The position numbers and the translations under genes were made by a program. The notes under the pieces were generated by a model, which saw only the letters and a program-made list of their open reading frames with translations, was not told the origin of the DNA and did no database searches. A stretch of DNA of 63,911 nt, the filler included, from a bacterium (GTDB lineage Bacteria > JALSQH01), in assembly GCA_026985515.1 (NCBI GenBank). It is 6 parts of 6 records of this genome, joined end to end, with 100 filler letters (N's around TTAATTAATTAA, not from the genome) between each part and the next. Parts side by side here need not be neighbours in the genome. Positions count along the whole stretch, not along the records: positions 1 to 18,017 come from JALSQH010000037.1; positions 18,118 to 36,098 come from JALSQH010000038.1; positions 36,199 to 44,392 come from JALSQH010000039.1; positions 44,493 to 54,268 come from JALSQH010000040.1; positions 54,369 to 59,112 come from JALSQH010000046.1; 1 more part is not named here. One strand, 5' to 3'. Numbering within the stretch: position 1 is the stretch's first letter; each line of letters opens with the position of its first letter. Positions 1-63,911 of the stretch are shown here, piece by piece.

Positions 1-77
1 AGTACACAGCAAAATATGGAGGTTATGTGGCAGCAGAGAGATTGAAACGATATGTTAAAAGATTAATGGAAAAATGA
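1..77 (+). CDS. 3' end of an upstream ORF (partial, product unknown)
   Basis: Open frame YTAKYGGYVAAERLKRYVKRLMEK* whose TGA overlaps the ATG at 74 (ATGA coupling). Confidence 0.5.
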   Translation, partial: YTAKYGGYVAAERLKRYVKRLMEK

Positions 78-1219
78 AGGTCCTCTTTTTCACAACTTCA
101 TATCCTCTCTCAGAGAATGACCCATTCCCGGGAGGGATATTTATCCACAAACTTGCCCTTCACCTGCAGAAAAGAGGGATAAAGGTTACCGTTGTTGCCC
201 CTCATGTAAGAGATGTACCCGACAACTACTTTATTGAAGGCATCGAAGTTATAAGAGTGAAATACTTCTTCAAAAAGATGGAAAACCTCTCAACTTTTCC
301 CGGAGGAATTCCCGGTCTGCTGAAAAGGGGCAGTCCCTTACTTTTCACGCTTCCCTTTCTCATGGGGGCAGGTACCTACAAAATATTCACCCTTGCAGAG
401 GAGTATGACCTTCTCCATGTTCACTGGCTATTCAATCTTTACGCGGCGATTCCCTTCAAATTAAAAGTGAAAAAACCGGTTTTAGTTACTGTTCACGGAA
501 GTGACTTCAATCTTTTTGAAAAACTTTCACCTGCCCGCATACTCATGAGATACTGTGACGCAATAGTAACCGTAAACACCACACAGGAAAGAAAACTGAA
601 GAAAAAATTTCCCCATGTGTATCACATTCCCAATGGTGTGGAAGATAACTTCTCACCTCTACCATCTGGCATCACAACCATTGGTGGTACAGGAAGTTTC
701 TCAAAAAATAAAAACTTCAAAACCCTGGCAAAGGCTCTTCTGCTGCTCAGAAAAGAGGGAATTAAATTCAGGGCAATTTTTATTGGTGACGGAGAGGAGA
801 GGGAAGAAATTGAGAGAATAGTGCAGCCATTGAGGGAAGACATCCAGATAACAGGATATATTCCCAACAGAGAAGTTTTAAACATGTTGAAAAAACTTCA
901 CATATTTGTCCTCCCCTCCTTCTCAGAAGGTCGCTCCATTGCTCTTTTAGAGGCAATGGCAACAGGCAGGGCGATTGTGGCATCAGATATTCCCCAGAAC
1001 AGAGAAATAATAAGAGATGGTGTAAATGGACTTCTTTTTGACCCGAATTCACCGGAGGATCTCAAAAATAAATTGAAATCCCTCATTGAAAACAGGGAAA
1101 GGTTGATTTTTCTGGCAAAAAACGCCTATACTACTATAAAGGAAATGAAACTCTCATGGGAAGAGGCTGCCAGAAAATATGCTGAACTCTACGAAAAACT
1201 TTTAAAAGGAGGGAGTTGA
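74..1219 (+). CDS. Glycosyltransferase family 4 (GT-B)
   Basis: N-terminal GG..F...LA..L..RG..VTV, HVHW, TVHGSD, C-terminal PSFSEGRSIALLEAMATG..IVASD motif. Confidence 0.93.
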   Translation: MKVLFFTTSYPLSENDPFPGGIFIHKLALHLQKRGIKVTVVAPHVRDVPDNYFIEGIEVIRVKYFFKKMENLSTFPGGIPGLLKRGSPLLFTLPFLMGAGTYKIFTLAEEYDLLHVHWLFNLYAAIPFKLKVKKPVLVTVHGSDFNLFEKLSPARILMRYCDAIVTVNTTQERKLKKKFPHVYHIPNGVEDNFSPLPSGITTIGGTGSFSKNKNFKTLAKALLLLRKEGIKFRAIFIGDGEEREEIERIVQPLREDIQITGYIPNREVLNMLKKLHIFVLPSFSEGRSIALLEAMATGRAIVASDIPQNREIIRDGVNGLLFDPNSPEDLKNKLKSLIENRERLIFLAKNAYTTIKEMKLSWEEAARKYAELYEKLLKGGS

Positions 1220-2640
1220 TGCCTGAGAAGAAAAGGCTGTTTATCAACGGGGAGTGGAGGGAAACAGAGGAATATGAGGAAAACATCAACCCCTACAATG
1301 GAGAACTCATAGGGTACATTCCCATTGCATCTGAGCGTGATGTAGAGGATGCCATTCAGGCCGCAGTTAAAGCCTTTGAGAAGACCAGGTGGCTCTCAGC
1401 CTACGATAAATCAAAAATTCTGGAGAGAATCAGGGATGGCATAGAAAAAAGGAAAAAAGAACTCACAGAAATGATAGTGAGAGAGTCGGGCAAACCATAC
1501 CAGTATGCCCTCGGTGAAGTAAATAGAGCAGTAGTAACCTTCACATTTGCAGCAGAAGAGGCAAAGAGAATTGGTGGAGAAGTTTTCCCTGTGGATATTC
1601 AGGAGAACACAAAGAATTATCGTGCATTTTACAAAAGATTTCCTCTGGGACCAATACTCGCCATAACCCCCTACAACTTTCCTCTGAATCTGGTAGCTCA
1701 TAAAGTTGCTCCAGCCATTGCAGCAGGAAACACAGTGGTGCTGAAACCACCACCACAGGCGCCCTTCACCTCACTGATCCTCGCTGAAATTATTGAAGAA
1801 GCGGGAGCTCCTCCGGGAATGGTAAATGTGGTTCCAACCACAGTGGAAAGGGCAGAGAAGATGGTAAGGGACGAAAGATTTAAACTCCTCTCCTTCACAG
1901 GAAGTCCAAGAGTTGGCTGGTACCTGAAGAGTATTGCGGGAAAGAAAAAGGTTCTGCTTGAACTGGGAGGAAATGCTGGAGCAGTGGTGGATGAAAGTGC
2001 TGACCTGGATTTTGCTGCATGGAGACTCGCAATTGGAGGTTTTGCCAATGCGGGGCAGGTATGCATAGCTGTGCAGAGAATCTATGTTCACTCCAGGATT
2101 TATGACCAGTTTCTGGAAAAATTTAAGAGAGAGGTGGAAAAACTGAAAGTGGGAGACCCAATGGATCCAGACACAGTTTTTGGACCCCTCATTGATGAAA
2201 AATCTGCAGACAAGGTGGAGAGGTGGATCAAAGATGCCATTGACAATGGAGCCATAATTATTACAGGAGCAAAGAGACATGGAAACATCATTGAGGCAAC
2301 CATAATTTCAGATGTGAGAAAGGATCTTCCTGTCTACTGCGAGGAGGTCTTTGGACCCGTTGTCATAACAGAACCCTTTGACAGATTTGAAGAGGCAATA
2401 GATAAGGTCAACGATTCTCAGTACGGATTACAGGCGGGAGTTTTCACCAATAATCTCAAAAACACCTTCTACGCCATTGAACACCTCGATGTTGGAGGAG
2501 TAATAATCAACGATTATCCAACATTCCGCGTGGACAACATGCCATATGGAGGCATAAAGGATTCAGGGCTGGGGAGGGAAGGCTTAAAATACGCCATTGA
2601 AGAGATGACAGAAATTAAAAACGTTGTTTTCAGATTTTAG
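1219..2640 (+). CDS. NAD(P)-dependent aldehyde dehydrogenase
   Basis: ITPYNFP, FTGS, LELGGN, AGQVC (catalytic Cys), EEVFGP, PYGGIKDSG motifs. Confidence 0.95.
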   Translation: MPEKKRLFINGEWRETEEYEENINPYNGELIGYIPIASERDVEDAIQAAVKAFEKTRWLSAYDKSKILERIRDGIEKRKKELTEMIVRESGKPYQYALGEVNRAVVTFTFAAEEAKRIGGEVFPVDIQENTKNYRAFYKRFPLGPILAITPYNFPLNLVAHKVAPAIAAGNTVVLKPPPQAPFTSLILAEIIEEAGAPPGMVNVVPTTVERAEKMVRDERFKLLSFTGSPRVGWYLKSIAGKKKVLLELGGNAGAVVDESADLDFAAWRLAIGGFANAGQVCIAVQRIYVHSRIYDQFLEKFKREVEKLKVGDPMDPDTVFGPLIDEKSADKVERWIKDAIDNGAIIITGAKRHGNIIEATIISDVRKDLPVYCEEVFGPVVITEPFDRFEEAIDKVNDSQYGLQAGVFTNNLKNTFYAIEHLDVGGVIINDYPTFRVDNMPYGGIKDSGLGREGLKYAIEEMTEIKNVVFRF

Positions 2641-2711
2641 AACAAAACATGAGAATAGGATAATTAAGAGTATAACTTTTCTTGTCAAGATTATGATGAA
2701 TCTTCAAGAGA

Positions 2712-4064
2712 TCATTGAGGAGAAGGGAGAGAAAATTGGAAAAGTGGAATAACCTGCTTTTCTCCTCCTGCCGGTATTTTTAGATTTAACTCGCTCCCGG
2801 TGAGTATGGGGGAAAAGCTCTGAAAATCATCATTAAGATAGAAGAGTTTCCCTATTTTTACCTCACACTCATCGCCAGAGAGATTTATCAGTGCTATGTT
2901 TTTAATAGTCAGAGAACTGACCGGAGCTGGCAATTTTAAAACAACTCTCTTCCAGCCTTTGAAATTCCAGGCGAGGGAAGAAGTAGCATTGGAAATTTCC
3001 TCACCACTGTCAAGAAGAACCCGCATGCCAATCTGACAATCGTCATCATCAATGTACAGGTCCATGTAGAGATAATAGTTAAGAGGGGCAAGGGAGTTAA
3101 CCTGATCAGTGAGATCCTCAGTTGAAATCTTTTTCTCCCTCTCCATCTCCCACTCCATAATAAGATAGCTCCAGGGAAGCTGATCAAGGTAATCCTCCCT
3201 TGTGTGAAGGGAGAGGTCTGGTAAAATCAGAGGAGCAAACAAAAGCTGACCACTCTGATCCTCAACCTTTCCCTCAGCTACAAGGCCATGATCTGATGGG
3301 GCAACGGAAAGAAGGGGATGACCAAGATAATTTTCACCTTTAAATGGAGTGTCTTTGGTTTCATTATCCCTCTTCCACATTTCGCCACTCTCAAGGTCCA
3401 CAGTGAAAGCGTTTTCAATATCGGCAGTTCTCCCCCAGGCATACATAAGATAACCGGGTACCAGTCCGGTGCCACCATCCTCATTGGAGTAGTAAAGAAC
3501 ATAGATCAGTTTTGAACCATCCCTTCTGCACACCCAGAAAAGGGGAAGATCAGAGAGTGAATTGTAGGGAACGCTTCTTCCATTAACCGAGAGGCTTTTT
3601 GCAGAGTATCCCAGAAGATATGGATAATGCTCCAGACACTCTTCAGGAACTGAGGAAATCCTTTCAAGCCGAACCTTCTCAAGGGTTACCTTTCCCTTTT
3701 CTGCTGGACTCTTATCCACTGAATATTTAAGGGTGACCTGAAACTGCCCCTTCTCAAGCCTCCCCACAAATAGCCTGTATGTAAAATGCGGGTTCCAGAG
3801 CACAAGATCCCCAAGCCAGTTTTCAAGGGAATCGTAGGCATCAATAACCACGGAACTTTCCTCTCTGTCCCATCTGAATCCCTTTCCTTTAACTGAGAGC
3901 GTCAAATAATACCATCCCGTCTCCGTAACAGGAAGAGAAAATGTTACCTGCGGAAAGGAGGAGGAGAGGACAACTTTCTCTTCTTCCTCCTTCCCCTTCT
4001 CCTTACAGGAAAAAATCAAAATCCCTGAGAAAACCAAAAGCAACAGAGATAAATACCTTCTCAT
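2712..4064 (-). CDS. Lipoprotein of unknown function
   Basis: Signal peptide with lipobox IFSC; 450-aa ORF overlapping the stop of the upstream gene. Confidence 0.75.
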   Translation of the reverse strand: MRRYLSLLLLVFSGILIFSCKEKGKEEEEKVVLSSSFPQVTFSLPVTETGWYYLTLSVKGKGFRWDREESSVVIDAYDSLENWLGDLVLWNPHFTYRLFVGRLEKGQFQVTLKYSVDKSPAEKGKVTLEKVRLERISSVPEECLEHYPYLLGYSAKSLSVNGRSVPYNSLSDLPLFWVCRRDGSKLIYVLYYSNEDGGTGLVPGYLMYAWGRTADIENAFTVDLESGEMWKRDNETKDTPFKGENYLGHPLLSVAPSDHGLVAEGKVEDQSGQLLFAPLILPDLSLHTREDYLDQLPWSYLIMEWEMEREKKISTEDLTDQVNSLAPLNYYLYMDLYIDDDDCQIGMRVLLDSGEEISNATSSLAWNFKGWKRVVLKLPAPVSSLTIKNIALINLSGDECEVKIGKLFYLNDDFQSFSPILTGSELNLKIPAGGEKQVIPLFQFSLPSPQ

Positions 4065-5050
4065 TCCTCTTTAAGTTTCTTCAGCAGTTTTTTCAGAGCA
4101 TTTATGAGTGTTTCGTGAATTTCTTCCGTTTTCTTCCCTAAAACCATAGCAATTTCAAAAGGTTCAAGTTCTTCAAAAATGAAGAGTGTCAGTACTTTTC
4201 TCTCCATCGGAGAAAATCCTGGAAGAATTTTCTTTATTTTATCAACAATTTCCTCTTTCATCGCTGTGAGGTCAGGAACATCCTGAAGTTCTCCCTCCAC
4301 ATCAACAGAGGGAATGAGATCCTCCAATTTCAACCACGCATCAGGCTGATAAAAATCGAGTATCTCGCTTCCAAGATCAGAAACCTCCTCCTCTGGAGGC
4401 TCAAGAGGAACATCCTCATCAATGCTAACCTCTTCGCTTTTCTCCTCTGAAATTGTTTCAATCTCCTTCATCAGAGTTTCTGCCACTGCTTTGTACAGCA
4501 ACTTCTTGTTAATATTGGCACTCTTTACGAGACCCTCTTCAACAGCTCTCTCAATGGCTTCATCAACTACATCTTCAAAGTCAACAAGTTTCAGTGATTC
4601 CCAGTCATGGTAGAGATGAGCTGCTGCCATCCTTCTGGCAAATGAAATCAACTCTGGCCTTAACTTTGCAATGGCACTCTGAATTTCAGGGGTTAACTTT
4701 CTTGTAAGAAAAGCTATTTTCTCTTCTTTTTCAATTCTGTGGTTATCAATAATCTTTTCTTTCCTCCTCTTCACCTCCCTTATTAAGGCCTTGAAAAGGC
4801 CATCCATTGCATGGGCAAGCTGTGAATGGGAATTGCTCACAGTAAGATCAAGATCCTCTGGTACATGAAGGTATCCCTTAAGGAGAAACTCCTTAGTTCT
4901 GTTTGAGCGATCTATCTCCAGCCTGAGGGATGGGTTGTGGCTGGAAAATTTTCCAAGAACTCTCTCAAGTTTTTCAACTTTTCTCTTCAGAATCTTTTCC
5001 TCTCTGTTGCTCAGAACAACATCCTCTTTTTTTACGATCTGGAGTTCCAT
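4061..5050 (-). CDS. HPF/RaiA-like N-terminal domain fused to a sigma70-like C-terminal region (region-4 HTH)
   Basis: N-term K.EKLER.L...L.LEI...GYLHVP...V....QLAHAMDGLFKALIREVKR.KEK fits HPF/S30AE; C-term FSPMERKVLTLFIFEELEPFEIAMVLG......TL..AL.KL fits sigma region 4. Confidence 0.7.
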   Translation of the reverse strand: MELQIVKKEDVVLSNREEKILKRKVEKLERVLGKFSSHNPSLRLEIDRSNRTKEFLLKGYLHVPEDLDLTVSNSHSQLAHAMDGLFKALIREVKRRKEKIIDNHRIEKEEKIAFLTRKLTPEIQSAIAKLRPELISFARRMAAAHLYHDWESLKLVDFEDVVDEAIERAVEEGLVKSANINKKLLYKAVAETLMKEIETISEEKSEEVSIDEDVPLEPPEEEVSDLGSEILDFYQPDAWLKLEDLIPSVDVEGELQDVPDLTAMKEEIVDKIKKILPGFSPMERKVLTLFIFEELEPFEIAMVLGKKTEEIHETLINALKKLLKKLKEE

Positions 5051-5065
5051 ACTACCTCCCGTTTT

Positions 5066-5896
5066 TTATTTGTTGTTTCCTTTTTTATATGGTGCCGGAA
5101 TGTATTCCACAGCAGGCTGATGCCTTACCGGCTGAGGGAAAAGAGCCATTAGCTGATACACTTCCCTCGGAATCTCGCTCTTCACATTCAGTCCCAATTC
5201 CACAGCCCTTTCATAGGTAATTGGAAAATCATGGGTGAAATATCCCTCAGAAAGTAACCTGGCCACTTCTTTTGCCCTCTCATCTTCCATTTTATCCTTG
5301 AGCAACCAGTAAACAAAATCATAAACCTGCTTTATTGCCTTTTTTGACATATCAATGAGGACAAGGGTTCTATCTTCTATTTTATCATACGGTTTCATTT
5401 CTGGAATTTTTACCAGGCTTGCCGCAGGAAGTTCCCCAAGTTGCGGATCCACCGGCCCAAGAACTGCATTTGGATCAAGGTAGATTTCATCAGCTGCAAG
5501 AGCTATCAATGTTCCTCCACTCATTGCGTAGTGGGGTACAAAGACTCTCACGGGACCTTTGTGATTTTTAATTGCCCTTGCAATCTGCTCGGCGGCAAGG
5601 ACAAGGCCACCGGGGGTGTGAAGAATAAGATCAATGGGCATATCGTCAGGAGTGAGCCTGAAGGCTCTCAAAACTTCTTCAGAATCATTCACATCAATGT
5701 ATCTGAAAACGGGGAAACCAAGGAAACTCATGGTTTCCTGACGATGAATGAGAGTTATTACCCTCGATTTCCTCTTCTTTTCTATTTTGTGAATAAGATT
5801 CAACCTCGCACTCTCAAGCATCTGCTGTTTGATCCACGGCAGCAGAGCTATAAGCATTAAAAACAACCAGAAAATACTGTTAATGGTATGGTCCAT
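5066..5896 (-). CDS. ClpP/SppA-class serine protease, SDH_sah (DUF114) family, with N-terminal membrane anchor
   Basis: IHRQET, DLILHTPGG, PHYAMSGGTLIALAAD, GPVDPQ, THDFPI motifs. Confidence 0.9.
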   Translation of the reverse strand: MDHTINSIFWLFLMLIALLPWIKQQMLESARLNLIHKIEKKRKSRVITLIHRQETMSFLGFPVFRYIDVNDSEEVLRAFRLTPDDMPIDLILHTPGGLVLAAEQIARAIKNHKGPVRVFVPHYAMSGGTLIALAADEIYLDPNAVLGPVDPQLGELPAASLVKIPEMKPYDKIEDRTLVLIDMSKKAIKQVYDFVYWLLKDKMEDERAKEVARLLSEGYFTHDFPITYERAVELGLNVKSEIPREVYQLMALFPQPVRHQPAVEYIPAPYKKGNNK

Positions 5897-5912
5897 AACC
5901 AACCTCCTTTTA

Positions 5913-6617
5913 CTACCAGGGCCTCATCACATGGATGATGCTTACCTCTTCTTTTTTAAAAACCCTCATTATCAATCCCCATACCACCCCGAAGGAAAAT
6001 CCACCTATGTGTGCCCACCAAGCCACTCCTCCCTGATGAGGTAGAAAGGCCATTGTTGTTCCATTTATGAACTGAATGAAAAACCAGAGAAACAGGTATA
6101 GAAAGGCAGGCAAGTAAACGATGTCTATGAAAATAAAAATTACGAGAAGAGTCAATACCCTCGCATAGGGGTAGAAAACCATATAGGCACCCAGTACTCC
6201 CGCTATGGCTCCACTGGCGCCGATGAGAGGAATGCTTGAATAAGGGTTAAATATGTACTGGAGAAAGACGGCAAAAAAACCTGAAGCTATGTAGAAAAAA
6301 AGATAGTGTAGATGACCAAGCCTGTCCTCCACATTGTCGCCAAAAATGTAGAGAAACCACATGTTACCTATTATGTGAAACCACCCTCCGTGGAGAAACA
6401 TCGATGTCAAAACTGGCAGAAACAGAGTTTCAAGGGGGAACCCCCTTTCAAGTCCAACTGTGAATCTGATCGGAACAAAACCATAGTGGGCTATGAACAA
6501 CTGCAGATTTCTCCCGAGGGAAAGTTCAAAGAAAAAGACAAGAAAGTTCAGAACAATGAGGGAATAATTGACAATGGGAAATCTGCGTGAGGGAATATCA
6601 TCCTTCAGCGGGAACAC
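5913..6617 (-). CDS. Rhomboid family intramembrane serine protease
   Basis: MFPLKDDIP start, SMFLHGGWFHIIGNM, GASG (catalytic Ser), AHIGG (catalytic His). Confidence 0.93.
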   Translation of the reverse strand: MFPLKDDIPSRRFPIVNYSLIVLNFLVFFFELSLGRNLQLFIAHYGFVPIRFTVGLERGFPLETLFLPVLTSMFLHGGWFHIIGNMWFLYIFGDNVEDRLGHLHYLFFYIASGFFAVFLQYIFNPYSSIPLIGASGAIAGVLGAYMVFYPYARVLTLLVIFIFIDIVYLPAFLYLFLWFFIQFINGTTMAFLPHQGGVAWWAHIGGFSFGVVWGLIMRVFKKEEVSIIHVMRPW

Positions 6618-6628
6618 CTTCTATCTCC

Positions 6629-7777
6629 TTATACGAACCTGAGCAGGGCAGCCATTCCACCCTTCTCTTCAATCTTCGTTTTCAGGTAATTAACATGCTT
6701 AACCCTGGAATTGTTTATGATGGCTAAATCGTAGGTCTTTGTGAGTATATTCTCCACCTTCTCCATTCTGCTACCACAGTAGGGACACTCTTCCCCTTCC
6801 AGGGTGATGTAATAGCAGGATGGACAGGCAACACCCTCCCTGCTGAAGTAGGGTGAAACAAGCAAAATATCCACCTTACCCTCATACAGGGCATCCAGGG
6901 TTTCCTTTACACCGGTTACACCTTTTCCATTTTTACCAATTTCTTCTTCAAGCTTTTTGAACAATTCCTCTTCCTCTTCCTTCTTTATTTCCTTTTCTAT
7001 TTCCTCCATCCTCTTAAGGATATCGCCTCTTGTTGCATTCATGTCCAGATTGGTAACTTCCCTGATAACCTTTGATTTAACCTCATAGATAAGGTTCTCT
7101 TTAAACTGGGGAAGTAGTTCCTGGTGGGAGGCAAGAATAACATAGTCAATATCCTCCTCCTCTATGATCTGTCTTGCTATGAGCATGATGTTCTTAAAAT
7201 GCCGGTAAATATGGTACATCACGTGCCTCTGAATTCTCTTTTCCACTGCACCAAAATCGTTGTAATCTTCCAGTTTGTGCATTCTCTCTCTCAGATTCAT
7301 GTGTTCCCTGATCTTTTTCATAAAGTATTCCACAAACCTCACCCTCTCCCTGTCAAAAAGAATGAGCAGATACCTTTTGAAGTTAGCCATGACCTCATCT
7401 AAAAGGAGATAGTTGGGTAAATCTGAAACAACAATGAAATCGTTTCTTGGTAGTTCCTCCGGTATTTTGAAAAGTGTGTCAAGGTTGTTGGCACTGCTGT
7501 AAAACCACACAACAGACTCCACTCCAGAGAGATCAATGGAATTCAATTCTCTCTCCATGTAATCAAGGTCAGAATAGATTCTCTTCAATTCATTTCTCGT
7601 GTATCTGGCCTCTTCCCTCAGCTTTTCCTTTGTCTCCTTGACGAGATCCTTCAGTTTGATCTTCCACTCCTTTGCCTTGAACCAGACTGGATTGACAGAG
7701 AGATAAAGATTGATTATTGGATGTTCACTCTTGATAAACTCCCTCAGTGCCCGGATTTCTCTGTTCTGAACAATCAT
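6629..7777 (-). CDS. Bacterial aeRF1-like release factor homologue (baeRF10-like) with Zn ribbon
   Basis: INLYLSV N-domain, YLLILFDRERVRF middle domain, C-terminal GVTGVKETLDALYEGKVDILLV, CPSC..CPYCG, GGMAALLRF; no GGQ. Confidence 0.8.
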   Translation of the reverse strand: MIVQNREIRALREFIKSEHPIINLYLSVNPVWFKAKEWKIKLKDLVKETKEKLREEARYTRNELKRIYSDLDYMERELNSIDLSGVESVVWFYSSANNLDTLFKIPEELPRNDFIVVSDLPNYLLLDEVMANFKRYLLILFDRERVRFVEYFMKKIREHMNLRERMHKLEDYNDFGAVEKRIQRHVMYHIYRHFKNIMLIARQIIEEEDIDYVILASHQELLPQFKENLIYEVKSKVIREVTNLDMNATRGDILKRMEEIEKEIKKEEEEELFKKLEEEIGKNGKGVTGVKETLDALYEGKVDILLVSPYFSREGVACPSCYYITLEGEECPYCGSRMEKVENILTKTYDLAIINNSRVKHVNYLKTKIEEKGGMAALLRFV

Positions 7778-7854
7778 TTCAACCTCCTCACTTGTTTTCG
7801 CTTTTCCGCTATCTATAATATAACATAATCAGCCTTTTTGAAAAAGGAAGTACC

Positions 7855-8223
7855 ATGGAACAAAAAGCAAGGCTCCACGCATCAAGGCAATGGGTGGGAG
7901 AACCGGTTTACATCGGGGATGGATATGCAGAGGTGGAATTCTTCACATTCTCCGAAATGGCAGTTGAAGTTGATGGAACTGTAAACAACGGCTTCATATT
8001 TGGCCTTGGAGAATTTGCTGCGGCTATTGCCGTCAATATTGAAAATGTCTTCATAGAAAGGGCTGAAGTAGAGTTTTTAAAACCGGTTAGAATTGGTGAA
8101 AGGGTGGAAGCCACAGGGAGGGTGGTGGAGAAAAAGGGGGAGCGCTACATAGTGGAAGTGGAGGCAAAAAGTTTTGAAGGGGTCGTGATGAGGGGAAGAT
8201 TCTGGTGCAGGGTGGAGGGATAG
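7855..8223 (+). CDS. Hotdog-fold thioesterase (PaaI-like)
   Basis: EMAVE.DGTVNNGFIFGL..FAA..AVN, VEFLKPVRIG pattern. Confidence 0.75.
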   Translation: MEQKARLHASRQWVGEPVYIGDGYAEVEFFTFSEMAVEVDGTVNNGFIFGLGEFAAAIAVNIENVFIERAEVEFLKPVRIGERVEATGRVVEKKGERYIVEVEAKSFEGVVMRGRFWCRVEG

Positions 8224-8268
8224 GTTACTTGTTTTAAAAAGATTTGCAGATTATACTAAGTAAAAACG

Positions 8269-9522
8269 ATGGACCATATCGTTAAAATTATCATCGGCGA
8301 TAGCCGTAAGATGTTAGAAATTGGAGATAATACCGTTCAATTAGTTGTTACTTCCCCTCCTTACTGGTCCATAAAAAATTATGGCATCAAAAATCAAATT
8401 GGATATGGCCAGACGCTCCATGAATATCTAAAAGACCTCTACAGAGTCTGGAAAGAAGTCTACAGGGTCCTGGAACCAGGAAGAAGGATGGTTATAAACA
8501 TAGGAGACCAGTTTGCAAGATCCATAGTGTACGGGAGATACAAAATTATACCTCTTCACGCAGAAATAATCGCCCAATGTGAAGACATCGGTTTTGATTA
8601 CATGGGCTCCATAATATGGCAGAAAAAAACAACAATGAATACCACTGGTGGAGCAAATGTGATGGGTTCCTATCCATATCCTCCAAATGGAATGATTGAG
8701 ATAGATTACGAACATATTCTGATATTCAAGAAACCGGGAAAGACAAAAAAAATACCAAAAAACATCAAAGAGCAATCCAGACTAACTAAAGAGGAATGGA
8801 AAGAATATTTTTACGGACACTGGAATTTTGGAGGTGCGAAACAGATAGATCATCAGGCAATGTTCCCGGACGAATTACCCAAAAGGATAATTAAGATGTT
8901 CAGTTTTGTTGGAGAAACTATACTTGATCCTTTTTTAGGAAGTGGTACCACTGCAACAGTTGCCATGGAGTTGGGGAGGAAGGTAATCGGATACGAAATT
9001 AACGAAGACTTCCTGACAATAATCAAAAGTAAAATCAAATTTGACGATTCTACAATATTCAAAAATGAAATTGAAATTATCAAAAGAAATAAACCTATTG
9101 AGCCTGAGCCTATTTTTTACACGCCAAGAATAAAAGATGCGAGTCCGATAATTCAACCGGACAAGCTGAGATTTGGTAAAAACAAGCTTTATAAGGTCAT
9201 GGAAATACTTGAAGATGGAAAATTAAAATTGGATACAGGACTTGTTGTAAAACTTAGAGGGATAATTATAAGGGATAAAGATGCCACACTATCCTACATG
9301 AGAAAATATTTACTTAAAAAGCAGGTTTATTTAAAATTTGACAAAGGCTATATTGCAAGTAAAGAGGGTGTGGAAGCATATATTTATCTTAAGAACAGAA
9401 TATTTGTGAACAAGTACCTCATCAAAAACGGCTTAGCTACAGTAGATAGACAACTTGATTTTGATATGAAGGAGAAATTTATTGAAATTGAGGAAACATC
9501 TCATCAAAAGATTAAAAACTAA
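8269..9522 (+). CDS. Type II DNA methyltransferase (beta class, probably m4C) with C-terminal SNase/thermonuclease-like domain
   Basis: VTSPPY motif IV before HQAMFP and LDPFLGSGTT motif I; C-terminal ~110 aa with VKLRGI, AYIYL.N..FVN..LIK.GLA SNase-like pattern. Confidence 0.88.
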   Translation: MDHIVKIIIGDSRKMLEIGDNTVQLVVTSPPYWSIKNYGIKNQIGYGQTLHEYLKDLYRVWKEVYRVLEPGRRMVINIGDQFARSIVYGRYKIIPLHAEIIAQCEDIGFDYMGSIIWQKKTTMNTTGGANVMGSYPYPPNGMIEIDYEHILIFKKPGKTKKIPKNIKEQSRLTKEEWKEYFYGHWNFGGAKQIDHQAMFPDELPKRIIKMFSFVGETILDPFLGSGTTATVAMELGRKVIGYEINEDFLTIIKSKIKFDDSTIFKNEIEIIKRNKPIEPEPIFYTPRIKDASPIIQPDKLRFGKNKLYKVMEILEDGKLKLDTGLVVKLRGIIIRDKDATLSYMRKYLLKKQVYLKFDKGYIASKEGVEAYIYLKNRIFVNKYLIKNGLATVDRQLDFDMKEKFIEIEETSHQKIKN

Positions 9523-9554
9523 TTAAAGGAAACATCAGGTCACGGAGATCTTAA

Positions 9555-10160
9555 ATGGAATTCAAAATTACAATTAAGGAAATCAGAAAGCTAATGGAAA
9601 TAGATACTCCCGATTTTCCAAAATATGCAACTCAGATAATAAATCTTGCCAACCAGAATGCGCAAGCGACAAGACCCAGGGTTGTCGGGCAGATGAGTGA
9701 ACTGATAAGAGAATTTACTGGTAAGACCCTAAAAGAATGGGAAGATTGGTATCTGAAAAGGTATCCAGATTCAATAGACATAGCCACTAAGAAGATACTG
9801 GATATGATAAATAATTTCAAAGATGTTATTAACCAGATAGACGAAGAAATGATAAAACAATGGGTCAGAGACCTGGTAATAGTAAAAACTTTTATCGGTT
9901 TGCGGTTTCAGGAAGCTATTTTAAAGAAAATTGCTGAAAAATTTAATACAGAATACAGACTTGCAACATCTGAAGAAGAAAGTAAAGGAATTGATGGGTA
10001 TATTGGGAATATTCCTATCAGCCTGAAACCTATTTCATATCAATCCAAAAAAATGTTAACTGAATTGATAGATGTTGACATTGTTTATTATGCCAAACAG
10101 AAAGATGGGCTAAAAATTATGATCCCGGATGAATTAGAAAATAAGTTAAAACAATTGTGA
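9555..10160 (+). CDS. MjaI-family type II restriction endonuclease
   Basis: TRPRVVGQMSELI, EWEDWY, KTFIG, EESKGIDGYIG..PISLKP (PD-D/ExK-like); directly downstream of the MTase. Confidence 0.82.
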   Translation: MEFKITIKEIRKLMEIDTPDFPKYATQIINLANQNAQATRPRVVGQMSELIREFTGKTLKEWEDWYLKRYPDSIDIATKKILDMINNFKDVINQIDEEMIKQWVRDLVIVKTFIGLRFQEAILKKIAEKFNTEYRLATSEEESKGIDGYIGNIPISLKPISYQSKKMLTELIDVDIVYYAKQKDGLKIMIPDELENKLKQL

Positions 10161-10229
10161 TTAAAAATAAAAAGAATACAAAAAATATTTACTCTGGAAA
10201 TAAATTCAAGAAGCTTCTAAAAAATCTTC

Positions 10230-12635
10230 TTACCCACCATACACCACCAGATCCCACCATCTCTCAACGGCGGGGATAAATTCAAATCTGTTGCCTCTGT
10301 CGTCGCTGATTTCAATGGACGAATCTGCTTTGCTCTTCACCCTTATCTTCACCCCCTGGGGCAGGGTATAGAAACAGGGTGGTGAGTTCCCCTCACAGGA
10401 TTTAAGATACTGTGAGTTCAGTTTCAGAGTGGAAAGATCCAGCGCATTTACAACTGAATTTACGAACTCATTTCCCTCATAATCCTTCCATTTAACGGTA
10501 TGCTCTCCGGGGAAAACCCATACTTCCCGCCAGTTATTCCTTCCTTCCAGCGTCACCACATTCTCAGACTCCTGAAAGGCGGAAATTGTATCAATGTCCC
10601 CCGCTATCAGTTCAAGAATTGCACCATCCCTCACAAAAACAGGTATCCTCTCAAGGGGGGCATTTGCCTCTATCCATTCACCCCTTGAATTGACTGACCA
10701 TTTTTCCCAGAAATCATACCACTTCCCCCGGGGCAGATAGAGAATCCTGTGTCGTGCCCCCCTTTCAATGACCGGTGCAACAAGTAAAAATGGGCCGAGC
10801 ATATACTGATAAGGCATATCATAGAGGGAGGCATCCTCGGGAAACTCCATGAGCATGTGTCTTATGAGGGGGATACCCTTCTTTCCCTCTGTTACAGCTT
10901 CACTGTAAAGATAGGGGAATAGTCTCTGATGCCAGATTGCATAGAATCTGTACCAGTTGAGGGTATACTGATCCCGGTAAAAATTCCAGTTTTTAAATGC
11001 AAAATATCCGTGATGTGTTCTCATAACAGGGGAGAAAGCACCAAATTCTGTCCATCTGATGAAAAGTTCCCTGTCTGATGGTGGGTTACCGAGGGACATA
11101 TACCCGGCAATGTCGGACCCGTACATCAGCATTCCACTCCAGCTCAGATTAACCGCCACTGCAATGGCAGTTGGTAAACCATCATCAACTGCAAAATCTG
11201 TGCTCTGGTCTCCCGGCCAGTAAACAGGGGTTAAAGCCTGATCCCCAATATAGCCTGATCTGGTAAAATAGACAAAGTTTCTTTCATCACTGTACTTTTC
11301 CATCACTTCAAGGTTCAGCCTGTGCCAGAGGAGGGGGTAGAGGTTGTGAAATTTTTTCCCCTCTCCTTCCGCCACCCTGCTGTCATATGGGAGCCACTCA
11401 CCATAATCAGCCATCCAGCCATCAACACCCATTTCAATTGCCTTTTTCATCTTATTCTCCGCCCACTCCCATGCCGCAGGATTGGTGAGATCAAGGATGG
11501 AACCCCAATCCAGGGTCGGAATCAACATCATGTAGGGTGAGCCATCTTCATGCTTTATGAGATAATCATGCGGGATCTCATTCCAGATACGGGACTTTGA
11601 ATCAACAAATGAGTTAAAATAGACCAGGAAGTGAAATCCCATTCTGTGGAGTTCAGCTACCATTGTCTCAAAATGGGGATAGAGATCCCTGCCCAGATCC
11701 CAGTTGTAGGTAAATGAGTAACTACCATCCTTTCCCCTTTTCACCCCACCACCCCAATCCTCCGTCCAGATAACTGCTGAAGGTATGTGATTTTCCCTTA
11801 TGATTCTCGCCACCTCAAGAACCCTGTCCTCCCCACCAACTGCATCATTCCAGGGAGAAAAGTACCACTTCTGGGGCAGGAGAGGCTTGCCTGTGAGATC
11901 TGTGTAGATCTCCACGCTCCTTTTGGGGGAATCAGCAATCAAAACATATATTTTCAGCTTAGAAGTATCACCCTCCATGCTCCATTGATCCTCCCTGTTG
12001 TGGCAGAGATCAAACTCGGTCAGGTATGGAGTATCCACCAGGAAGCCAAAACCTGCAGGATTGTAGAAATATGGAAGCGGATAGTAAGAAGAATGCCTGT
12101 TGCCAACAACCATCCAGAGTGGATTTACATCTGATTCAAGCAACTTCCTCAATCCTTCTTCAGATGTCCAGACGGGTATATACTCTCCTTTCTGGTCACT
12201 CTTTATAGTCTGGGCTCCAAAACCCAGAAAATGGTCATTACTCCTGCAACTGAAGATCAACTTCAGGGCGTTTCCATTTCCAGAAGCCTCAATTTTCACA
12301 ATATTTTTTCCTGAGAGGGAGAAATTCATCTTTACACCGTTGTTCCACTCAACAACTCTCCCGGAAACTCTTTTTATTTTTTCACCTACCCTTTCCCATA
12401 TATATTTTTTCTCAAACTTCGTACTTCCACCAAAAAAATATGTTTTCAATTCTCTCAAAGAAGAGACTGTACCTTTAATTTCAAAGATCTCCTTTCCTGC
12501 GGAGTAAAGCACAACTGAATTATCAGTGACATAGAGGTATGTTCCTCCACCAAGGGATACTGTTTTGTTCATTCCTGATGGAACACAGGCAAAAAGAAAA
12601 AGGAAAAGAAAGATAATAACGGCTCTCCCTTTCAT
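10230..12635 (-). CDS. Glycoside hydrolase family 31 lipoprotein (YihQ-like clade)
   Basis: Lipobox LFAC; GWMADYGEWLP nucleophile motif, WPGDQ, GSDIAGY, RWTEFGAFSPVMRTHHG, QYMLG..LLVAPV. Confidence 0.9.
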   Translation of the reverse strand: MKGRAVIIFLFLFLFACVPSGMNKTVSLGGGTYLYVTDNSVVLYSAGKEIFEIKGTVSSLRELKTYFFGGSTKFEKKYIWERVGEKIKRVSGRVVEWNNGVKMNFSLSGKNIVKIEASGNGNALKLIFSCRSNDHFLGFGAQTIKSDQKGEYIPVWTSEEGLRKLLESDVNPLWMVVGNRHSSYYPLPYFYNPAGFGFLVDTPYLTEFDLCHNREDQWSMEGDTSKLKIYVLIADSPKRSVEIYTDLTGKPLLPQKWYFSPWNDAVGGEDRVLEVARIIRENHIPSAVIWTEDWGGGVKRGKDGSYSFTYNWDLGRDLYPHFETMVAELHRMGFHFLVYFNSFVDSKSRIWNEIPHDYLIKHEDGSPYMMLIPTLDWGSILDLTNPAAWEWAENKMKKAIEMGVDGWMADYGEWLPYDSRVAEGEGKKFHNLYPLLWHRLNLEVMEKYSDERNFVYFTRSGYIGDQALTPVYWPGDQSTDFAVDDGLPTAIAVAVNLSWSGMLMYGSDIAGYMSLGNPPSDRELFIRWTEFGAFSPVMRTHHGYFAFKNWNFYRDQYTLNWYRFYAIWHQRLFPYLYSEAVTEGKKGIPLIRHMLMEFPEDASLYDMPYQYMLGPFLLVAPVIERGARHRILYLPRGKWYDFWEKWSVNSRGEWIEANAPLERIPVFVRDGAILELIAGDIDTISAFQESENVVTLEGRNNWREVWVFPGEHTVKWKDYEGNEFVNSVVNALDLSTLKLNSQYLKSCEGNSPPCFYTLPQGVKIRVKSKADSSIEISDDRGNRFEFIPAVERWWDLVVYGG

Positions 12636-13432
12636 TCTCCACCACCCGGCTGAATTTTCTCCTGGAGCCAGTCCCCGATGAAGTTAAATGCCATCACAGT
12701 TAACATTATCATAATTCCCGGAAAAATGGAAATATGGGGTGCCTCTCTCAGAAAATCTATGCCATCGCTCAGTATTCTTCCCCAGCTGGGAATATCCTGC
12801 GGCCCGAGTCCCAGAAATGAAAGGGAAGACTCGGCAAGTATCGTCCCTGCCATTCCAAAGGTTGCCTGCACTATCACCGGTGGAAGAGTTTCAGGAATGA
12901 TGTGAATATAGAGGATTCTCCACAGGGGCAAACCTTCAGCAATTGCCGCCTGAACAAATTCTCTCTCTCTGATAGATAGGACCTGTCCCCTCACAAGTCT
13001 GGCATATCCCACCCATCCCATTGCAGAGAGGGCAATAATGATATTTTTCATCCCGGGACCAAGGAAAGCTGCGAGGGCTATGGCCAGGAGAATTCCCGGA
13101 AAGGCAAGAAGAATATCTATTAATCTCATAATGAGTTCATCAACGATTCCACCCACATAGCCGGAAATACCACCAATCAGGATCCCTGCAATAAAAGATA
13201 TGGCAACGGCAGTTGTGGAAATGGTGAGGGAGACCCTGGCACCATAGGCAACCATTGTGAAAATATCCCTGCCAAGTTTGTCCTGTCCCATGGGATGGGC
13301 AAGGGAGGGACCCCTTAATCCCTGATCAAGGTGTATTTCATAGGGGGAATATGGTGAGAGTAGTGGACCAAAAACTGCAAACAGAATCATGAGAAGCACA
13401 ATCACCACACCGGTTATAAACAGTTTCCTCAT
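12632..13432 (-). CDS. dppC: Peptide/nickel ABC transporter permease (DppC/OppC family)
   Basis: HPMGQDKLGRD, GARVSL, EFVQAAIAEG EAA loop, ESSLSFLGLG. Confidence 0.9.
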   Translation of the reverse strand: MRKLFITGVVIVLLMILFAVFGPLLSPYSPYEIHLDQGLRGPSLAHPMGQDKLGRDIFTMVAYGARVSLTISTTAVAISFIAGILIGGISGYVGGIVDELIMRLIDILLAFPGILLAIALAAFLGPGMKNIIIALSAMGWVGYARLVRGQVLSIREREFVQAAIAEGLPLWRILYIHIIPETLPPVIVQATFGMAGTILAESSLSFLGLGPQDIPSWGRILSDGIDFLREAPHISIFPGIMIMLTVMAFNFIGDWLQEKIQPGGGE

Positions 13433-14349
13433 TTTTCCAGTCTTACTCTCGGATCAATGATTGTGTAGGTTATATCCACAAGGGTATTTACAATCACATA
13501 TGTGAGTGCAATGACAAGGACCGTCCCCTGCACCAGGGGATAATCTCTGGTATTTATGGCATCAATGAGCAACCTCCCTATGCCTGGCCAGCTGAATATT
13601 GTTTCAGTTATAATTGCTCCTGAGAGAAGGGCACCAAATTGAAGTCCCATAATTGTAACAACAGGGATCATGGCGTTTCTCAGGGCATGTTTCACAATAA
13701 CCCGAAACTCAGGGAGACCCTTGGCTCTTGCTGTTGTAATGTAAGCTTCCTTAAGCACTCCTGTAAGGGAGCTTCTCGTTATTCTGGTGAGAATGGCAGC
13801 CAAAGCAGTTCCCAGAGTTATGGATGGAAGGACATAACTCGCAAATCCACTCTTCCCTGATACGGGAAACCATCCCAATTTAAGAGAAAAGAAGAGAATG
13901 AGAACCGGGCCCAGGAAAAAATTGGGGATGGAGACACCCAGAAGGGAAATAACCGCTGTCAAATTATCCCAGAAGGAGAATTGCTTTACCGCAGCATAAA
14001 TCCCGGGAGGAATTGCTATTAAAATTGCCACAATCATTGAAACTAAGGCGAGGGTGAAGGTGGCGGGAAATCTCTCCTCAATGATTTTCATTACCTTTTC
14101 TTTGTAGAAGATGGATCTACCAAGATCAAGATGAACTACCCTGTTGAGGTAATCAACATATTGACGATAAAGGGGCTTATCAAGACCAAGCTGATGACGA
14201 AGAGCAACTCTGTCAGCCTGGACAGCATTTTCCCCCAGCATAATTTCAACCGGGTCCCCCGGTGTGAGGTGAATCAGAAAAAAAACGAGGGTTACAACTC
14301 CCCAGATTGTGGGGATGAGAAGAAGAACCCTTCTTACAAGAAATCTCAT
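13429..14349 (-). CDS. dppB: Peptide/nickel ABC transporter permease (DppB/OppB family)
   Basis: PGDP, LGLDKP, YITTARAKGL, HALRNA, ETIFSWPGIG, RDYP, DPRV. Confidence 0.92.
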   Translation of the reverse strand: MRFLVRRVLLLIPTIWGVVTLVFFLIHLTPGDPVEIMLGENAVQADRVALRHQLGLDKPLYRQYVDYLNRVVHLDLGRSIFYKEKVMKIIEERFPATFTLALVSMIVAILIAIPPGIYAAVKQFSFWDNLTAVISLLGVSIPNFFLGPVLILFFSLKLGWFPVSGKSGFASYVLPSITLGTALAAILTRITRSSLTGVLKEAYITTARAKGLPEFRVIVKHALRNAMIPVVTIMGLQFGALLSGAIITETIFSWPGIGRLLIDAINTRDYPLVQGTVLVIALTYVIVNTLVDITYTIIDPRVRLEK

Positions 14350-14789
14350 TCTACCCCTATTATCTCGATTCCTTCCCTTTCAAATAAAGCAGAGGTTACG
14401 CCTCTCCCGTCTTCAAGATTTCCATCTATGTAGACCCTGTTTACCCCACAGGATGGACTCTTCTCTTTCATATAGGCTCTCTTAATACCTGCAAGTCTGG
14501 CCAGTTTTAACACCTCCTCCGCCCCTCTAATAAAGTTCTCAGTCACATCTTCCCCAGTTTCAATCACCACAACCCTTGCCCTCCCTTCCAGGACAGATTT
14601 TCCCTCTCCTCCGGTGAAATAAGCGGGTTTCCTCGGTGTGGGCAGTCCACCTAACTGTTCAGGACAGACTACTATCCCGCCCTCCCTCTGGAAAATTTTC
14701 ACAATCTCTTCCCTCATTGAGTTTTTTCCGTCGTAGCGACAGTTAATACCAAGGAGACAGGCAGAAAAGAGGTTCATTCTACCATTCAA
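14346..14789 (-). CDS. DUF523 / 2-thiouracil desulfurase (TudS/YbbK-like) Fe-S protein
   Basis: SACLLGINCRYDG, CPEQLGGLPTPR, KEKSPSCG. Confidence 0.9.
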   Translation of the reverse strand: MNGRMNLFSACLLGINCRYDGKNSMREEIVKIFQREGGIVVCPEQLGGLPTPRKPAYFTGGEGKSVLEGRARVVVIETGEDVTENFIRGAEEVLKLARLAGIKRAYMKEKSPSCGVNRVYIDGNLEDGRGVTSALFEREGIEIIGVE

Positions 14790-15345
14790 TCGTGAATTTC
14801 AAGTAGTTGCCTTTTTCATCTTTGCCTATTTCATATTCAACATTTCTCACGGGGGTATTCACAAGGTAAAAAACCTCATTAATCCAGCCCACTGATCTCT
14901 CTGCAAGTATTTTTGTAAAATCATTCTCACCAATGGGAGTCCCTCTCAAAATGTAGACAATGGTATTGTCACCGGGCTGATATATTTCAGGTTTTATTCC
15001 TCCAAAGAGCATATCTGCAAGAAGGGGAACAAGTCCTTTTACTGCATCAACAGGGGTTGTTAACTTTTTCTTAAAGACTGACGAGTACAGTTCCATGGAT
15101 GCTTCAGCAGTTGACTTTCCAATATCCTGCCATAGCTTTCCGTCAGTATCAAAAAGATCTCTTAAAACTTTGTGCAATTGAATGTAGATCTCCGCATCGT
15201 AGTAACCACCGGGGAGAATGATTTTTTTTAGCTGGGCAGAAATCTTTTCAGGGAGATTCTCAAGCACCTTTTCCCACCCATCATTACCAAAGCGGTTTTT
15301 AATGTAGTCCACAGTTCCGGTTAGAAGAACACCTTTTATCTTCAT
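14779..15345 (-). CDS. Hypothetical protein, DUF2378/Myxococcales-type (H-NOX/V4R-like fold)
   Basis: KIKG.L......YI..RFG.DGW.KVL..LP...IL...YY pattern recalled from that family. Confidence 0.55.
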   Translation of the reverse strand: MKIKGVLLTGTVDYIKNRFGNDGWEKVLENLPEKISAQLKKIILPGGYYDAEIYIQLHKVLRDLFDTDGKLWQDIGKSTAEASMELYSSVFKKKLTTPVDAVKGLVPLLADMLFGGIKPEIYQPGDNTIVYILRGTPIGENDFTKILAERSVGWINEVFYLVNTPVRNVEYEIGKDEKGNYLKFTIEW

Positions 15346-15444
15346 TTATCCTGCTCCTTTCCAGGTTATATTTCAATTTACCACGGGGGGAAAGAAAAGG
15401 CAAGAGGAGAGATCATTAAGGGTACATTCAACCAAAGGCTGAGA

Positions 15445-15548
15445 TAGATATGCTGATCCTTGTTACTCCAGACTGCCTGAGTTTATCCCTGTTTTCCTCT
15501 GAGTTTTTGAAGGATTGCTTCGTGGGTCATGGTGGGGGAGCCCCTCCA
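15445..15548 (-). pseudogene. Degenerate duplicate of the 5' end of the MNT antitoxin gene at 16535-16831
   Basis: ATGACCCACGAAGCAATCCTTCAAAAACTCAGAGGAAAACAGGGATAAACTCAGGCAG closely matches ATGACCCGCGAAGAAATCCTTCAAAAACTCAGGGAAAGCAGAGATAAACTCAGGCAG, with a frameshift. Confidence 0.7.
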
Positions 15549-15555
15549 TGTAGGT

Positions 15556-15945
15556 TTAAAATTTATAAATTAACTTATCCGTTTCCTCAAGAAATTTCTC
15601 CGCCTTTTTTAGCCAGTTTTCCACTTCCTCCTTGTCAAATTCAACAAGTTCTCCATAATCACCATATTTTCTATGCTCAAACATGCGGTTAAAAAATTTG
15701 CCCAATTCCTTATCTATCCTGCCAGTTTTCACAAACTCTCTGTTAAATGCAGACATGACACCACTGTGCTTGGAAAAAGAGAGACCATTAATAAGCAACA
15801 GAGCTGAAACCTGATAAAACATCGCATAATAAATTCTGTTCACAGCAGAAAAAAACCGATTATTCTGGACTAATAGTTTTGCATCTTCAAGAGATTCTCT
15901 TGCTCTTTTACGCCAGTATTCGATAACTTCCTCTTTTTCTTTCAT
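15556..15945 (-). CDS. HEPN domain protein (UPF0332 type)
   Basis: SAVNRIYYAMF, KHSGV..F...FVK.G, R...DY; ATG at 15945 overlaps the stop of the MNT gene. Confidence 0.88.
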   Translation of the reverse strand: MKEKEEVIEYWRKRARESLEDAKLLVQNNRFFSAVNRIYYAMFYQVSALLLINGLSFSKHSGVMSAFNREFVKTGRIDKELGKFFNRMFEHRKYGDYGELVEFDKEEVENWLKKAEKFLEETDKLIYKF

Positions 15946-16256
15946 ACCACAATTCCCTCTTTTTCCACTCTTATTGCAAAAGGGAGAACCTTCCTGTACC
16001 TGTCCCACTCAAACTTTGAAAACACACTAACATCAAGAACAATATCGTATTTAAGTTCAATTTCATAAGCAATATCATAAATTTTTTCTCTTACCAGTGT
16101 ATTAACCTCCCTGTCCAGAATCACCAGCACATCAATATCTGATTCTTCTTCAGCATCTCCTCTTACCTGTGATCCAAATAAAATAAAAACAGCATTCCCA
16201 AATTCCTCAAGAACCTTCTTCTTAAATTCGCTTACAACAGGAGTAAGATTTACCAT
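15942..16256 (-). CDS. Minimal nucleotidyltransferase (MNT) antitoxin-like protein
   Basis: LFGSQVRGDA.EESDIDVLVI (GS-x10-DxD). Confidence 0.9.
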   Translation of the reverse strand: MVNLTPVVSEFKKKVLEEFGNAVFILFGSQVRGDAEEESDIDVLVILDREVNTLVREKIYDIAYEIELKYDIVLDVSVFSKFEWDRYRKVLPFAIRVEKEGIVV

Positions 16257-16367
16257 AGTGCCATTCCCTCCCTCTAACTATATAAGTTTATCCCTGTTTT
16301 CTCATGTTTTTTCAGGATTATCAGCGGTATAAAGTTTATTATTCCTCATAATCAATCCCTCATTCTC

Positions 16368-16548
16368 CTATGCTTCTAACAAAATCTTTTCTATCTGTTT
16401 TCTTATCTCTGGAATTTTATTTATAACCACATCCCACACGATGCCATAATCTACACAAAATATTCATGAATAAGTTTATTCCTCATTCCTGCGATCTTTC
16501 TCCATTCAATTCAAGTATATGTTTCAAAAACACTTTACATTGCTTCAA
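16368..16548 (-). pseudogene. HepT/DUF86 HEPN toxin remnant (internal deletion and frameshift)
   Basis: AGGAGG + TTG start KQCKVFLKHILE, jumping to EWRKIAGMRNKLIHEYF (Rx4H) and then VDYGIVWDVVINKIPEIRKQIEKILLEA* in shifted frames. Confidence 0.8.
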
Positions 16549-16831
16549 AGAGAACCTCCTTCTCTATGTAAGGCTTAACAAATGGACTTACACTCTGCGG
16601 AGTAATGAGATCAACTTTCCTGTCAAAAAGCTCCTCAAGAAAAAAAGCTAACTCAATGAAATTGTCAAAATTCTTTTTTCCCTCCTCAAACTCCACAATC
16701 ACATCAATATCGCCATCTTCCCTCAACTCATCCCTGACAGCAGAACCAAATATACCGATCCTCTTCACTCCAAACTGCCTGAGTTTATCTCTGCTTTCCC
16801 TGAGTTTTTGAAGGATTTCTTCGCGGGTCAT
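16535..16831 (-). CDS. MntA-like minimal nucleotidyltransferase antitoxin
   Basis: GVKRIGIFGSAVRDE..EDGDIDVIVEF, LEELFDRKVDL. Confidence 0.9.
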   Translation of the reverse strand: MTREEILQKLRESRDKLRQFGVKRIGIFGSAVRDELREDGDIDVIVEFEEGKKNFDNFIELAFFLEELFDRKVDLITPQSVSPFVKPYIEKEVLFEAM

Positions 16832-16988
16832 AGCGGGTTTGAGCCTCCTTCATCAAAAAGGGTTTACTATCCTTTTATTTTTAGATTAGCACAGAAGGGC
16901 GGAGGGTTCAATTATGATGGGTAATAACAGATAACAGCAGTACAAGGCTTACCATTGTGTAAAGGCCCATAGCCACTCGGAGATCCTC

Positions 16989-17618
16989 TCACTTCATTAT
17001 TTCTTTTAAACCTACTTCCACGAGAAAATCTGCATTATTCTTCAACTCTTCTTTAACTCCATGACCAAGAGTAGCAAGCATAACCTGGATCCCGTTTCTC
17101 CTTGCAAACTTCATTGCAGGGACGAAATCAGAATCACCTGTTATGAGTACGATTCTTTGTGCTATTTTTTCAAGGCTAATCCAGGCAATATCAAGCCCTA
17201 TCTTTATATCTACCCCTTTCTGTATAATCTCAGGTACAAAATCATCATCTCCCAATTCTTCCCCTTTAATAACTTTTTTATCGCCCCTCTTTTTAACTTC
17301 CATCCCTTATAAATCAAAAAACCTTCCCTTACTGACACCAAATCTGTGCGTTTAAGATCAGTCAGTAAAGCCATTTTGTTTTTATAAACATCGGTTTCCT
17401 CTAAGTTGATTATTTCACCAGAAAAAATCTTTTTTATTCTTTCCCTTGAAGGAGGACTATCATAATAATAAATTCTGAAAACTTCAAAAATTAGGATTAA
17501 ATTGGATATGAAATTTCTCTATGAAATCTTTTACTTCGTTTGCCGATGGTGGATGTTCATAAAAAGATCTAAATTTCTTAAAAAAGAACCCGCCATCTAC
17601 TAAATATACACAAAACAT
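16989..17618 (-). pseudogene. NYN/LabA-DUF88 (PIN-like) ribonuclease, split by two frameshifts
   Basis: Three frames give MFCVYLVDGGFFFKK, then FRIYYYDSPP...VREG...GWKLK, then QKGVDIKIGLDIA...ITGDSDFVPAMKFARRNG; shifts near 17485 and 17265. Confidence 0.8.
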
Positions 17619-17626
17619 CGTCTCAT

Positions 17627-17682
17627 AAAAAAAGACGGGGTTGGGACACCCACCGGTGTTTAGATAAACCCAACCCTCGTCT
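17627..17682 (-). other. Strong GC-rich branched hairpin with U-tract in the leader of the NYN gene (candidate attenuator/ncRNA)
   Basis: AGACGAGGGTTGGG...CCCAACCCCGTCT followed by TTTTTT; inner ACACC/GGTGT and GTTTA/TAAAC mini-stems. Confidence 0.65.
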
Positions 17683-17706
17683 CTGCTTTTTCGCTATCCA
17701 TTTTTT

Positions 17707-17734
17707 ATTATAATATAGAAATTTGTTTTGTCAA
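17707..17734 (-). promoter_or_regulatory. sigma70 promoter TTGACA-16-TATAAT facing the NYN leader
   Basis: Perfect hexamers on the minus strand. Confidence 0.7.
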
Positions 17735-17739
17735 CCCTA

Positions 17740-18017
17740 CGCTTTAGCTCAAAAATAATCTTACCGAAAAAGGTGGTGTTTACTCAGAAAAATTCCCATA
17801 ATAAAATTCGTGGCCGCACCAAGAAAGGCACGGCCACACCTAAACTTAACAAGGAGAGTCATATGAATATTATCTTACCAACAAAAGGATATAATCACAA
17901 CCAGAAGAGGACCATTGTTGCAATTAACTATAAACTTTACAAAAGTGCTCCCAAGAAGAAGAAAAAAGAGATTCTTGATGATTTAGAAGAAGCTACAAAA
18001 TATCACAGGAAGTATTT
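17740..18017 (+). mobile_element. IS left end, copy 1, with start of transposase (ATG 17863), truncated by contig end
   Basis: Near-identical to 58911-59112 and reverse complement of 54369-54480; N-terminal Y..A.KK.K..ILD.....T.YHRKY resembles rve/DDE integrase-type transposases; internal TTTACT-17-TAAAAT promoter and AGGAG RBS. Confidence 0.8.
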
Positions 18018-18117
18018 NNNNNNNNNNNNNNNNNNNNNNNNNNNNNNNNNNNNNNNNNNNNTTAATTAATTAANNNNNNNNNNNNNNNNNNNNNNNNNNN
18101 NNNNNNNNNNNNNNNNN
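18018..18117. other. Artificial contig linker
   Basis: N44-TTAATTAATTAA-N44 (stops in all frames). Confidence 0.98.
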
Positions 18118-18129
18118 ATTCAGTGTAAA

Positions 18130-19266
18130 TTAAATTTCACTGACCAGCTCCCTTATAATTGCATCTGCTCTGCTCCAGTTTGAATAGGGAATTCTTATGT
18201 GATTGCCATGGATCTCCAGAAGACCAAGTTCTATAAATTCCCTTACCTTCTCCGCAAGTGAAGCTTTTTCAGGCAAAATTCCCTTTCTGATCCCAAGATA
18301 AGTTCTCAATCCAAGCATAATTTTTTCAGTTATGATGGATTTTTCGTCAAGCTTTTCCATTTCTTTCACAGGGAGATTTCCGCTCTCAATTTTTTCAAAA
18401 TAGTTTCTGAGAGAGGATACATTGAAGTATCTCTTTTCTCTTTCACTGAAAAATCCATGGGCAGATATGCCCGTTCCAAGATATGAATCCCTCATCCAGT
18501 ATCCCCAGTTGTGAATCGAGAAGTTTTTCGGAAGGGCAAAATTTGATATTTCATAATGGGTGAAACCCATGGAAAGGAGATAATCATGAATGGCAATATA
18601 CCATTCACCAATGACATCATCAGCTGGAAGCCTCACCTTTCCCCTCTCATACATCTCATGGAGAGGGGTACCCCTCTCAACAATTAGAGAATAAGCAGAA
18701 ATGTGGTTGGAATATATGGTTGCGATTTCCAGATCCTTCTCTATTCTCTCCAGAGTATCATTTTCAACACCCCAGATAATGTCAGAATTGATCTTATCAA
18801 AATATTTTTCTGCTTCTTTAAGAGTCTCAAGAGCTTCTTTTCCAGTATGGATCCTTCCAAGAAACTTTAAAACCCTATCGTCAAAACTCTGAATCCCAAT
18901 TGAAACCCTATTAAATCCTATCTCCCTGTAATCTCTCAAACTTCCCCTCTCAACTGTTCCTGGATTCACCTCAATGGTTATCTCTGCAGAAGGGTGAAAA
19001 TCGGGAAAATATTTTCTTACACAATTAAGGATCATATCAAGTAGATAAGCTGATAAGAGGGAAGGTGTACCACCACCAAAATAAACAGAAATTACTCTCT
19101 CATGCTCAATCCCTTCCTCTTCAAATTTTTCCCTCCACAATTTTAACTCATTGCACAGATCTTCCGCGTATCTCTCGTGGACACTTTTATCTTTGACTGC
19201 AAAGGAAACAAAATTACAGTAAGGGCACTTTCTCACACAGAAGGGAATGTGGATGTATATTCTCAT
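18130..19266 (-). CDS. hemW: Radical SAM heme chaperone HemW (HemN-like)
   Basis: YIHIPFCVRKCPYCNF, YFGGGTPS, ITIEVNP, YEISNFA, HN..YW. Confidence 0.92.
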   Translation of the reverse strand: MRIYIHIPFCVRKCPYCNFVSFAVKDKSVHERYAEDLCNELKLWREKFEEEGIEHERVISVYFGGGTPSLLSAYLLDMILNCVRKYFPDFHPSAEITIEVNPGTVERGSLRDYREIGFNRVSIGIQSFDDRVLKFLGRIHTGKEALETLKEAEKYFDKINSDIIWGVENDTLERIEKDLEIATIYSNHISAYSLIVERGTPLHEMYERGKVRLPADDVIGEWYIAIHDYLLSMGFTHYEISNFALPKNFSIHNWGYWMRDSYLGTGISAHGFFSEREKRYFNVSSLRNYFEKIESGNLPVKEMEKLDEKSIITEKIMLGLRTYLGIRKGILPEKASLAEKVREFIELGLLEIHGNHIRIPYSNWSRADAIIRELVSEI

Positions 19267-19277
19267 ACTTCATTATA

Positions 19278-22200
19278 TCATTTCATCCGTGTAAATGTGG
19301 ATTCAAGTAACACAGAGGGTGTAAGATAGTAAAAACCATTTCCAGTGGCAATTCCAGTATTCACATAATTCTTACCGTCAACTGCGATAGCAAAGAAACC
19401 TGCATACTGACCACCAGTTTCCGTGATATGGAACTTTTTCCAGTTCCCATATTTTCCAGTCGCATAAACAATTCTGTTTGAGTTGTAAGTGGAATATACC
19501 ATGTGAACCTTTCCAGAATCATCCACAGTTATCGCTCCATGGCCTGCATAAGCATCACTACTTATCAGCTCACTTTTCCATTTTCCCGACCTGCTGGTGG
19601 CATAGAACAGATTGTTGCCAGATTTATAGATCAGGTAAATGTGATTATCTCTATCCATGGTCACATCAAAATTTCGTACAGCAGGAAAGGGAGTTTCATG
19701 TATTCTGCCTTCATTTACATCGTAATAGAGGAGTTTATTCCTCTGTTCAGAGAAATCTGAGTAAAAAATCAGAACTCTGTCTCCTCTTCCTATGATTTCA
19801 GGTACAGAATTTTCCACATCCTCCTTCCCATCTAACATTATTGGTCCCCTCCAGTCTCCATCGTTATTCTCCATATACTTAACCTGATTGTAATTATCAA
19901 CATAGATCAGGTGAATAACTCTCCTCTCATCTATAAAAAGGGATGGATAGTTCACCTGATCTCCGCCGGTATTCACAACTTCACCGTAAAAAGCAACATC
20001 CGTGTCAGGATAAAAGTACTTATGAATCAACTCACCCCTATCTGGATCATAGTAAACAAAGTGGACTTTACCCTCATCATCACTGGCCACCGCCCTTCCT
20101 GAACTCAGATCCTTATCTGTAACGGGCGTCGAGTACCAGAAATTTTTGTAAAGATAATAATAGGTAAGGCTTCCATAGCCACCGTGATTTTCCTCCACGA
20201 GAATGCCAGGAAATTTTGAATTCTCAATGTTAAACCAGATTCCACCTATCCATGAAGACTCATGATGCCCGATTTCCTGCATATCAAAGGGTAACTCATA
20301 TAAGTAAATTCTCTCCCCATCTGAAGAAGGGTTGCCAGCTGTTATGAAAATTCTGTTGTGATCATCTCTGTTAATCGAGACTGAGTGACCATCCCCCCTC
20401 AGAGATTTAACCTGCCACCCATCACCAGTTTCAACTGCCACTTTGAGGCCGGATCCCACAAATGAGGCTATAATCTCACCATCTGCACCTGCAACGACAT
20501 CGCAGTCTATGATATTTTCATTTGAAATTACCCGAGTATGCCATGTCCCATTACTTTTAAAAGCGTATTTAACCACCTCCGTATCAGAATCTGCATAAAC
20601 TATATGCGGCCTTCCCCAACCATCAAGAGCGAGAGAGTTGTAAGCTCCCACATCATGACTGCTGTTATCCACAACCGTGATGCTCCATGAAGAACCATTC
20701 TTCTCAGCATACTTCAGTTCATGATTGGTGTTATCGTAATAAGCAAGTTTTATTCTTCCAGCATTATCCACAGCAATGGAATTAAAAATGCCAGCGTCGT
20801 TGCTGTCAGGAACAGTTTCACTTACCCACCCCCCATATTTTCTGTATGAAACTCTCAATCTCCTCACCGTTGAACCATACTGATTCCTCAATTGATAGTA
20901 GGCAATATATGGAGTTCTATGACTATCAAGGGCAATAGAAGTTCTGAAGGGAGTATACAGAGAAACATTTTTGCTCTCATCAAATGTTTCAATTTCCCAA
21001 TTACCTCCCGAATAATATGCCATTCTAAAATAAGCAGTATATGTTGATCCTGAACCTTCGGGAATCATATCCACAAAGGAGATATATGGCCTCCCATTCT
21101 CATCAACTGCTATATCGGAATCCCAGCCATCACTTCCATCTGCCTCAACCACCTGATACCTCCATTCACTGCCGGCGTTGGTTGCGTAAATCAAACGACT
21201 ATCACTGGATTGAAAAACCATATGTATCCAGCCATTCCTGTCAAGGGCCATAGAAATCTTACCAGCTGGTGCTGGCAAACCTTCAATCTCTTTTCTCATA
21301 ACTCCAGGCAGATCAAAACTATTGTTCCATATCATATCCCCAAGGTAATTATAATTTCTCAATTCAAGAGAACCATTCCAGACCTCCCATGGAAATTTTT
21401 TAAGATTTACCTCTGTTGAATTGTTGTAAACATTGTCACTGTATGTCTCACCGGTGATATCTTCGTACGAGTAATTTCCAAGGAGAGTGGAGGTTCCCTC
21501 AGGATTATCCCATACAACATGCACCCCATCTGCAGCACTAACATAGTAAGCTCTTTTAACAGGATCAATTGGCAATCCCGCATTAAAAGGGGCAGACCAT
21601 TCTGAAACATTGCCAACATTATCAATCGTTCTGATTCTGTAAAGATGGGGGTATCCTGGCAAAATTGAAACATCAGTGTATGTGGTTACTCCTGCAGGGA
21701 GCTCCGCCACAGTTACAAAAAAGGTATCTATACCCTCAATCTTTCTCTGCAATTCAAAGTGGTCCAGATCAGCTGACCCGGGAAAACTCCACCCTATTTT
21801 AATCTGGTTATTACTGAAAGATACTCTGTACAGATCAGGAACTGGTGGGGGTGTGGTATCCAGAGTAACAACAGTCAAATACACAGGTGACTCATTACCT
21901 GCATAATCAACATACTTCACAAATATCTCCTTTACTCCATCACCAGAGGTTAAATACCACTCAGTTGAAGTTGTGGCGCTAATTTGATACGATTCACCAA
22001 ATGCAGGGAAGTTACTTATGAGAATTCTGGCAGTATCAGTTGAATAACCGGCAAATTTAAGATTCACTATGGGAGAATTCACCTTTCCATCCACTTTAAC
22101 ATCTTCAACTTCTGCCGGTGAACCTTCGGGAGGAGTGGTGTCTTTAATAAATTTCAAAACAGCAGATGTTTCATTTCCTGCGTAATCTCTGAAAGATATT

Positions 22201-23435
22201 CTCAGAGTGTAATCACCATCAGAAGTAAGCGTGACAGAATAGTACTGCTGATAAGGCATCCAGCGTGAAACACTACCATTTACTCTTATTCTGAAATCCT
22301 TTACCCCACTTTCATTGTCAGAAACCACAGAATTCAGAGGAAGCTCTCCCCTCCCTCTGAAATACAGCCTTTCTCCATATCTGACAACATCACCTGTGTC
22401 TATAATGCCAAGATAAATTACCTCGGGTTTCCCCTGATCAAGATAAATCGACTCTTTCAATACCCCTGTCTCATAACCATACTGGTCCCTGAAATTCACA
22501 CAAACAGTTTTCATTCCGCTTCCCTCAGTTAGCAGCCACTCCTCGGTGGCTTTGAAAATCTTCCATCCTGTAAAGTGACAATCTCCATCATAGTAATTTC
22601 CAGTGGTCATTGCAGTTGCATTAAAACCATACAGCTCAAGTTTAACTTCCCGTGTTGATGAAAATGAATAATCCGGGACAGGTTCCCCATTTTCACCTTT
22701 AACATATCCTCTAATTTTAAATGCACCTGTCACTCTGAAAAGTACCACATTACCCACATCTTTTACACCATTCTTTTCATCTGCAATAACTATATTGTCA
22801 ATTTTCCTTGTAAGGTATCCATCTTTCTTTATCAGAAGTGAATACTTCCCGGCATAGACATTATTGAAGTGAAACTCTCCATCCTCATCAACAGTTTTTA
22901 CCACTGTAAAATCTGATGTTTCAGCGGGGAAACTTTCACTCATTTTTCCAAAACCTGATTTTGAAGTGGAAACTCTTTTCAAGATAACAATTGCTCCATC
23001 TGGAGAGGAAGATTCCCCTCCACTCTGTTGCAGGACCACCTTTCCAGTCAGCAGAAATTTCAGAGCTCTTACGAAAATTTCACCTGTATCCTGGATGGTT
23101 CCTATCCCCACAGAGATTTTTTTCACCGTTCTAACAAAATATTTCTCAGATACAATTATTGAGTAATTTCCAGGTATTACACCTGTAAACTTGAACTTTC
23201 CCTCTCTATCTGTAACGACGCTTTTTGAATCAAGTTTTCCCTGAAGAAGTACAGTAACACCAGCATAGTCACTTTCTCCCTCAAGAACAATATGACCTGT
23301 AACCACACTCCTTTTCTGGTATCTGACCGGATCAGCTTCGGGATCGTAGGCATTAGTATGATCAAGATTATCTGAGCAGGAAATCAGAAAAAAAGCAATG
23401 AAAAGAAAAAGAAAAAAAATTCTTGGAGAACTCAT
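19278..23435 (-). CDS. Large surface lipoprotein: carboxypeptidase-regulatory-like and Ig/FN3-like domains plus beta-propeller repeats
   Basis: Lipobox LISC, NAYDP, TDREGKFKF..V.PGNYS, DYAGN/DTTPP repeats, FN3-like YTD...PG..H.YRIR, repeated S(I/L)A(V/L)D..G.PHI.Y blades. Confidence 0.8.
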   Translation of the reverse strand: MSSPRIFFLFLFIAFFLISCSDNLDHTNAYDPEADPVRYQKRSVVTGHIVLEGESDYAGVTVLLQGKLDSKSVVTDREGKFKFTGVIPGNYSIIVSEKYFVRTVKKISVGIGTIQDTGEIFVRALKFLLTGKVVLQQSGGESSSPDGAIVILKRVSTSKSGFGKMSESFPAETSDFTVVKTVDEDGEFHFNNVYAGKYSLLIKKDGYLTRKIDNIVIADEKNGVKDVGNVVLFRVTGAFKIRGYVKGENGEPVPDYSFSSTREVKLELYGFNATAMTTGNYYDGDCHFTGWKIFKATEEWLLTEGSGMKTVCVNFRDQYGYETGVLKESIYLDQGKPEVIYLGIIDTGDVVRYGERLYFRGRGELPLNSVVSDNESGVKDFRIRVNGSVSRWMPYQQYYSVTLTSDGDYTLRISFRDYAGNETSAVLKFIKDTTPPEGSPAEVEDVKVDGKVNSPIVNLKFAGYSTDTARILISNFPAFGESYQISATTSTEWYLTSGDGVKEIFVKYVDYAGNESPVYLTVVTLDTTPPPVPDLYRVSFSNNQIKIGWSFPGSADLDHFELQRKIEGIDTFFVTVAELPAGVTTYTDVSILPGYPHLYRIRTIDNVGNVSEWSAPFNAGLPIDPVKRAYYVSAADGVHVVWDNPEGTSTLLGNYSYEDITGETYSDNVYNNSTEVNLKKFPWEVWNGSLELRNYNYLGDMIWNNSFDLPGVMRKEIEGLPAPAGKISMALDRNGWIHMVFQSSDSRLIYATNAGSEWRYQVVEADGSDGWDSDIAVDENGRPYISFVDMIPEGSGSTYTAYFRMAYYSGGNWEIETFDESKNVSLYTPFRTSIALDSHRTPYIAYYQLRNQYGSTVRRLRVSYRKYGGWVSETVPDSNDAGIFNSIAVDNAGRIKLAYYDNTNHELKYAEKNGSSWSITVVDNSSHDVGAYNSLALDGWGRPHIVYADSDTEVVKYAFKSNGTWHTRVISNENIIDCDVVAGADGEIIASFVGSGLKVAVETGDGWQVKSLRGDGHSVSINRDDHNRIFITAGNPSSDGERIYLYELPFDMQEIGHHESSWIGGIWFNIENSKFPGILVEENHGGYGSLTYYYLYKNFWYSTPVTDKDLSSGRAVASDDEGKVHFVYYDPDRGELIHKYFYPDTDVAFYGEVVNTGGDQVNYPSLFIDERRVIHLIYVDNYNQVKYMENNDGDWRGPIMLDGKEDVENSVPEIIGRGDRVLIFYSDFSEQRNKLLYYDVNEGRIHETPFPAVRNFDVTMDRDNHIYLIYKSGNNLFYATSRSGKWKSELISSDAYAGHGAITVDDSGKVHMVYSTYNSNRIVYATGKYGNWKKFHITETGGQYAGFFAIAVDGKNYVNTGIATGNGFYYLTPSVLLESTFTRMK

Positions 23436-23481
23436 CTGATCCTCCCCGCAGAAAGGATTTTCTTACATTTTAACACTAAAG

Positions 23482-23524
23482 ATTATAATCTGAAAGTAAA
23501 AAAAATTCTGTGACAGATGTCACA
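23482..23524 (-). promoter_or_regulatory. CRP/FNR-family box (23509-23524) with -10 TATAAT (23482-23487): class II-type promoter for the large lipoprotein gene
   Basis: TGTGAcagatgTCACA; centre about 41.5 bp upstream of the predicted start site. Confidence 0.7.
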
Positions 23525-23559
23525 AAATCAACAAAAAGTAAAATTTCTTACCGGTCATA

Positions 23560-23588
23560 TTGACACCACTCTGTCCAGTTTATAAAAT
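23560..23588 (+). promoter_or_regulatory. sigma70 promoter for rnj, TTGACA-17-TAAAAT
   Basis: Near-consensus hexamers 35 bp upstream of the ATG. Confidence 0.65.
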
Positions 23589-23623
23589 TTTTTTCAGTTT
23601 ATATTCAAGGTGAGGATAAAAAA

Positions 23624-25273
23624 ATGATCAGAATTCTCTGTCTGGGTGGCTGTGGTGAAATTGGACTGAACAGCATCGTGGTAGAAATTAATGAAAAACT
23701 CATACTTATTGACTCAGGTATGGGTTTCCCTTCATGTTCCCATTATGGGGTTGACCTTTTAATTCCCGATTTTAAGTATATCAGGGAAAATCAGGAAAAA
23801 CTTGAGGCAATTCTGCTCACTCATGGGCATGAGGATCATATCGGCGCACTACCCTACCTCTTTTCCCAACTGGAAAGGAGTGTTCCCGTCTTTGGAGGAG
23901 AATTCACTCTTGCCCTTGCAGAAAAAAGATTTGAAGGATTTGAAACTGAATCTAAACCTAAATGGAGTGTGGTAAGTCCATTTGAGAAAATGGAAATTAA
24001 TGAAAACATTTTTGCAAAGTTTATTCCTGTTACCCACAGTACTGTTGACAGCTATGCAATCGCACTCTATACGGACGAAGGGATCATTTTCCATACGGGA
24101 GATTTTAAAATAGATAGATCTCCATTAAACGGGGATCCATTCCCTGAAAATGAAATTAGAAACGTTGGAAGTGAAGGTGTTAAAATCCTGTTATCAGAAA
24201 GTACAAATGTTGAACTTCCAGGTTACTCTCTCCCCGAAAAGGATGTAAAAGAATCTCTATTCAAAATTTTCGAAAAGGCAGAGGGAAGGATTCTATTTAC
24301 AACCTTCTCCTCTCATATAACAAGAATTAAAGAAGTTATTGACATTTCAGCTCAGCTCGGAAGAAAAGTTTATATCAGCGGAAGAAGCATAAAGGAAAGT
24401 GTTGAGATTGCTTTTAAACTTGGGATTTTTGGAGAAGAGGAGAGAAAAGCCATTATTGGCGATTTATCGGACATTCCAGACAGAGCTTTTACAATAATTG
24501 TAACGGGAAGTCAGGGAGAACCATTCTCCACCCTTTACAGAATTTCCAGAAATGAAGATAGAAACATCAAGATAAAACCTGACGACATAGTAATAATTTC
24601 AGCCAAATTTATTCCAGGACAGGAAAAGGCAATCTACAGTTACATCAACAGACTTTACAAGCTGGGAGTAAAAGAGGTTTTTTATGAGAAACTTCACCAG
24701 GTTCATGCCTCAGGCCATGCCCACAGAGAAGAACTCAGAGAGATGATCAGAATGATCAGGCCTGAGATTTTCATTCCCGTTCATGGTGAATACAGACATC
24801 TTGAGCTTCACAGAAGACTCGCAAGTGAAGAAGGGATCGAAAAAACCTTTGTCCTTCAGAATGGTGAAGGAGTGGTGATAGAAGGAGAAGAAATTCATAA
24901 ATTTGAGTATCCAGTTGGAGTAACTTACATAGATGGATTAAGTACCGGAGATCTCTCGGGAGAAGTGATGAAAAAGAGAAAATTCATTTCAAGGGAGGGA
25001 TTGATAGTTCTTTTTGGCGTCATTAACAGTGCAAGGGAGTTTTCCTTTGGACCCAAGATATTCTCTCTGGGAATTGTGGAGGAAGATGTTTTTGAAGAAT
25101 TGAAAGAAAGGATTACAGGGATAACTACTGAAGTTTTAAAAAACATTAAAAAGGTTTCTCCTGATCACATACCACTTATTGAAGAAGAGATGAGAGTCAG
25201 GATCAGAAGATTTATGAGAGGAGTAACGGGTAAAAACCCTCTCATTACTGTTATTCTGGAATTTGAAAATTAG
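23624..25273 (+). CDS. rnj: Ribonuclease J
   Basis: LGG.GEIG.N, THGHEDHIG, HTGDFKID, ESTN, GSQGEP, HASGH, PVHGEYRH. Confidence 0.95.
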   Translation: MIRILCLGGCGEIGLNSIVVEINEKLILIDSGMGFPSCSHYGVDLLIPDFKYIRENQEKLEAILLTHGHEDHIGALPYLFSQLERSVPVFGGEFTLALAEKRFEGFETESKPKWSVVSPFEKMEINENIFAKFIPVTHSTVDSYAIALYTDEGIIFHTGDFKIDRSPLNGDPFPENEIRNVGSEGVKILLSESTNVELPGYSLPEKDVKESLFKIFEKAEGRILFTTFSSHITRIKEVIDISAQLGRKVYISGRSIKESVEIAFKLGIFGEEERKAIIGDLSDIPDRAFTIIVTGSQGEPFSTLYRISRNEDRNIKIKPDDIVIISAKFIPGQEKAIYSYINRLYKLGVKEVFYEKLHQVHASGHAHREELREMIRMIRPEIFIPVHGEYRHLELHRRLASEEGIEKTFVLQNGEGVVIEGEEIHKFEYPVGVTYIDGLSTGDLSGEVMKKRKFISREGLIVLFGVINSAREFSFGPKIFSLGIVEEDVFEELKERITGITTEVLKNIKKVSPDHIPLIEEEMRVRIRRFMRGVTGKNPLITVILEFEN

Positions 25274-26007
25274 ATGTGAAAATACGCGAGGAATTCCACA
25301 TTTCCCTTCTGTCCCTTGATTGGGGATTCAACCCATCCCTCAATCACAAGGCCAAGATTTCTGGCAAAATTTAATATTTTTTCAACAGCTTCCATCTGAT
25401 ATTCTCTTTTACGCACCACCCCACCCTTTCCCACTTTCTCCCTTCCCACCTCAAACTGGGGTTTAATAAGTACGACTATTTCTTTCCTTCCCTCAAGGAT
25501 CCCGTAGATAACAGGTAGAACCAGCGTCAGGGAGATAAAGGAAAGATCCAGGGTTGCCATAACAGGCGGTATTTGAAAATGTTCTCTGGTTACATACCTG
25601 ATATTGGTGTTGTCCATAACCACAACTCTTGGATCCTTCTGAAGTTTCCAGTGTAACTGCCCCCTTCCCACATCCACCGCATATACGAGCCTGGCTCCCC
25701 TCTGCAACAGGAGATCAGTGAAGCCCCCTGTAGAAGCCCCTGCATCAATAACCACCTTATCTCTAACATCGATATTAAAGTGATCAAGAGCCTTTTGAAG
25801 TTTAAGGCCTCCCCTGCTCACATAGGGCAATCTCTCTCTGACCCTGAGCGGCGCGTCAACGGGAAGAAGTTCACCTGCCTTCTCTATTTTTCTGTTTTCA
25901 AGAAAAACCTCTCCAGCAAGGATTAATGCACGCGCCTTCTCCCTCGATTCTGCAAGACCCCTTTCTACAAGGAGCAGATCAGCCCTTTTCTTTTCAACCA
26001 TGGGCAA
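25270..26007 (-). CDS. tlyA: TlyA family rRNA 2'-O-methyltransferase
   Basis: S4 domain, YVSRGGLKL, DAGASTGGFTD, DLSFISL, IKPQFE. Confidence 0.95.
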   Translation of the reverse strand: MPMVEKKRADLLLVERGLAESREKARALILAGEVFLENRKIEKAGELLPVDAPLRVRERLPYVSRGGLKLQKALDHFNIDVRDKVVIDAGASTGGFTDLLLQRGARLVYAVDVGRGQLHWKLQKDPRVVVMDNTNIRYVTREHFQIPPVMATLDLSFISLTLVLPVIYGILEGRKEIVVLIKPQFEVGREKVGKGGVVRKREYQMEAVEKILNFARNLGLVIEGWVESPIKGQKGNVEFLAYFHI

Positions 26008-27868
26008 GTATTCCGGAAATGATCTCTTTTATTCTCCTGTAGAGACCATCTTCGTCAAGACCTGCAAGTCTCCGGAGATCAGATTGGCTTCCAACAGGTG
26101 GGAAACAGTCATTGAGACCGATTCTGAAAACAGGTGGCCCCGACCTTTCACTGTAGAATTCCGCAACGGCTCCACCAAGCCCGCCTATGATACTGTTTTC
26201 CTCCACAGTTATGGCAAAAGGTTCAGACTCAAAACTCCTCAGCATCTCACTGTCAAGTGGTTTCACAAAACGCGCATTTACAACTGCTATTTTGATACCA
26301 TCTTTCCTCAACCTTTCAGCAACTTTAAGTACAGGATACACCGGATAACCTGCAGCAAAAATAACTCCATGCTCCCCATCAGAGAGAATTTCCCACTTCC
26401 CCTCCTCAATAAAGACAAAATCATCAGTGACTTCCACTCCTACTCCCGCTCCTCTGGGATACCTTATCGCTTTTGGACCTTTTTCCCATCTGAAAGCTGA
26501 GTAAAGCAGGTTTTTCAATTCATTTTCATCCTTCGGCACCGCAATTGTGAAATTGGGAATTAGCCGCAGATAGCTAAGATCAAAAATACCATGATGGGTG
26601 GGACCATCCTCCCCCACAATTCCTGCCCTGTCAAGAGCAAAAATAACTGGCAATTTCTGGATGGCAACATCATGGATAAGTTGATCAAAAGCCCTCTGCA
26701 AAAATGTGGAGTAAATAGCCACCACCGGCTTTAAACCTTTAATAGCCATGCCAGCAGCAAACAGTACAGCATGCTGCTCAGCAATACCAACATCAAAAAA
26801 TCTATCGGGAAAAACTTCTTTGAACTTATTCAGACCGGTCCCCGTTGGCATGGCTGCGGTTATTGCAACAATATCCTCATCTTCTCTGGCAAGTTTTATA
26901 AGTGTATCCGCAAAAACAGAAGTATAACTTCTTGGCTTATTGCTTTTAATAACTTCACCAGTTTTAACATCAAAAGGACCTATACCGTGAAACTTTTCAG
27001 GGTCACTTTCTGCAGGAGGATAACCTTTCCCCTTTTTCGTGACCACATGAATAAGAAGAGGCCTTTCTTGTATCTTTGCATTTTCAAAAACCTCAATCAG
27101 CTCCTCAATCCTGTGTCCATTAATTAGACCAACATATACAAAACCCATTGCTTCAAAGAGGGCGCTGGGAGCAAGCAAACTTTTTATTGAATCCTCAATT
27201 TTTCTTACAAGTTCAATGGCACCAGGTGTACCGATTTTTCTCAGAAAGTTTTTCACCTCATTTCTGAGAGAAGTCATGAACCTGCCGGTCATTTTTCTGC
27301 TGAGAAAAGAGGAAATTGCTCCAACATTGGGAGAGATACTCATTCCATTATCATTCAAAACGACAATAATATCTTTATCGCTGTCTCCCGCGTTATTCAA
27401 AGCTTCAAAGGCAACCCCAGCAGTCAGAGCTCCATCTCCAATAATTGCAACTACCTTCGTATCTTTCTTTCCTTTCCTATCAAGAGCCTCTCTTATGCCA
27501 AGAGCAGCCGAGATTGATGTACTGCTGTGACCTGCCCCGAAAACATCATACTCACTTTCCTCAATGGATAAAAACCCGCTAATACCGTTAAATTTTCGGA
27601 GTTCTTTAAATTCATCTCTTCTTCCTGTAATGATTTTATGAGCGTATGCCTGGTGTCCAACATCCCATACCAGTATATCCTCAGGTGTGTTGAAAACATA
27701 GTGAAGGGCAATGGCAAGTTCCACCGCTCCAAGGCTTGGTGCAAGATGTCCGCCATTTTTTGAAACCACATCTATTATGTAATTCCTGATTTCTTTTGCC
27801 AGAGTGTAAAGTTCATCAACAGATAATTTTCTTATGTCTTCCGGGGAGTTAACCTTTTCAAGAAGCAT
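25994..27868 (-). CDS. dxs: 1-deoxy-D-xylulose-5-phosphate synthase
   Basis: GGHLAPSLG, WDVGHQAY, GHSSTS, GDGALT..NDN, DVGIAEQHA, YSTFLQR, DGPTH. Confidence 0.97.
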   Translation of the reverse strand: MLLEKVNSPEDIRKLSVDELYTLAKEIRNYIIDVVSKNGGHLAPSLGAVELAIALHYVFNTPEDILVWDVGHQAYAHKIITGRRDEFKELRKFNGISGFLSIEESEYDVFGAGHSSTSISAALGIREALDRKGKKDTKVVAIIGDGALTAGVAFEALNNAGDSDKDIIVVLNDNGMSISPNVGAISSFLSRKMTGRFMTSLRNEVKNFLRKIGTPGAIELVRKIEDSIKSLLAPSALFEAMGFVYVGLINGHRIEELIEVFENAKIQERPLLIHVVTKKGKGYPPAESDPEKFHGIGPFDVKTGEVIKSNKPRSYTSVFADTLIKLAREDEDIVAITAAMPTGTGLNKFKEVFPDRFFDVGIAEQHAVLFAAGMAIKGLKPVVAIYSTFLQRAFDQLIHDVAIQKLPVIFALDRAGIVGEDGPTHHGIFDLSYLRLIPNFTIAVPKDENELKNLLYSAFRWEKGPKAIRYPRGAGVGVEVTDDFVFIEEGKWEILSDGEHGVIFAAGYPVYPVLKVAERLRKDGIKIAVVNARFVKPLDSEMLRSFESEPFAITVEENSIIGGLGGAVAEFYSERSGPPVFRIGLNDCFPPVGSQSDLRRLAGLDEDGLYRRIKEIISGILAHG

Positions 27869-27877
27869 TTTTTCCTC

Positions 27878-28756
27878 CTAAAACTCCCTTTCTCCAATAA
27901 ATTTTACCAGTTTCTCAAGATTACTACCAGAGGGAATAATGGAGAGGAGTTCCTCAAGAATAGCGTTTTTAAAGATTACAGCATTCTCAAGACCAAGTAT
28001 GGTTACAAAGGTGTTCTTTCCCCTCTCTCTATCCTTATGCAATTTCTTTCCCACCTTTTTCTCATCCCCAGTCTCATCAAGTATGTCATCCACAATCTGA
28101 AATAAAAGTCCCGTCCTGCTTCCAACTTTTTTCCACATATCTATTTCCTCTTCGCTTCTTCCAGCCAGAATGGCAGGTCCAGCCACTGATGCTTCTATCA
28201 GTTTACCCGTTTTGAAAAGAGCCATCTTTTCAACTTCATTCTGATTAAGCCTTCTTTTCTCTCCCTCAATGTCAATTTGCTGACCTGCAACCATCCCTTC
28301 CACACCTGCGTTCAGAGCAACATATCCCACAACTCTGAGCACCCTTTCAGAAGGGAAATTTCCTGCAAGACCATTGCTCAACACAAAAAAAGCATGGGTT
28401 AATAAAGCATCACCGGCAAGGATGGCTGTTGCTTCATCATATTTTTTATGCACAGTAGGTTTTCCCCTTCTGAAATCATCATTATCCATGGCTGGAAGAT
28501 CATCATGAATCAAAGAATATGTGTGAATCATCTCTATACCAGCAGCAAAGGGTAAAATATCCTCCTTCTCTACTCCAAGAAGTTCAGAAACGGCAAATGA
28601 AAGGAGTGGCCTGACCCTCTTTCCTCCAGAAAAAACAGCATACCTCATAGCATCAAATAACCTTTCTGCTCCATTTTCAGAAAAAGCCAAGAGATCTCTC
28701 AGATACTTATCAATCAGCTCGCGGTTTTCTTCCATCCAGGAGTGGAAATCTCTCAA
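27878..28756 (-). CDS. ispA: Farnesyl/geranylgeranyl diphosphate synthase
   Basis: GGKRVRP, SLIHDDLPAMDNDDFRRG, FQIVDDILD. Confidence 0.95.
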   Translation of the reverse strand: MRDFHSWMEENRELIDKYLRDLLAFSENGAERLFDAMRYAVFSGGKRVRPLLSFAVSELLGVEKEDILPFAAGIEMIHTYSLIHDDLPAMDNDDFRRGKPTVHKKYDEATAILAGDALLTHAFFVLSNGLAGNFPSERVLRVVGYVALNAGVEGMVAGQQIDIEGEKRRLNQNEVEKMALFKTGKLIEASVAGPAILAGRSEEEIDMWKKVGSRTGLLFQIVDDILDETGDEKKVGKKLHKDRERGKNTFVTILGLENAVIFKNAILEELLSIIPSGSNLEKLVKFIGEREF

Positions 28757-29509
28757 TCATGCCTCCTCTTCATTAACTTCAGCCTCAATATCGTAGTAAA
28801 CAATCCTCATACAGTTTGGACAGGTGAAAATTTCCTTTGATTCCTCCTTTCCATATGCCGCTCTCTGAAGCTGAATATACATCTGAGGGGGAACATTCAT
28901 AAAACAACCCTGACACACTTCATCAACAACTGGTACCACTACAGGAAGTGGAAGTGTATTTTTCAGCATTTCATATTTCCTCAGCAGCTCAGGGGATATC
29001 TCCTCGAGAAATTCTTTTCTCTTTTCTTCAAACTTTTCCAGTTCAGCCTGTAATTCCTGTATCCTTTTATTAACAAACTCTTCAAGCTCAGTAACCTCTT
29101 TCAGAAGAGCATCATATTTTTCTTTTCTCCTGTTATACTCGCCCTCAATCTTTTCAAGCTCTTCAAGGAGTTCTTCAAGTTCTCTGTCATATTCCTCAAT
29201 GGCTTTTTTGGCAAATCCTATTTCTCTCATGATTGCGTTGTATTCCTTAACAGTCTTGATGACCCGTAGATTTGCCTCCAGACTTTTCTTTCTTTCTATT
29301 TCTGTTTTCTGCTCCGCTTCCTTTGAGTCCATTTCACCCTTTATCTCATTCAACTCTTTTTCCACCTCTTTTAGATCACTTTCAAGCTGTGAAAGCTGTT
29401 CTTTTTTCCTGTTCAGGTTCTTTGGCAGCTCGCTCAGTTCCCTAGCAATCTTTTCAATTTCTTCGTCAACTTCCTGAAGCTTTAGCAATTTTCTTATCTG
29501 GCTTTGCAA
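28757..29509 (-). CDS. Coiled-coil protein with C4 zinc ribbon (CT398/DUF164-like)
   Basis: LLKLQEVD, long coiled coil, CQGCFM..PPQ, CPNC.RI. Confidence 0.88.
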   Translation of the reverse strand: MQSQIRKLLKLQEVDEEIEKIARELSELPKNLNRKKEQLSQLESDLKEVEKELNEIKGEMDSKEAEQKTEIERKKSLEANLRVIKTVKEYNAIMREIGFAKKAIEEYDRELEELLEELEKIEGEYNRRKEKYDALLKEVTELEEFVNKRIQELQAELEKFEEKRKEFLEEISPELLRKYEMLKNTLPLPVVVPVVDEVCQGCFMNVPPQMYIQLQRAAYGKEESKEIFTCPNCMRIVYYDIEAEVNEEEA

Positions 29510-29522
29510 TTCTATTCCTCCT

Positions 29523-30317
29523 TTAAAAGTTAATCCATTTTATCAAAATATCAGTGTCAACTACTTCAACTTTAACATCAATTTCTTTCTCAGAAAGCCA
29601 TCCTGTGAGTAGCTCTTTAAGGTGCATAAAACCCCACTTTTCAATGGAATGATCAACTGAAATAATATTCAGTCCCAGAAGAAAATTGTCTATCATATCG
29701 TGATATTTAACATCCGATGTGATGAAGAGATCTATATTCATTTTTCTCACTTCAGATATGAGGGAGGAACAGCTGCCACCACACAGGGCATAATTCTTTA
29801 CCCTGGCATCAGGATCAACTACTCTCACAGGAAGAGAAAAAGCTCTTGAAATTTTATCTGCAATTTCAGAAACCGGGATTGAATATGGAAAATCACCCCA
29901 CACACCGAGACCCCATTCACCTCCAGATAGAACAGGTCCACTTATCGGAAGGTCAAGTTCCTTTGCAAGATTCACTGAAATTCCAAATGGGGCTTTGTCA
30001 AAATTGGTATGAAGGGCAATAACAGAGAGTCTATTTTCAATTGCTCCCGTTATGAAACTTCCAGGCCAGTGCTCATCATCAATCTGCTTTATCGGAGAAA
30101 AAAGAAGGGGGTGATGGGTAATAAGAACATTAAAACCCCCTTCGACACACTGTTCGATTGTTTTTAAAGTCGGATTGAGAGAGATCAGGATGCCGTGAAC
30201 CTCTTCCCCCAGAAAACCAACCTGTAGCCCTGAATTATCCCACTCCTCACTCCAGCTAAATGGGATTTTTTCATCAAGAAAGATGATCAGTTGAGAAACA
30301 TTAAATTTTTTACCCAC
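29523..30317 (-). CDS. Nif3-like dinuclear metal centre protein
   Basis: EWDNSGLQVG, ITHHPLLF, HTNFD, TSDVKYH. Confidence 0.9.
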   Translation of the reverse strand: MGKKFNVSQLIIFLDEKIPFSWSEEWDNSGLQVGFLGEEVHGILISLNPTLKTIEQCVEGGFNVLITHHPLLFSPIKQIDDEHWPGSFITGAIENRLSVIALHTNFDKAPFGISVNLAKELDLPISGPVLSGGEWGLGVWGDFPYSIPVSEIADKISRAFSLPVRVVDPDARVKNYALCGGSCSSLISEVRKMNIDLFITSDVKYHDMIDNFLLGLNIISVDHSIEKWGFMHLKELLTGWLSEKEIDVKVEVVDTDILIKWINF

Positions 30318-30336
30318 TTTTAACCTTTAATTTTTT

Positions 30337-30367
30337 AAAAAAAAAGCACTCATTAACGAGTGCTTTT
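30337..30367 (-). terminator. Intrinsic terminator downstream of the tRNA pair
   Basis: AAAAGCACTC-gttaat-GAGTGCTTTT plus long T run on the minus strand. Confidence 0.7.
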
Positions 30368-30416
30368 AGCATGATAAGATCTCTGCATCTATAAAACAGC
30401 TTCATTTTTTTCAAAG

Positions 30417-30493
30417 TGGTGGGCCCACCTGGACTCGAACCAGGGACCTAGCGGTTATGAGCCGCTTGCTCTAGCCAGCTGAGCTATGGGCCC
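30417..30493 (-). tRNA. tRNA with CAT anticodon, most likely tRNA-Ile2 (lysidine type)
   Basis: GGGCCCATAGCTCAG...AGCGG CTCATAA CCGCT...GGTTCGAGTCC...GGGCCCACCA; paired G1:C72, so not initiator. Confidence 0.92.
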
Positions 30494-30504
30494 ATCCCAT
30501 CACC

Positions 30505-30592
30505 TGGTGCCGGGGGCCGGACTCGAACCGGCACGTCCCAGGGGGACAGGGGATTTTAAGTCCCCTGCGTCTACCAGTTCCGCCACCCCGGC
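30505..30592 (-). tRNA. tRNA-Leu (TAA)
   Basis: GCCGGGGTGGCGGAACTGGTAGACGC, anticodon arm GGGGA CTTAAAA TCCCC, long variable arm, CCA end. Confidence 0.95.
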
Positions 30593-30713
30593 TCTTCCAA
30601 CCGTGGATTATGATATCACATTCAAACGGTGCTTTCAAGAATCGATACCCTTTAAATTGCCATAATCCTACCATTATGGTAAACTATTTACTCTGAAAAT
30701 TTTGAAATAAATT

Positions 30714-31580
30714 ATGGTTGCGTCCATGCTGAGAGAGGAAGAACAAATAAAAAAGAAAATAGATTTCAGAGCGATCCACGAAGTAAAAAAAATACTTCGT
30801 ACTTCCCGGCTCCATACAGTTTGTGAAGAAGCGAAGTGCCCCAACATTGTTGAATGCTTCCAGAAGCCCACTGCTACATTTCTTATTTTAGGTGACATAT
30901 GTACAAGGAACTGCCGATTCTGCAGCATTAAGAAGGGTAAACCATTTCCACCTGATCCCTACGAACCCTTCCATCTTGCCATCACATCAAAGCTGATGGG
31001 TCTGAAACATGTCGTCATAACCTCGGTAACAAGAGACGATTTACCGGATGGAGGAGCAGAGCATTTTGCAAAATCAATAAGGTTTGTAAGGGACGTCACA
31101 GGTGCAACAGTGGAGGTTCTCACACCAGATTTCAAGGGCAAAAGAGACGCCATAGACAAAGTTATTGACGCACATCCAGAGATTTTTAACCACAATGTTG
31201 AGACGGTGCCTTCCCTCTACAGAAGAGTAAGACCCCAGGCGGATTATGCGAGATCTCTTCATGTGCTGGAATATGTGAAAGCAAAAGACCCTTCAATTCT
31301 CACAAAATCGGGATTGATGGTTGGACTCGGGGAAACCCTGAAAGAAGTTAAAAAGGTTATGGTGGATCTGAAAAATGCAGGGTGCGACATCGTCACCATC
31401 GGGCAGTACTTCCAGCCTACCAGAAAACAGCTTCCGGTGCATGAACTGATAAGTAGCGAGAAGTATGAAGAGCTTACAGAGTTTGGAAAAGAAATTGGAA
31501 TAAAATACGTATTTGCAGGGAGATACGTGAGGAGTTCATATAATGCAGCGGAAATATACGCTCTTTTAAAAGGAGTTTAG
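30714..31580 (+). CDS. lipA: Lipoyl synthase
   Basis: [46 protein letters not shown]. Confidence 0.96.
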
Positions 31581-31581
31581 A

Positions 31582-32787
31582 ATGAATGGAGAGGAAAAAT
31601 TTCCGAAAATTCAGAGACTTCCCCCCTATGTTTTCAATATAGTCAACGAATTGAAGATTGCCGCACGCCGGACAGGGGAAGATATAGTTGACCTTGGAAT
31701 GGGTAACCCCGATTTACCCACCCCCAGACACATTGTGGAAAAATTAAAAGAAGCAGTGGATAATCCAAGAAACCATCGATACTCGGTTTCAAGGGGTATC
31801 TATAAACTCCGACTCGCCATTGCCAACTGGTATAAAAGGAAATTTAACGTTGATATTGACCCGGAAACAGAAGCAGTGGTAACTATAGGCTCAAAAGAGG
31901 GACTTGCACATCTTGTACTTGCAATGATCGGCCCGGGAGATGTGGTTATTGTTCCCACACCCAACTATCCCATCCACACATACAGCGTGGTTATTGCAGG
32001 TGGAGATGTAAGGCATGTTCCCCTGGAACCTGACAGATGCTTCATTGAGGATCTGGAAAAAACTGTTAAAGATTCCTGGCCCAGGCCAAAACTCCTGATC
32101 ATAAATTATCCCAACAATCCCACCACAAAAGTGGTTGATCTTGAATTCTTCAAAAGAATAGTTGATTTTGCAAAGGAGAACAATATATACATAATTCATG
32201 ATTTTGCCTATGCGGAACTTGTTTTTGACGGATACAGGGCACCAAGCATCCTGCAGGTACCAGGTGCAAAAGATGTTGCAGTGGAATCCTACTCTCTCTC
32301 CAAAACCTACAATATGCCGGGGTGGAGAGTGGGATTCATGGTGGGTAATAAAGATATGATTCATGCCCTGGCAAGAATTAAAAGTTACCTTGATTATGGA
32401 ATGTTTCAACCCATTCAAATTGCATCAATTATCGCTTTAAATGGGCCTCAGGACTGTGTGAAAGAAACAGTTGAGACATACAGAAAGAGGAGAGATGTCT
32501 TAATCAGGGGACTGAAAAATGTAGGATGGGATGTAGAACCACCCCTTGCCACCATGTTTGTATGGGCAAGGATACCAGAACCATTCAGAAAAATGGGTTC
32601 ACTTGAATTTGCCAAACTTCTTCTTAAGGAGGGAAAGGTTGCAGTATCCCCTGGAATTGGATTTGGTAACAATGCAGATGAGTATGTAAGATTCGCCCTT
32701 GTGGAAAATGAGCACAGAATAAGACAGGCTATCAGGGGCATTAGAAGAGTATTCCAGAAGTATGGAGCGGATGGAGGTAAGAAATGA
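31582..32787 (+). CDS. alaC: Class I PLP aminotransferase, AlaC-like
   Basis: [48 protein letters not shown]. Confidence 0.85.
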
Positions 32788-34075
32788 AGGAAGTTAAGAT
32801 TGGTCTGATTGGATTTGGTACAATTGGTACCGGAATGGTAAAAACCATTTTTCAAAACAGGGAGTGGATAAAAAACAGAACGGGAATTGACCTTAACCTT
32901 GTCAAAATTGCAGATATAGATATTAAAAGAGAAAGAGAAGTAAAAGTTTCAGAGGATCTTCTGACAACAGATGCCTATGAAATCATAAATGACCCATCCA
33001 TAGATATTGTTGTGGAACTGGTTGGAGGCACCACAGTTGCAAAACAATTTATCATTGATTCCATCAGGAATGGGAAAGCAGTTGTAACCGCCAACAAGGC
33101 ACTGCTGGCAGAACATGGCGAAGAAATTTTCAGACTCTCCAGAGAAAAAGGAATTCCCATTGCTTTTGAGGCGAGTGTGGGAGGGGGAATTCCCATAATA
33201 AAGGCTATGAGAGAAAGCTATGCTGCAAACCACATTTCCAGAATTGCAGGAATCGTAAACGGAACATGCAACTATATTCTGACCACCATGGAAAAAGAGG
33301 GAAAAGATTTCAGAGAGGTTCTTGCTGAAGCACAGAAAAATGGATATGCTGAGGCTGACCCATCTCTCGACATTGATGGTGGAGATTCCGCCCATAAACT
33401 TGCAATTTTAGCCATGCTTGCATTTGGTAAAAGAGTTAATCTCAAAGAGATTTACGTTGAAGGCATTTCAAGGATAACTCCTCTCGACATTAAATTTGCC
33501 TCTGACTTACACTACAGAATCAAACTCCTTGCCATAGCAAGAGAAAGAGAAGATGGTGTGGAACTCAGAGTTCATCCAGCCATGGTTCCCGAAGAACATC
33601 TTCTTGCAAAGATAGATGGAGTTTACAACGCAATTTACCTTGAGGGAGACATTGTGGGTCCAAATCTTCTTTATGGTCAGGGTGCAGGCATGATGGCAAC
33701 GGCAAGTGCAGTGGTTGCAGATATAATTGATCTTGCAAGAAAAATAGACTATCCAAGAGTTGAAGAGGACTTCGTAAAATGTGATGGCGACCTGAATATA
33801 ATACCCATTGAGAAACATGTAAGCCCTTTTTATCTCAGATTTCAGGTTGTTGACAAACCCGGCGTGCTTGCAAAGATTGCAGGAATTCTTGGTGATCACG
33901 ATATATCAATTGCCTCAATGATCCAGCCCGAGCGTAGAGAAGGTGAAAGTGTGCCCATTGTTATTATTACCCACGAATCCGTGGAGGGTAATTTGATTAA
34001 GGCCATAGAAAAAATTGACAAACTTGACATAATCAGGGCAAAACCCAGATCATAAGAATCGAAGATAACCTGTAA
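32784..34075 (+). CDS. hom: Homoserine dehydrogenase with C-terminal ACT domain (ORF stops at 34055; the last residues appear frameshifted, true end about 34075)
   Basis: [46 protein letters not shown]; one extra A in the run near 34040 gives ...[11 protein letters not shown]. Confidence 0.93.
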
Positions 34076-34091
34076 AAACCATGGAGGAGAA

Positions 34092-35309
34092 ATGAAATAC
34101 ATAATTCTTCAGGGTGATGGAATGGCAGATATGCCTGTGGAGGAACTTGGCAACAGGACTCCCCTTGAAGTGGCTGATAAACCCAACATAACCAGGCTTC
34201 TCTCATACAGCCTGATGGGGGTGATCCACACAATTCCAGAAAATCTCCCACCGGGAAGTGATGTGGGTAACCTCTCTCTTTTGGGATATGATCCTGTGAA
34301 GTACTACACAGGCAGAGCTGCCATTGAAGCTGCAGCCATGGGAATAAAGATGGACAGGGGAGATGTTGCGTACAGGTGCAATCTGGTTACTCTGAGTGAA
34401 GGTAATCCGAGAAAAATGGTGGATTACAGTGCGGGTCACATCTCCACAGAGGAAGCCAGGGAGTTAATAGAAGAGGTAAACAGACAGCTGGGATCAGAAA
34501 GTTTTCAATTTTATCCGGGAGTAAGTTACAGACATATAATGCTCTGGAAAAATGGTATTGCTGATCCAGTCACCACCCCACCCCATGACATCTCAGGCGA
34601 GGAAATAGAGAAACATCTTCCAAAGGGAGAAGGAAGCGAAGTTCTGATTGAACTTATAAAAAAATCCTGGTCATTTCTCCCGGGACATCCCGTAAATATT
34701 AAGAGAATTGAAAAAGGAGAAAATCCTGCCAACAGTATATGGTTATGGGGACAGGGCACAACACCCCAGATAGAACCTATTGAGAAAAAATATGGTATCT
34801 CAGGAGCAATGATCTCTGCAGTTGACCTTCTCAAAGGACTTGCTAAACTTATGGGTATGGAAGTGATCAATGTACCGGGGGCAACAGGCTATCTGGATAC
34901 AAATTATCAGGGAAAAGTGGAAGCGGCACTGGAGGCACTTAAAAGAGTGGATCTTGTATTTGTTCACATTGAAGCACCAGATGAAACGGGGCATCAGGGA
35001 AGGGCGGATTTGAAGGTTCAGGCAATTGAAGATTTCGACAAGAAGATTGTCGGCCCCATCGTTGAAGGACTCGGAAAAGAGGATTATCGTCTCCTGATAA
35101 CACCTGACCATCCAACCCCTGTAAAATTGAAAACTCACACATCTGCTCCCGTACCATTCATACTTTTTGACTCAAGAGGAAAATATTTCAATGAACTATA
35201 CCACAATTACAGTGAAAGTGAAGCGCTCAAAACGGGAATTGAAATCAACCCGGGTTACAGAATAATGGAAATACTTCTTGAAAAGGAAGAGATTGGCTAT
35301 GGATATTGA
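34092..35309 (+). CDS. apgM: Cofactor-independent phosphoglycerate mutase, ApgM family
   Basis: GDGMAD, TPLE, PGSDV, DYSAGHI, GATGYLDT, HIEAPDETGH, PDHPTP. Confidence 0.92.
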   Translation: MKYIILQGDGMADMPVEELGNRTPLEVADKPNITRLLSYSLMGVIHTIPENLPPGSDVGNLSLLGYDPVKYYTGRAAIEAAAMGIKMDRGDVAYRCNLVTLSEGNPRKMVDYSAGHISTEEARELIEEVNRQLGSESFQFYPGVSYRHIMLWKNGIADPVTTPPHDISGEEIEKHLPKGEGSEVLIELIKKSWSFLPGHPVNIKRIEKGENPANSIWLWGQGTTPQIEPIEKKYGISGAMISAVDLLKGLAKLMGMEVINVPGATGYLDTNYQGKVEAALEALKRVDLVFVHIEAPDETGHQGRADLKVQAIEDFDKKIVGPIVEGLGKEDYRLLITPDHPTPVKLKTHTSAPVPFILFDSRGKYFNELYHNYSESEALKTGIEINPGYRIMEILLEKEEIGYGY

Positions 35310-36098
35310 CAAAATTGCCCTTGAGATCCTTGCAGTTACAGAATACACAGCCATAAAGGCAAGTGCCTTTATGGGAAAAGGTGATGAAATTGAAGCTGAA
35401 AAAAACGCCATAAAAAGTATGTGGGATGCTCTGAAAAACTTCCCGTTCTGTGGAGAAGTTGCAATAGGCGAAGGGCTACCTGGAAATATTGAACATCTCT
35501 TTGATGGAGAAAAAATTGGTAACTGTGAGAAAGGTGATATCAGGTATTCTTTTGCCATGAAGGCAATTGAGGGTACAACCCCATGTGTTACTGGAGGTAC
35601 AAACGCAATTTCCGTGATTGGAATCACACGAAAAGGGGGTATTAAGCCCTTCCCTCCAGTTTACATGGAAAAAATAGCAGTTGGCCCCGACGCACGGGAT
35701 GTGATAAGCTTTGATCTGTCAATTGAAGAAAACATCAGGAGAATAGCGGACAAGAAGGGAATTCCTGTTGAATATCTCACAGCCATCGTTCTCGATAGAC
35801 CAAGGAACAGAAACATCATTAAATCTATACGAAAAGCCGGAGCCAGGGTCAAACTTATAGGAGATGGAGATGTTGCAGCTGCCATCGCTACAGCCATAGA
35901 TGGAACGGGAATAGATGTACTGATGGGTATTGGAGGAGCAAGAGAGGGAGTAATTGCAGCAACAGCTCTGAAGGGACTGGGAGGTGAAATAATCGGGAAA
36001 TTATGGTTCAGGAACGAGGATCAGCGCATCATGGCAAGAGATTATGAGCTTGACCATTATGCAATCTACACGACTGAAAATATGGTAACAGGTGATTC
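35299..36098 (+). CDS. glpX: Class II fructose-1,6-bisphosphatase GlpX-like protein (divergent; truncated by contig end)
   Basis: IGEG, EGT, YMEKIAVG, LDRPR, GARVKLI.DGDV, MGIGG..EGV. Confidence 0.8.
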
Positions 36099-36198
36099 NN
36101 NNNNNNNNNNNNNNNNNNNNNNNNNNNNNNNNNNNNNNNNNNTTAATTAATTAANNNNNNNNNNNNNNNNNNNNNNNNNNNNNNNNNNNNNNNNNNNN
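36099..36198. other. Artificial contig linker
   Basis: N44-TTAATTAATTAA-N44. Confidence 0.98.
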
Positions 36199-36688
36199 TC
36201 TCACCACATACACACACATATCCCCTGATGCGGGCAGGATTTCCATAAACCAGCGCAAATGGTGGAACATCTCTCGTAACCACTGCCCCTGCCCCCACAA
36301 AGGCATACTCCCCAATAGTCACACCACAAACAATAGTTGCATTTGCTCCTATTGACGCGCCTCTCTTCACCCTTGTCTCTTTAAACTCGCTTTTTCTCTC
36401 AATAAAACTTCTGGGATTAATCACATTTGTAAAAACCATTGAGGGTCCACAGAATACCTCATCCTCAATTATCACTCCCTCATACACCGAAACATTGTTT
36501 TGAATCTTGACATTGTTACCTATTTCAACATTTCTTCCAACAAAAACATTCTGTCCCAGAACACAGTTTTTCCCTATTCTGGCTCCACTCATCACATGGC
36601 AGAAATGCCAGATTTTTGTTCCCTCCCCTATTTCTGCACCCTCATCTATTACTGAAGTTGGATGAACAAAGAACTTTTTTTCACTCAC
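36199..36688 (-). CDS. Hexapeptide-repeat sugar N-acetyltransferase (WbpD/WlbB-like), 3' truncated
   Basis: [42 protein letters not shown]. Confidence 0.9.
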
Positions 36689-37310
36689 TTTTCTCACCCT
36701 TCGGTTTAATTTTTTCCAGATAATGCTCCGCCACCCTTTCCCTCTTTACCCTCTCTGCATCGATTATGCATTTAACCTTCTGAATGGCATTTTCAATTTT
36801 ATCATTCTCAACAATATAATCGTAGAAATTCATAAATTCCATTTCACTCTTTGCCAGCCTTATTCTCCTTTCTATTTCCTCGTCACTGTCTCTCCCTCTG
36901 GCTTCAAGCCTTTTTCTCAGCTCCTCCAGAGAAGGGGGCACAATAAATATCAAAACTGAATCAGGGAAAACTGACTTTACATTTTTTCCACCCTGGACAT
37001 CAATTTCCAGAAGAAGATCAACACCCTCTTCTCTTGCTCTCTCCAATTCGCTCCAGGGAGTCCCGTAGAGATTTCCATACACTTCTGCCCATTCAACAAA
37101 GAAATTCTCATCTATCAGCTCTCTGAATCTTTCCCTGCTAACAAAATAGTAATCAACCCCATCAATTTCACCCTTTTTCCGTTCCCTTGTAGTATAAGAG
37201 ATTGAAAATCTTATATTTTCAACCTCCTTCACTATGGCTTTGCAGATGGTGGTTTTTCCCGTTCCTGATGGAGCCGATATTACAAAAACTATACCCTTTC
37301 TATTCAACAT
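36681..37310 (-). CDS. gmk: Guanylate kinase
   Basis: [33 protein letters not shown]. Confidence 0.96.
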
Positions 37311-38172
37311 TTTGAACCTGCTCTCTTACCTTTTCAATTTCACTCTTCAACTCCACCACACTGGAAACAATTTCTTTGCTGATGGATTTGGAAGCCATTG
37401 TATTCGCCTCTCTCAAAAACTCCTGAGCGAGAAAATCAAGTTTTCTACCCACAGGTTCTCTACTTTTAAGAGCTTCAGAAAATTGTTCAATATGGCTCTT
37501 CAATCTAACAATCTCCTCCGATATATCAAGCCTCTCAAAGTAGTAAAACACTTCCTCTTCCAGCCTGTTCATATTTACACTATCCCCCAGATTACTTCTA
37601 ACCTTCTCAAGCAGAGACTTTCTTATTTTCTCTTTTTCACCAAGAAATGTTGATTCGATTGAATTCACAATTTGAGAAATCTTTTTGATTCTCTTTTTGA
37701 TATCCTTTTCTAAATTCCTTCCCTCCTTTTTTCTCATTTCCAGGAGATTTTTCAAAGAGATTTCTATTGCCATCAAAAATGCCTCCCTGTCATCCTCAAG
37801 CCACTCCTTTTCTTCCTGGAGGAAAAAATCCTTGAAATATAAAATATGATCAAGTGTAACGGGATCCTCAAGGTCAAGGGACTCTCTGATATCTGACAGG
37901 ACTTCATAAATCGTTACAAGTCTCGATTCATCAACACTGATGCTCTCAACAATTTCTGGAAGAGGTTCAATTCTATAGTTAAATTCAACTCTGCCTCTTT
38001 TAATGTACTTCTTCACAATTTCCTGTACGAGGATCTCTGCACTGAAGAACTCCTTGGGAGCCTTAATTCTCACATCCAGAAACCTGCTGTTCAAACTTTT
38101 CACTTCAACCTCAAATCGCAATCTTGTTGACTTTGCCTCTCCTCTTCCAAAACCTGTCATACTCAGTAGCAT
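37300..38172 (-). CDS. yicC: YicC/YloC family endoribonuclease
   Basis: [48 protein letters not shown]. Confidence 0.94.
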   Translation of the reverse strand: MLLSMTGFGRGEAKSTRLRFEVEVKSLNSRFLDVRIKAPKEFFSAEILVQEIVKKYIKRGRVEFNYRIEPLPEIVESISVDESRLVTIYEVLSDIRESLDLEDPVTLDHILYFKDFFLQEEKEWLEDDREAFLMAIEISLKNLLEMRKKEGRNLEKDIKKRIKKISQIVNSIESTFLGEKEKIRKSLLEKVRSNLGDSVNMNRLEEEVFYYFERLDISEEIVRLKSHIEQFSEALKSREPVGRKLDFLAQEFLREANTMASKSISKEIVSSVVELKSEIEKVREQVQNVE

Positions 38173-39354
38173 TTATACAGAATCCTCCCTCTCTTTACTT
38201 TCAACTCCAAGAATCATTCCTGTTAAAAAATAGAGGAGCATTACGATCTCGGCATCAAAAAGATTACATTCAAAAAAACCCGCTGTCAAGATTCCAGAAA
38301 TTGAAAAGGCCACCATACCAGCATACAGATCTTGCTCTTTCAAGTATCGGAGCAGGAACTTAAAAAGAGCGTAGAACCAGAATGAAAAGAAAGTAATAAA
38401 TCCCAGCATGCCAGTTTCATACAGCACCTGAAGATAATCATTGTGAGCATGACATGTTGAAGCAAGTTTTCTGGCAACCGGATATCTGTTGATCATTTCC
38501 CTGAATGTTCCGGGGCCATTACCAGTTATGGGTCTATTTAAAAATTCTCTCCAGGCATACTTCCACAAAATTATTCTCGTGCCTTCCGAAGAAGATGGAT
38601 TAAAACCACTTTTCAGTCCTGCTAATGTGTGTTTCCACCTGTACCTGGCGGGGGTCAAGAGTATCATTAGAGCTAAAATGACACCAAAGATTGCTGTGAT
38701 AATTATTCCTTTATATCTGAATTTTAATATCAAAAAGAAGAGGAGTACCAGAAAGACTGCTATCTGGGCACTTCTCGTTCTGTTTAAAATCAATCCCACC
38801 AGAATGAGAAATAAACCACTAATAAGGAGAAACCTCTCTAATTTCTCTAAGTATCTGAACCTTTCAACCAAATAAACTATAAGGGAAGAGAGAAGGATAA
38901 TTAACAGGCCTGAATAAGTCATGGGGTGACCGGAAAATCCAGCTGGTCTGAATCCACTCAACCACCCCCTTTTACCCAGGTTCACAATTGTTACAGGAAT
39001 TGTGGTAACGGCCACAACTGCTCCCGTTACCCAGAAGGCATAGTAAAAGTTCCTGATATTCATATCCACGCTCTTCCAGAGTGAGAAGGCAAGAGGTATC
39101 CATATACTTCTCCACAGGTCACCAGACAGTCTCCTTGAAACAGGATGAAAAGGGGAAAGTAAAAAAGAGACCAATTCTGCTACAAAGTAAAGAACAAAAA
39201 AAATATAGATGAAGGGAAAATTGAAAGAACATTTCTTTTTCACAGTAAAGTAGAAGCACATTAAAATTGAGAATCCTGTAAAGATATTGATCAACCCCAC
39301 TCCGAAATTAAATGAAAAACCTGCCAGAAATGGAAAAAAACTCTGGATAGTCAT
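38173..39354 (-). CDS. O-antigen ligase (WaaL/Wzy_C) family membrane protein
   Basis: Multiple TM segments, TRSA, R..LW..A, P.TG.G.G.F, HAHNDYLQ.L.E.G..G. Confidence 0.88.
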   Translation of the reverse strand: MTIQSFFPFLAGFSFNFGVGLINIFTGFSILMCFYFTVKKKCSFNFPFIYIFFVLYFVAELVSFLLSPFHPVSRRLSGDLWRSIWIPLAFSLWKSVDMNIRNFYYAFWVTGAVVAVTTIPVTIVNLGKRGWLSGFRPAGFSGHPMTYSGLLIILLSSLIVYLVERFRYLEKLERFLLISGLFLILVGLILNRTRSAQIAVFLVLLFFLILKFRYKGIIITAIFGVILALMILLTPARYRWKHTLAGLKSGFNPSSSEGTRIILWKYAWREFLNRPITGNGPGTFREMINRYPVARKLASTCHAHNDYLQVLYETGMLGFITFFSFWFYALFKFLLRYLKEQDLYAGMVAFSISGILTAGFFECNLFDAEIVMLLYFLTGMILGVESKEREDSV

Positions 39355-39418
39355 TTCAAAATTTTTTCATTTTATAATATTAAGCGAGACAATTTCTGCA
39401 AATAAAAAATCCTTCAAA

Positions 39419-39461
39419 TGTGATATTTGTCACAGATTTTAATCAGTTTTTCTGGTAATAT
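39419..39461 (+). promoter_or_regulatory. CRP/FNR-family box (39419-39434) with extended -10 TGgTAATAT (39453-39461): class II-type promoter
   Basis: TGTGAtatttgTCACA; same 29.5-bp centre-to-(-10) distance as the box at 23509. Confidence 0.7.
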
Positions 39462-39467
39462 TAAAAT

Positions 39468-39534
39468 CGAGGGGCAAAAGTTATCCCGCCGGGGGTCATC
39501 GGGAGGGGGAGGTTATTTTCCCCCTCCTGTTCTT
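39468..39534 (+). ncRNA. Candidate ~65-nt small RNA or attenuated leader
   Basis: GC-rich island between the predicted start site and a 10-bp hairpin GGAGGGGGAG/TTCCCCCTCC followed by TGTTCTT. Confidence 0.4.
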
Positions 39535-39561
39535 GACAAAACCTGCTTTTCATAATATATT
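39533..39561 (+). promoter_or_regulatory. sigma70 promoter TTGACA-17-TATATT for the phasin-like operon
   Basis: Near-consensus hexamers about 30 bp upstream of the start codon. Confidence 0.65.
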
Positions 39562-39590
39562 AAGAAAAAAGCAAATTCAAGGAGGTGGAA

Positions 39591-39959
39591 ATGGTGGATG
39601 TGAAAGAACTTTTAAAGGAATTATCATCTCTTGGTGAAGAAAAACTCAACAAACTTCTTCAGGACGCTCTCTCTAATGAAAAAATTTCAAATGCCCTTAT
39701 GAAAGTTCTTCAAACAACACAGGTAGCAAAGGAAAAATTCAACAAAAATGTTCAGGTAGCCCTTGAGCTTGTTAATGTTGCCACCAAGGAAGATTACGAG
39801 GAATTGAAAGAGGAAATCAGAAAGCTGGCTCAAAAAGTTGAGGAACTTGAGAAGAAAATTGATAATCTTGCCAAAAGCACAAAGAAAACTGCCACCAAAT
39901 CAACATCCACAAAGAAAAGTACCAAATCCAGCAAGAGCACAAAATCAACGAAGAAATAA
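39591..39959 (+). CDS. Phasin/PhaF-like granule-associated protein with coiled coil and K/S/T-rich basic tail
   Basis: ALELVNVATKEDYEELK..I..L..KVEELEKK pattern; tail STKKTATKSTSTKKSTKSSKSTKSTKK. Confidence 0.6.
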   Translation: MVDVKELLKELSSLGEEKLNKLLQDALSNEKISNALMKVLQTTQVAKEKFNKNVQVALELVNVATKEDYEELKEEIRKLAQKVEELEKKIDNLAKSTKKTATKSTSTKKSTKSSKSTKSTKK

Positions 39960-39961
39960 AA

Positions 39962-40930
39962 GTGACCGGAAAAATAGCCATAATTGGTGGCAACAACTTT
40001 ACAGGTAATGCCCTGGGGAAGAGATTGTATGAAGAGGGGTATGACTTTATAGTTGTGGATATTGAGAGACCCCCTTCTCTTCCAAAGGAAGTTCCCTTTT
40101 ATAAAGTTGATCTGACCCAAACAACGGCTGATGCAATTCTTGCCAATATTTTCAAAACAGAAGAGATAAAAACTGTAATACATATGGCCTTCCTCGAAAA
40201 TCCCACCCATAATCTCAGTATGCAGCACGAACTGGAAGTTATTGGCACCCTTTATCTCACTCATGCCTGTGCAGAGGCTGGAATCGAAAAGATCATAATG
40301 AAAAGCTCCACAATGGTTTACGGGGCTCACCCTGACAATCCCAACTTCCTCACAGAGGAGCATCCTGCACGTGGCACTCCATCCTATCCCTTTGTTCAGG
40401 ATATGGTTGAAGCTGAAAAAATCATGATGAGGTTTAAAGAGAAACATCCTGAAGTTTCCGTGACCATATTGAGACTTGCAACTATCATTGGACCGGAAAT
40501 TGATTACTACATAACCAGAATTCTTTCACGCGCTGCTGTTCCAATTCTTATGGGATACGACCCTCTTTACCAGATTATCCATGAAGAAGATGCCGTTGAA
40601 GTATTTTTAGTTGCACTTCGATCAGATAAAGAGGGAATATTCAATGTTGCCGGGGAGGGTTTACTCCCCGTTACTTCAATTCTGAAGATACTTGGAAGGG
40701 TACCCATTCCCATATTTCATCCTGTCGCATATCCGCTGGTGGATTCTCTGTGGCTTGCTGGAATTTCACCGGTCCCGGGAGCGCATCTTGATTATATAAG
40801 GTACCTCTGGGTGGCTGATACTCAGAAGATTAAAGATGTGATGGGATTCTGGGGAGAGTATGATATTAAATCCACTCTTGAAAAATTCTTTGCAGGGTGG
40901 CGAGCAAGAAAAATGGGATTCACCTTATGA
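39962..40930 (+). CDS. Atypical NAD-dependent epimerase/dehydratase (SDR; Rv0501-like)
   Basis: GGNNFTG, VIHMAF, E..GT, KSSTMVYGAHPDNP..L.EE, GYDP..Q.IHE.D, G.FNVAG.G. Confidence 0.82.
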   Translation: MTGKIAIIGGNNFTGNALGKRLYEEGYDFIVVDIERPPSLPKEVPFYKVDLTQTTADAILANIFKTEEIKTVIHMAFLENPTHNLSMQHELEVIGTLYLTHACAEAGIEKIIMKSSTMVYGAHPDNPNFLTEEHPARGTPSYPFVQDMVEAEKIMMRFKEKHPEVSVTILRLATIIGPEIDYYITRILSRAAVPILMGYDPLYQIIHEEDAVEVFLVALRSDKEGIFNVAGEGLLPVTSILKILGRVPIPIFHPVAYPLVDSLWLAGISPVPGAHLDYIRYLWVADTQKIKDVMGFWGEYDIKSTLEKFFAGWRARKMGFTL

Positions 40931-41691
40931 TAAAATTCGCACTTATTAATGAAAAAGGTGGAAGCGGAAAAACAACTCTTAATGTGAATCTTGCCTCATA
41001 TTTTGCACTCTTCAAAAACCAGAGGGTCCTTATTGTGGATATGGATCCCCAGGGACAATCAGGGAAATCCCTGGGAATTGATGTCAGAAACCTTGATGCC
41101 ACCGTCTATGAGCTTCTCACAGGAGAAGCAAGGACAGGAGAAGTTATTCAGCAGACGAGAATAGAAAGTCTATTTATTATTCCTTCAAACAAATCCCTGG
41201 CCAATCTCCCATACAAAATAGTTGATGATCCGGATAGAGATGTTAAATTGAGAAAGGTTCTTTCAAGATTGAAAAATTTCGACATGGTCTTCATCGATTC
41301 TCCACCTTCTCTTGGGGTTATCAGTTTCAATGTAATGACAGCTGCAAATAAGATTATTGTACCCGTCAGTCTTAACTATCTCTCCCTTGACGGAACAGCA
41401 GAAATAATGGATACAGTGGAGAGATTAAAAAAAGCCAACCATCTTAAAGATGTTGAGTTTTTTATGCTTATTCCCACAATGTATCGGAGAACAAGACTCG
41501 CATCTGAAATAATCTCAACTCTACAGAAACATTTTCCCCAGCTTGTATCCAGACACCATATTTCCCTCGATGTAAAAATTGACGAAGCTCAGAGTCACGG
41601 GCTTACCATATGGGAATATGCTCCCAGAAGCCGGGGAGCAAATATGATAAAAGAAGTAGCAGAAGAAATATGGGAAAAGATAAAAAGTTAG
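40927..41691 (+). CDS. ParA/Soj family ATPase
   Basis: NEKGGSGKTT deviant Walker A, DMDPQG, IDSPPSLG, EAQSHG..I.EYAP.S.GA. Confidence 0.92.
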   Translation: MIKFALINEKGGSGKTTLNVNLASYFALFKNQRVLIVDMDPQGQSGKSLGIDVRNLDATVYELLTGEARTGEVIQQTRIESLFIIPSNKSLANLPYKIVDDPDRDVKLRKVLSRLKNFDMVFIDSPPSLGVISFNVMTAANKIIVPVSLNYLSLDGTAEIMDTVERLKKANHLKDVEFFMLIPTMYRRTRLASEIISTLQKHFPQLVSRHHISLDVKIDEAQSHGLTIWEYAPRSRGANMIKEVAEEIWEKIKS

Positions 41692-42737
41692 AAGAGAAGC
41701 TGGAAGAAGAAATATCAAAACTTGAACAAAAAGCTGAGGAACTCCTGAAAAACAGGAAAAAAAATCTTCAGTTATTAGAAAAAAATCTTTCTGAACTTGA
41801 AAAGGTAATAACTGAAATTAAAAATTACCAGGAACTCCAAAAAGAGTTTCTTAGCAATCCCATTTATCGACAGGTTATTGAAGAGATAAAGTACTTTTTG
41901 AGGGAAATTTCCCCGGTTACCATCTTCAAAATCATGGCAGGACTTGGAAACAGCGGACAGGCTGAGGTGGATGAATTTGGAAAAGATGAAGAATTTGTTG
42001 AGAAGATCCAGCCCTTTATCGATTTCCTTTACGACAGATACTGGAGGGTGGAAGTCGAAGGGGTTGAAAACATCCCTTATGAAGGACCCGGGATTCTGGT
42101 TGCAAATCATGCCGGAGTGCTACCCTTTGATAGTTTCATGATAACTGAAGCAGTTAAAAGAAACCATCCCTTTGGAAGGATGCCGAGATTTTTGATTGAG
42201 GAATGGTTCCTCACAAGGCCTTTCATAGGAGTGGCTCTTCAGAGATATGGAATTGCAAGGGGAAGCCAGGATAATGCTCTCCGCCTTTTGAAAAAAGGTG
42301 AGCTAATAGGATTGTTTCCAGAAGGAATGAAGGGTATCTTCAAAATCTATTCCGACAGATACAAACTCCAGAGATTCGGAAGAGGTGGAGCCATCAGAGT
42401 GGCCATAAAAGGAAAGGCACCAATTATACCGGTGGCTGTCGTTGGTTCTGAAGAGATATATCCTGTAATTACTCACTGGGATTTTGTGGCAAGAATTCTT
42501 GGTCTACCCTTTTTCCCTGTTACACCCACTTTTCCATTTCTCGGACTCGCTGGACTGATTCCCCTTCCAAGCAAATGGATCATACGATTCGGTGAACCAA
42601 TCCCCCTTAATGAATTGCCACCAGAAACTGTGGAAAATGAAATCATAATAAACACCCTTAATGAAGAGTTGAGAAGCACCATTCAGGAAATGCTGCTGGA
42701 CATTTTAAAAAACAGAAGAACTATTTTTTTCGGGTAG
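41670..42737 (+). CDS. PlsC-family acyltransferase (Rv0502-like) with N-terminal coiled coil
   Basis: DEFG.D, YWRVEVEG.ENIP, ANHAG.LP.D (HxxxxD-like), FPEG.KG, RFGRGG, PLPSKW.IRFGEPI. Confidence 0.88.
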   Translation: MGKDKKLEEKLEEEISKLEQKAEELLKNRKKNLQLLEKNLSELEKVITEIKNYQELQKEFLSNPIYRQVIEEIKYFLREISPVTIFKIMAGLGNSGQAEVDEFGKDEEFVEKIQPFIDFLYDRYWRVEVEGVENIPYEGPGILVANHAGVLPFDSFMITEAVKRNHPFGRMPRFLIEEWFLTRPFIGVALQRYGIARGSQDNALRLLKKGELIGLFPEGMKGIFKIYSDRYKLQRFGRGGAIRVAIKGKAPIIPVAVVGSEEIYPVITHWDFVARILGLPFFPVTPTFPFLGLAGLIPLPSKWIIRFGEPIPLNELPPETVENEIIINTLNEELRSTIQEMLLDILKNRRTIFFG

Positions 42738-43308
42738 TTTTCCTTTTACTGTTTTTTTCTCTTTCCTGCTGGAGCTTTTCCTCCAACTCTTTAATTTTTG
42801 CTTCCAGTTCCTCAACTTTTTTCTGAAGAGATTCAATTTTTTTAACCTGAGAGGGAGCGAGATATAGCCTTTCAAGGAATTCCCTTGTTCTCTGATCAAT
42901 TCTGTTCTGAAAATCCTCTATCATTTTCTGGGTAAGGACCATAAGATCCTTAATCTTAACAAGCCCCTCATCGGTCCCCTCTGCTATCCTGTCAGAAGTA
43001 TCCTTTAAACTTTGAAGAGATGTCTGTGCAAGACGAGAGAAAAACTGAGATATGGCATCCTCGCCCCCAATTATGAGCTTCTTCAGAACACTTATGGGAA
43101 GCGTGGCTCTCCTCCTTTTACCCTCTTCGAAAAACACCTGTGAAAGTATCAGAGAGGTTATATCTTCCCCAGTTTTATTGTCAATAACTTTTACATCGTA
43201 ACCTCTTTTTATCATGTTGGAAATATCTTCAAGAGTCACATATGAACTGTTCCATGTATCGTAAAACTTCCTGTTTGGGTACCTCTTGATCAATCTAACT
43301 TCTTCCAT
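42721..43308 (-). CDS. PhaR-type PHA-accumulation regulator (PHB_acc_N DNA-binding domain) with coiled coil
   Basis: IKRYPNRKFYDT..SSYVTLEDI..MI..G.DVKVID.KTGEDIT..IL.Q. Confidence 0.88.
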   Translation of the reverse strand: MEEVRLIKRYPNRKFYDTWNSSYVTLEDISNMIKRGYDVKVIDNKTGEDITSLILSQVFFEEGKRRRATLPISVLKKLIIGGEDAISQFFSRLAQTSLQSLKDTSDRIAEGTDEGLVKIKDLMVLTQKMIEDFQNRIDQRTREFLERLYLAPSQVKKIESLQKKVEELEAKIKELEEKLQQEREKNSKRKTTRKK

Positions 43309-43317
43309 CTAATCCTC

Positions 43318-43770
43318 CTACTCTATTTCTATTTTTTCCATTTCTGTAGGATTTTCCACTCCCTTAACTTTTTCCATCTCCTTCCTTATAAGTTCAATTA
43401 CTGATTCAATGGCGTTAAGATACTCTCTCTTTTCCTCCTCCTTTCCCCTCTCAATAATGATCTTCCTTTCAGCCTCAAGAACCCCGAGGATTGTTTCATA
43501 AGCTTCCATCTTTGCCTTTACAAGCTCTGGCTCACTGTCAGGAGCCACTCTGGCAGCCCACAGATCAACACTTGCCTTTATCAAAAGAACAACCGTATTA
43601 ACAGCCTTTGCTCCCGGCAGATCCAGATTTTGCTCAACTATGAGGGAAACTATTTTAAGAAGGGAGCTGATTCCCTGAAGGGCGTGCCTGTGAGATTCTT
43701 TAAAATGAAATTTCGCTCTGTCAAACTCTTCATAAACCTCTGTTAAACTCAAAAGCTTCTTCTCATCCAT
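43318..43770 (-). CDS. Hypothetical helical protein
   Basis: 150-aa ORF with RBS, co-oriented and tightly spaced between arsA and phaR; C-terminal EKIEIE. Confidence 0.7.
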   Translation of the reverse strand: MDEKKLLSLTEVYEEFDRAKFHFKESHRHALQGISSLLKIVSLIVEQNLDLPGAKAVNTVVLLIKASVDLWAARVAPDSEPELVKAKMEAYETILGVLEAERKIIIERGKEEEKREYLNAIESVIELIRKEMEKVKGVENPTEMEKIEIE

Positions 43771-43778
43771 ATCAACTC

Positions 43779-45028
43779 CTATTTAAAAAAGAGCTTTAAA
43801 TATCCATCCTCATATCTTGCTCTGACCAGATCCCTTATAGCAAGACTCCTGGGTAAAGTTATATTCCTCTGAAAATTCCTCAACTTAATGGCAACCTCTC
43901 CAGAGGGAAATGTCACTCTTATCCACATCAGGCAGGTGAATTTTCATAATAACAAACCCATCATCCTTGGAAACTTCAAAGGGCCTTTCTCTGAAAAATA
44001 ATTTTGATGGATCATCATTCCCAAAAATTGCCTCCCCAAGTCTTTTAAGAGCATCGTAATTAACAACCTCGTTCTGAAAGTAAGGTGCTATCAGAATTGG
44101 TAAAGGTGAAAAGGTTTCTTTTGCCTCCCTCAGGTACTCCTTCTGTCTTTCAACCCACTCCCTGAAATAACCGTTACCCGCCTCTTCTGGAAACACCTTG
44201 TTTATTATGAGAAGATCAACCTGCATTCCGAAAAGATGAAAGTAGCTTAAAGCCCTCTGCGATTCCTCCAGCACCATCTTTTCTGGATTAGCCACAAGTC
44301 TTATGGATGTCAAATCCTGATCGAGCAGAATTTCCCGGAGACTATCAACTTTTCGGTAAAGATCTTCAAGAGAACTGAAAATCTCCTCATCTNNNNNNNN
44401 NNNNNNNNNNNNNNNNNNNNNNNNNNNNNNNNNNNNTTAATTAATTAANNNNNNNNNNNNNNNNNNNNNNNNNNNNNNNNNNNNNNNNNNNNGGCATTGG
44501 AACTTTTGAAATCTTCTCAGCAATTGGCTTAATGGCAGTAATTACCTTTTTCTCTATGTGAAAGTATTTTTCCATATACCAGCGTATCGCTTCAGGAATA
44601 GAAAGCATTCTCGCTGTATTTCCAGAAGGTGCACAATCTATAATAGCCACATCATACCCTCCCGAATCATAAAACTCTCTTATTTTCAGCAAACTGAAAA
44701 GATCATCTATTCCGGGAAACATCAGAAGTTCTTCAGCAGTTATTTCATCCATTCCCTGTGAATTGAGTACATTAACAAGATACCTTCTTATCGTCTCCCA
44801 GTTCCTCTTTATTTCCAGATTTACATCTATTTCCATAGCCCACAGATTTGGAGCAATTGAAACAGGTTCCCCTCCTATTTTGACACCAAAGGAGTCAGCA
44901 AGAGAATGAGCGGGATCAGTACTCAGAACAATTGTTCTGAGACCTCTCTCAGCAAGCAGGATTGCAGTTGCAGCACTTATACTCGTCTTTCCAACTCCAC
45001 CCTTTCCAGTGTAAAGAATAACCCTCAT
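43779..45028 (-). CDS. ArsA/GET3-family ATPase with C-terminal HSP20-like domain (interrupted by the linker at 44393-44492 and a frameshift near 43895)
   Basis: GKGGVGKT, STDPAHSL.D, DCAP.G, RLVANPEKMV..E..R, INKV; C-terminal IKLRNFQRNITLPRSL...A.YEDG.LK in a shifted frame. Confidence 0.85.
44393..44492. other. Artificial contig linker inside the ArsA gene (flanks appear nearly contiguous)
   Basis: N44-TTAATTAATTAA-N44; KVPM..|..DEEIFSSLEDLY continues the same protein. Confidence 0.95.
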
Positions 45029-46755
45029 TTACCTTTCCTGTGCGATTTTATCCAGTCAATTAGTTTATCATATTCCCATGAATTAACAACCAGATCCGGA
45101 GGAACCCACCCTCTCCTCGCTATTCCCACACCAAATCTCATATATGGGAGATGATCAAGATGGTGGGCATCAGTGGCGATTGAAATTTTGACACCATATG
45201 AAACCGCCTTCCTGGAATTCAGATCGTTCAGATCCAGCCTCTTGTAATAAGAATTTATCTCCAGTGCTTTGTCATATTTTCTGGCATACTCCATTACCTT
45301 ATCAAGATCAACTCTGTAAGGTTCCCTTTCCCCTATTAATCTTCCCGTTGGATGAGCAATTATGTCAACATAGGGATTCTCTATAGCTGATATTATCCTT
45401 CGAGTCATCACATCTTCGGGGTCATTGAAACCACTGTGAATAGAAGCAACCACAAAGTCAAACTCCTTCAGAACTTCCTCAGGATAATCAAGGGTTCCAT
45501 CTCGCAAAATATCCACCTCAGTGCCAAAGAGAATCCTTGGACCGGGAGTTCTGTTAATCTTCTCAATCTCCTCTTTTTTCCTTTTCAAAGCATCGACATC
45601 AAGCCCATGGGCGATTCTCTGTGAAGGGGAATGATCGGTTATTGCAACATACTGATAGCCCATTCTGGCTGCTGCCTCTTTTATCTCCTGGATTGTTGCT
45701 GTGCCATCACTGTACTTTGAGTGTACATGCAGATCTCCTCTGATATCCTTTATATCAATGATAGCCGGCAACATCCCTGCCAGAGCAAGTTCAATTTCAC
45801 CCGTATCTTCTCTCATTTCAGGTGGTATAAACTGCATTCCAAGAATTTCGTAAATTTCCCTTTCCTCTTTACCTCCAATTTTCTGACCACCCTTAAAAAT
45901 CCCATACTCACTTATCTTGAGCCCCTTCTCTCTCGCTATGGTTCTTAAATGTATGTTGTGCTGTTTAGAACCTGTAAAGTACTGCAAAGCAGCACCAAAT
46001 GAATCTTCAGGTACGACTCTAAGATCAACCTGAATCTTGCTATCCTTAAGTATCACACTTCCCTTTGTATCACCATGTGCCAGAACATCCTCCACCATGG
46101 GTAAACTTACAAAGAAATCAATAACCTTTCTCCCATCAGGAGCAATTGCAAGGATGTCTATATCCCCCACCGTCTCTTTAAATCTTCTCAAAGAGCCAGC
46201 ATACATGATTTTTGAAACTTCTACTCCATTTTTTATGCTCTCTATGATTGTCTCCGCCAGAGGAAGAGCCTCCCCTATGGGTGTCCTCCCCTTCATCGAT
46301 TCAAACAATTGAATTCCTTTTTTGATCTTTTCAATTGTTCTTGGGCCCATCCGCGGAAGATTCAACAGCCTTCCCTCATCTATGGCTTTTTTCAGAGTAT
46401 CAATGTCCTTGACACCTGCCTTCTCGTAAAGGATTCTCACAGTTTTGGGACCAAGGCCAGGTATTTCCATTAAATCAATTACACCTGGCGGAACCTCTCT
46501 TTTCAATTCCTCATACTTTCTTATCTTACCTGTGGTTACATACTCATGTATTTTTCTGGCAAGCTTCTCCCCAATTCCCGGAATACTCATCAACTCCTTC
46601 TCATCCATTTCTGAAATGTCTCTGGCCAGATCCTTCAAAATCTGGGCAGCTTTCCGGTAGGCATTGACCTTAAACTGCATTTCACCCTGGAATTCAAGAA
46701 TATTGGCCATTCTGTCAAAAATTTCCGCAACTTCTCTGTTGGTCATCCTTCCCAT
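45025..46755 (-). CDS. polX: DNA polymerase X with PHP domain
   Basis: HhH IPGIG, GSLRR.KETVGDID, QVDLR, YFTGSKQHN, DLHVHS..SDG, TDHS, AHPTGR, TDAH. Confidence 0.95.
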   Translation of the reverse strand: MGRMTNREVAEIFDRMANILEFQGEMQFKVNAYRKAAQILKDLARDISEMDEKELMSIPGIGEKLARKIHEYVTTGKIRKYEELKREVPPGVIDLMEIPGLGPKTVRILYEKAGVKDIDTLKKAIDEGRLLNLPRMGPRTIEKIKKGIQLFESMKGRTPIGEALPLAETIIESIKNGVEVSKIMYAGSLRRFKETVGDIDILAIAPDGRKVIDFFVSLPMVEDVLAHGDTKGSVILKDSKIQVDLRVVPEDSFGAALQYFTGSKQHNIHLRTIAREKGLKISEYGIFKGGQKIGGKEEREIYEILGMQFIPPEMREDTGEIELALAGMLPAIIDIKDIRGDLHVHSKYSDGTATIQEIKEAAARMGYQYVAITDHSPSQRIAHGLDVDALKRKKEEIEKINRTPGPRILFGTEVDILRDGTLDYPEEVLKEFDFVVASIHSGFNDPEDVMTRRIISAIENPYVDIIAHPTGRLIGEREPYRVDLDKVMEYARKYDKALEINSYYKRLDLNDLNSRKAVSYGVKISIATDAHHLDHLPYMRFGVGIARRGWVPPDLVVNSWEYDKLIDWIKSHRKGK

Positions 46756-46756
46756 T

Positions 46757-47215
46757 TCAGACCCTCACGACAAGAACCGGTACTTTTGATTTCCTCACAA
46801 CTTTCTCCGAAACACTTCCAATCAATAATCTTCTGAGGCCAGACTTTCCATGGGCACCGACTATAATAAGATCCACTGAGTTTCTATCTGCAAAATCAAG
46901 GATCTCCTCAAAGGGTTCACCCTCAAGGATGTGAGAAGATACATAACAACCTTCACTTCTGACTTTCTCCTCGTATTTTTTAATCTGCTCAGAAGCATCC
47001 TTCTTCAATCTCTCATTTACCTCCTCAAGTACCGTTAAATCCTCCGGCGGGACGAGTATTCCATCGGCAGTGGCAACAAATGGATATTCATATGGTTCAA
47101 CAACATAAAGAAGGTGAATCTCTGAGGAAAAACATTTCCCCAGTTCTACGGCTGTTGAGATAACCTTTTCAGTTACCGGGGTGAAATCAACCGGTACAAG
47201 AATTTTTTTAAACAT
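46757..47215 (-). CDS. Universal stress protein
   Basis: KKILVPVDF, G.P.EEI, DLIIVG.HG.SG.....IGSVSEKVVR....PVLVV. Confidence 0.95.
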   Translation of the reverse strand: MFKKILVPVDFTPVTEKVISTAVELGKCFSSEIHLLYVVEPYEYPFVATADGILVPPEDLTVLEEVNERLKKDASEQIKKYEEKVRSEGCYVSSHILEGEPFEEILDFADRNSVDLIIVGAHGKSGLRRLLIGSVSEKVVRKSKVPVLVVRV

Positions 47216-47224
47216 ATTTCCCCC

Positions 47225-47635
47225 TCACAGAAGTTTTGAAGGCCTTACAATGACCTCCGCCACATTTGATAGTTCAGTTATGAGAATCATCATTATGTCA
47301 TCAATGGAGATCATTCCAACTAAATTTTTATTTTCATCCACTACAGGGAGTCTCCTCACATTTCTCTCGGACATAAGTTTAGTTGCTTCATAGAGTTCCG
47401 CATATTCAGGAATAACCGCTACATTTTTAGACATTATTTCCTCCACTTTTTTGTCACATCCATCTACTATGCTCAGAGCAATATCTCTATCCGTCACAAT
47501 TCCCACTATTTCCTTATCTTTTTTAACAACTACAGCACCAACATTGTGTTCCTTCATCTCCCTTACTGCCTCCCTTATTGTCGTATCTGGTGAAACAACA
47601 ACCAAGTTTTTACTCATGAAACTTTTGATTAACAT
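47225..47635 (-). CDS. CBS-domain pair protein
   Basis: MS..LV.V.P, VGAVVV, VGIVTDRDI, VRRLPVVD, GMISIDD. Confidence 0.92.
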   Translation of the reverse strand: MLIKSFMSKNLVVVSPDTTIREAVREMKEHNVGAVVVKKDKEIVGIVTDRDIALSIVDGCDKKVEEIMSKNVAVIPEYAELYEATKLMSERNVRRLPVVDENKNLVGMISIDDIMMILITELSNVAEVIVRPSKLL

Positions 47636-47647
47636 TATTTCCACCTC

Positions 47648-48589
47648 CTAAGCTATTTTCTTTAATCTAATTCGCTTATAAAGATTCTCCACATCCTTTT
47701 TTGAACAAAGCTGAGTGCCGGGTGTCAGAGCCGTAGCTGTCCCTGCAGCTACACCCCATTTAAATGCATCCACAGGATCCTGCTTCTGGGAGTATTTGTA
47801 AACAAAGGCTCCCACCAGTGAATCACCTGCTCCAACAGTGCTCTGAACAGCAACTCTGGGAGGTGTGGCTCTGTAAAATCCCTCTTTCGTTGCAAGAATT
47901 GCCCCCTTTGCTCCCATTGACATTATAACAATTTCAATACCATCAGAAAGCAGTTTCTCACCAGCCTTTATGTAATCATCAATTTTCTTTATCTTGACCT
48001 CAAGCAACCTTTCCAGTTCATATGTGTTGGGTTTTATCATAAAAGGCTTTGCCTTAACCCCCTCTTTAAGCGGTTCTCCATCAGCATCAAGAATACACTT
48101 AAAACCTTTCCTGTTAAATTCTTCTATGAGAACCCTGTAAATATCTGGAGAGAATCCCCTGGGAATACTTCCAGAGAGAACCAGATACCCCTCCTGCGGC
48201 TTTAATGACATGATCTTTTTCAGAAACCACTCTCTTTCCTCTTCACTGATTTCCGGACCGGGAGCATTTATCCTTAACTGATCATGTGTATAGGCATCTT
48301 CAATTATGACATTTGTACGGGTTTCTCCTTTTATGTTTATTACCTCAAGATTAAGACCAATCTTTTTCAATCTGTCCTTAATCTCGTATCCAGTGTATCC
48401 TCCAAGAAGAACAAAAGCTTTTGAATGTCCCCCAAGCTCTTTTATAACTCTGGACACATCTATTCCCTTTCCACCAGGATCTTTGAGAACCTTCATCGCT
48501 CTGTTGGTATCGTCAAAAACAAGTTCATTCACCAGATAGGTAATATCTATTGTCGGGTTGAGAGTGACAGTTATAATCGAAGGGGTCAT
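47648..48589 (-). CDS. PfkB/1-phosphofructokinase family kinase
   Basis: TVTLNPTID, PGGKGI.VS, ETRTN, SGS.P.G, IKPN..E, STVGAGDS. Confidence 0.92.
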   Translation of the reverse strand: MTPSIITVTLNPTIDITYLVNELVFDDTNRAMKVLKDPGGKGIDVSRVIKELGGHSKAFVLLGGYTGYEIKDRLKKIGLNLEVINIKGETRTNVIIEDAYTHDQLRINAPGPEISEEEREWFLKKIMSLKPQEGYLVLSGSIPRGFSPDIYRVLIEEFNRKGFKCILDADGEPLKEGVKAKPFMIKPNTYELERLLEVKIKKIDDYIKAGEKLLSDGIEIVIMSMGAKGAILATKEGFYRATPPRVAVQSTVGAGDSLVGAFVYKYSQKQDPVDAFKWGVAAGTATALTPGTQLCSKKDVENLYKRIRLKKIA

Positions 48590-48642
48590 ATCTCCTCCCA
48601 CTTTATTAAAAAGATAGCAACTTTTTCCAAGTAATACAAGAA

Positions 48643-49395
48643 TCAGTTCCCTGGTCTTGTTTTTTCATACAACTTCACATACTTGAGAAACACGTACCAG
48701 GAATTAAGAGCTTCAACAATAAAACCATAGATACCGTCAAGAAAACCAAGATTTATAAAAAAATTTCTGAAAAAGGTAAAAATAGGGAAAAATACGATTT
48801 GATACCATCTTCCCCTCCACCCTTCTTTTAACCGCTGATTTGCACCCCATTCGGCGTATCTTATGAGTTTTTTCACATATTCATCGATGTTTTGATAAGT
48901 GTAGTGAATCAATTTATTTTTTAATCTGCACACCTTTCCATCAACCACCACCTCGGCGTGAACCTCTTTGTCCTCATACCTGCATTTATCTCTCCTGAAC
49001 AACCTTATAACTTTATCCCGCCCCCAGGAACCATACCTGATCTCTCTGCTTCCTATAAAATTCCTTCTTCCTATCCAGTAAGCATCACAGAGAGGATTTG
49101 CGAGAGTTTGCAAAATCTCTTCTCTTAACTCTGCTGGAACCCTTTCATCTGCATCCACAATCAATATCCATTCATTTGAAGCCTGCGGAATTATCCAGTT
49201 TTTCTGTGCCGCAGAATACCTGTACTCGTGCTGAACCACTCTGTCTGCATATTTTTTTGCAATTTCAATGGTTTTATCGGTACTGAAGGAATCCACCACA
49301 ATAATTTCATCTGCAAAACTGATACTTTTCAAACACTCTTCGATGTTTTTCTCTTCGTTATAGGTTGGAACTATTGCCGTTAATTTTTCGCGCAA
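48643..49395 (-). CDS. Glycosyltransferase family 2 (LPS beta-glucosyltransferase WaaE/KdtX-like)
   Basis: YNEE.NI..CL.S, VDSFSTD, QKN, VDADER, VH, GFLDG..G. Confidence 0.9.
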   Translation of the reverse strand: MREKLTAIVPTYNEEKNIEECLKSISFADEIIVVDSFSTDKTIEIAKKYADRVVQHEYRYSAAQKNWIIPQASNEWILIVDADERVPAELREEILQTLANPLCDAYWIGRRNFIGSREIRYGSWGRDKVIRLFRRDKCRYEDKEVHAEVVVDGKVCRLKNKLIHYTYQNIDEYVKKLIRYAEWGANQRLKEGWRGRWYQIVFFPIFTFFRNFFINLGFLDGIYGFIVEALNSWYVFLKYVKLYEKTRPGN

Positions 49396-49509
49396 TGTGA
49401 ACTCCTTTTTTAATGATTATAACACCAGAATACCTGTTTTCAATGAAAAATTTTTATTTGCATTTCCCTCTATCTCTGAATATACTAAAAGCAAACAAAA
49501 GGAGTGGTT

Positions 49510-50376
49510 ATGTCCAAAATAATAGATGGAAAAGTCATAAGCTCCAGATTGAGAGAAGAAATAGCAAGGGAAGTTGAACAACTGAAAAAAGCTGTTGGGA
49601 GACCCCCAGGGTTGAGCGTTATTCTGGTGGGGGAGGATCCAGCATCTCAGATCTATGTCAGGAATAAGGAAAAAACTGCGAAGGAACTGGGATTCAAAAG
49701 CGAGGTTATAAGATTTCCAGATACCATTTCTGAGAATGATCTTCTGAGAAAGATTGAAGAGTTGAATAATGATCAAAGTGTTGATGGCATTCTTGTTCAG
49801 CTTCCCCTTCCAGAACATATTGATGAATTCAAAGTAACATTAACAATTGCACCGGAAAAGGATGTTGATGGCTTTCACCCTGTAAACATGGGCAGATTGC
49901 TGATAGGCAAACCATATCTTGTTCCCTGTACCCCTCTCGGAATCATAAAAATGCTGGACTATGAAGGAATAGAGATTGAAGGGAAAAAGGCAGTAATAAT
50001 TGGAAGAAGCAATATTGTAGGAAAACCAGTGGCAATTCTTCTGCTCCAGAGAAATGCCACAGTAACGATCTGCCATTCAAGAACGAGGAATCTACCTGAC
50101 ATTGTCAGGGAAGCAGATATACTGGTAGCTGCCGTGGGAAAGGCAAAATTCGTTAAAGGCGACTGGATCAAAGAGGGTGCAGTGGTAATAGATGTGGGAA
50201 TCAACAGAGACGAAAACGGCAAGCTTGTTGGGGATGTGGATTTTGAAGAAGCGCAGAAGAAAGCATCCCACATAACCCCTGTCCCTGGCGGAGTTGGACC
50301 AATGACAATAACCATGCTGATGTATAATACACTTCAGGCATTTAAAAAACATGTAGGAATGGAAGGTGAACAATGA
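49510..50376 (+). CDS. folD: Bifunctional methylene-THF dehydrogenase/cyclohydrolase
   Basis: [51 protein letters not shown]. Confidence 0.97.
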
Positions 50377-51464
50377 TGGAATTAAAAAAGACCCCTCTTT
50401 ATAAGGACCACCTCTCACTTGGTGCAAGAATGGTTGAATTTGCGGGCTTTTCCATGCCTGTTCAGTATGTGGGGGTGGTAAAAGAACATTTAAACACAAG
50501 GGAACACGTATCCATTTTTGATGTAAGCCACATGGGAGAAATTATAGTTGAGGGGGTAAACTCAGCACAGTTTCTTCAGAAAATGACAAGTAATGACATA
50601 GGCAAACTCTACGATGGCAGAGCTCAATACTCAATCCTTATGAATGAAAAGGGTGGAGCAGTTGACGATATAGTAATCTACAGGTTTGAAGCAGAAAAGT
50701 ACTTCATATGTGTAAATGCTGCCAATCGAGAAAAAGATTACAACTGGTTAGTTGACCACAAAATAGAGGGAGTTTCAATAACAAATGCCTCTGATGATTA
50801 TGCACAGATTGCGGCTCAGGGTCCAGAAAGTATATCCTTGTTAGAAGAACTTACCGGGATAAGACTTTCAGATGTAAAATTTTACCACTTCATTACCGGC
50901 AAATTCCCGGGGGACATAGATACTATCTACTCCCGAACAGGATATACAGGAGAACCTGGATTTGAACTCTATATTCCTCCAGAAAAGGCAAGTTATGTGT
51001 GGAACACGCTTCTCGAAGAAGGGAAAAAATACAATATAATGCCTGCAGGACTCGGAGCAAGGGATACTTTAAGACTTGAAATGGGTTATCCGCTCTATGG
51101 TCATGAACTCAAAGAAGACATTTCTCCACTGGAGGCTGGTCTGGAGAGATTCGTTAAACTTGAGAAGGGGGAATTTTTAGGTAGAGAGGTCCTTATAGAA
51201 CAGAAAGAGAAAGGATTGAAGAAAAAGCTATATCCCATTCTGATGGAAAAAGGAATAGCCAGAGAGGGTTATGATATACTTGTAAATTCTGAGAAAAAGG
51301 GTTATATTACCAGTGGAACGATGTCACCCGTATTGAAAAAAGGAATTGCACTTGGATTCATAGAGGATACGGGTTTGAAAAAAAATGATCAGGTTGATAT
51401 TATTATCAGAAACAAACCATTTTCAGGACGGATCTGGGAATTGCCTTTTATAAAAAAACATTAA
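50373..51464 (+). CDS. gcvT: Glycine cleavage aminomethyltransferase T
   Basis: [39 protein letters not shown]. Confidence 0.96.
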
Positions 51465-51481
51465 ACAAAGGAGAAAGGAAC

Positions 51482-51916
51482 ATGAAGATCAGGATTCCCC
51501 AGGGAGATGATATCAGGTATACAGAAACCCATGAGTGGGCCAGGAAGGAGAGCGACACTCTCATCTCCATCGGGATTACAGAGTACGCTGTTAAAGAGCT
51601 CGGAGACATAGTCTATATCGAACTCCCGGATGTTGAAACATCAATAGAGGCAAAAGAAGCCTTTGGCACAATTGAATCTGTAAAAGCTGTTTCTGATCTC
51701 ATTTCTCCTGTTACCGGTACAATAGTACAGGTGAACGAATCCATTGCAGAAGCTCCTGAAGAACTTGCGGATGATCCATACGAAGAAGGATGGCTCATCA
51801 AAGTGGAAGTGGAGGATCCTTCAGAATTTGAAGACCTTATGACTGCAGAAGAATACATAGAGTATCTCAACGAAGAATCTTCCGAACCAATAGAAGTGGA
51901 GGAAGAGGAAGAGTAA
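51482..51916 (+). CDS. gcvH: Glycine cleavage H protein
   Basis: THEW, GIT.YA..LGDIVY.ELP, ESVKAVSD (lipoyl Lys), DPY..GW. Confidence 0.95.
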   Translation: MKIRIPQGDDIRYTETHEWARKESDTLISIGITEYAVKELGDIVYIELPDVETSIEAKEAFGTIESVKAVSDLISPVTGTIVQVNESIAEAPEELADDPYEEGWLIKVEVEDPSEFEDLMTAEEYIEYLNEESSEPIEVEEEEE

Positions 51917-53244
51917 TGTTTATCCCCCACTCTCCAGACGATATTGAAAGTCTGCTTCAAGAAATAGGTTTAAAAAAAATAGAAGATCTGTTTGCACATA
52001 TTCCGCAAAAAGTAAGAAAAAATAGTGACATAAGAATTGAATCACTTGAAGATCAGGCACATCTTGAATCTCTCTTTTACTCCCTTGCAGAGAAAAACAA
52101 AATTCCTCCCCGGGAAAAGATCTTTCTTGGAGGTGGCTATTACAATCATTACATCCCTGCTCCCATCGATGAAATAATTTCCCGAACAGAATTCTACACA
52201 GCATACACACCTTATCAGCCAGAAATAAGTCAGGGAACATTGCAGGCACTCTTTGAATTTCAGACGCTCATTGCTGACCTCTTTGGAATGGAAGTGGCGA
52301 ATTCTTCCATGTATGATGGAGCCACTGCCCTTGCAGAGGCAATTTTAATGGCTAAAAGGATAAAAAGGAAAAACGGTGAAAATGTCCTTATACCTCAAAA
52401 TGTTCATCCCGAGTATATACAGACAGTAAAAACCTATGTCAGAAACAGCGGAATAAATATCATTGAAATTCCCTACACAAGTGATGGAAAAGTAAACCTG
52501 GATTTCATAGAAAAGTCAAAAGATATCTTCGCTGTTGTTGCTGGTTATCCCAATTTTTTTGGAATAATGGAAGATCTGGAAACCATCGGCAAACTCACCC
52601 ACGATAAAGACGCTCTACTGATCTCTGTGACAATGGAACCCCTTTCCCTCGCTCTTTTTGATCCTCCAGGATTTTACGATGTTGATATAGCTGTGGGAGA
52701 GGGACAGAGTTTTGGCATACCTCTATACTTTGGAGGACCCGGTCTTGGTCTTTTTACCACAAAAATGGAGTTTGTGAGACAGATGCCCGGAAGACTTGTT
52801 GGAGAAACGGTGGATAAAAATGGCAACAGAGGTTATGTCCTGACACTTGCCACAAGGGAACAGCACATCAGAAGAGAAAAGGCAACATCAAATATCTGCT
52901 CCAATCAGGGACTTAATGCACTTATAGCAACCATCTATCTATCTCTGCTGGGCAGAGATGGACTCGTTGAACTTGCCACAATTAACTATAAGCTTTCCCA
53001 TTATTTAAAGGATAGACTGATAGAAAAAGGAGTTAAAATACCCTTTGAAGGGGAATTTTTCAATGAATTTGTGGTGGAAATTGAAAGCAGCAAAATGGAA
53101 AAATTGAAACATAAAGGATTCAGGCCTGGAATAAGACTTGATAAATTCAAAACGGACTGGAAAAATCTCCATTTATTAACGGTCACAGAATTGAACAGTA
53201 AAGAATCGATTGAGCAACTAATAAAAGAACTGGTTCATATATGA
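51916..53244 (+). CDS. gcvPA: Glycine dehydrogenase subunit 1
   Basis: YTAYTPYQPEISQGTLQ, NSSMYDGA, TREQHIRREKATSNICSNQ. Confidence 0.96.
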   Translation: MFIPHSPDDIESLLQEIGLKKIEDLFAHIPQKVRKNSDIRIESLEDQAHLESLFYSLAEKNKIPPREKIFLGGGYYNHYIPAPIDEIISRTEFYTAYTPYQPEISQGTLQALFEFQTLIADLFGMEVANSSMYDGATALAEAILMAKRIKRKNGENVLIPQNVHPEYIQTVKTYVRNSGINIIEIPYTSDGKVNLDFIEKSKDIFAVVAGYPNFFGIMEDLETIGKLTHDKDALLISVTMEPLSLALFDPPGFYDVDIAVGEGQSFGIPLYFGGPGLGLFTTKMEFVRQMPGRLVGETVDKNGNRGYVLTLATREQHIRREKATSNICSNQGLNALIATIYLSLLGRDGLVELATINYKLSHYLKDRLIEKGVKIPFEGEFFNEFVVEIESSKMEKLKHKGFRPGIRLDKFKTDWKNLHLLTVTELNSKESIEQLIKELVHI

Positions 53245-54268
53245 AAAGGACAGGTCAGCACATAACATTCAGAGAAAAATTGTTGTTTGAACTGTCAAAA
53301 GATGGGAAAAGGGGGGTAAGATTTAAAGACCCTCTGCCTGATTACCCACTCCCGGAAAAAGTCAGAAAAGAATTTCGATCACTTCCTTCCCTTTCCGAGG
53401 TTGAAGTGGTCCGCCACTTTGTGAGGCTTTCCAGATTGAATTATGCTGTGGATTACGGTCTATATCCTCTTGGTTCATGCACAATGAAGTACAACCCCAA
53501 AGTCACAGAGAAAATTGCGAAGAATAGCAAATTTACAGATGCACATCCATATCTGGAAGAGGAAGATGTTCAGGGTATACTGGAAATAATGTACATGCTT
53601 CAGGAAGCCCTTGCGGAGATCTCTGGTTTACCGGGCGTTACCCTTCAACCTGCTGCAGGTGCACATGGAGAACTCACAGGCATGCTTATTATGAAAGCTT
53701 ATCATGAAGATAGAAAGACAGGAAAGGATACTGTCATTATTCCTGACACAGCTCATGGAACGAATCCCGCTTCAAGCAGAATGGCGGGATTCAGAGTTGT
53801 ATCAGTAAAGGTTGGAGATAAAGGTTATCTCACAGTTGATGATGTAAAAAAGATTCTGGATGACAGAATTGCAGGAATTATGATAACAAACCCGAATACT
53901 CTGGGAATCTTTGAAGAAGAACTTTACGACATATCAGAACTTCTGCATAAAAAAGGTGCACTTGTATATGGTGACGGAGCGAATATGAATGCCCTCATGG
54001 GGTATGTAAAACCTTCTGAACTGGGTATAGATATTCTTCACTTCAATCTGCACAAGACATTTTCAACCCCACATGGCGGGGGAGGGCCTGGAGCAGGTCC
54101 TGTGGCTGTAAGAGAATTTTTAAAAGATTATTTACCGGTTCCAGTAGTATCAAAAAATGGAAACAGATACTTTCTAAACTACCAAATACCCAGAACAATT
54201 GGAAAGGTAAAAGAATTTTACGGTCACACTGCAGTTATCATAAAAGCCCTTGCATACATTCTCCTGCT
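53241..54268 (+). CDS. gcvPB: Glycine dehydrogenase subunit 2 (truncated by contig end)
   Basis: PLGSCTMKYNP, QPAAGAHGE, AHGTNPAS, NLHKTFSTPHGGGGPG. Confidence 0.95.
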
Positions 54269-54368
54269 NNNNNNNNNNNNNNNNNNNNNNNNNNNNNNNN
54301 NNNNNNNNNNNNTTAATTAATTAANNNNNNNNNNNNNNNNNNNNNNNNNNNNNNNNNNNNNNNNNNNN
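54269..54368. other. Artificial contig linker
   Basis: N44-TTAATTAATTAA-N44. Confidence 0.98.
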
Positions 54369-54480
54369 TGTTATGTTTTGATGTGGCCGTGCCTTTCTTG
54401 GTGCGACCACGAATTTTATTATGGGAATTTTTCTGAGTAAACACCACCTTTTTCGGTAAGATTATTTTTGAGCTAAAGCG
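54369..54480 (-). mobile_element. IS left end, copy 2 (inverted)
   Basis: Reverse complement of CGCTTTAGCTCAAAAATAATCTTACCGAAAAAGG...GGCCACATCAAAACATAACA, matching copy 3. Confidence 0.82.
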
Positions 54481-54485
54481 AAAAC

Positions 54486-54514
54486 TTGACTTTTTTGGGT
54501 AAATTTGCTATTTT
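54486..54514 (+). promoter_or_regulatory. sigma70 promoter TTGACT-17-TATTTT (extended TGn) for the SBBP gene
   Basis: Hexamer spacing of 17 bp with TG at the extended -10 position. Confidence 0.55.
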
Positions 54515-54570
54515 TCACCCAGATTGTTGTTTATGGAAGAAGAGGGGTAACTGGAAAAGGGAGGGATAAC

Positions 54571-57500
54571 ATGAGAAATTTATCTGAAAAACCAAAGATT
54601 TTTAAGTGGTGTCTTTTGCTAATTTTTGTTTTCCTTCCTGTTGTCTTCCTTAGTAAAAATTTGGTGTACAAAAAACTTAACATTGCTGAGAAAGAAGTTT
54701 ATATTTTTCACAGACAGTCTGAAAATGCTGCTAAAAGAAATTTTGATCTAACATCGGGTAAGACTGCAGAGGTTATTAAGGGTCTGAGTATTCCATTTGT
54801 TGAAAATATTGGTCAGAAAGATATGAATGTTAAGTTTTACGCCGATCTTATTATAGGAACCCTCTTTGTGATGAGGGATGGAGAAATAGTGTATGCATTG
54901 AAGGGTAGAGGAGGAAGAATTGATGTAATCAGGGAGAAATTTAACTGGAACAATGTAAGGGTTGAAAGTGGTGAAAAATCTACCACAAGTATCAGTTATT
55001 TTGTTGGAAAGAAGAGATTTTCGAATATACCTGCTTACAGGTATGTAACAATAAAAGCTGCTGATGGAAAGACAGGTCTGAAATTAATAGCATATGGTGG
55101 AAAAGTAGAAAAAATGTTTGAAATAGAACCTGGTGTCAATCCTTCAGAGATTGTGGTTGAAGTGAAAGGTGCTGAACATATGAGTTTGATTAACGGCGAA
55201 TTATATTTGACAACAAAATTTGGTACCTATCGCTTTAGCAGACCTATATTTTTTCAAAATGCTGGTAATAAAAGGCTCACATACAGGGGGCAATATAGAA
55301 TAATAGATGAAACCCATTATGGTTTTGAAATAAAAAGTTATGACAGAAGCAGGCCACTTTATATTGATCCTGTAATGTATGGTACTTACATTGGTGGTGG
55401 CAGCAGGGATAATAACTGCGGAGGGTTTGGTAATGATGAAGTAAAGGCTGTTTATGTTAATTCAGATGGCGCAGTTTTTATCGCCGGCTTCACATGTGGA
55501 GATTTCCCAGTAACATCAGGAAGTTACGACACAACCTGTAACAAAAATGGTGATATCTTTATAGCAAAGTTCAGTCACGATTTAAACAAATTGCTTTCTG
55601 CCACCTACCTTGGAGGTAAGGGGAATGAGCATGTGACAGGGATTCAGTTTTCCAATGGAGCTCTCTACGTGGCAGGGTACACCTATTCAGCTGATTTCCC
55701 TATAGCTGGAGGTTATCAGTATTCAATTGGTAGTACAACGGCCACAGATGGATTTATTGCCAGGTTCAGTGAGGATCTGAGCACTCTTGAAGCGTCAACA
55801 TACCTTGGTGGTTCAGATGATGATGGAATTACTTCTTTATTTATAACTTCAGATGGAACAGTATTTGTTGGCGGATACACGGCTTCCGTGGATTTCCCCG
55901 GTGTGAATGGTTTTCAAAAGAGTGTAAAGGGGCATATGGAGGGTTTCGTCAGTAAACTGAATGAAAACTTTTCTGAAATTTTGTCTTCAACTTATCTTGG
56001 TGGAAGTGATTTTGACTGGGTAACATCTGTGTTTGCTGGTGGGACAGGGTATGTATATGTAGCAGGGTGGACTGACTCCTATGATTTTCCAGTTACAGAT
56101 GAAGCCTATCAGAAGGATAAGAGCTGGAGCACTGAGGGGTTTGTGAGTAAATTTGATGCCACTTTGAGTAATCTGATTGCTTCAACGTACATAGGTGGAG
56201 AAGAAGATGATGAAATCAAAGCTCTCTATGTAACCCCTGTAGGGAAGGTCTTTATTGCTGGGTGGACCTGGTCAGATGATTTCCCTGTTGTAGGAGGATT
56301 TCAGAATACCAGGAAGGGTTCTGCTGATGGTTTTGTATCAAGGTTCAGCGGTAATTTACACACTCTTGAAGCATCTACCTATCTTGGTGGTACCGATGAC
56401 GATGAGATAAGTACCGTTAAGGTTTCTGAGGATGGGAATATATATGTTGCTGGGAGAACAGAGTCATATGATTTTCCTGTAACTTCTGAAGCATTTCAGA
56501 AGATAAATAAAACCAGTGAGGATTACATTTATGAAGGGTTTATATCAAGGTTAAATTGGGATCTGAGTGATTTACTGTCGTCAACATATTTTGGCGGGAA
56601 AAATGACGATGAAGTTGAGGCCATTTTTATTACTTCAAATAGAGAGATTTATGTAGCAGGATGGACAGACTCCTATGATTTCCCCGTAACTCAGGAGGCT
56701 TTTCAGGATAGATTGAAGGGGATGTCAGATGGTTTTATCGGTAGATTTGATTACAAATTATGGAAACTTCTTGCCTCAACTTATATTGGAGGAGGAGGTT
56801 TTGAATTTATTACTTCAATTTACGTGAGTAAAAATGGAGATGTGTATGCAGGCGGAGATACTTTCTCGTACGATTTCCCTACAACATCCCAGGCTTATAG
56901 AAAAGAACTTTCAGGTACAATGGACGGATTTGTTGTGAGGTTATCAAATGATTTAAGCAACCTCAAAGCTGCTACATATATTGGTGGGAGTGAAGAAGAT
57001 GGTGTGAACAACGTTTTTGAATCAAATGGAAAAGTTTACATTGCAGGGGGTACAGACTCCGATGATTTTCCCGTGGTAAACGGGTTTCAGAATCATAGAG
57101 GTGGTGACGAGGATGGTTTTATTGTGTTGATGAGCGATGATTTGAGCAGGCTTGAAGCATCAACATATATTGGTGGAAGTGACGAGGATGATGTAAATTC
57201 TCTGTGGGTTACGGATGACGGTAAAGTTTTTATAGCAGGTTTTACATATTCTGACGATTATCCCACCACCAATGCTTTTCAGTCAAAAATCAATGGAGGA
57301 ACTGATGGGTTTATAAGCAGACTTGATTCTTCTCTGGGTAATCTTATTGCATCAACCTATCTCGGTGGAAGCGAAGATGATGAAATATATTCCATTTACG
57401 TCACTGGAAGTGTGATTTATGTGGGGGGAGGAACATTCTCAGATGATTTCCCTGTAAAGGGAGCTTTTCAGGGGAACAAAAAGTGTTGTGAAGATGGTTT

Positions 57501-58611
57501 CATCAGCAAGCTTGATACTGGCTTACAGGATCTTATCGCATCTACTTTTATTGGGGGAGACGATTTAGATGAAGTGGACTCCATCTATGTCACTTCCGGT
57601 GGTGATGTGTATGCAGGGGGATGGACATGGTCAGATGATTTCCCTCTTAGGGGATCCCCTTATCAGGATAGTATAAAGGAAGACGGAGATATATTTGTTA
57701 TCAGGATGAGTGGTGACCTTGTCAATCTTCTTGCATCAACATACTTTGGGGGAAATCAGGATGATTATGTAAACTCGGTCATTGTAAAAAATGACGGGGT
57801 GTATGTGGCAGGATACACAGGATCAGAAGATTTCCCCATTTCAGGAAGTTATCAGAGGAAGTTTGGTGGTGGCTGGTTGGACGGATTTGTAAGTAAAATG
57901 GATCCTGATCTTTCCCATCTTATTGCATCCACTTATTTTGGTGGTAGCGGGTTGGATGTAATTATTTCTTCCTACTCATCTGGGGAAGGTATATATATTG
58001 CGGGTTTTACAACCTCTCCTGATCTCAATATGTATGGATATGATGTTACATTTGGGGGTTGTTCAGATGGATTTATCGCTTTTCTATCATCAGATTATTT
58101 TGTTAATCATCCTCCTGTATTAAATTCCGTGGCTGCTGAGCCATCCAGCGGAAATGCTCCCTTAAATGTTGTTATTTCAGTGGATGCTTCTGATCCAGAT
58201 GGAGATCCTCTTAAGTATTATTATGATTGTAACGGAGATAACAACTATGAGGAAACTGACAGTGACAACAATACGTATCAGTGCACCTATTCAAATCCAG
58301 GCACATACTATGCACAGGTCAGGGTATCAGATGGGAAGGCTACAACTCAAAGTGAGAAAATAAAGATAGAAGTATACAGCAGCGGAGAAAGTGGTGAAGG
58401 TAATGAAGGTGGAGAAACAGGTGGAAATGAAGGTGAAGGGAGTTCAGGTGGAAGTAAGGGAACATCAGGTAAAGGATTATCTTCAGGTGGTGAGAAATCC
58501 TCTGGCTGTGGATGTCGTGTAGATGGGAGTGGTAACAACTGGGGAGATTTTATGGTGATGCTTCTTCTCCTTCCTGTGTGGATTGGAGTGAGGAGAAGGG
58601 GGAGAGTTTAA
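54571..58611 (+). CDS. Surface protein with SBBP beta-propeller repeats, PKD domain and MYXO-CTERM-like sorting signal
   Basis: N-terminal F.EN.GQ...V.FY / L.IDP domain; 14 (A)STY(L/I/F)GG...G.T.S.DFP repeats; NHPP...GNAPL.V PKD; G/E/S linker; SGCGC + TM + RRR. Confidence 0.88.
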   Translation: MRNLSEKPKIFKWCLLLIFVFLPVVFLSKNLVYKKLNIAEKEVYIFHRQSENAAKRNFDLTSGKTAEVIKGLSIPFVENIGQKDMNVKFYADLIIGTLFVMRDGEIVYALKGRGGRIDVIREKFNWNNVRVESGEKSTTSISYFVGKKRFSNIPAYRYVTIKAADGKTGLKLIAYGGKVEKMFEIEPGVNPSEIVVEVKGAEHMSLINGELYLTTKFGTYRFSRPIFFQNAGNKRLTYRGQYRIIDETHYGFEIKSYDRSRPLYIDPVMYGTYIGGGSRDNNCGGFGNDEVKAVYVNSDGAVFIAGFTCGDFPVTSGSYDTTCNKNGDIFIAKFSHDLNKLLSATYLGGKGNEHVTGIQFSNGALYVAGYTYSADFPIAGGYQYSIGSTTATDGFIARFSEDLSTLEASTYLGGSDDDGITSLFITSDGTVFVGGYTASVDFPGVNGFQKSVKGHMEGFVSKLNENFSEILSSTYLGGSDFDWVTSVFAGGTGYVYVAGWTDSYDFPVTDEAYQKDKSWSTEGFVSKFDATLSNLIASTYIGGEEDDEIKALYVTPVGKVFIAGWTWSDDFPVVGGFQNTRKGSADGFVSRFSGNLHTLEASTYLGGTDDDEISTVKVSEDGNIYVAGRTESYDFPVTSEAFQKINKTSEDYIYEGFISRLNWDLSDLLSSTYFGGKNDDEVEAIFITSNREIYVAGWTDSYDFPVTQEAFQDRLKGMSDGFIGRFDYKLWKLLASTYIGGGGFEFITSIYVSKNGDVYAGGDTFSYDFPTTSQAYRKELSGTMDGFVVRLSNDLSNLKAATYIGGSEEDGVNNVFESNGKVYIAGGTDSDDFPVVNGFQNHRGGDEDGFIVLMSDDLSRLEASTYIGGSDEDDVNSLWVTDDGKVFIAGFTYSDDYPTTNAFQSKINGGTDGFISRLDSSLGNLIASTYLGGSEDDEIYSIYVTGSVIYVGGGTFSDDFPVKGAFQGNKKCCEDGFISKLDTGLQDLIASTFIGGDDLDEVDSIYVTSGGDVYAGGWTWSDDFPLRGSPYQDSIKEDGDIFVIRMSGDLVNLLASTYFGGNQDDYVNSVIVKNDGVYVAGYTGSEDFPISGSYQRKFGGGWLDGFVSKMDPDLSHLIASTYFGGSGLDVIISSYSSGEGIYIAGFTTSPDLNMYGYDVTFGGCSDGFIAFLSSDYFVNHPPVLNSVAAEPSSGNAPLNVVISVDASDPDGDPLKYYYDCNGDNNYEETDSDNNTYQCTYSNPGTYYAQVRVSDGKATTQSEKIKIEVYSSGESGEGNEGGETGGNEGEGSSGGSKGTSGKGLSSGGEKSSGCGCRVDGSGNNWGDFMVMLLLLPVWIGVRRRGRV

Positions 58612-58736
58612 GGGATGTTTCTCAGGGTTATTCAGACCCGCTTCAGATGCTTGCCCGGTAGTGTAAACTTTTATTCGCAAAAAAGTTGCGGTAGGATTTT
58701 TTAATGAATAAAACTTGCGAGAAAGGAGGAAGGACG

Positions 58737-58880
58737 ATGAAAGGAATGTTAAATTTCAGGGAGACTCAAATTAACAAAAATTGGAGGCCAGATGTAACTC
58801 CGGCCCCCACCACCACACGTCCCCTCTTCACAGAGGAGACATTAGGCAAGGCATTTGAAGTATCTTACCACTATCTATGA
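58737..58880 (+). CDS. Possible 47-aa small ORF, antisense to the candidate sRNA
   Basis: AGGAGG 7 nt before ATG; MKGMLNFRETQINKNWRPDVTPAPTTTRPLFTEETLGKAFEVSYHYL*; no recognisable motif. Confidence 0.25.
   Translation: MKGMLNFRETQINKNWRPDVTPAPTTTRPLFTEETLGKAFEVSYHYL
58773..58870 (-). ncRNA. Candidate ~95-nt three-hairpin small RNA
   Basis: Promoter TTGATA-17-TATCAT; stems GGTAAG/CTTGCC, TGTCTCCTCT-GTGA-AGAGGGGACG, GGGGGCCGGA/TCTGGCCTCC then AATTTTTGTT; G.U pairs work only on the minus strand. Confidence 0.6.
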
Positions 58881-58905
58881 TACTCTTTTTGAGGACATTT
58901 ATCAA
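58877..58905 (-). promoter_or_regulatory. sigma70 promoter TTGATA-17-TATCAT
   Basis: 5/6 matches in both hexamers with 17-bp spacing. Confidence 0.6.
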
Positions 58906-58910
58906 GTTTT

Positions 58911-59112
58911 CGCTTTAGCTCAAAAATAATCTTACCGAAAAAGGTGGTGTTTACTCAGAAAAATTCCCATAATAAAATTCGTGGTCGCACCAAGAAAGGC
59001 ACGGCCACATCAAAACATAACAAGGAGAGTCATATGAATATTATCTTACCAACAAAAGGATATAATCACAACCAGAAGAGGACCATTGTTGCAATTAACT
59101 ATAAACTTTACA
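58911..59112 (+). mobile_element. IS left end, copy 3, with transposase start (ATG 59034), truncated by contig end
   Basis: Near-identical to 17740-17941; same N-terminal MNIILPTKGYNHNQKRTIVAINYKLY. Confidence 0.82.
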
Positions 59113-59212
59113 NNNNNNNNNNNNNNNNNNNNNNNNNNNNNNNNNNNNNNNNNNNNTTAATTAATTAANNNNNNNNNNNNNNNNNNNNNNNNNNNNNNNN
59201 NNNNNNNNNNNN
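59113..59212. other. Artificial contig linker
   Basis: N44-TTAATTAATTAA-N44. Confidence 0.98.
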
Positions 59213-59685
59213 GGGGTTATGGTGTGAACGGAGGGGAGAAAATTTCAATCTTTGTCAAGAAGAATAATGACTGGCGAAGATTAAAAATAGTGCATAAGAG
59301 GTGTTGTTCTACGATGATTATAACCAATAGTTTCTGGCCTATGGTATTCTCTTTGACTGATGAGTTTTATTTGTTTAACGAACTAAGTTACCTGCCATTT
59401 GGGCAGACTTTTCCTGTATCATCATCGGTATTGTGGCTAAAATATAAAAATGGCTACTATTGGGCTTACAGGGAAACAGATTGTGATATTTCATCAGATT
59501 ATTTTGAATCCTCTGAAGATCTTCCGGAACTTCCCATTGGAGCTATTGGAGGTCCAGATAGGAGTTTTCAATATCTTAAGATTAAAAATGAAGTGGTTAA
59601 GATTGAAGCTACGGATTATGGAAACTATAGTACTGCTTCAATATTGAACTATAATGTTTCTGAAAAACAATGTTTGGGTGAGTAA
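59213..59685 (+). CDS. Hypothetical protein, probably 5'-truncated
   Basis: 153-aa ORF at the contig start; no motif recognised. Confidence 0.5.
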
Positions 59686-59899
59686 CTGATGAGAATATTG
59701 AGATAAATGGGGTGATTAACTGCGTATTGATAAATTATCGGGATCTGCTGGATGATATTGAGGGGCAGGGTTTTTTTGAGATAGAAAATTCCTGCTCAGT
59801 GGCTTTTTCTTTTTTGACAGGATAGCTCAAGGGTGCGAGGGGTAGATATTATTTGGTGTAAGTTTGTAGCTCTGTTAGATGGGTAAGTAAAGTTTTTCT

Positions 59900-59928
59900 T
59901 TGACATTTTCGCCCTTTTCCCTTAAATT
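59900..59928 (+). promoter_or_regulatory. sigma70 promoter TTGACA-17-TAAATT
   Basis: Near-consensus hexamers upstream of the ORF at 59962. Confidence 0.6.
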
Positions 59929-59961
59929 TAATGTTAAGGAAAGATTGAACAAGGAGTTTCT

Positions 59962-60279
59962 GTGGCTAAGAAGAAACAACCAGAAAAAGAGAGTGGAGAA
60001 AACCTGACTGATCTTTTGAAAAAACTTGCTTTCGGAGGAATTGGTGCAGTCTCCGTGACTCAGGAGGCGGTTACAAGATTGGTTAACTCCATTACTCAAC
60101 AGATAGACAAAAATAAGGAAGAGATAATTTCCGCCCTTGCCAATCAGTTTGGAGCAGTTCTAAGAGAAGTTGATATTACTAAACTTATGAAAAAGTTGAT
60201 AAACGGGTTAACGATAAAGGTGAGTGCAGAAGTAACTTTAACCTACAGGAAGGAAAAAGATGAGGAAAAACAAAAATAG
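59962..60279 (+). CDS. Phasin-like (PhaF/PhaI N-terminal-like) small protein
   Basis: LKKLAFGGIGAVSVTQE pattern resembles granule-associated phasins; AGGAG RBS with GTG start. Confidence 0.55.
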   Translation: MAKKKQPEKESGENLTDLLKKLAFGGIGAVSVTQEAVTRLVNSITQQIDKNKEEIISALANQFGAVLREVDITKLMKKLINGLTIKVSAEVTLTYRKEKDEEKQK

Positions 60280-60366
60280 TGGTGCAGGAGGAGGGACTCG
60301 AACCCTCACGGAGTTGCCCCCACAGGATCCTGAATCCTGCGCGTCTACCAGTTCCGCCACTCCTGC
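60280..60366 (-). tRNA. tRNA-Leu (CAG)
   Basis: GCAGGAGTGGCGGAACTGGTAGACGC, anticodon arm CAGGA TTCAGGA TCCTG, long variable arm, CCA end. Confidence 0.95.
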
Positions 60367-60420
60367 ATCCAGATTCATATTATATAAAACTTCTCATTTA
60401 AGTCAAAAATGGAGGTGAAA

Positions 60421-60783
60421 TTGAAGGACCTTATTTTTATTATCTTTTTGACACTACTTACAATTTTTCTCCTCGGGTTTGCTCATCCAGTTACTGAATC
60501 GTCCTCTCTTGGAGACCCTGAACTTGGTCAGGAGATATATGATTCAAACGGATGCGGGGCATGCCACAGAATAAATGGCCTTGGAGGAACCATAGGTCCT
60601 GATCTGACAGAGGTATGGAAAAAGGGGGATGAGTATATAAGGGAGTCCATCTTTGAACCTCGAAAAGTGGTTGTAAAGGGATATAAACCTGTTATGCCCT
60701 CTTTTAAAAAGGTACTCACAGAGAGCGATGTTGATAATATCATTGCCTATCTCAAATCTCTTAAAAAGAAAGGGAAAAAGTAG
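60421..60783 (+). CDS. Monoheme c-type cytochrome
   Basis: Signal/TM segment, CGACH, GPDL, YIRESI..P...V.GY..VMP (axial Met). Confidence 0.9.
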   Translation: MKDLIFIIFLTLLTIFLLGFAHPVTESSSLGDPELGQEIYDSNGCGACHRINGLGGTIGPDLTEVWKKGDEYIRESIFEPRKVVVKGYKPVMPSFKKVLTESDVDNIIAYLKSLKKKGKK

Positions 60784-60820
60784 ATTTAACTGATTTCTCT
60801 TTCTCGGGTATAATATATCC

Positions 60821-62038
60821 ATGTTTGAGCTTTTTGGTGATGGTGAGAGGAAAATATACACAGTTACAGAGCTGACAAGGGAGATAAGGTTTCTTCTGGA
60901 GAGGAACTTCTTTTATGTTTCCGTGCTTGGCGAAATTTCAAATCTGCGAATAAGGGGAGGTCATCTCTATTTTTCATTGAAGGATGAAGAATCACTCATA
61001 AAAGTTGTGATGTTTGGTTACAGAGGGAAGATTCCACCGGGAACAGAGCTCAAGGAGGGTCTCAAGGTTGTCTGTACGGGCAGATTGACTGTTTATGACA
61101 GGAGGGGTGAGTACCAGATTATTGCAGGTAAAGTGGAGATTGCCGGGATGGGGGATCTCTACCTGGAAATTGAAAAATTGAAGAAAAAACTGGAGGCTGA
61201 AGGCCTTTTCAGGAGTGAATTGAAAAAAGATTTGCCCCTTTTCCCCTGGAGAATCGGAATAGTTACATCTCCTTCCGGTGCAGCAATCAGGGACATGTTG
61301 AGGATTCTTCATGAAAAGGGTCTGGGTGGAGAAATTTTCATATATCCTTCAAAAGTTCAGGGTGATCTTGCCCATCTTGAACTGATTGAGGGAGTGAGGT
61401 TTTTCAATACGAGGCTCCCTGTCGATGTTATAATAATTGGAAGGGGTGGTGGTTCTGTGGAGGATCTAATGCCTTTTAACGATGAGAATCTTGCAAGGGA
61501 GATTGTGAGGTCCCGGATCCCGGTAATTTCTGCTGTGGGTCACGAAATAGACTTTACCATTTCCGATTTTGTCGCTGACCTGAGAGCACCAACTCCCACT
61601 GCAGCAGGAGAAATTATAGCAAAGATGCAGATGGATTTTCTGCTGAGATTTATTGACCTTATTGAGAGAATGGAAAGAAAGATTAATGAGGTTCTGACGG
61701 ATAATGTAAAAAGGTTTCAACTCCTCTTTACCAGATTGATGAGTTACACAAACAGAATAAACATGAAAATGCAGTACATTGATCAGCTTGAAATAAGACT
61801 TGAAAATGCAATGAACAGGTATCTTGATGATAGAAGGAGGGAACTTGCCCACCTTGCCTCTTCTCTAAACAATTTGAGTCCCCTGAAAGTGCTTGAGAGG
61901 GGTTACTCAATTGCGATGAGAAAGAGGGATGGTTTTGTTATTTCAAGTATAAGAGATGTGACGAAAGGAGAATCTGTTTCTCTCAAATTGAAGGATGGAG
62001 AGGTGGATTGTGAAGTTAAGGAAATTCGCTCTAATTAG
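60821..62038 (+). CDS. xseA: Exodeoxyribonuclease VII large subunit
   Basis: GEISN, GHLYFSLKD, TSPSGAAIRD, GRGGGSVEDL, SAVGHE.D, TPTAA, L.RGYS. Confidence 0.96.
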   Translation: MFELFGDGERKIYTVTELTREIRFLLERNFFYVSVLGEISNLRIRGGHLYFSLKDEESLIKVVMFGYRGKIPPGTELKEGLKVVCTGRLTVYDRRGEYQIIAGKVEIAGMGDLYLEIEKLKKKLEAEGLFRSELKKDLPLFPWRIGIVTSPSGAAIRDMLRILHEKGLGGEIFIYPSKVQGDLAHLELIEGVRFFNTRLPVDVIIIGRGGGSVEDLMPFNDENLAREIVRSRIPVISAVGHEIDFTISDFVADLRAPTPTAAGEIIAKMQMDFLLRFIDLIERMERKINEVLTDNVKRFQLLFTRLMSYTNRINMKMQYIDQLEIRLENAMNRYLDDRRRELAHLASSLNNLSPLKVLERGYSIAMRKRDGFVISSIRDVTKGESVSLKLKDGEVDCEVKEIRSN

Positions 62039-62870
62039 TCTGTTAACATTGATCTCTTTACCGCTTAATGCTTTTAATCTTTCTATTTATCCCTCTTCAC
62101 CAGTTGAAGGTGATCCTGTTTTGCTCTCTGTTTCGGGAGTTAAAACCTGTCCAGAGGGAGAGATATTTGGTAAGAAACTTAGATTCAGAAAGTATAAAGA
62201 CAGATGGATTGCCATTTTTGGGATAGATCTTATGAGAAAACCGGGTATTTATAACCTTGCTTTGATTGTAAAAGAAAAGGGTAAATTAAAGAAAAAAATT
62301 GTGAAATTACCTGTTGGGAAAAGGATTTTTGCTCTCCAGAAATTGACTCTCAGCAAGAGATACGATGAATTGAGTAAATCTGACCTGGAGAGGATTGAGA
62401 GAGAAAATAGAGAAATCAGGGCGTTGTGGTCTCTAAATACCCCGGTGAAGTGGCATGGCAAATTTATTCATCCTCTTGGAAGGAAATTTGAAGGGATCCA
62501 TGGTCACCGCTTTGGTGCCAGAAGAATAATAAATGGGATACCCAGAAAACCTCACTCAGGCGCAGATTACCCCGCCCCTGAAGGTACCCCCGTTTATGCT
62601 CCAAATGATGGAGTGGTTGTATTAACTGGTAACCATTTCTTTGCTGGAAACAGTATCTACATTGATCATGGTGGTGGTTTAATAAGCATGTATTTTCATC
62701 TGTCAAAGATTCTCGTTCATAAAGGAGAGCATGTGAGGAAGGGACAAAAAATAGGTGAGGTGGGTGCCACCGGCAGAGTGACGGGACCCCATCTTCACTT
62801 TGGAGTTTACTGGCTTGGAAACAGGATAGATCCAGATAAACTGCTTTCTCTTCCCGTTCCTGGTGAATGA
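62010..62870 (+). CDS. M23 family metallopeptidase
   Basis: HSGAD (HxxxD), GN...IDHG.G..S.Y.HLS, TGPHLHF. Confidence 0.92.
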   Translation: MKLRKFALISLLTLISLPLNAFNLSIYPSSPVEGDPVLLSVSGVKTCPEGEIFGKKLRFRKYKDRWIAIFGIDLMRKPGIYNLALIVKEKGKLKKKIVKLPVGKRIFALQKLTLSKRYDELSKSDLERIERENREIRALWSLNTPVKWHGKFIHPLGRKFEGIHGHRFGARRIINGIPRKPHSGADYPAPEGTPVYAPNDGVVVLTGNHFFAGNSIYIDHGGGLISMYFHLSKILVHKGEHVRKGQKIGEVGATGRVTGPHLHFGVYWLGNRIDPDKLLSLPVPGE

Positions 62871-63911
62871 AAATGGGTACAGTTAAGACAACCCCCATGC
62901 TTGAACAGTACTGGCGCATCAAGAAACAGTACCCTGATGCCATACTTTTTTTTCGCATGGGAGATTTCTATGAGATGTTTTTCGATGATGCCAGACTTGT
63001 TTCCAGGGAACTGGGATTAACATTGACTTCCAGAAGCAAACAGGAAAATATCCCCCTCTGTGGAGTACCCTATCACTCGGTGGATCTCTATGCTGGAAAA
63101 TTACTCAAAAAGGGATACAAAATTGCAATATGTGAACAGGTTGAGGACCCAAGAACTGCAAAGGGGATTGTGAAGAGGGAGGTTGTACGGGTCCTTACCC
63201 CGGGAGTTAATCTTGAAGATGAGGAGATCCTCGGGAGGGAGGAGAATTACCTTGTGGCAGTTGCGCCTCTTAAAAGAGGTTTTTCTTTCGCTCTCCTTGA
63301 ATTCTCCACCGGTGATTTTGAGGTCACCTTTCTGGATACTTCTGAAAAACTCCAGGAGGAGATAGGGAGGATTTCACCTGCGGAAATTATTTATCCTGTT
63401 TCATTTGAAGACCAATTAAAAGCTCTTGTGAGAGATCTTGAGGTCTCACCATTCTATTCCCCTCTTAAAGATTATTACTTCTCTTCCGAAAATGTGGAAG
63501 AGATAAAGGATTTCTACGGTGTAATAACTCTGGAATCTTTCGGGATTGATGACCCTGATCTAATTCCTGCTGTGGCGGGAATACTCAGATATGTTAAGGA
63601 AACTCAGAAGGGTGTTGTCAGGCATCTCAAACCTCCAAGACATTATCAGAGAAACAGGTACCTCTACATTGATGAGTCCACGAAGAAAAATCTTGAACTT
63701 TTCAGAAACTTGAGAGATGGGGGTGAGGAGTATACCCTCTTTTCCGTAATGAACAAAACTGTAACGCCAATGGGAAGAAGACTTCTTGCCAGGTGGCTCA
63801 ACTTTCCACTGATGGATGTTAAGGAAATTAAGAAAAGACATCTGCTGATAAGAGGATTTCTTGACGACCCCATTTTGAGAGAAGAATTGAGGGAGAAACT
63901 GAATGGAGTTT
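62867..63911 (+). CDS. mutS: DNA mismatch repair protein MutS (partial, runs off the window)
   Basis: TPMLEQY..IK..YPDAILFFRMGDFYEMF, CGVPYH, AICEQ.ED, VKREV.R..TPG, NLEL, T.TPMG.R.L..W. Confidence 0.95.
   Translation, partial: MKMGTVKTTPMLEQYWRIKKQYPDAILFFRMGDFYEMFFDDARLVSRELGLTLTSRSKQENIPLCGVPYHSVDLYAGKLLKKGYKIAICEQVEDPRTAKGIVKREVVRVLTPGVNLEDEEILGREENYLVAVAPLKRGFSFALLEFSTGDFEVTFLDTSEKLQEEIGRISPAEIIYPVSFEDQLKALVRDLEVSPFYSPLKDYYFSSENVEEIKDFYGVITLESFGIDDPDLIPAVAGILRYVKETQKGVVRHLKPPRHYQRNRYLYIDESTKKNLELFRNLRDGGEEYTLFSVMNKTVTPMGRRLLARWLNFPLMDVKEIKKRHLLIRGFLDDPILREELREKLNGV

Follow-up and report, generated by a model that had tools for sequence, protein, structure and literature searches.

Why should two membrane-associated serine proteases be encoded between two presumed ribosome-binding factors in a vent bacterium, and do the four proteins form one device or do they serve the same physiological state side by side? 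The genes lie on the first part, an 18-kb contig, of a stretch of 63,911 nucleotides (the window) joined from six records of assembly GCA_026985515.1. The features of the locus are as follows.

7814..7844, minus strand: promoter region of the operon, with sigma-70-like -35 and extended -10 elements and a conserved 19-nt box
6629..7777, minus strand: baeRF_family10 protein, 382 aa (Pfam PF18854), three-domain and aeRF1/Balon-like
5913..6617, minus strand: rhomboid intramembrane serine protease, 234 aa (Pfam Rhomboid, E 1e-34)
5066..5902, minus strand: SDH-type ClpP-fold serine protease, 278 aa (Pfam SDH_protease, E 1e-126)
4061..5050, minus strand: HPF::ECF-sigma chimera, 329 aa (HPF fold, sigma2, linker, sigma4)
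2712..4064, minus strand: lipoprotein-like protein, 450 aa, the operon's last gene (4-nt overlap; signal-like segment and Cys)

The minus strand from 7777 to 2712 is a single tightly coupled operon of five genes, read in the order baeRF10, rhomboid, SDH protease, chimera, lipoprotein. The initial annotation had identified the first four genes correctly, with gaps of about 11-16 bp; the gaps are 11, 10 and 15 nt, and each contains a GGAG or GGAGG Shine-Dalgarno sequence. The fifth gene, whose first 4 nt are also the last 4 nt of the chimera gene, was overlooked. A promoter scan returned TTTTCA-16-TATATT with a preceding TG (7844 to 7817), in a region whose total did not rise above that of shuffled sequences. 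The box CTGATTATGTTAT(A)TTATA upstream of the baeRF gene is common to the window and the second genome of the phylum; from its sequence it looks like a housekeeping sigma-70 promoter and not an ECF one, and no ECF-type motif was seen in the operon's upstream region. The operon is chromosomal, amid housekeeping genes, and its neighbours in the window are unrelated to it: a glycosyltransferase, an aldehyde dehydrogenase, GH31, ABC permeases and a restriction-modification pair.

The phylum has only one other genome (G001), which belongs to a different genus and keeps the same gene order at about 70% identity. The synteny takes in a divergent thioesterase and the lipoprotein gene. Of SDH, only about 100 aa survive in G001, whose operon is otherwise intact. 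Both genomes are fragmented MAGs, that of the window (G000) being 97.6% complete.

The first protein matches baeRF_family10 with 60.9 bits (cut-off 27.1). It was initially described as an aeRF1 homologue without GGQ but with a Zn ribbon, and so it is: a sequence search found neither GGQ nor NIKS, and the ribbon is retained in the C-terminal domain, with CxxC motifs at residues 318 and 331 and with C318, C321 and C331 invariant in the alignments. Family 10 was proposed to retain peptidyl-hydrolase activity in the account of PMC6514570, and most other members of the Pfam family keep a GGW..SQ loop. In the four members of the window's clade, however, the aligned loop reads NDF/Y-GAVE; since the loop is lost and its Gln has become Glu, peptide release by this clade is unlikely. 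The best solved-structure match of the family profile is Balon MSMEG_1130 (E 4.7e-31), and Foldseek superposed the AF2 model (pLDDT 87) on ribosome-bound Balon with TM scores of 0.70-0.73, as against about 0.5 for aRF1/eRF1. The protein shares with Balon, MSMEG_1130 and Rv2629 (Helena-Bueno et al. 2024, PMC10901736) the three-domain aeRF1 fold, a similar overall arrangement and the lack of GGQ and NIKS. It differs from Balon in scoring far below the NCBIfam equivalog cut-offs (40 vs 480 and 35 vs 320 bits) and in its C-terminal Zn ribbon, Balon being described with a beta-hairpin insertion.

The hibernation activity of GGQ-less Balon and Rv2629 and the linkage of baeRF genes to HPF, both invoked initially, are in print (PMC6514570, PMC10901736). 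According to the latter source, Balon genes lie in stress operons with RaiA, Hsp20, HdeD and alternative sigma factors; likewise the stress operon here places the baeRF10 gene next to one for an HPF-type protein and sigma factor. Given the fit of the baeRF10 model to ribosome-bound Balon, and the chimera being the sole S30AE protein found in the phylum's two genomes, a hibernation role for baeRF10 and the chimera is plausible. In the one phylum surveyed, 64 of 301 genomes have a baeRF10 above the cut-off. At the best 30 of these loci the chimera adjoins it once and a rhomboid or SDH gene never, so that 29 loci hold baeRF10 with neither chimera nor proteases.

The chimera consists of a basic HPF fold (residues 1-117, pI 9.65), sigma2 (121-206), an acidic linker (211-259, pI 4.05) and sigma4 (259-328). 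The linker carries the motif FYQPD..L.LED, the most conserved of the family, though it is disordered. The HPF assignment needed the family: the window's protein alone scores 18.1 bits with S30AE, under the Pfam cut-off of 23.7, whereas 32 of 37 aligned relatives match, the family profile matches solved HPFs at E 1e-14, and the N-domain of the model superposes on HPF with TM 0.80-0.87 and an rmsd of 2.0-2.4 A. At family level the S30AE/HPF assignment is thus confirmed. The remainder matches sigma70-ECF TIGR02937 (47.5 bits, cut-off 42.9); the families that the 37 members matched do not include Pfam Sigma70_r2, which leaves sigma activity unproven. A sequence scan found no membrane segment in the chimera.

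This family is large, with a member at 112 of 120 pattern-matched genome loci and hence at least 112 loci. Fusion of an HPF N-domain to an ECF-type sigma factor in place of the dimerisation domain, on plasmids and often adjoining Balon genes, is already known from a 2025 preprint on HPF-SigE chimeras (10.1101/2025.11.04.686544), with which our loci agree. The rhomboid+SDH link and the FYQPD linker motif do not figure in the preprint's text on these chimeras. There the chimeras are stated always to coexist with canonical HPF, and four of four other chimera-bearing genomes have a separate HPF frame of 178-209 aa. In contrast, S30AE searches of G000 and G001 found the chimera as the only such protein and no canonical HPF, an absence that two fragmented MAGs do not establish.

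Residues H81, N85, S135 (in GASGA) and H203 of the rhomboid, in which a sequence scan finds hydrophobic segments, are invariant in 24 sequences, as are S128 (in AMSGG), H95, H124 and H224 of the SDH protease. The latter, present as a single copy in the window's genome, scores 424 bits with NCBIfam Clp_like_SDH (cut-off 250) and also weakly matches NfeD1b_N, SppA and Peptidase_S49. It has one N-terminal membrane helix (hydrophobic segment at residues 2-25), and the K/R-rich stretch that follows suggests, by the positive-inside rule, a cytoplasmic catalytic domain. A rhomboid lies beside SDH at 61 of 80 SDH-anchored metagenomic loci; in 59 of these it shares the strand and the cluster, and its start lies a median of 734 nt upstream. 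Every other neighbour is found at 9 loci or fewer, the minor ones being Hsp20 (9/80), DUF308/HdeD (7), a DegP-like peptidase (6) and MerR (6). The chimera adjoins SDH at one of the 80 and baeRF at none. Rhomboid+SDH is therefore a widespread, self-contained two-gene cassette, and our literature search found no paper describing this pair. An active-site-complete rhomboid with a membrane-anchored S49/ClpP-fold peptidase recalls the GlpG/Rhom7, YqgP-FtsH and SppA/NfeD-type systems and the same logic of cutting and then degrading, but the peptidase here is of the SDH type, unlike the FtsH that partners YqgP. Quality control of orphan subunits by rhomboids has been described (PMC7232013).

How, then, are these pieces connected elsewhere? 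Within 8 kb of the chimera, a rhomboid or SDH occurs at 18 of 70 loci and baeRF10 at 3 of 70; 20 of 22 chimera lineages (clusters at 50% identity) have neither a protease nor baeRF10 in the fetched DNA, many loci being short. In a quick tree the links to rhomboid/SDH fall in at least three separated clades and those to baeRF10 in two, and the chimera adjoins baeRF10 in Nitrospirota and Acidobacteriota. A Nitrospira locus reads YfdX, ClpB fragment, Hsp20, chimera, baeRF10. A conjugative plasmid of Ciceribacter carries HtpX, a DegP-like peptidase, PsiE, three Hsp20 genes, MarR and FtsH, and also a ClpG-like AAA ATPase, the chimera, HdeD, rhomboid, SDH, TrxC and an antiporter; this layout recurs in Aquamicrobium, Thioclava and Bosea, and we counted these alphaproteobacterial loci as one horizontally spread island and one event.

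Such islands are variants of the tLST/LHR/TLPQC type. On an E. coli tLST plasmid a member of the chimera family sits between hdeD-GI and trx-GI (hhalign probability 99.85%, E 1.4e-30 against that hypothetical protein), the interval that orf11 occupies in the gene order given in PMC8290217. By profile and position, orf11 of the tLST/LHR heat-resistance island belongs to the chimera family. In E. coli MG1655 lacZ::LHR, 7 of 13 deletions lowered heat or chlorine resistance, and that of orf11 is not among them (PMC8407380); the family is thus dispensable for the island's known phenotypes and no obligatory activator there. The window's operon differs from tLST in being chromosomal and in adding baeRF10 and the lipoprotein, and ClpK/ClpG, sHsp20, YfdX, HdeD, Trx, KefB, DegP and HtpX are absent from its 18-kb contig.

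The operon is made up of three modules that are independent elsewhere, namely baeRF10, the chimera and rhomboid+SDH, with the chimera as hub. We consider that the locus is probably a co-expressed stress operon for translation shutdown and membrane proteostasis, a compact relative of the tLST-like proteostasis islands. The glutamine-less, Zn-ribbon baeRF10 would most likely sit in the A site of the ribosome as a hibernation factor of the Balon type, and the basic HPF domain of the chimera would most likely block the 30S decoding channel alongside it, by analogy to RaiA and Balon in one solved structure. The sigma2-sigma4 part of the chimera looks equipped to be a working ECF sigma factor and may couple stress-gene expression to hibernation. 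From their families, the rhomboid and SDH would most likely act in membrane-protein quality control, an intramembrane cut being followed by degradation of the fragments. Co-expression of the modules would reflect one stress, be it heat or starvation at the vent, that calls for both translation shutdown and proteostasis, and the proteases would not be present to process the ribosome factors.

Could the three modules be unrelated and juxtaposed without functional coupling, elsewhere as joint cargo of mobile stress islands? Each mostly stands alone, the genes around the operon in the window are unrelated to it, and the cases in Alphaproteobacteria are borne on conjugative plasmids beside a Tn3 transposase. 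Conservation of the neighbourhood, a check proposed initially, held in part: the order is kept in G001 with its SDH remnant and chimera-centred pairs recur, but the full quartet was seen in this phylum only, the nearest case being a Blastocatellia locus (L034) with three of the four genes. Against mere juxtaposition, which we regard as unlikely, stand the tight translational coupling, the conservation in two genera, the same pairs in clades far apart and in non-mobile settings (L034, L043, L058, L145) and the steady company of proteostasis genes, which argues for a shared physiological theme.

Quite unlikely, too, is that a rhomboid cut and SDH clean-up activate or inactivate the chimera, either by destroying a membrane anti-sigma factor or by cutting the chimera as a pro-sigma factor in the acidic linker or at the HPF/sigma junction. 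The recurrence of chimera with rhomboid/SDH in separated clades is in its favour, as are the metagenome locus L145, where chimera, rhomboid and SDH follow with no gene between, and a motif so conserved in a disordered linker; removal of an N-terminal extension has a precedent in BldN/ECF121, as reported in PMC7826278. The lack of an anti-sigma encoded nearby would favour it too, in calling for some other control. On the other side, searches with Pfam and NCBIfam found no anti-sigma domain in the operon, the chimera offers no membrane segment for rhomboid cleavage, 79 of 80 rhomboid/SDH-type loci lack it, in most of its lineages no protease lies close by, and in G001 SDH is cut short while the chimera is intact.

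The initial proposal of a mechanistic unit of proteases and ribosome factors, acting as a dormancy switch or in clearance of stalled membrane-protein products, is very unlikely: the gene order in the window and G001, a probably cytoplasmic SDH domain and the hydrolase activity proposed for family 10 would suit it, but the release loop is lost, the protease loci and the best baeRF10 loci go without each other's genes, SDH is degenerate in G001, and action of the proteases on the ribosome factors is not supported.

The lipoprotein matched no Pfam or NCBIfam family and has only 9 sequence relatives, and its structural look-alikes are all unnamed. It begins with a signal-like hydrophobic segment at residues 2-22 followed by Cys, and in G001, too, its gene comes after that of the chimera.

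The operon lies in positions 1-18017 of the window, which are contig C37 of a 2.36-Mb genome in 268 contigs with an estimated completeness of 97.6%. Positions 18018-63911 are off this contig or are N's, and context beyond 18 kb does not amount to linkage to the operon. Re-derivation of the open reading frames gave five operon genes and a divergent neighbor:

7855-8223, divergent, upstream of the operon: thioesterase-fold gene
6629-7777, minus strand: baeRF10, 382 aa
5913-6617, minus strand: rhomboid, 234 aa
5066-5902, minus strand: SDH protease, 278 aa
4061-5050, minus strand: HPF::ECF-sigma chimera, 329 aa
2712-4064, minus strand: lipoprotein, 450 aa

The first four operon genes are separated by gaps of 11, 10 and 15 nt, each with a GGAG or GGAGG box, and the last gene (lipoprotein) overlaps the fourth (chimera) by 4 nt. 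The initial annotation had described a four-gene unit from baeRF10 to the chimera. Its coordinates, orientation and spacing were correct and its four genes stand, but the unit comprises five genes with the lipoprotein added. A promoter scan of the 77-nt spacer from the thioesterase gene to baeRF10 found a sigma-70-like -35/extended -10 element, and the core box CTGATTATGTTAT(A)TTATA of this spacer recurs ahead of the orthologous gene in G001, the only other genome of the phylum. An ECF-type autoregulatory promoter was considered, and none was seen before the operon; the conserved box is sigma-70-like. The lipoprotein (2712-4064) has 9 sequence relatives. A structure search of a protein atlas with its model gave large clusters without names, from Acidobacteriota and Actinomycetota, at TM 0.71-0.77, and one of the look-alike clusters is fused to a response-regulator receiver domain.

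The baeRF10 protein, which is present as a single copy in the genome, matches Pfam baeRF_family10 (PF18854) with a score of 60.9 bits against a cut-off of 27.1. According to the portion of the work of Burroughs and Aravind that was available (PMC6514570), a conserved glutamine persists in family 10, and its members may have retained the ability to hydrolyse peptidyl-tRNA. Most of the aligned family members carry GGW..SQ at this site. In the clade of the window protein (4 proteins) it is replaced by NDF/Y-GAVE, with loss of GG, and consequently the column of the conserved catalytic-loop glutamine holds Glu in 4 of 4 members. String search and alignment found neither GGQ nor NIKS in the window protein. 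A Zn ribbon (CxxC...CPYC) is present in the C-terminal Pelota-like domain, with CxxC at 318 and 331 and with C318, C321 and C331 invariant in sets of 14 and of 10 sequences. The earlier description of a GGQ-less, aeRF1-like protein with a Zn ribbon is thus confirmed.

The best solved match of the family profile is the aeRF1-like ribosome hibernation factor Balon (MSMEG_1130), aligned over its full length at E 4.7e-31, and archaeal aRF1 follows at E 9e-27. The structure model of baeRF10 (pLDDT 87) superposes whole on ribosome-bound Balon at TM about 0.70-0.73 (Foldseek, 8v9j_z TM 0.70/0.73 and 8rdw_B TM 0.69/0.71), as compared with about 0.5 for aRF1/eRF1. The scores for the NCBIfam Balon equivalogs are far below their cut-offs, 40.4 bits against 480 for MSMEG_1130_fam_RHF and 35.3 against 320 for Rv2629_fam_RHF. 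Features of Balon given in the available text of PMC10901736 are an HP motif, a bL27 trap/lasso loop and an EF-Tu-binding beta-hairpin. The baeRF10 protein is most likely Balon-like in its working while standing outside the curated Balon equivalogs.

Profile searches bore out the expected assignments of baeRF_family10, Rhomboid and SDH, whereas the match of the chimera, taken alone, to Ribosomal_S30AE is below the cut-off (18.1 bits against 23.7; 22.1 bits in the genome search). Its orthologue in G001 scores 34.6 bits for S30AE. The sigma half is above the cut-off for TIGR02937 (sigma70-ECF; 47.5 bits against 42.9, residues 126-326). Among 1.84 billion representatives searched, 138 proteins match the chimera at E <= 1e-3, many of them end to end, and among 37 aligned relatives S30AE matches 32 and Sigma70_r4_2 matches 33. 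The family profile finds solved ECF sigma factors (E 7e-19, positions 162-328) and solved HPFs (E 1e-14 to 1e-9) in separate halves. In the AlphaFold model (pLDDT 82.8), residues 1-117 take an HPF fold and residues 121-206 form the sigma2 helices, after which residues 211-259 are disordered and sigma4 follows (259-328); by Foldseek the N-domain superposes on HPF structures with TM 0.80-0.87. Both the beta-alpha-beta-beta-beta-alpha fold of HPF and profile-level homology to it were found. Given the S30AE matches of the relatives, the profile-level HPF matches and the modeled fold, the predicted HPF identity of the chimera is secure despite the sub-cut-off score. The C-terminal dimerization domain of long HPFs is absent, residues 121-328 being sigma2, linker and sigma4. 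The 37 members together match 10 families; Pfam Sigma70_r2 is missing from these, and the window protein likewise gives no match to it.

With a pI of 9.65 the HPF part is basic; the linker, with 17 D/E in 49 residues, is very acidic. The linker motif [DE]EIL.FYQPDE.L.LED is the most conserved of the family in the 37-sequence alignment. In the window protein it occupies residues ~228-247 (DNA about 4310-4370), a strongly acidic part for which the AlphaFold pLDDT is below 50. Such a conserved, acidic and disordered linker between sigma2 and sigma4 is unusual among ECF sigma factors generally. The operon encodes no cognate anti-sigma domain. The lipoprotein encoded next downstream lacks a cytoplasmic domain, and its candidacy as anti-sigma was rejected because it carries only a signal-like segment and no domain of the anti-sigma kind. 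A PhyR-like sigma mimic (anti-anti-sigma) was considered after PF22233 matches were seen in 22 of the 37 members. This was dropped because the 50-position PF22233 lands on the sigma4 helix-turn-helix, while TIGR02937 and the solved ECF sigma factors span sigma2-sigma4. Short stand-alone HPF-like frames of 116-123 aa were seen in ten genomes (G013, G022, G031, G040, G056, G063, G069, G075, G081 and G087), all from the phylum to which the Nitrospiraceae genome G002 belongs. Against the first 115 positions of the chimera profile these frames reach E values of about 1e-25 to 1e-30, in several cases with in-frame stops inside the match, and they may be free-standing relatives from which the HPF domain of the chimera derives.

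The linkage of baeRF to HPF that the initial annotation mentioned is in print, together with the idea of a non-catalytic A-site blocker, in the part of PMC6514570 available. The available text of PMC10901736 names RaiA, Hsp20, HdeD and alternative sigma-70 factors as stress-operon neighbors of Balon genes, and reports that RaiA and Balon bind the ribosome simultaneously. The accessible part of a preprint (10.1101/2025.11.04.686544) describes fusions of HPF to SigE that are carried by plasmids, pEc78 being one, and often have Balon as a neighbor, and it states that chimeras coexist with canonical HPF in all genomes analysed. A separate HPF frame of 178-209 aa is indeed present in 4 of 4 other chimera-bearing genomes checked. 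In contrast to that statement, genome searches of G000 (the genome of the window) and G001 gave no S30AE match besides the chimera; as both are MAGs, canonical HPF is said here to be not found rather than absent. With the chimera as its only HPF found, the phylum of the window offers a natural test of whether such chimeras hibernate ribosomes. Neither 'ribosom' nor 'hibernation' nor 'rhomboid' occurs in the paper that reclassified ECF sigma factors.

The rhomboid matches Pfam Rhomboid at E 1e-34, and its Ser-His dyad with the H..N motif is intact, H81, N85, S135 and H203 being invariant in 24 sequences. The SDH protease is a serine protease with a ClpP fold; it scores 424 bits against 250 for the NF047768 equivalog and 421.9 bits for PF01972 (E 1e-126), with S128 and several His/Asp residues invariant. 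In a metagenome scan anchored on SDH, 80 matches were listed, with 57-64% identity. A rhomboid homologue was present in 61 of these 80 loci, and in 59 it was on the same strand and in one cluster, its start lying a median of 734 nt upstream of that of SDH. By strict adjacency, rhomboid was found in 51 of the 69 listed loci having at least 800 nt of upstream DNA; in two listed loci it was just downstream of SDH. No other neighbor occurred in more than 9 of the 80 loci listed (Hsp20 in 9, DUF308/HdeD in 7, DegP-like peptidase in 6, MerR in 6). None of the 80 had baeRF, and one, L145, had the chimera, in the order GH26-type hydrolase, chimera, rhomboid, SDH. Locus L153, a candidate for a chimera beside rhomboid and SDH, was ruled out, for it encodes an ordinary ECF sigma factor with a zf-HC2 anti-sigma. 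Rhomboid and SDH are a strongly conserved two-gene cassette. No paper on this gene pair appeared among those listed in our literature searches, and a complex prediction with its own alignments gave a score of 0.00, which speaks neither for nor against binding. To our knowledge, the substrates and partners of bacterial rhomboids are mostly not known, and a fixed partner protease is therefore a concrete lead.

The phylum of the window has two species genomes in all, the second, G001, being 80% complete and from another genus. The gene order in G001 is thioesterase (divergent), baeRF10, rhomboid, SDH, chimera and lipoprotein, and spans two overlapping contigs. The overlap falls inside SDH, which is a remnant of roughly 100 aa (L006 3386-3622, L005 2-199). 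Its frame starts 10 nt after the stop of the intact upstream rhomboid, at the equivalent of residue ~124, and ends early, so that the N-terminal ~123 residues with the membrane helix and the C-terminal ~70 are missing. The HPF-sigma gene of G001 holds a run of masked or unknown bases.

Among the 301 genomes of the phylum of G002, baeRF10 is above the cut-off in 64 and a full-length chimera is present in 1. The best 30 of the 64 baeRF10 loci, viewed with about 1.1 kb on each side, include one with the chimera, that of G002 itself, and none with rhomboid or SDH. The chimera was anchored by a degenerate DNA pattern for the linker motif, and 112 of the 120 matches listed hold a family member. Of the 70 listed loci of at least 3 kb, 18 have rhomboid or SDH in their fetched flanks and 3 have baeRF10. 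Clustering at 50% identity gives 22 lineages, of which 2 show the rhomboid/SDH link and 1 the baeRF10 link. On the chimera tree, which is a quick tree with SH-aLRT and not a full maximum-likelihood search, the rhomboid/SDH link is seen in the clade of the window, L145, an alphaproteobacterial clade and the Blastocatellia locus L034, and the baeRF10 link in the clade of the window and a Nitrospirota/Acidobacteriota clade. In these three anchored scans (SDH, baeRF10, chimera) the quartet as such is confined to the phylum of the window, and each module is usually alone, the recurring links all running through the chimera. Conservation of the neighborhood thus holds in part: the quartet order is kept in G001, with SDH as a remnant, whereas beyond the phylum it is pairs via the chimera that recur and not the quartet. 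That the operon is a mere juxtaposition of modules appears unlikely to us.

Alphaproteobacteria account for 25 of the 70 listed chimera loci, with the order FtsH, 964-aa ClpB/ClpG-like AAA ATPase, chimera, DUF308/HdeD, uncharacterised gene, NDUS4-like gene, rhomboid, SDH, thioredoxin 2 and Na/H antiporter. Since the proteins are nearly identical across many genera, these loci represent one spreading island. A conjugative Ciceribacter plasmid adds HtpX, DegP-like peptidase, PsiE, three Hsp20 genes and MarR, with a Tn3 transposase at the end, and this stretch has the gene set of the tLST/LHR/TLPQC heat-resistance islands as listed in the available part of PMC8290217. The 18-kb contig of the window, in contrast, has no ClpK/ClpG, sHsp20, YfdX, HdeD, Trx, KefB or DegP. 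Other chimera neighborhoods are YfdX, ClpB fragment, Hsp20, uncharacterised gene, chimera and baeRF10 in Nitrospira (L058), and chimera and baeRF10 in Nitrospiraceae (L043). In Blastocatellia L034 the chimera has baeRF10 beside it on one side, followed by PGK-Usp, M48 peptidase and a SpoIIE/GAF protein; on its other side, SDH lies about 2.2 kb away. Ten Acidobacteriota loci have housekeeping neighbors (aminotransferase, SpoU methylase, S41 peptidase).

A tblastn search of a plasmid collection gave 95 records with a match to the chimera, including 24 from Klebsiella and 31 from Acinetobacter. On an E. coli IncHI1A plasmid with a canonical tLST (clpK, cls, ftsH, hsp20-GI, yfdX1/2, hdeD-GI, 381-aa protein, trx-GI, antiporter, ..., HtpX, DegP), the matching protein has 381 aa, is annotated as 'hypothetical' and is encoded between hdeD-GI and trx-GI. 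Pfam finds only a weak sigma4 in this protein. Alignment of the chimera family (A2) with it by hhalign gave a probability of 99.85% and E 1.4e-30 over 313 columns, with the FYQPD motif kept. We call it orf11 by its position in the published gene order (PMC8290217, available part), not from annotation, and on the basis of the profile comparison tLST orf11 can be read as a member of the HPF::ECF-sigma chimera family. The same portion of that paper gives orf11 less than 30% identity to anything of known function. Of 13 deletions reported in the text of PMC8407380 available, 7 lowered heat or chlorine resistance; that of orf11 was not one of these, and it left membrane-lipid oxidation unchanged. 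Read in this way, orf11 would be a chimera with at least 112 relatives in at least 9 phyla, and would put a ribosome-hibernation or transcription component in an island of clinical and industrial relevance that confers tolerance to heat and chlorine.

DUF308/HdeD adjoins the HPF-sigma gene downstream in 26 of the 70 listed loci, in alphaproteobacterial islands (for example L041 8438-9085, L130 10251-10898 and L213 8325-8933). In the E. coli tLST it is upstream of the chimera gene, and the contig of the window has none. A role as membrane partner of the chimera is conceivable for this membrane protein.

The locus is a variant of Balon/HPF stress operons and of tLST-like proteostasis islands. 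Its operon structure, domain identities, loss of the release-factor glutamine, intact protease catalytic residues, modular distribution and proteostasis company are direct observations. The function that we consider probable is that baeRF10, placed in the A site, would silence ribosomes together with the HPF domain, placed in the 30S channel, while the rhomboid would cut membrane proteins and the cytoplasm-facing, membrane-anchored SDH peptidase would degrade its products. All the operon proteins would be made together under heat or starvation stress, and the sigma half may add a transcriptional output. By-products of the analysis are the reading of orf11, the conserved rhomboid and SDH cassette and the phylum with the chimera as the only HPF found.

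The chimera might also be a ribosome-gated sigma factor that needs no anti-sigma, a reading which, taken as a whole, we hold to be improbable. The HPF domain would park the chimera in the decoding channel of idle ribosomes, or translating ribosomes would exclude this domain, and the sigma free for RNA polymerase would report ribosome occupancy directly. The regulon switched on would be the Balon-like factor, rhomboid and SDH, and the tLST genes, and in the vent phylum the chimera would also be the only HPF of the cell. The acidic FYQPD linker could be the switch, either folding onto the basic HPF domain or threading RNA polymerase.

In another alternative, the two proteases would form a proteolytic cascade acting on the chimera, as might be suggested by a linker that is disordered yet conserved and by the order of chimera, rhomboid and SDH in L145. 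However, 79 of the 80 protease loci listed are without the chimera and SDH is truncated in G001, and we regard this cascade as quite unlikely. Very improbable, finally, is the protease-controlled dormancy or stalled-product clearance proposed in the initial annotation, whose observation and protein identities stood and whose interpretation as a whole has partial support; control of dormancy by proteases would matter more if true, but the data do not favor it. Joint ribosome silencing with cutting and degradation of membrane proteins remains our preferred reading.

Two minor features of the contig lie outside the operon. A restriction-modification pair at 8269-10160, with 33-35% G+C against about 42-46% around it, consists of an MjaI-type endonuclease of 201 aa and an N4/N6 DNA methylase of 417 aa whose C-terminal part has a weak SNase-like match. 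The pair looks like an insertion, because at the corresponding place in the fetched part of G001 a long open frame directly abuts the thioesterase gene. A HEPN-domain protein (150 aa) at 15556-16008 lies near a 188-aa ORF without a family (14779-15345), and the two may be a toxin-antitoxin pair of the HEPN/MNT type.

Follow-up and report, generated by a model that had tools for sequence, protein, structure and literature searches.

An insertion sequence family that appears to home to predicted sigma70-type promoters

Why should every copy of one insertion sequence (IS) end lie 5 bp from an outward-reading promoter-like sequence? The question is raised by a 63,911-nt stretch of a bacterial genome (assembly GCA_026985515.1), called the window below, which is made up of six contigs joined by N44-TTAATTAATTAA-N44 linkers. 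The 27-nt start of the element has exactly three matches in the window, at 17740 (+), 54454-54480 (-), and 58911 (+), with none expected from shuffled sequences. A sequence-only reading had noted these three starts, each with an outward -35 hexamer and a -10 box; their positions were confirmed when the window was re-read, and all three promoters were also picked out by an independent consensus promoter scan. The copies had been taken to lie on one genomic stretch, and this part did not stand, as they are three ends of two separate contigs.

The copies and their element

Each copy contains part of the left end of a single rve-type IS and is cut short by a contig end, at 278, 112, and 202 nt, respectively. 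Copy 1 (17740..18017, plus strand) has its left inverted repeat (IRL) from 17740, is cut by the contig end, and holds an inward promoter-like site (TTTACT-17-TAAAAT, 17779-17807), a 5'UTR hairpin (17809-17838), and the transposase start (17863), with the first 51 codons present in the window. Beside it lie CCCTA (17735..17739), presumed by analogy with relatives to be the left copy of a 5-bp target-site duplication, and predicted target promoter 1 (17707..17734, minus strand), which reads away from the IS and consists of TTGACA (17734-17729), a 16-bp spacer, and TATAAT (17712-17707), matching 12 of 12 consensus hexamer positions. The short structured transcript predicted from this promoter (17622..17700, minus strand; MFE -32.1 kcal/mol, z -4.67) has a long hairpin and a U-run at its end, and is a candidate leader or small RNA upstream of the NYN gene at 16989-17303.

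Copy 2 (54369..54480, minus strand) stands at a contig start and is followed by AAAAC (54481..54485; GTTTT in IS orientation), its presumed 5-bp duplication, and by predicted target promoter 2 (54486..54514, plus strand), with TTGACT (54486-54491), a 17-bp spacer, and the extended -10 box TGc-TATTTT (54509-54514). This promoter reads into a large repeat protein gene (54571..58611, plus strand) with a DUF7948 N-terminus and repeats of about 64 aa. Copy 3 (58911..59112, plus strand) stands at a contig end, next to its presumed 5-bp duplication GTTTT (58906..58910) and predicted target promoter 3 (58877..58905, minus strand), with TTGATA (58905-58900), a 17-bp spacer, and TATCAT (58882-58877). 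From promoter 3 a structured transcript roughly 100 nt in length is predicted (58772..58870, minus strand; MFE -47 kcal/mol, z -5.65), with an intrinsic terminator (58809-58782) at its end and no match to an Rfam family at the gathering threshold. The TCAAGTTTT common to copies 2 and 3 is TTGA plus an identical 5-bp duplication. No right end of the window's own element was found within the window; its duplication is presumed from relatives, to which N-terminal protein identity is only about 40-50%.

The IS is about 1.5 kb in length with one rve-type (DDE) transposase of about 415-470 aa, the proteins of the relatives measuring 413-474 aa; a 1505-nt contig (L011) begins and ends exactly at the two inverted repeat tips. 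The terminal inverted repeats begin CG, with IRL CGC or CGA and the right repeat (IRR, read inward) CGTC or CCCTC; L007 alone begins TGCC. Both repeats carry TCAA at positions 10-13. The window alone is insufficient for the rve call, since the catalytic domain is unassembled there, and the earlier call was borne out via full-length relatives carrying PF00665, reached from the window's 51-aa N-terminus. On rescanning of five relatives, three scored above the Pfam cut-off of 32.6 bits (33.9, 42.1, and 44.7) and two below (30.7 and 19.3). Scores in five proteins were 20.9-62.4 bits for IS481 family NF033577 against a curated cut-off of 224, a distant relation only, and 22-33 bits for IS3 family NF033516 against a curated cut-off of 160. 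In alignment A3, the catalytic E317 is followed by V or I at +7 and by a nearly invariant R325 at +8, and, on a manual reading, none of the nearly invariant columns that separate D220 from D281 is a D. The element clade spans at least nine genomes or populations, and the hosts are Hydrothermota / WOR-3-type metagenome-assembled genomes (MAGs).

Junctions, duplications, and empty sites

A total of 48 unique left-end junctions were compared, seven from the window's own metagenome, 11 from genome G004, 17 from genome G008, and 13 from six other genomes. The strict test, TTG at flank positions 6-8 (5 bp outside the tip) together with TAnnnT at spacer 16-18, was passed by 41 of the 48 (6/7, 10/11, 16/17, and 9/13, respectively), and by 44 when the offset was relaxed to 2-8. 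Within the same loci it was passed at 877 of 676,826 positions (0.13%), and in right-end flanks once in 41. TAnnnT was present at spacer 16-18 in all 41 junctions having TTG at offset 5, and a -10 box in all 38 having TTGA there; at intergenic sites a -10 box accompanied TTG in 179 of 1660 cases, TTGA in 105 of 624 (17%), and TTGAC in 37 of 95. The enrichment of -10 boxes beside this IS end thus extends to additional copies, against both the general and the intergenic TTGA background.

Flank base counts at TTGA were T 45, T 45, G 41, and A 41 of 48 junctions. TTGA is stricter here, with A at its fourth position in 41 of 48, than expected of promoters generally, which leaves room for direct reading by the transposase. 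The variants found include TATAAT, TAAACT, TACAAT, TATCAT, and TATTTT at -10, and TTGACA, TTGAAA, TTGTTT, and TTGCAT at -35. By mechanical count, 36 of 48 left junctions have an outward-reading ORF whose start lies 30-200 nt from the tip, versus 26 of 41 right-end flanks. In four of the 48, no promoter lies at any offset close by; the exceptions are L042 and L106 and, in part, L012 (which lacks a duplication and has a poor -10) and L004 (with TTG just two bases from the tip). The L002 and L004 junctions were also found on contigs from an independent study's run (X2), and run X3 gave one further junction, with TTG at offset 5.

The spacer of the IS-adjacent promoters was 16 bp in 22 cases, 17 in 18, and 18 in one, and it tracks the consensus promoters of the host, 16 bp in one genome and 17 in another. 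In G008, TTGACA-N-TATAAT had 238 matches versus seven in the control, with spacer 16 in about 87 of 100 among the matches listed (manual count); in G004, 17 of 27 such matches had spacer 17. Since TTG-bearing junctions all have a -10 box, at host-type spacing, the whole promoter is recognised and not TTGA alone.

The sequence-only reading had left open whether TTGA belongs to the IS end or to the target. The five variable bases that separate TTGA from the IS tip form a target-site duplication, and TTGA, lying outside them, is therefore target DNA; the point is settled as target. Complete copies carry the same 5-mer on both sides (GGGTA in L013, TGGGG in L010, GGTAT in L008), and by manual pairing an exact right-end partner exists for 7 of 11 left 5-mers in G004 and 11 of 17 in G008, where about 0.14 and 0.28 pairs, respectively, are expected by chance. 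Empty sites, proposed earlier as the means of defining ends and duplication, do so here: two were found in the related genome G011, L138 joining the flanks of L057 and L075, and L143 joining those of L043 and L072, each with an intact promoter, a single 5-mer, and a contiguous right flank. Identical 5-mers recur beside different promoters (CCCTA and GTTTT each twice among the seven own-metagenome junctions, two cases of GATCG in G004, and three of GGGTA across G003 and L021), which would not be expected of plain random duplication.

Promoter homing and its possible mechanism

Integration takes place in one orientation only, with the transposase-proximal end (IRL) 5 bp upstream of the -35 hexamer of a sigma70-type promoter that pre-exists the insertion and reads away from the IS. 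From this position and the 5-bp duplication it follows that the staggered cut covers roughly -36 to -40. Both the core promoter and the gene behind it are left unbroken, and everything farther upstream is displaced by about 1.5 kb. The earlier proposal that this rve-type transposase targets promoters and spares their core holds across the clade, in 41 of 48 junctions. The promoters are predicted from sequence, as -35/-10 pairs of sigma70 type at 16-18 bp, and on that footing we consider it highly probable that the IS family homes to promoters, whatever brings it there.

For the means of homing, we favour tethering to promoter-bound RNA polymerase, a reading that we hold to be about evenly balanced. 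On this view, promoter-bound holoenzyme would hold the transposase-IS complex, perhaps through sigma region 4 or an alpha subunit, and the complex would capture target DNA just where the -35 contact ends on its upstream side. That the holoenzyme recruits the transposase through a touch on sigma region 4 or alpha, in the manner of a class II activator, is a somewhat more tentative proposal. The second choice, which we think rather unlikely, is a direct bipartite readout, in which two N-terminal helix-turn-helix-type domains of the transposase would bind -35-like and -10-like DNA without RNA polymerase. The near invariance of TTGA is consistent with it, as is TCAA within both inverted repeats, so that a TCAA-reading domain already exists; in the transposase model, the catalytic core is preceded by two small helical domains (residues 28-83 and 103-180), with weak fold matches (Z about 5). 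However, the -10 and -35 variants found at the junctions vary as widely as those that sigma70 itself accepts, and the spacer changes with the host promoters (16 versus 17), so each transposase would have to mimic the sigma factor of its host. The data are compatible with both this readout and the RNA polymerase tether, and they exclude recognition of TTGA alone.

The remaining explanations fare worse. Reading of TTGA(C) beside the cut, followed by purifying selection that leaves only insertions upstream of promoters, could draw on the loss of in-gene insertions and on the promoter enrichment of intergenic TTGAC (37/95, versus 179/1660 for TTG); yet 519 of the 624 intergenic TTGA sites lack a -10 box and are presumably harmless, and all 38 TTGA junctions have one, while copies within a genome are near-identical (16 identical IRLs in G008) and left little time for sorting, which makes this course very improbable. 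IS ends with outward -35 boxes are well known, and the Discussion of 10.1101/2022.12.17.520857 names them too; TTGA could in the classical manner be such a box, forming hybrid promoters with a chance -10. We give this hardly any credence, as TTGA lies outside the 5-bp duplication and on the left side only, and the repeat contig L011 stops at the CG tips; TTGA as an IS-end -35 box is refuted by the empty sites, where TTGA and the -10 box are already present. Chimeric contig ends, finally, might mimic fixed junctions, and all window copies and most others do lie at contig ends, the window itself being joined contigs; but complete copies occur in the interior of long contigs (of 1.05 Mb for L010 and 222 kb for L013), left and right 5-mers match, empty sites exist, and the same junctions recur in run X2 of another study, so that an assembly artefact is the least credible explanation of all.

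Comparison with known systems

Target-specific bacterial transposons include Tn7 at glmS, IS1111 at attC, and IS110 elements with bridge RNA. To our knowledge such transposons are few, and no description of promoter homing of this kind was found in the literature for any bacterial transposon. If true, the promoter itself would be a new class of target, present hundreds of times per genome, and these safe havens would let an IS multiply in a 2-Mb genome, to 11-17 copies or more, with no gene broken. Each insertion would sever a promoter from the activator, repressor, or UP sites that lie upstream of it and put an A/T-rich IS end in their place; such elements could rewire regulation with promoters undestroyed. 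The junctions would amount to a free, high-confidence promoter map for uncultured phyla, and the enzyme could serve oriented insertion at promoters. If the RNA polymerase tether is true, this would be a natural system placing DNA, with genes spared, upstream of any sigma70 promoter; guidance of a bacterial DNA transposase by the transcription machinery becomes a directly testable question.

The best named relatives of the transposase, in RefSeq plasmid records, belong to the ISLbi1 group of ISNCY (ISLbi1 of Leptospira biflexa, ISBj12 of Bradyrhizobium), with about 32% identity across 90-95% of the protein (E 1e-42 to 1e-52). This group is similar in size to the present IS and reportedly, according to ISfinder, has a 5-bp duplication. 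One distant copy each of ISLbi1, ISBj12, and an Ensifer ISNCY showed no TTGA 5 bp out, no clear duplication, and other inverted repeats. IS elements with outward -35 boxes (IS1, IS2, IS257, and others) create hybrid promoters. There, too, the IS end adjoins a functional-looking promoter into a host gene, but the -35 lies in the IS and the -10 is a rare chance, whereas here both boxes are in the target beforehand.

As described by Siguier, Rousseau, Cornet and Chandler (bioRxiv 10.1101/2022.12.17.520857; see also Microb Genom PMC10132070), the ISAba32 subgroup of the IS1202 family (ISAjo2, ISKpn21, and others) targets XerCD recombination sites in one orientation, with IRL 5-6 bp from the site and a 5-6 bp duplication; the target sequences vary, and what is recognised is "not the nucleotide sequence alone". 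The same authors give for the IS1202 family a length of 1320-1990 bp, one ORF coding for a transposase of 400-500 aa, and termini that start 5'-TGT. The elements share one rve-type transposase of 400-500 aa, a length of about 1.5 kb, a 5-bp duplication, and a constant orientation with IRL 5 bp from the binding site of a host protein. They differ in the target (sigma70 promoter here, xrs/dif XerCD site there), the termini (CG versus TGT), the residue seven after the catalytic E (V or I, with R at +8, versus Q), the conserved D pair between the first two catalytic D (absent here, present there), and the hosts (Hydrothermota / WOR-3-type MAGs versus Proteobacteria). No dif-like 11-6-11 palindrome was seen by eye in the junction flanks, which are -35/-10 pairs.

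Tethered integration is known from eukaryotic retrotransposons, with Ty3 at Pol III start sites, Ty1 upstream of Pol III genes, and Tf1 at Pol II promoters. The likeness lies in integration at a fixed position relative to a promoter that spares the gene, by an integrase with the same rve catalytic fold. Those elements are eukaryotic and RNA-mediated, and their tether was established by experiment, whereas the present one is a bacterial DNA IS with a putative tether, which, if true, would make it the bacterial counterpart of Ty3, Ty1, or Tf1 tethering.

The element ends in the window

The window (63,911 bases) is made of six contigs, at 1-18017, 18118-36098, 36199-44392, 44493-54268, 54369-59112, and 59213-63911, joined by linkers of the form N44-TTAATTAATTAA-N44 at 18018-18117, 36099-36198, 44393-44492, 54269-54368, and 59113-59212; features spanning a linker are artificial. 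The sequence-only reading had placed its three copies of the insertion sequence (IS) on one DNA stretch, which is wrong for joined contigs. Copy 1 (17740-18017, plus strand), copy 2 (54369-54480, minus strand), and copy 3 (58911-59112, plus strand) are each truncated at a contig end, the usual assembly break in a multi-copy repeat; copies 2 and 3 form both ends of a single 4.7-kb contig. The outward hexamers and -10 boxes had been positioned correctly, and all three predicted target promoters are also called by an independent consensus scan: TTGACA 17734-17729, spacer 16, TATAAT, adjoining copy 1; TTGACT 54486-54491, spacer 17, TGc-TATTTT, adjoining copy 2; TTGATA 58905-58900, spacer 17, TATCAT, adjoining copy 3. 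The scan of the window also places an inward TTTACT-17-TAAAAT site within each copy, which is probably the promoter of the transposase gene. A degenerate pattern of the right inverted repeat (IRR) detected no right end of the IS anywhere in the window.

Two predicted structured transcripts, both on the minus strand and terminator-ended, start from targeted promoters (17622-17700, z -4.7; 58772-58870, z -5.7); neither matched an Rfam family, and they are candidates for small RNAs or leaders. A transposase-leader hairpin lies at 17809-17838 and at the corresponding position of the other copies, with a T-run following it on the other strand; the scan calls it a terminator directed outward, some 70-100 bp inside the left inverted repeat (IRL).

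The contig at 54369-59112 carries inverted IS copies at both ends, with the IRLs facing inward and both abutting inward-reading predicted promoters, a layout that resembles a composite transposon around a repeat-protein gene. A small gene pair of nucleotidyltransferase type occurs in two diverged copies (80-87%), at 15448-15547 and 16750-16848, 1.3 kb apart on the upstream side of the NYN gene; the arrangement resembles tandem toxin-antitoxin-like modules.

Junctions and the promoters beside them

Metagenome contigs were scanned for the exact first 22 nt of the IS, which gave six contigs of one metagenome, two of them the window's own, with seven junctions (IS tip plus outward flank), all at contig ends; the same 22-mer had no match among the genome contigs searched. 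In six of the seven, the flank runs outward from the tip as 5 variable bases, TTGnnn, 16-17 bp, and TAnnnT, frequently with the TG of an extended-10; in the remaining one (L004), tip and TTG are only 2 bases apart. Downstream follows either a ribosome-binding site and start codon or a terminator-bearing short RNA with strong folding; the genes beyond include a PilB/GspE-type ATPase and a large repeat protein. The junctions of loci L002 and L004 recur in contigs of run X2, from another study, where they form loose contig ends at the tip of the IS; in a third run, X3, one more junction has its TTG at offset 5. One junction contig (L006, 8483-8608) matches the IS over the first ~69 nt only and then diverges, which suggests a second variant or a relic of the element within the metagenome of the window.

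For the wider set, IRL junctions were gathered from the collected loci by regular expression on the inverted-repeat core, at least 60 nt of flank was required, and duplicates were removed by context, leaving 48 unique junctions; contigs that start at the IS tip without flank (e.g., L011/L085) were excluded. In a strict test (TTG at flank positions 6-8, TAnnnT at spacer 16-18), 41/48 junctions passed, as against 877/676,826 background positions of the same loci; with an offset of 2-8 allowed, 44/48 passed. By our reading of the flanks, three strict failures (L021, L091, L104) have the offset shifted by 1-3 bases; of the others, L030 has TTAATA instead of TTGnnn, L004 the short 2-base spacing, and L042 and L106 no promoter found in the flank. 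A -10 box follows in 41/41 junctions with TTG; among intergenic sites it follows TTG in 179/1660, TTGA in 105/624, and TTGAC in 37/95. Right-end flanks read outward, a control from the same genomes and intergenic setting, passed in 1/41. Next to TTGA, 22 of the 48 junctions have C and only 2 have T.

The promoter spacer was compared in two related genomes. In G008 (2.6 Mb, WOR-3-type) there are 238 exact TTGACA-N14-20-TATAAT sites vs 7 for the reversed control, with spacer 16 in about 87 among the 100 matches listed, by our count; in G004 there are 27 such sites, with spacer 17 in 17/27. IS-adjacent promoters that passed the strict test have, by our reading of the rows, spacer 16 in 15/16 for G008 and spacer 17 in 9/10 for G004; their spacer is the host's own. 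The predicted promoter set of G008 is unusually consensus-like, and its usual spacer is one base under the textbook 17.

Target-site duplication and the proposed recognition of the promoter

In three complete copies the two tips are immediately flanked by one and the same 5-mer (L013, GGGTA; L010, TGGGG; L008, GGTAT); L012 is without flanking duplication. An exact right-end partner is present for 7/11 left 5-mers among 13 right-end 5-mers in G004, and for 11/17 among 17 in G008, the pairings being our reading of the listed junctions; about 0.14 and 0.28 pairs, respectively, are expected by chance. Two empty sites were found in the related genome G011. In L138 the left flank of L057 is joined directly to the right flank of L075 (about 90% identity) with a single 5-mer, CGGAG in G011 vs CGAAG in G004; L143 joins the flanks of L043 and L072 (about 82% identity), likewise with one 5-mer. 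An empty site for L030, sought in G011, had no match. On these sequence comparisons the 5 variable bases are a target-site duplication, and TTGA is target DNA, on the IRL side only, because the promoter including TTGA is already present in both empty sites; the sequence-only reading had left undecided whether TTGA belonged to the IS end or to the target. At about 2380-2420 of L138 (G011:C87) lies a divergent, back-to-back promoter pair with -35 boxes 14 bp apart, one of which was chosen by the IS in G004.

The same 5-mers recur by unrelated promoters (L001/L002, CCCTA; window copies 2 and 3, GTTTT; L030/L043 with L072/L078, GATCG; L013/L041/L021, GGGTA), and the recurrence of identical 5-bp duplications exceeds that of random 5-mers; it may reflect a preference within the 5 bp or a feature of the transposition intermediate. 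Carriage from the donor site via a circle junction found no support, because the difference at the empty site of one GATCG copy (TGAGC vs CGATC, 2/5 bases, in a region of about 82% identity) fits ordinary divergence.

The element is an IS of the DDE/rve type that cuts its target with a 5-bp stagger. Its insertion is strictly oriented, with IRL 5 bp upstream of a predicted -35 box; the predicted target promoter pre-exists and stays intact, as had been proposed from the window, and the -10 box at host spacing is part of what is selected. The promoter would thus be recognised as a promoter: the holoenzyme may read it and the transposase dock onto the holoenzyme at the upstream edge of -35, which is the simplest account because the degenerate taste of sigma70 and the host spacer come with the holoenzyme. 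The main rival is that the transposase itself reads both boxes. Reading of TTGA only by the transposase, followed by selection, does not fit, since a -10 box is lacking at most intergenic TTGA sites, where an insertion should do no harm, yet none of these is occupied. Integron-like cassette junctions, tetranucleotide targets of IS200/IS605 type or IS91 type, and invertible promoters were dropped because the element has inverted repeats, a DDE transposase, and a duplication. Complex prediction for the transposase with residues 465-564 of G004 RpoD gave no verdict (score 0.00, without controls). After insertion, the A/T-rich IRL would occupy the former place of UP or activator sites. The leader hairpin, which reads as a terminator outward, may protect the host promoter against read-out, and host and transposase promoters, lying back to back, may be coupled.

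The transposase and known elements

The window carries only 51 codons of the transposase ORF. With this N-terminus a word search among longer proteins found nothing and no Pfam or NCBIfam family matched; a full HMMER scan gave six short relatives, and a profile built from these gave 21 full-length proteins (285-474 aa), 15/21 with Pfam rve on record, in agreement with the rve type assigned earlier. The NCBIfam scan of the relatives gave IS481 and IS3 matches only, far below threshold. Scanning species-representative genomes yielded 18 loci, in MAGs labelled Hydrothermota/Hydrothermia, WOR-3, and a few other groups. IRL of the complete copies is CG(C/A)T..TCAAAAATAATCTTACCGAAA, with a similar IRR core; one 1505-nt contig (L011) has both ends exactly at the two IS tips. 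The structure model of one transposase (P0008) is of middling quality (mean pLDDT 70), with a poor catalytic core; Foldseek vs PDB gave no match at E <= 0.001, with integrase cores among the weak rows only, and VIA-align wide gave Z <= 6.8 at best, nothing decisive.

Among open PMC papers and bioRxiv preprints, no report was found of an IS that targets the -35 region. The closest named relatives are the ISNCY-type ISLbi1 and ISBj12 transposases (about 32% identity), and the element appears nearer to the ISLbi1 group of ISNCY than to ISAba32. No promoter geometry was found at the copies examined of the distant relatives ISLbi1, ISBj12, Ensifer ISNCY, and Oligoflexales locus L015; no promoter homing is seen in the three sampled ISLbi1-group members. 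In its insertion geometry the element matches the ISAba32 subgroup within the IS1202 family, whose members insert in fixed orientation beside XerCD sites, with IRL at a distance of 5 bp, a repeat of 5 bp, and a target that varies in sequence; the targeting mechanism is likewise open there (10.1101/2022.12.17.520857). Unlike the IS1202 family, the present element lacks tips of TGT, a Q at E+7, and a further two conserved D (10.1101/2022.12.17.520857). Since these signature features were tested and are absent, though the geometry is shared, the element works like an ISAba32-type IS but is not one.
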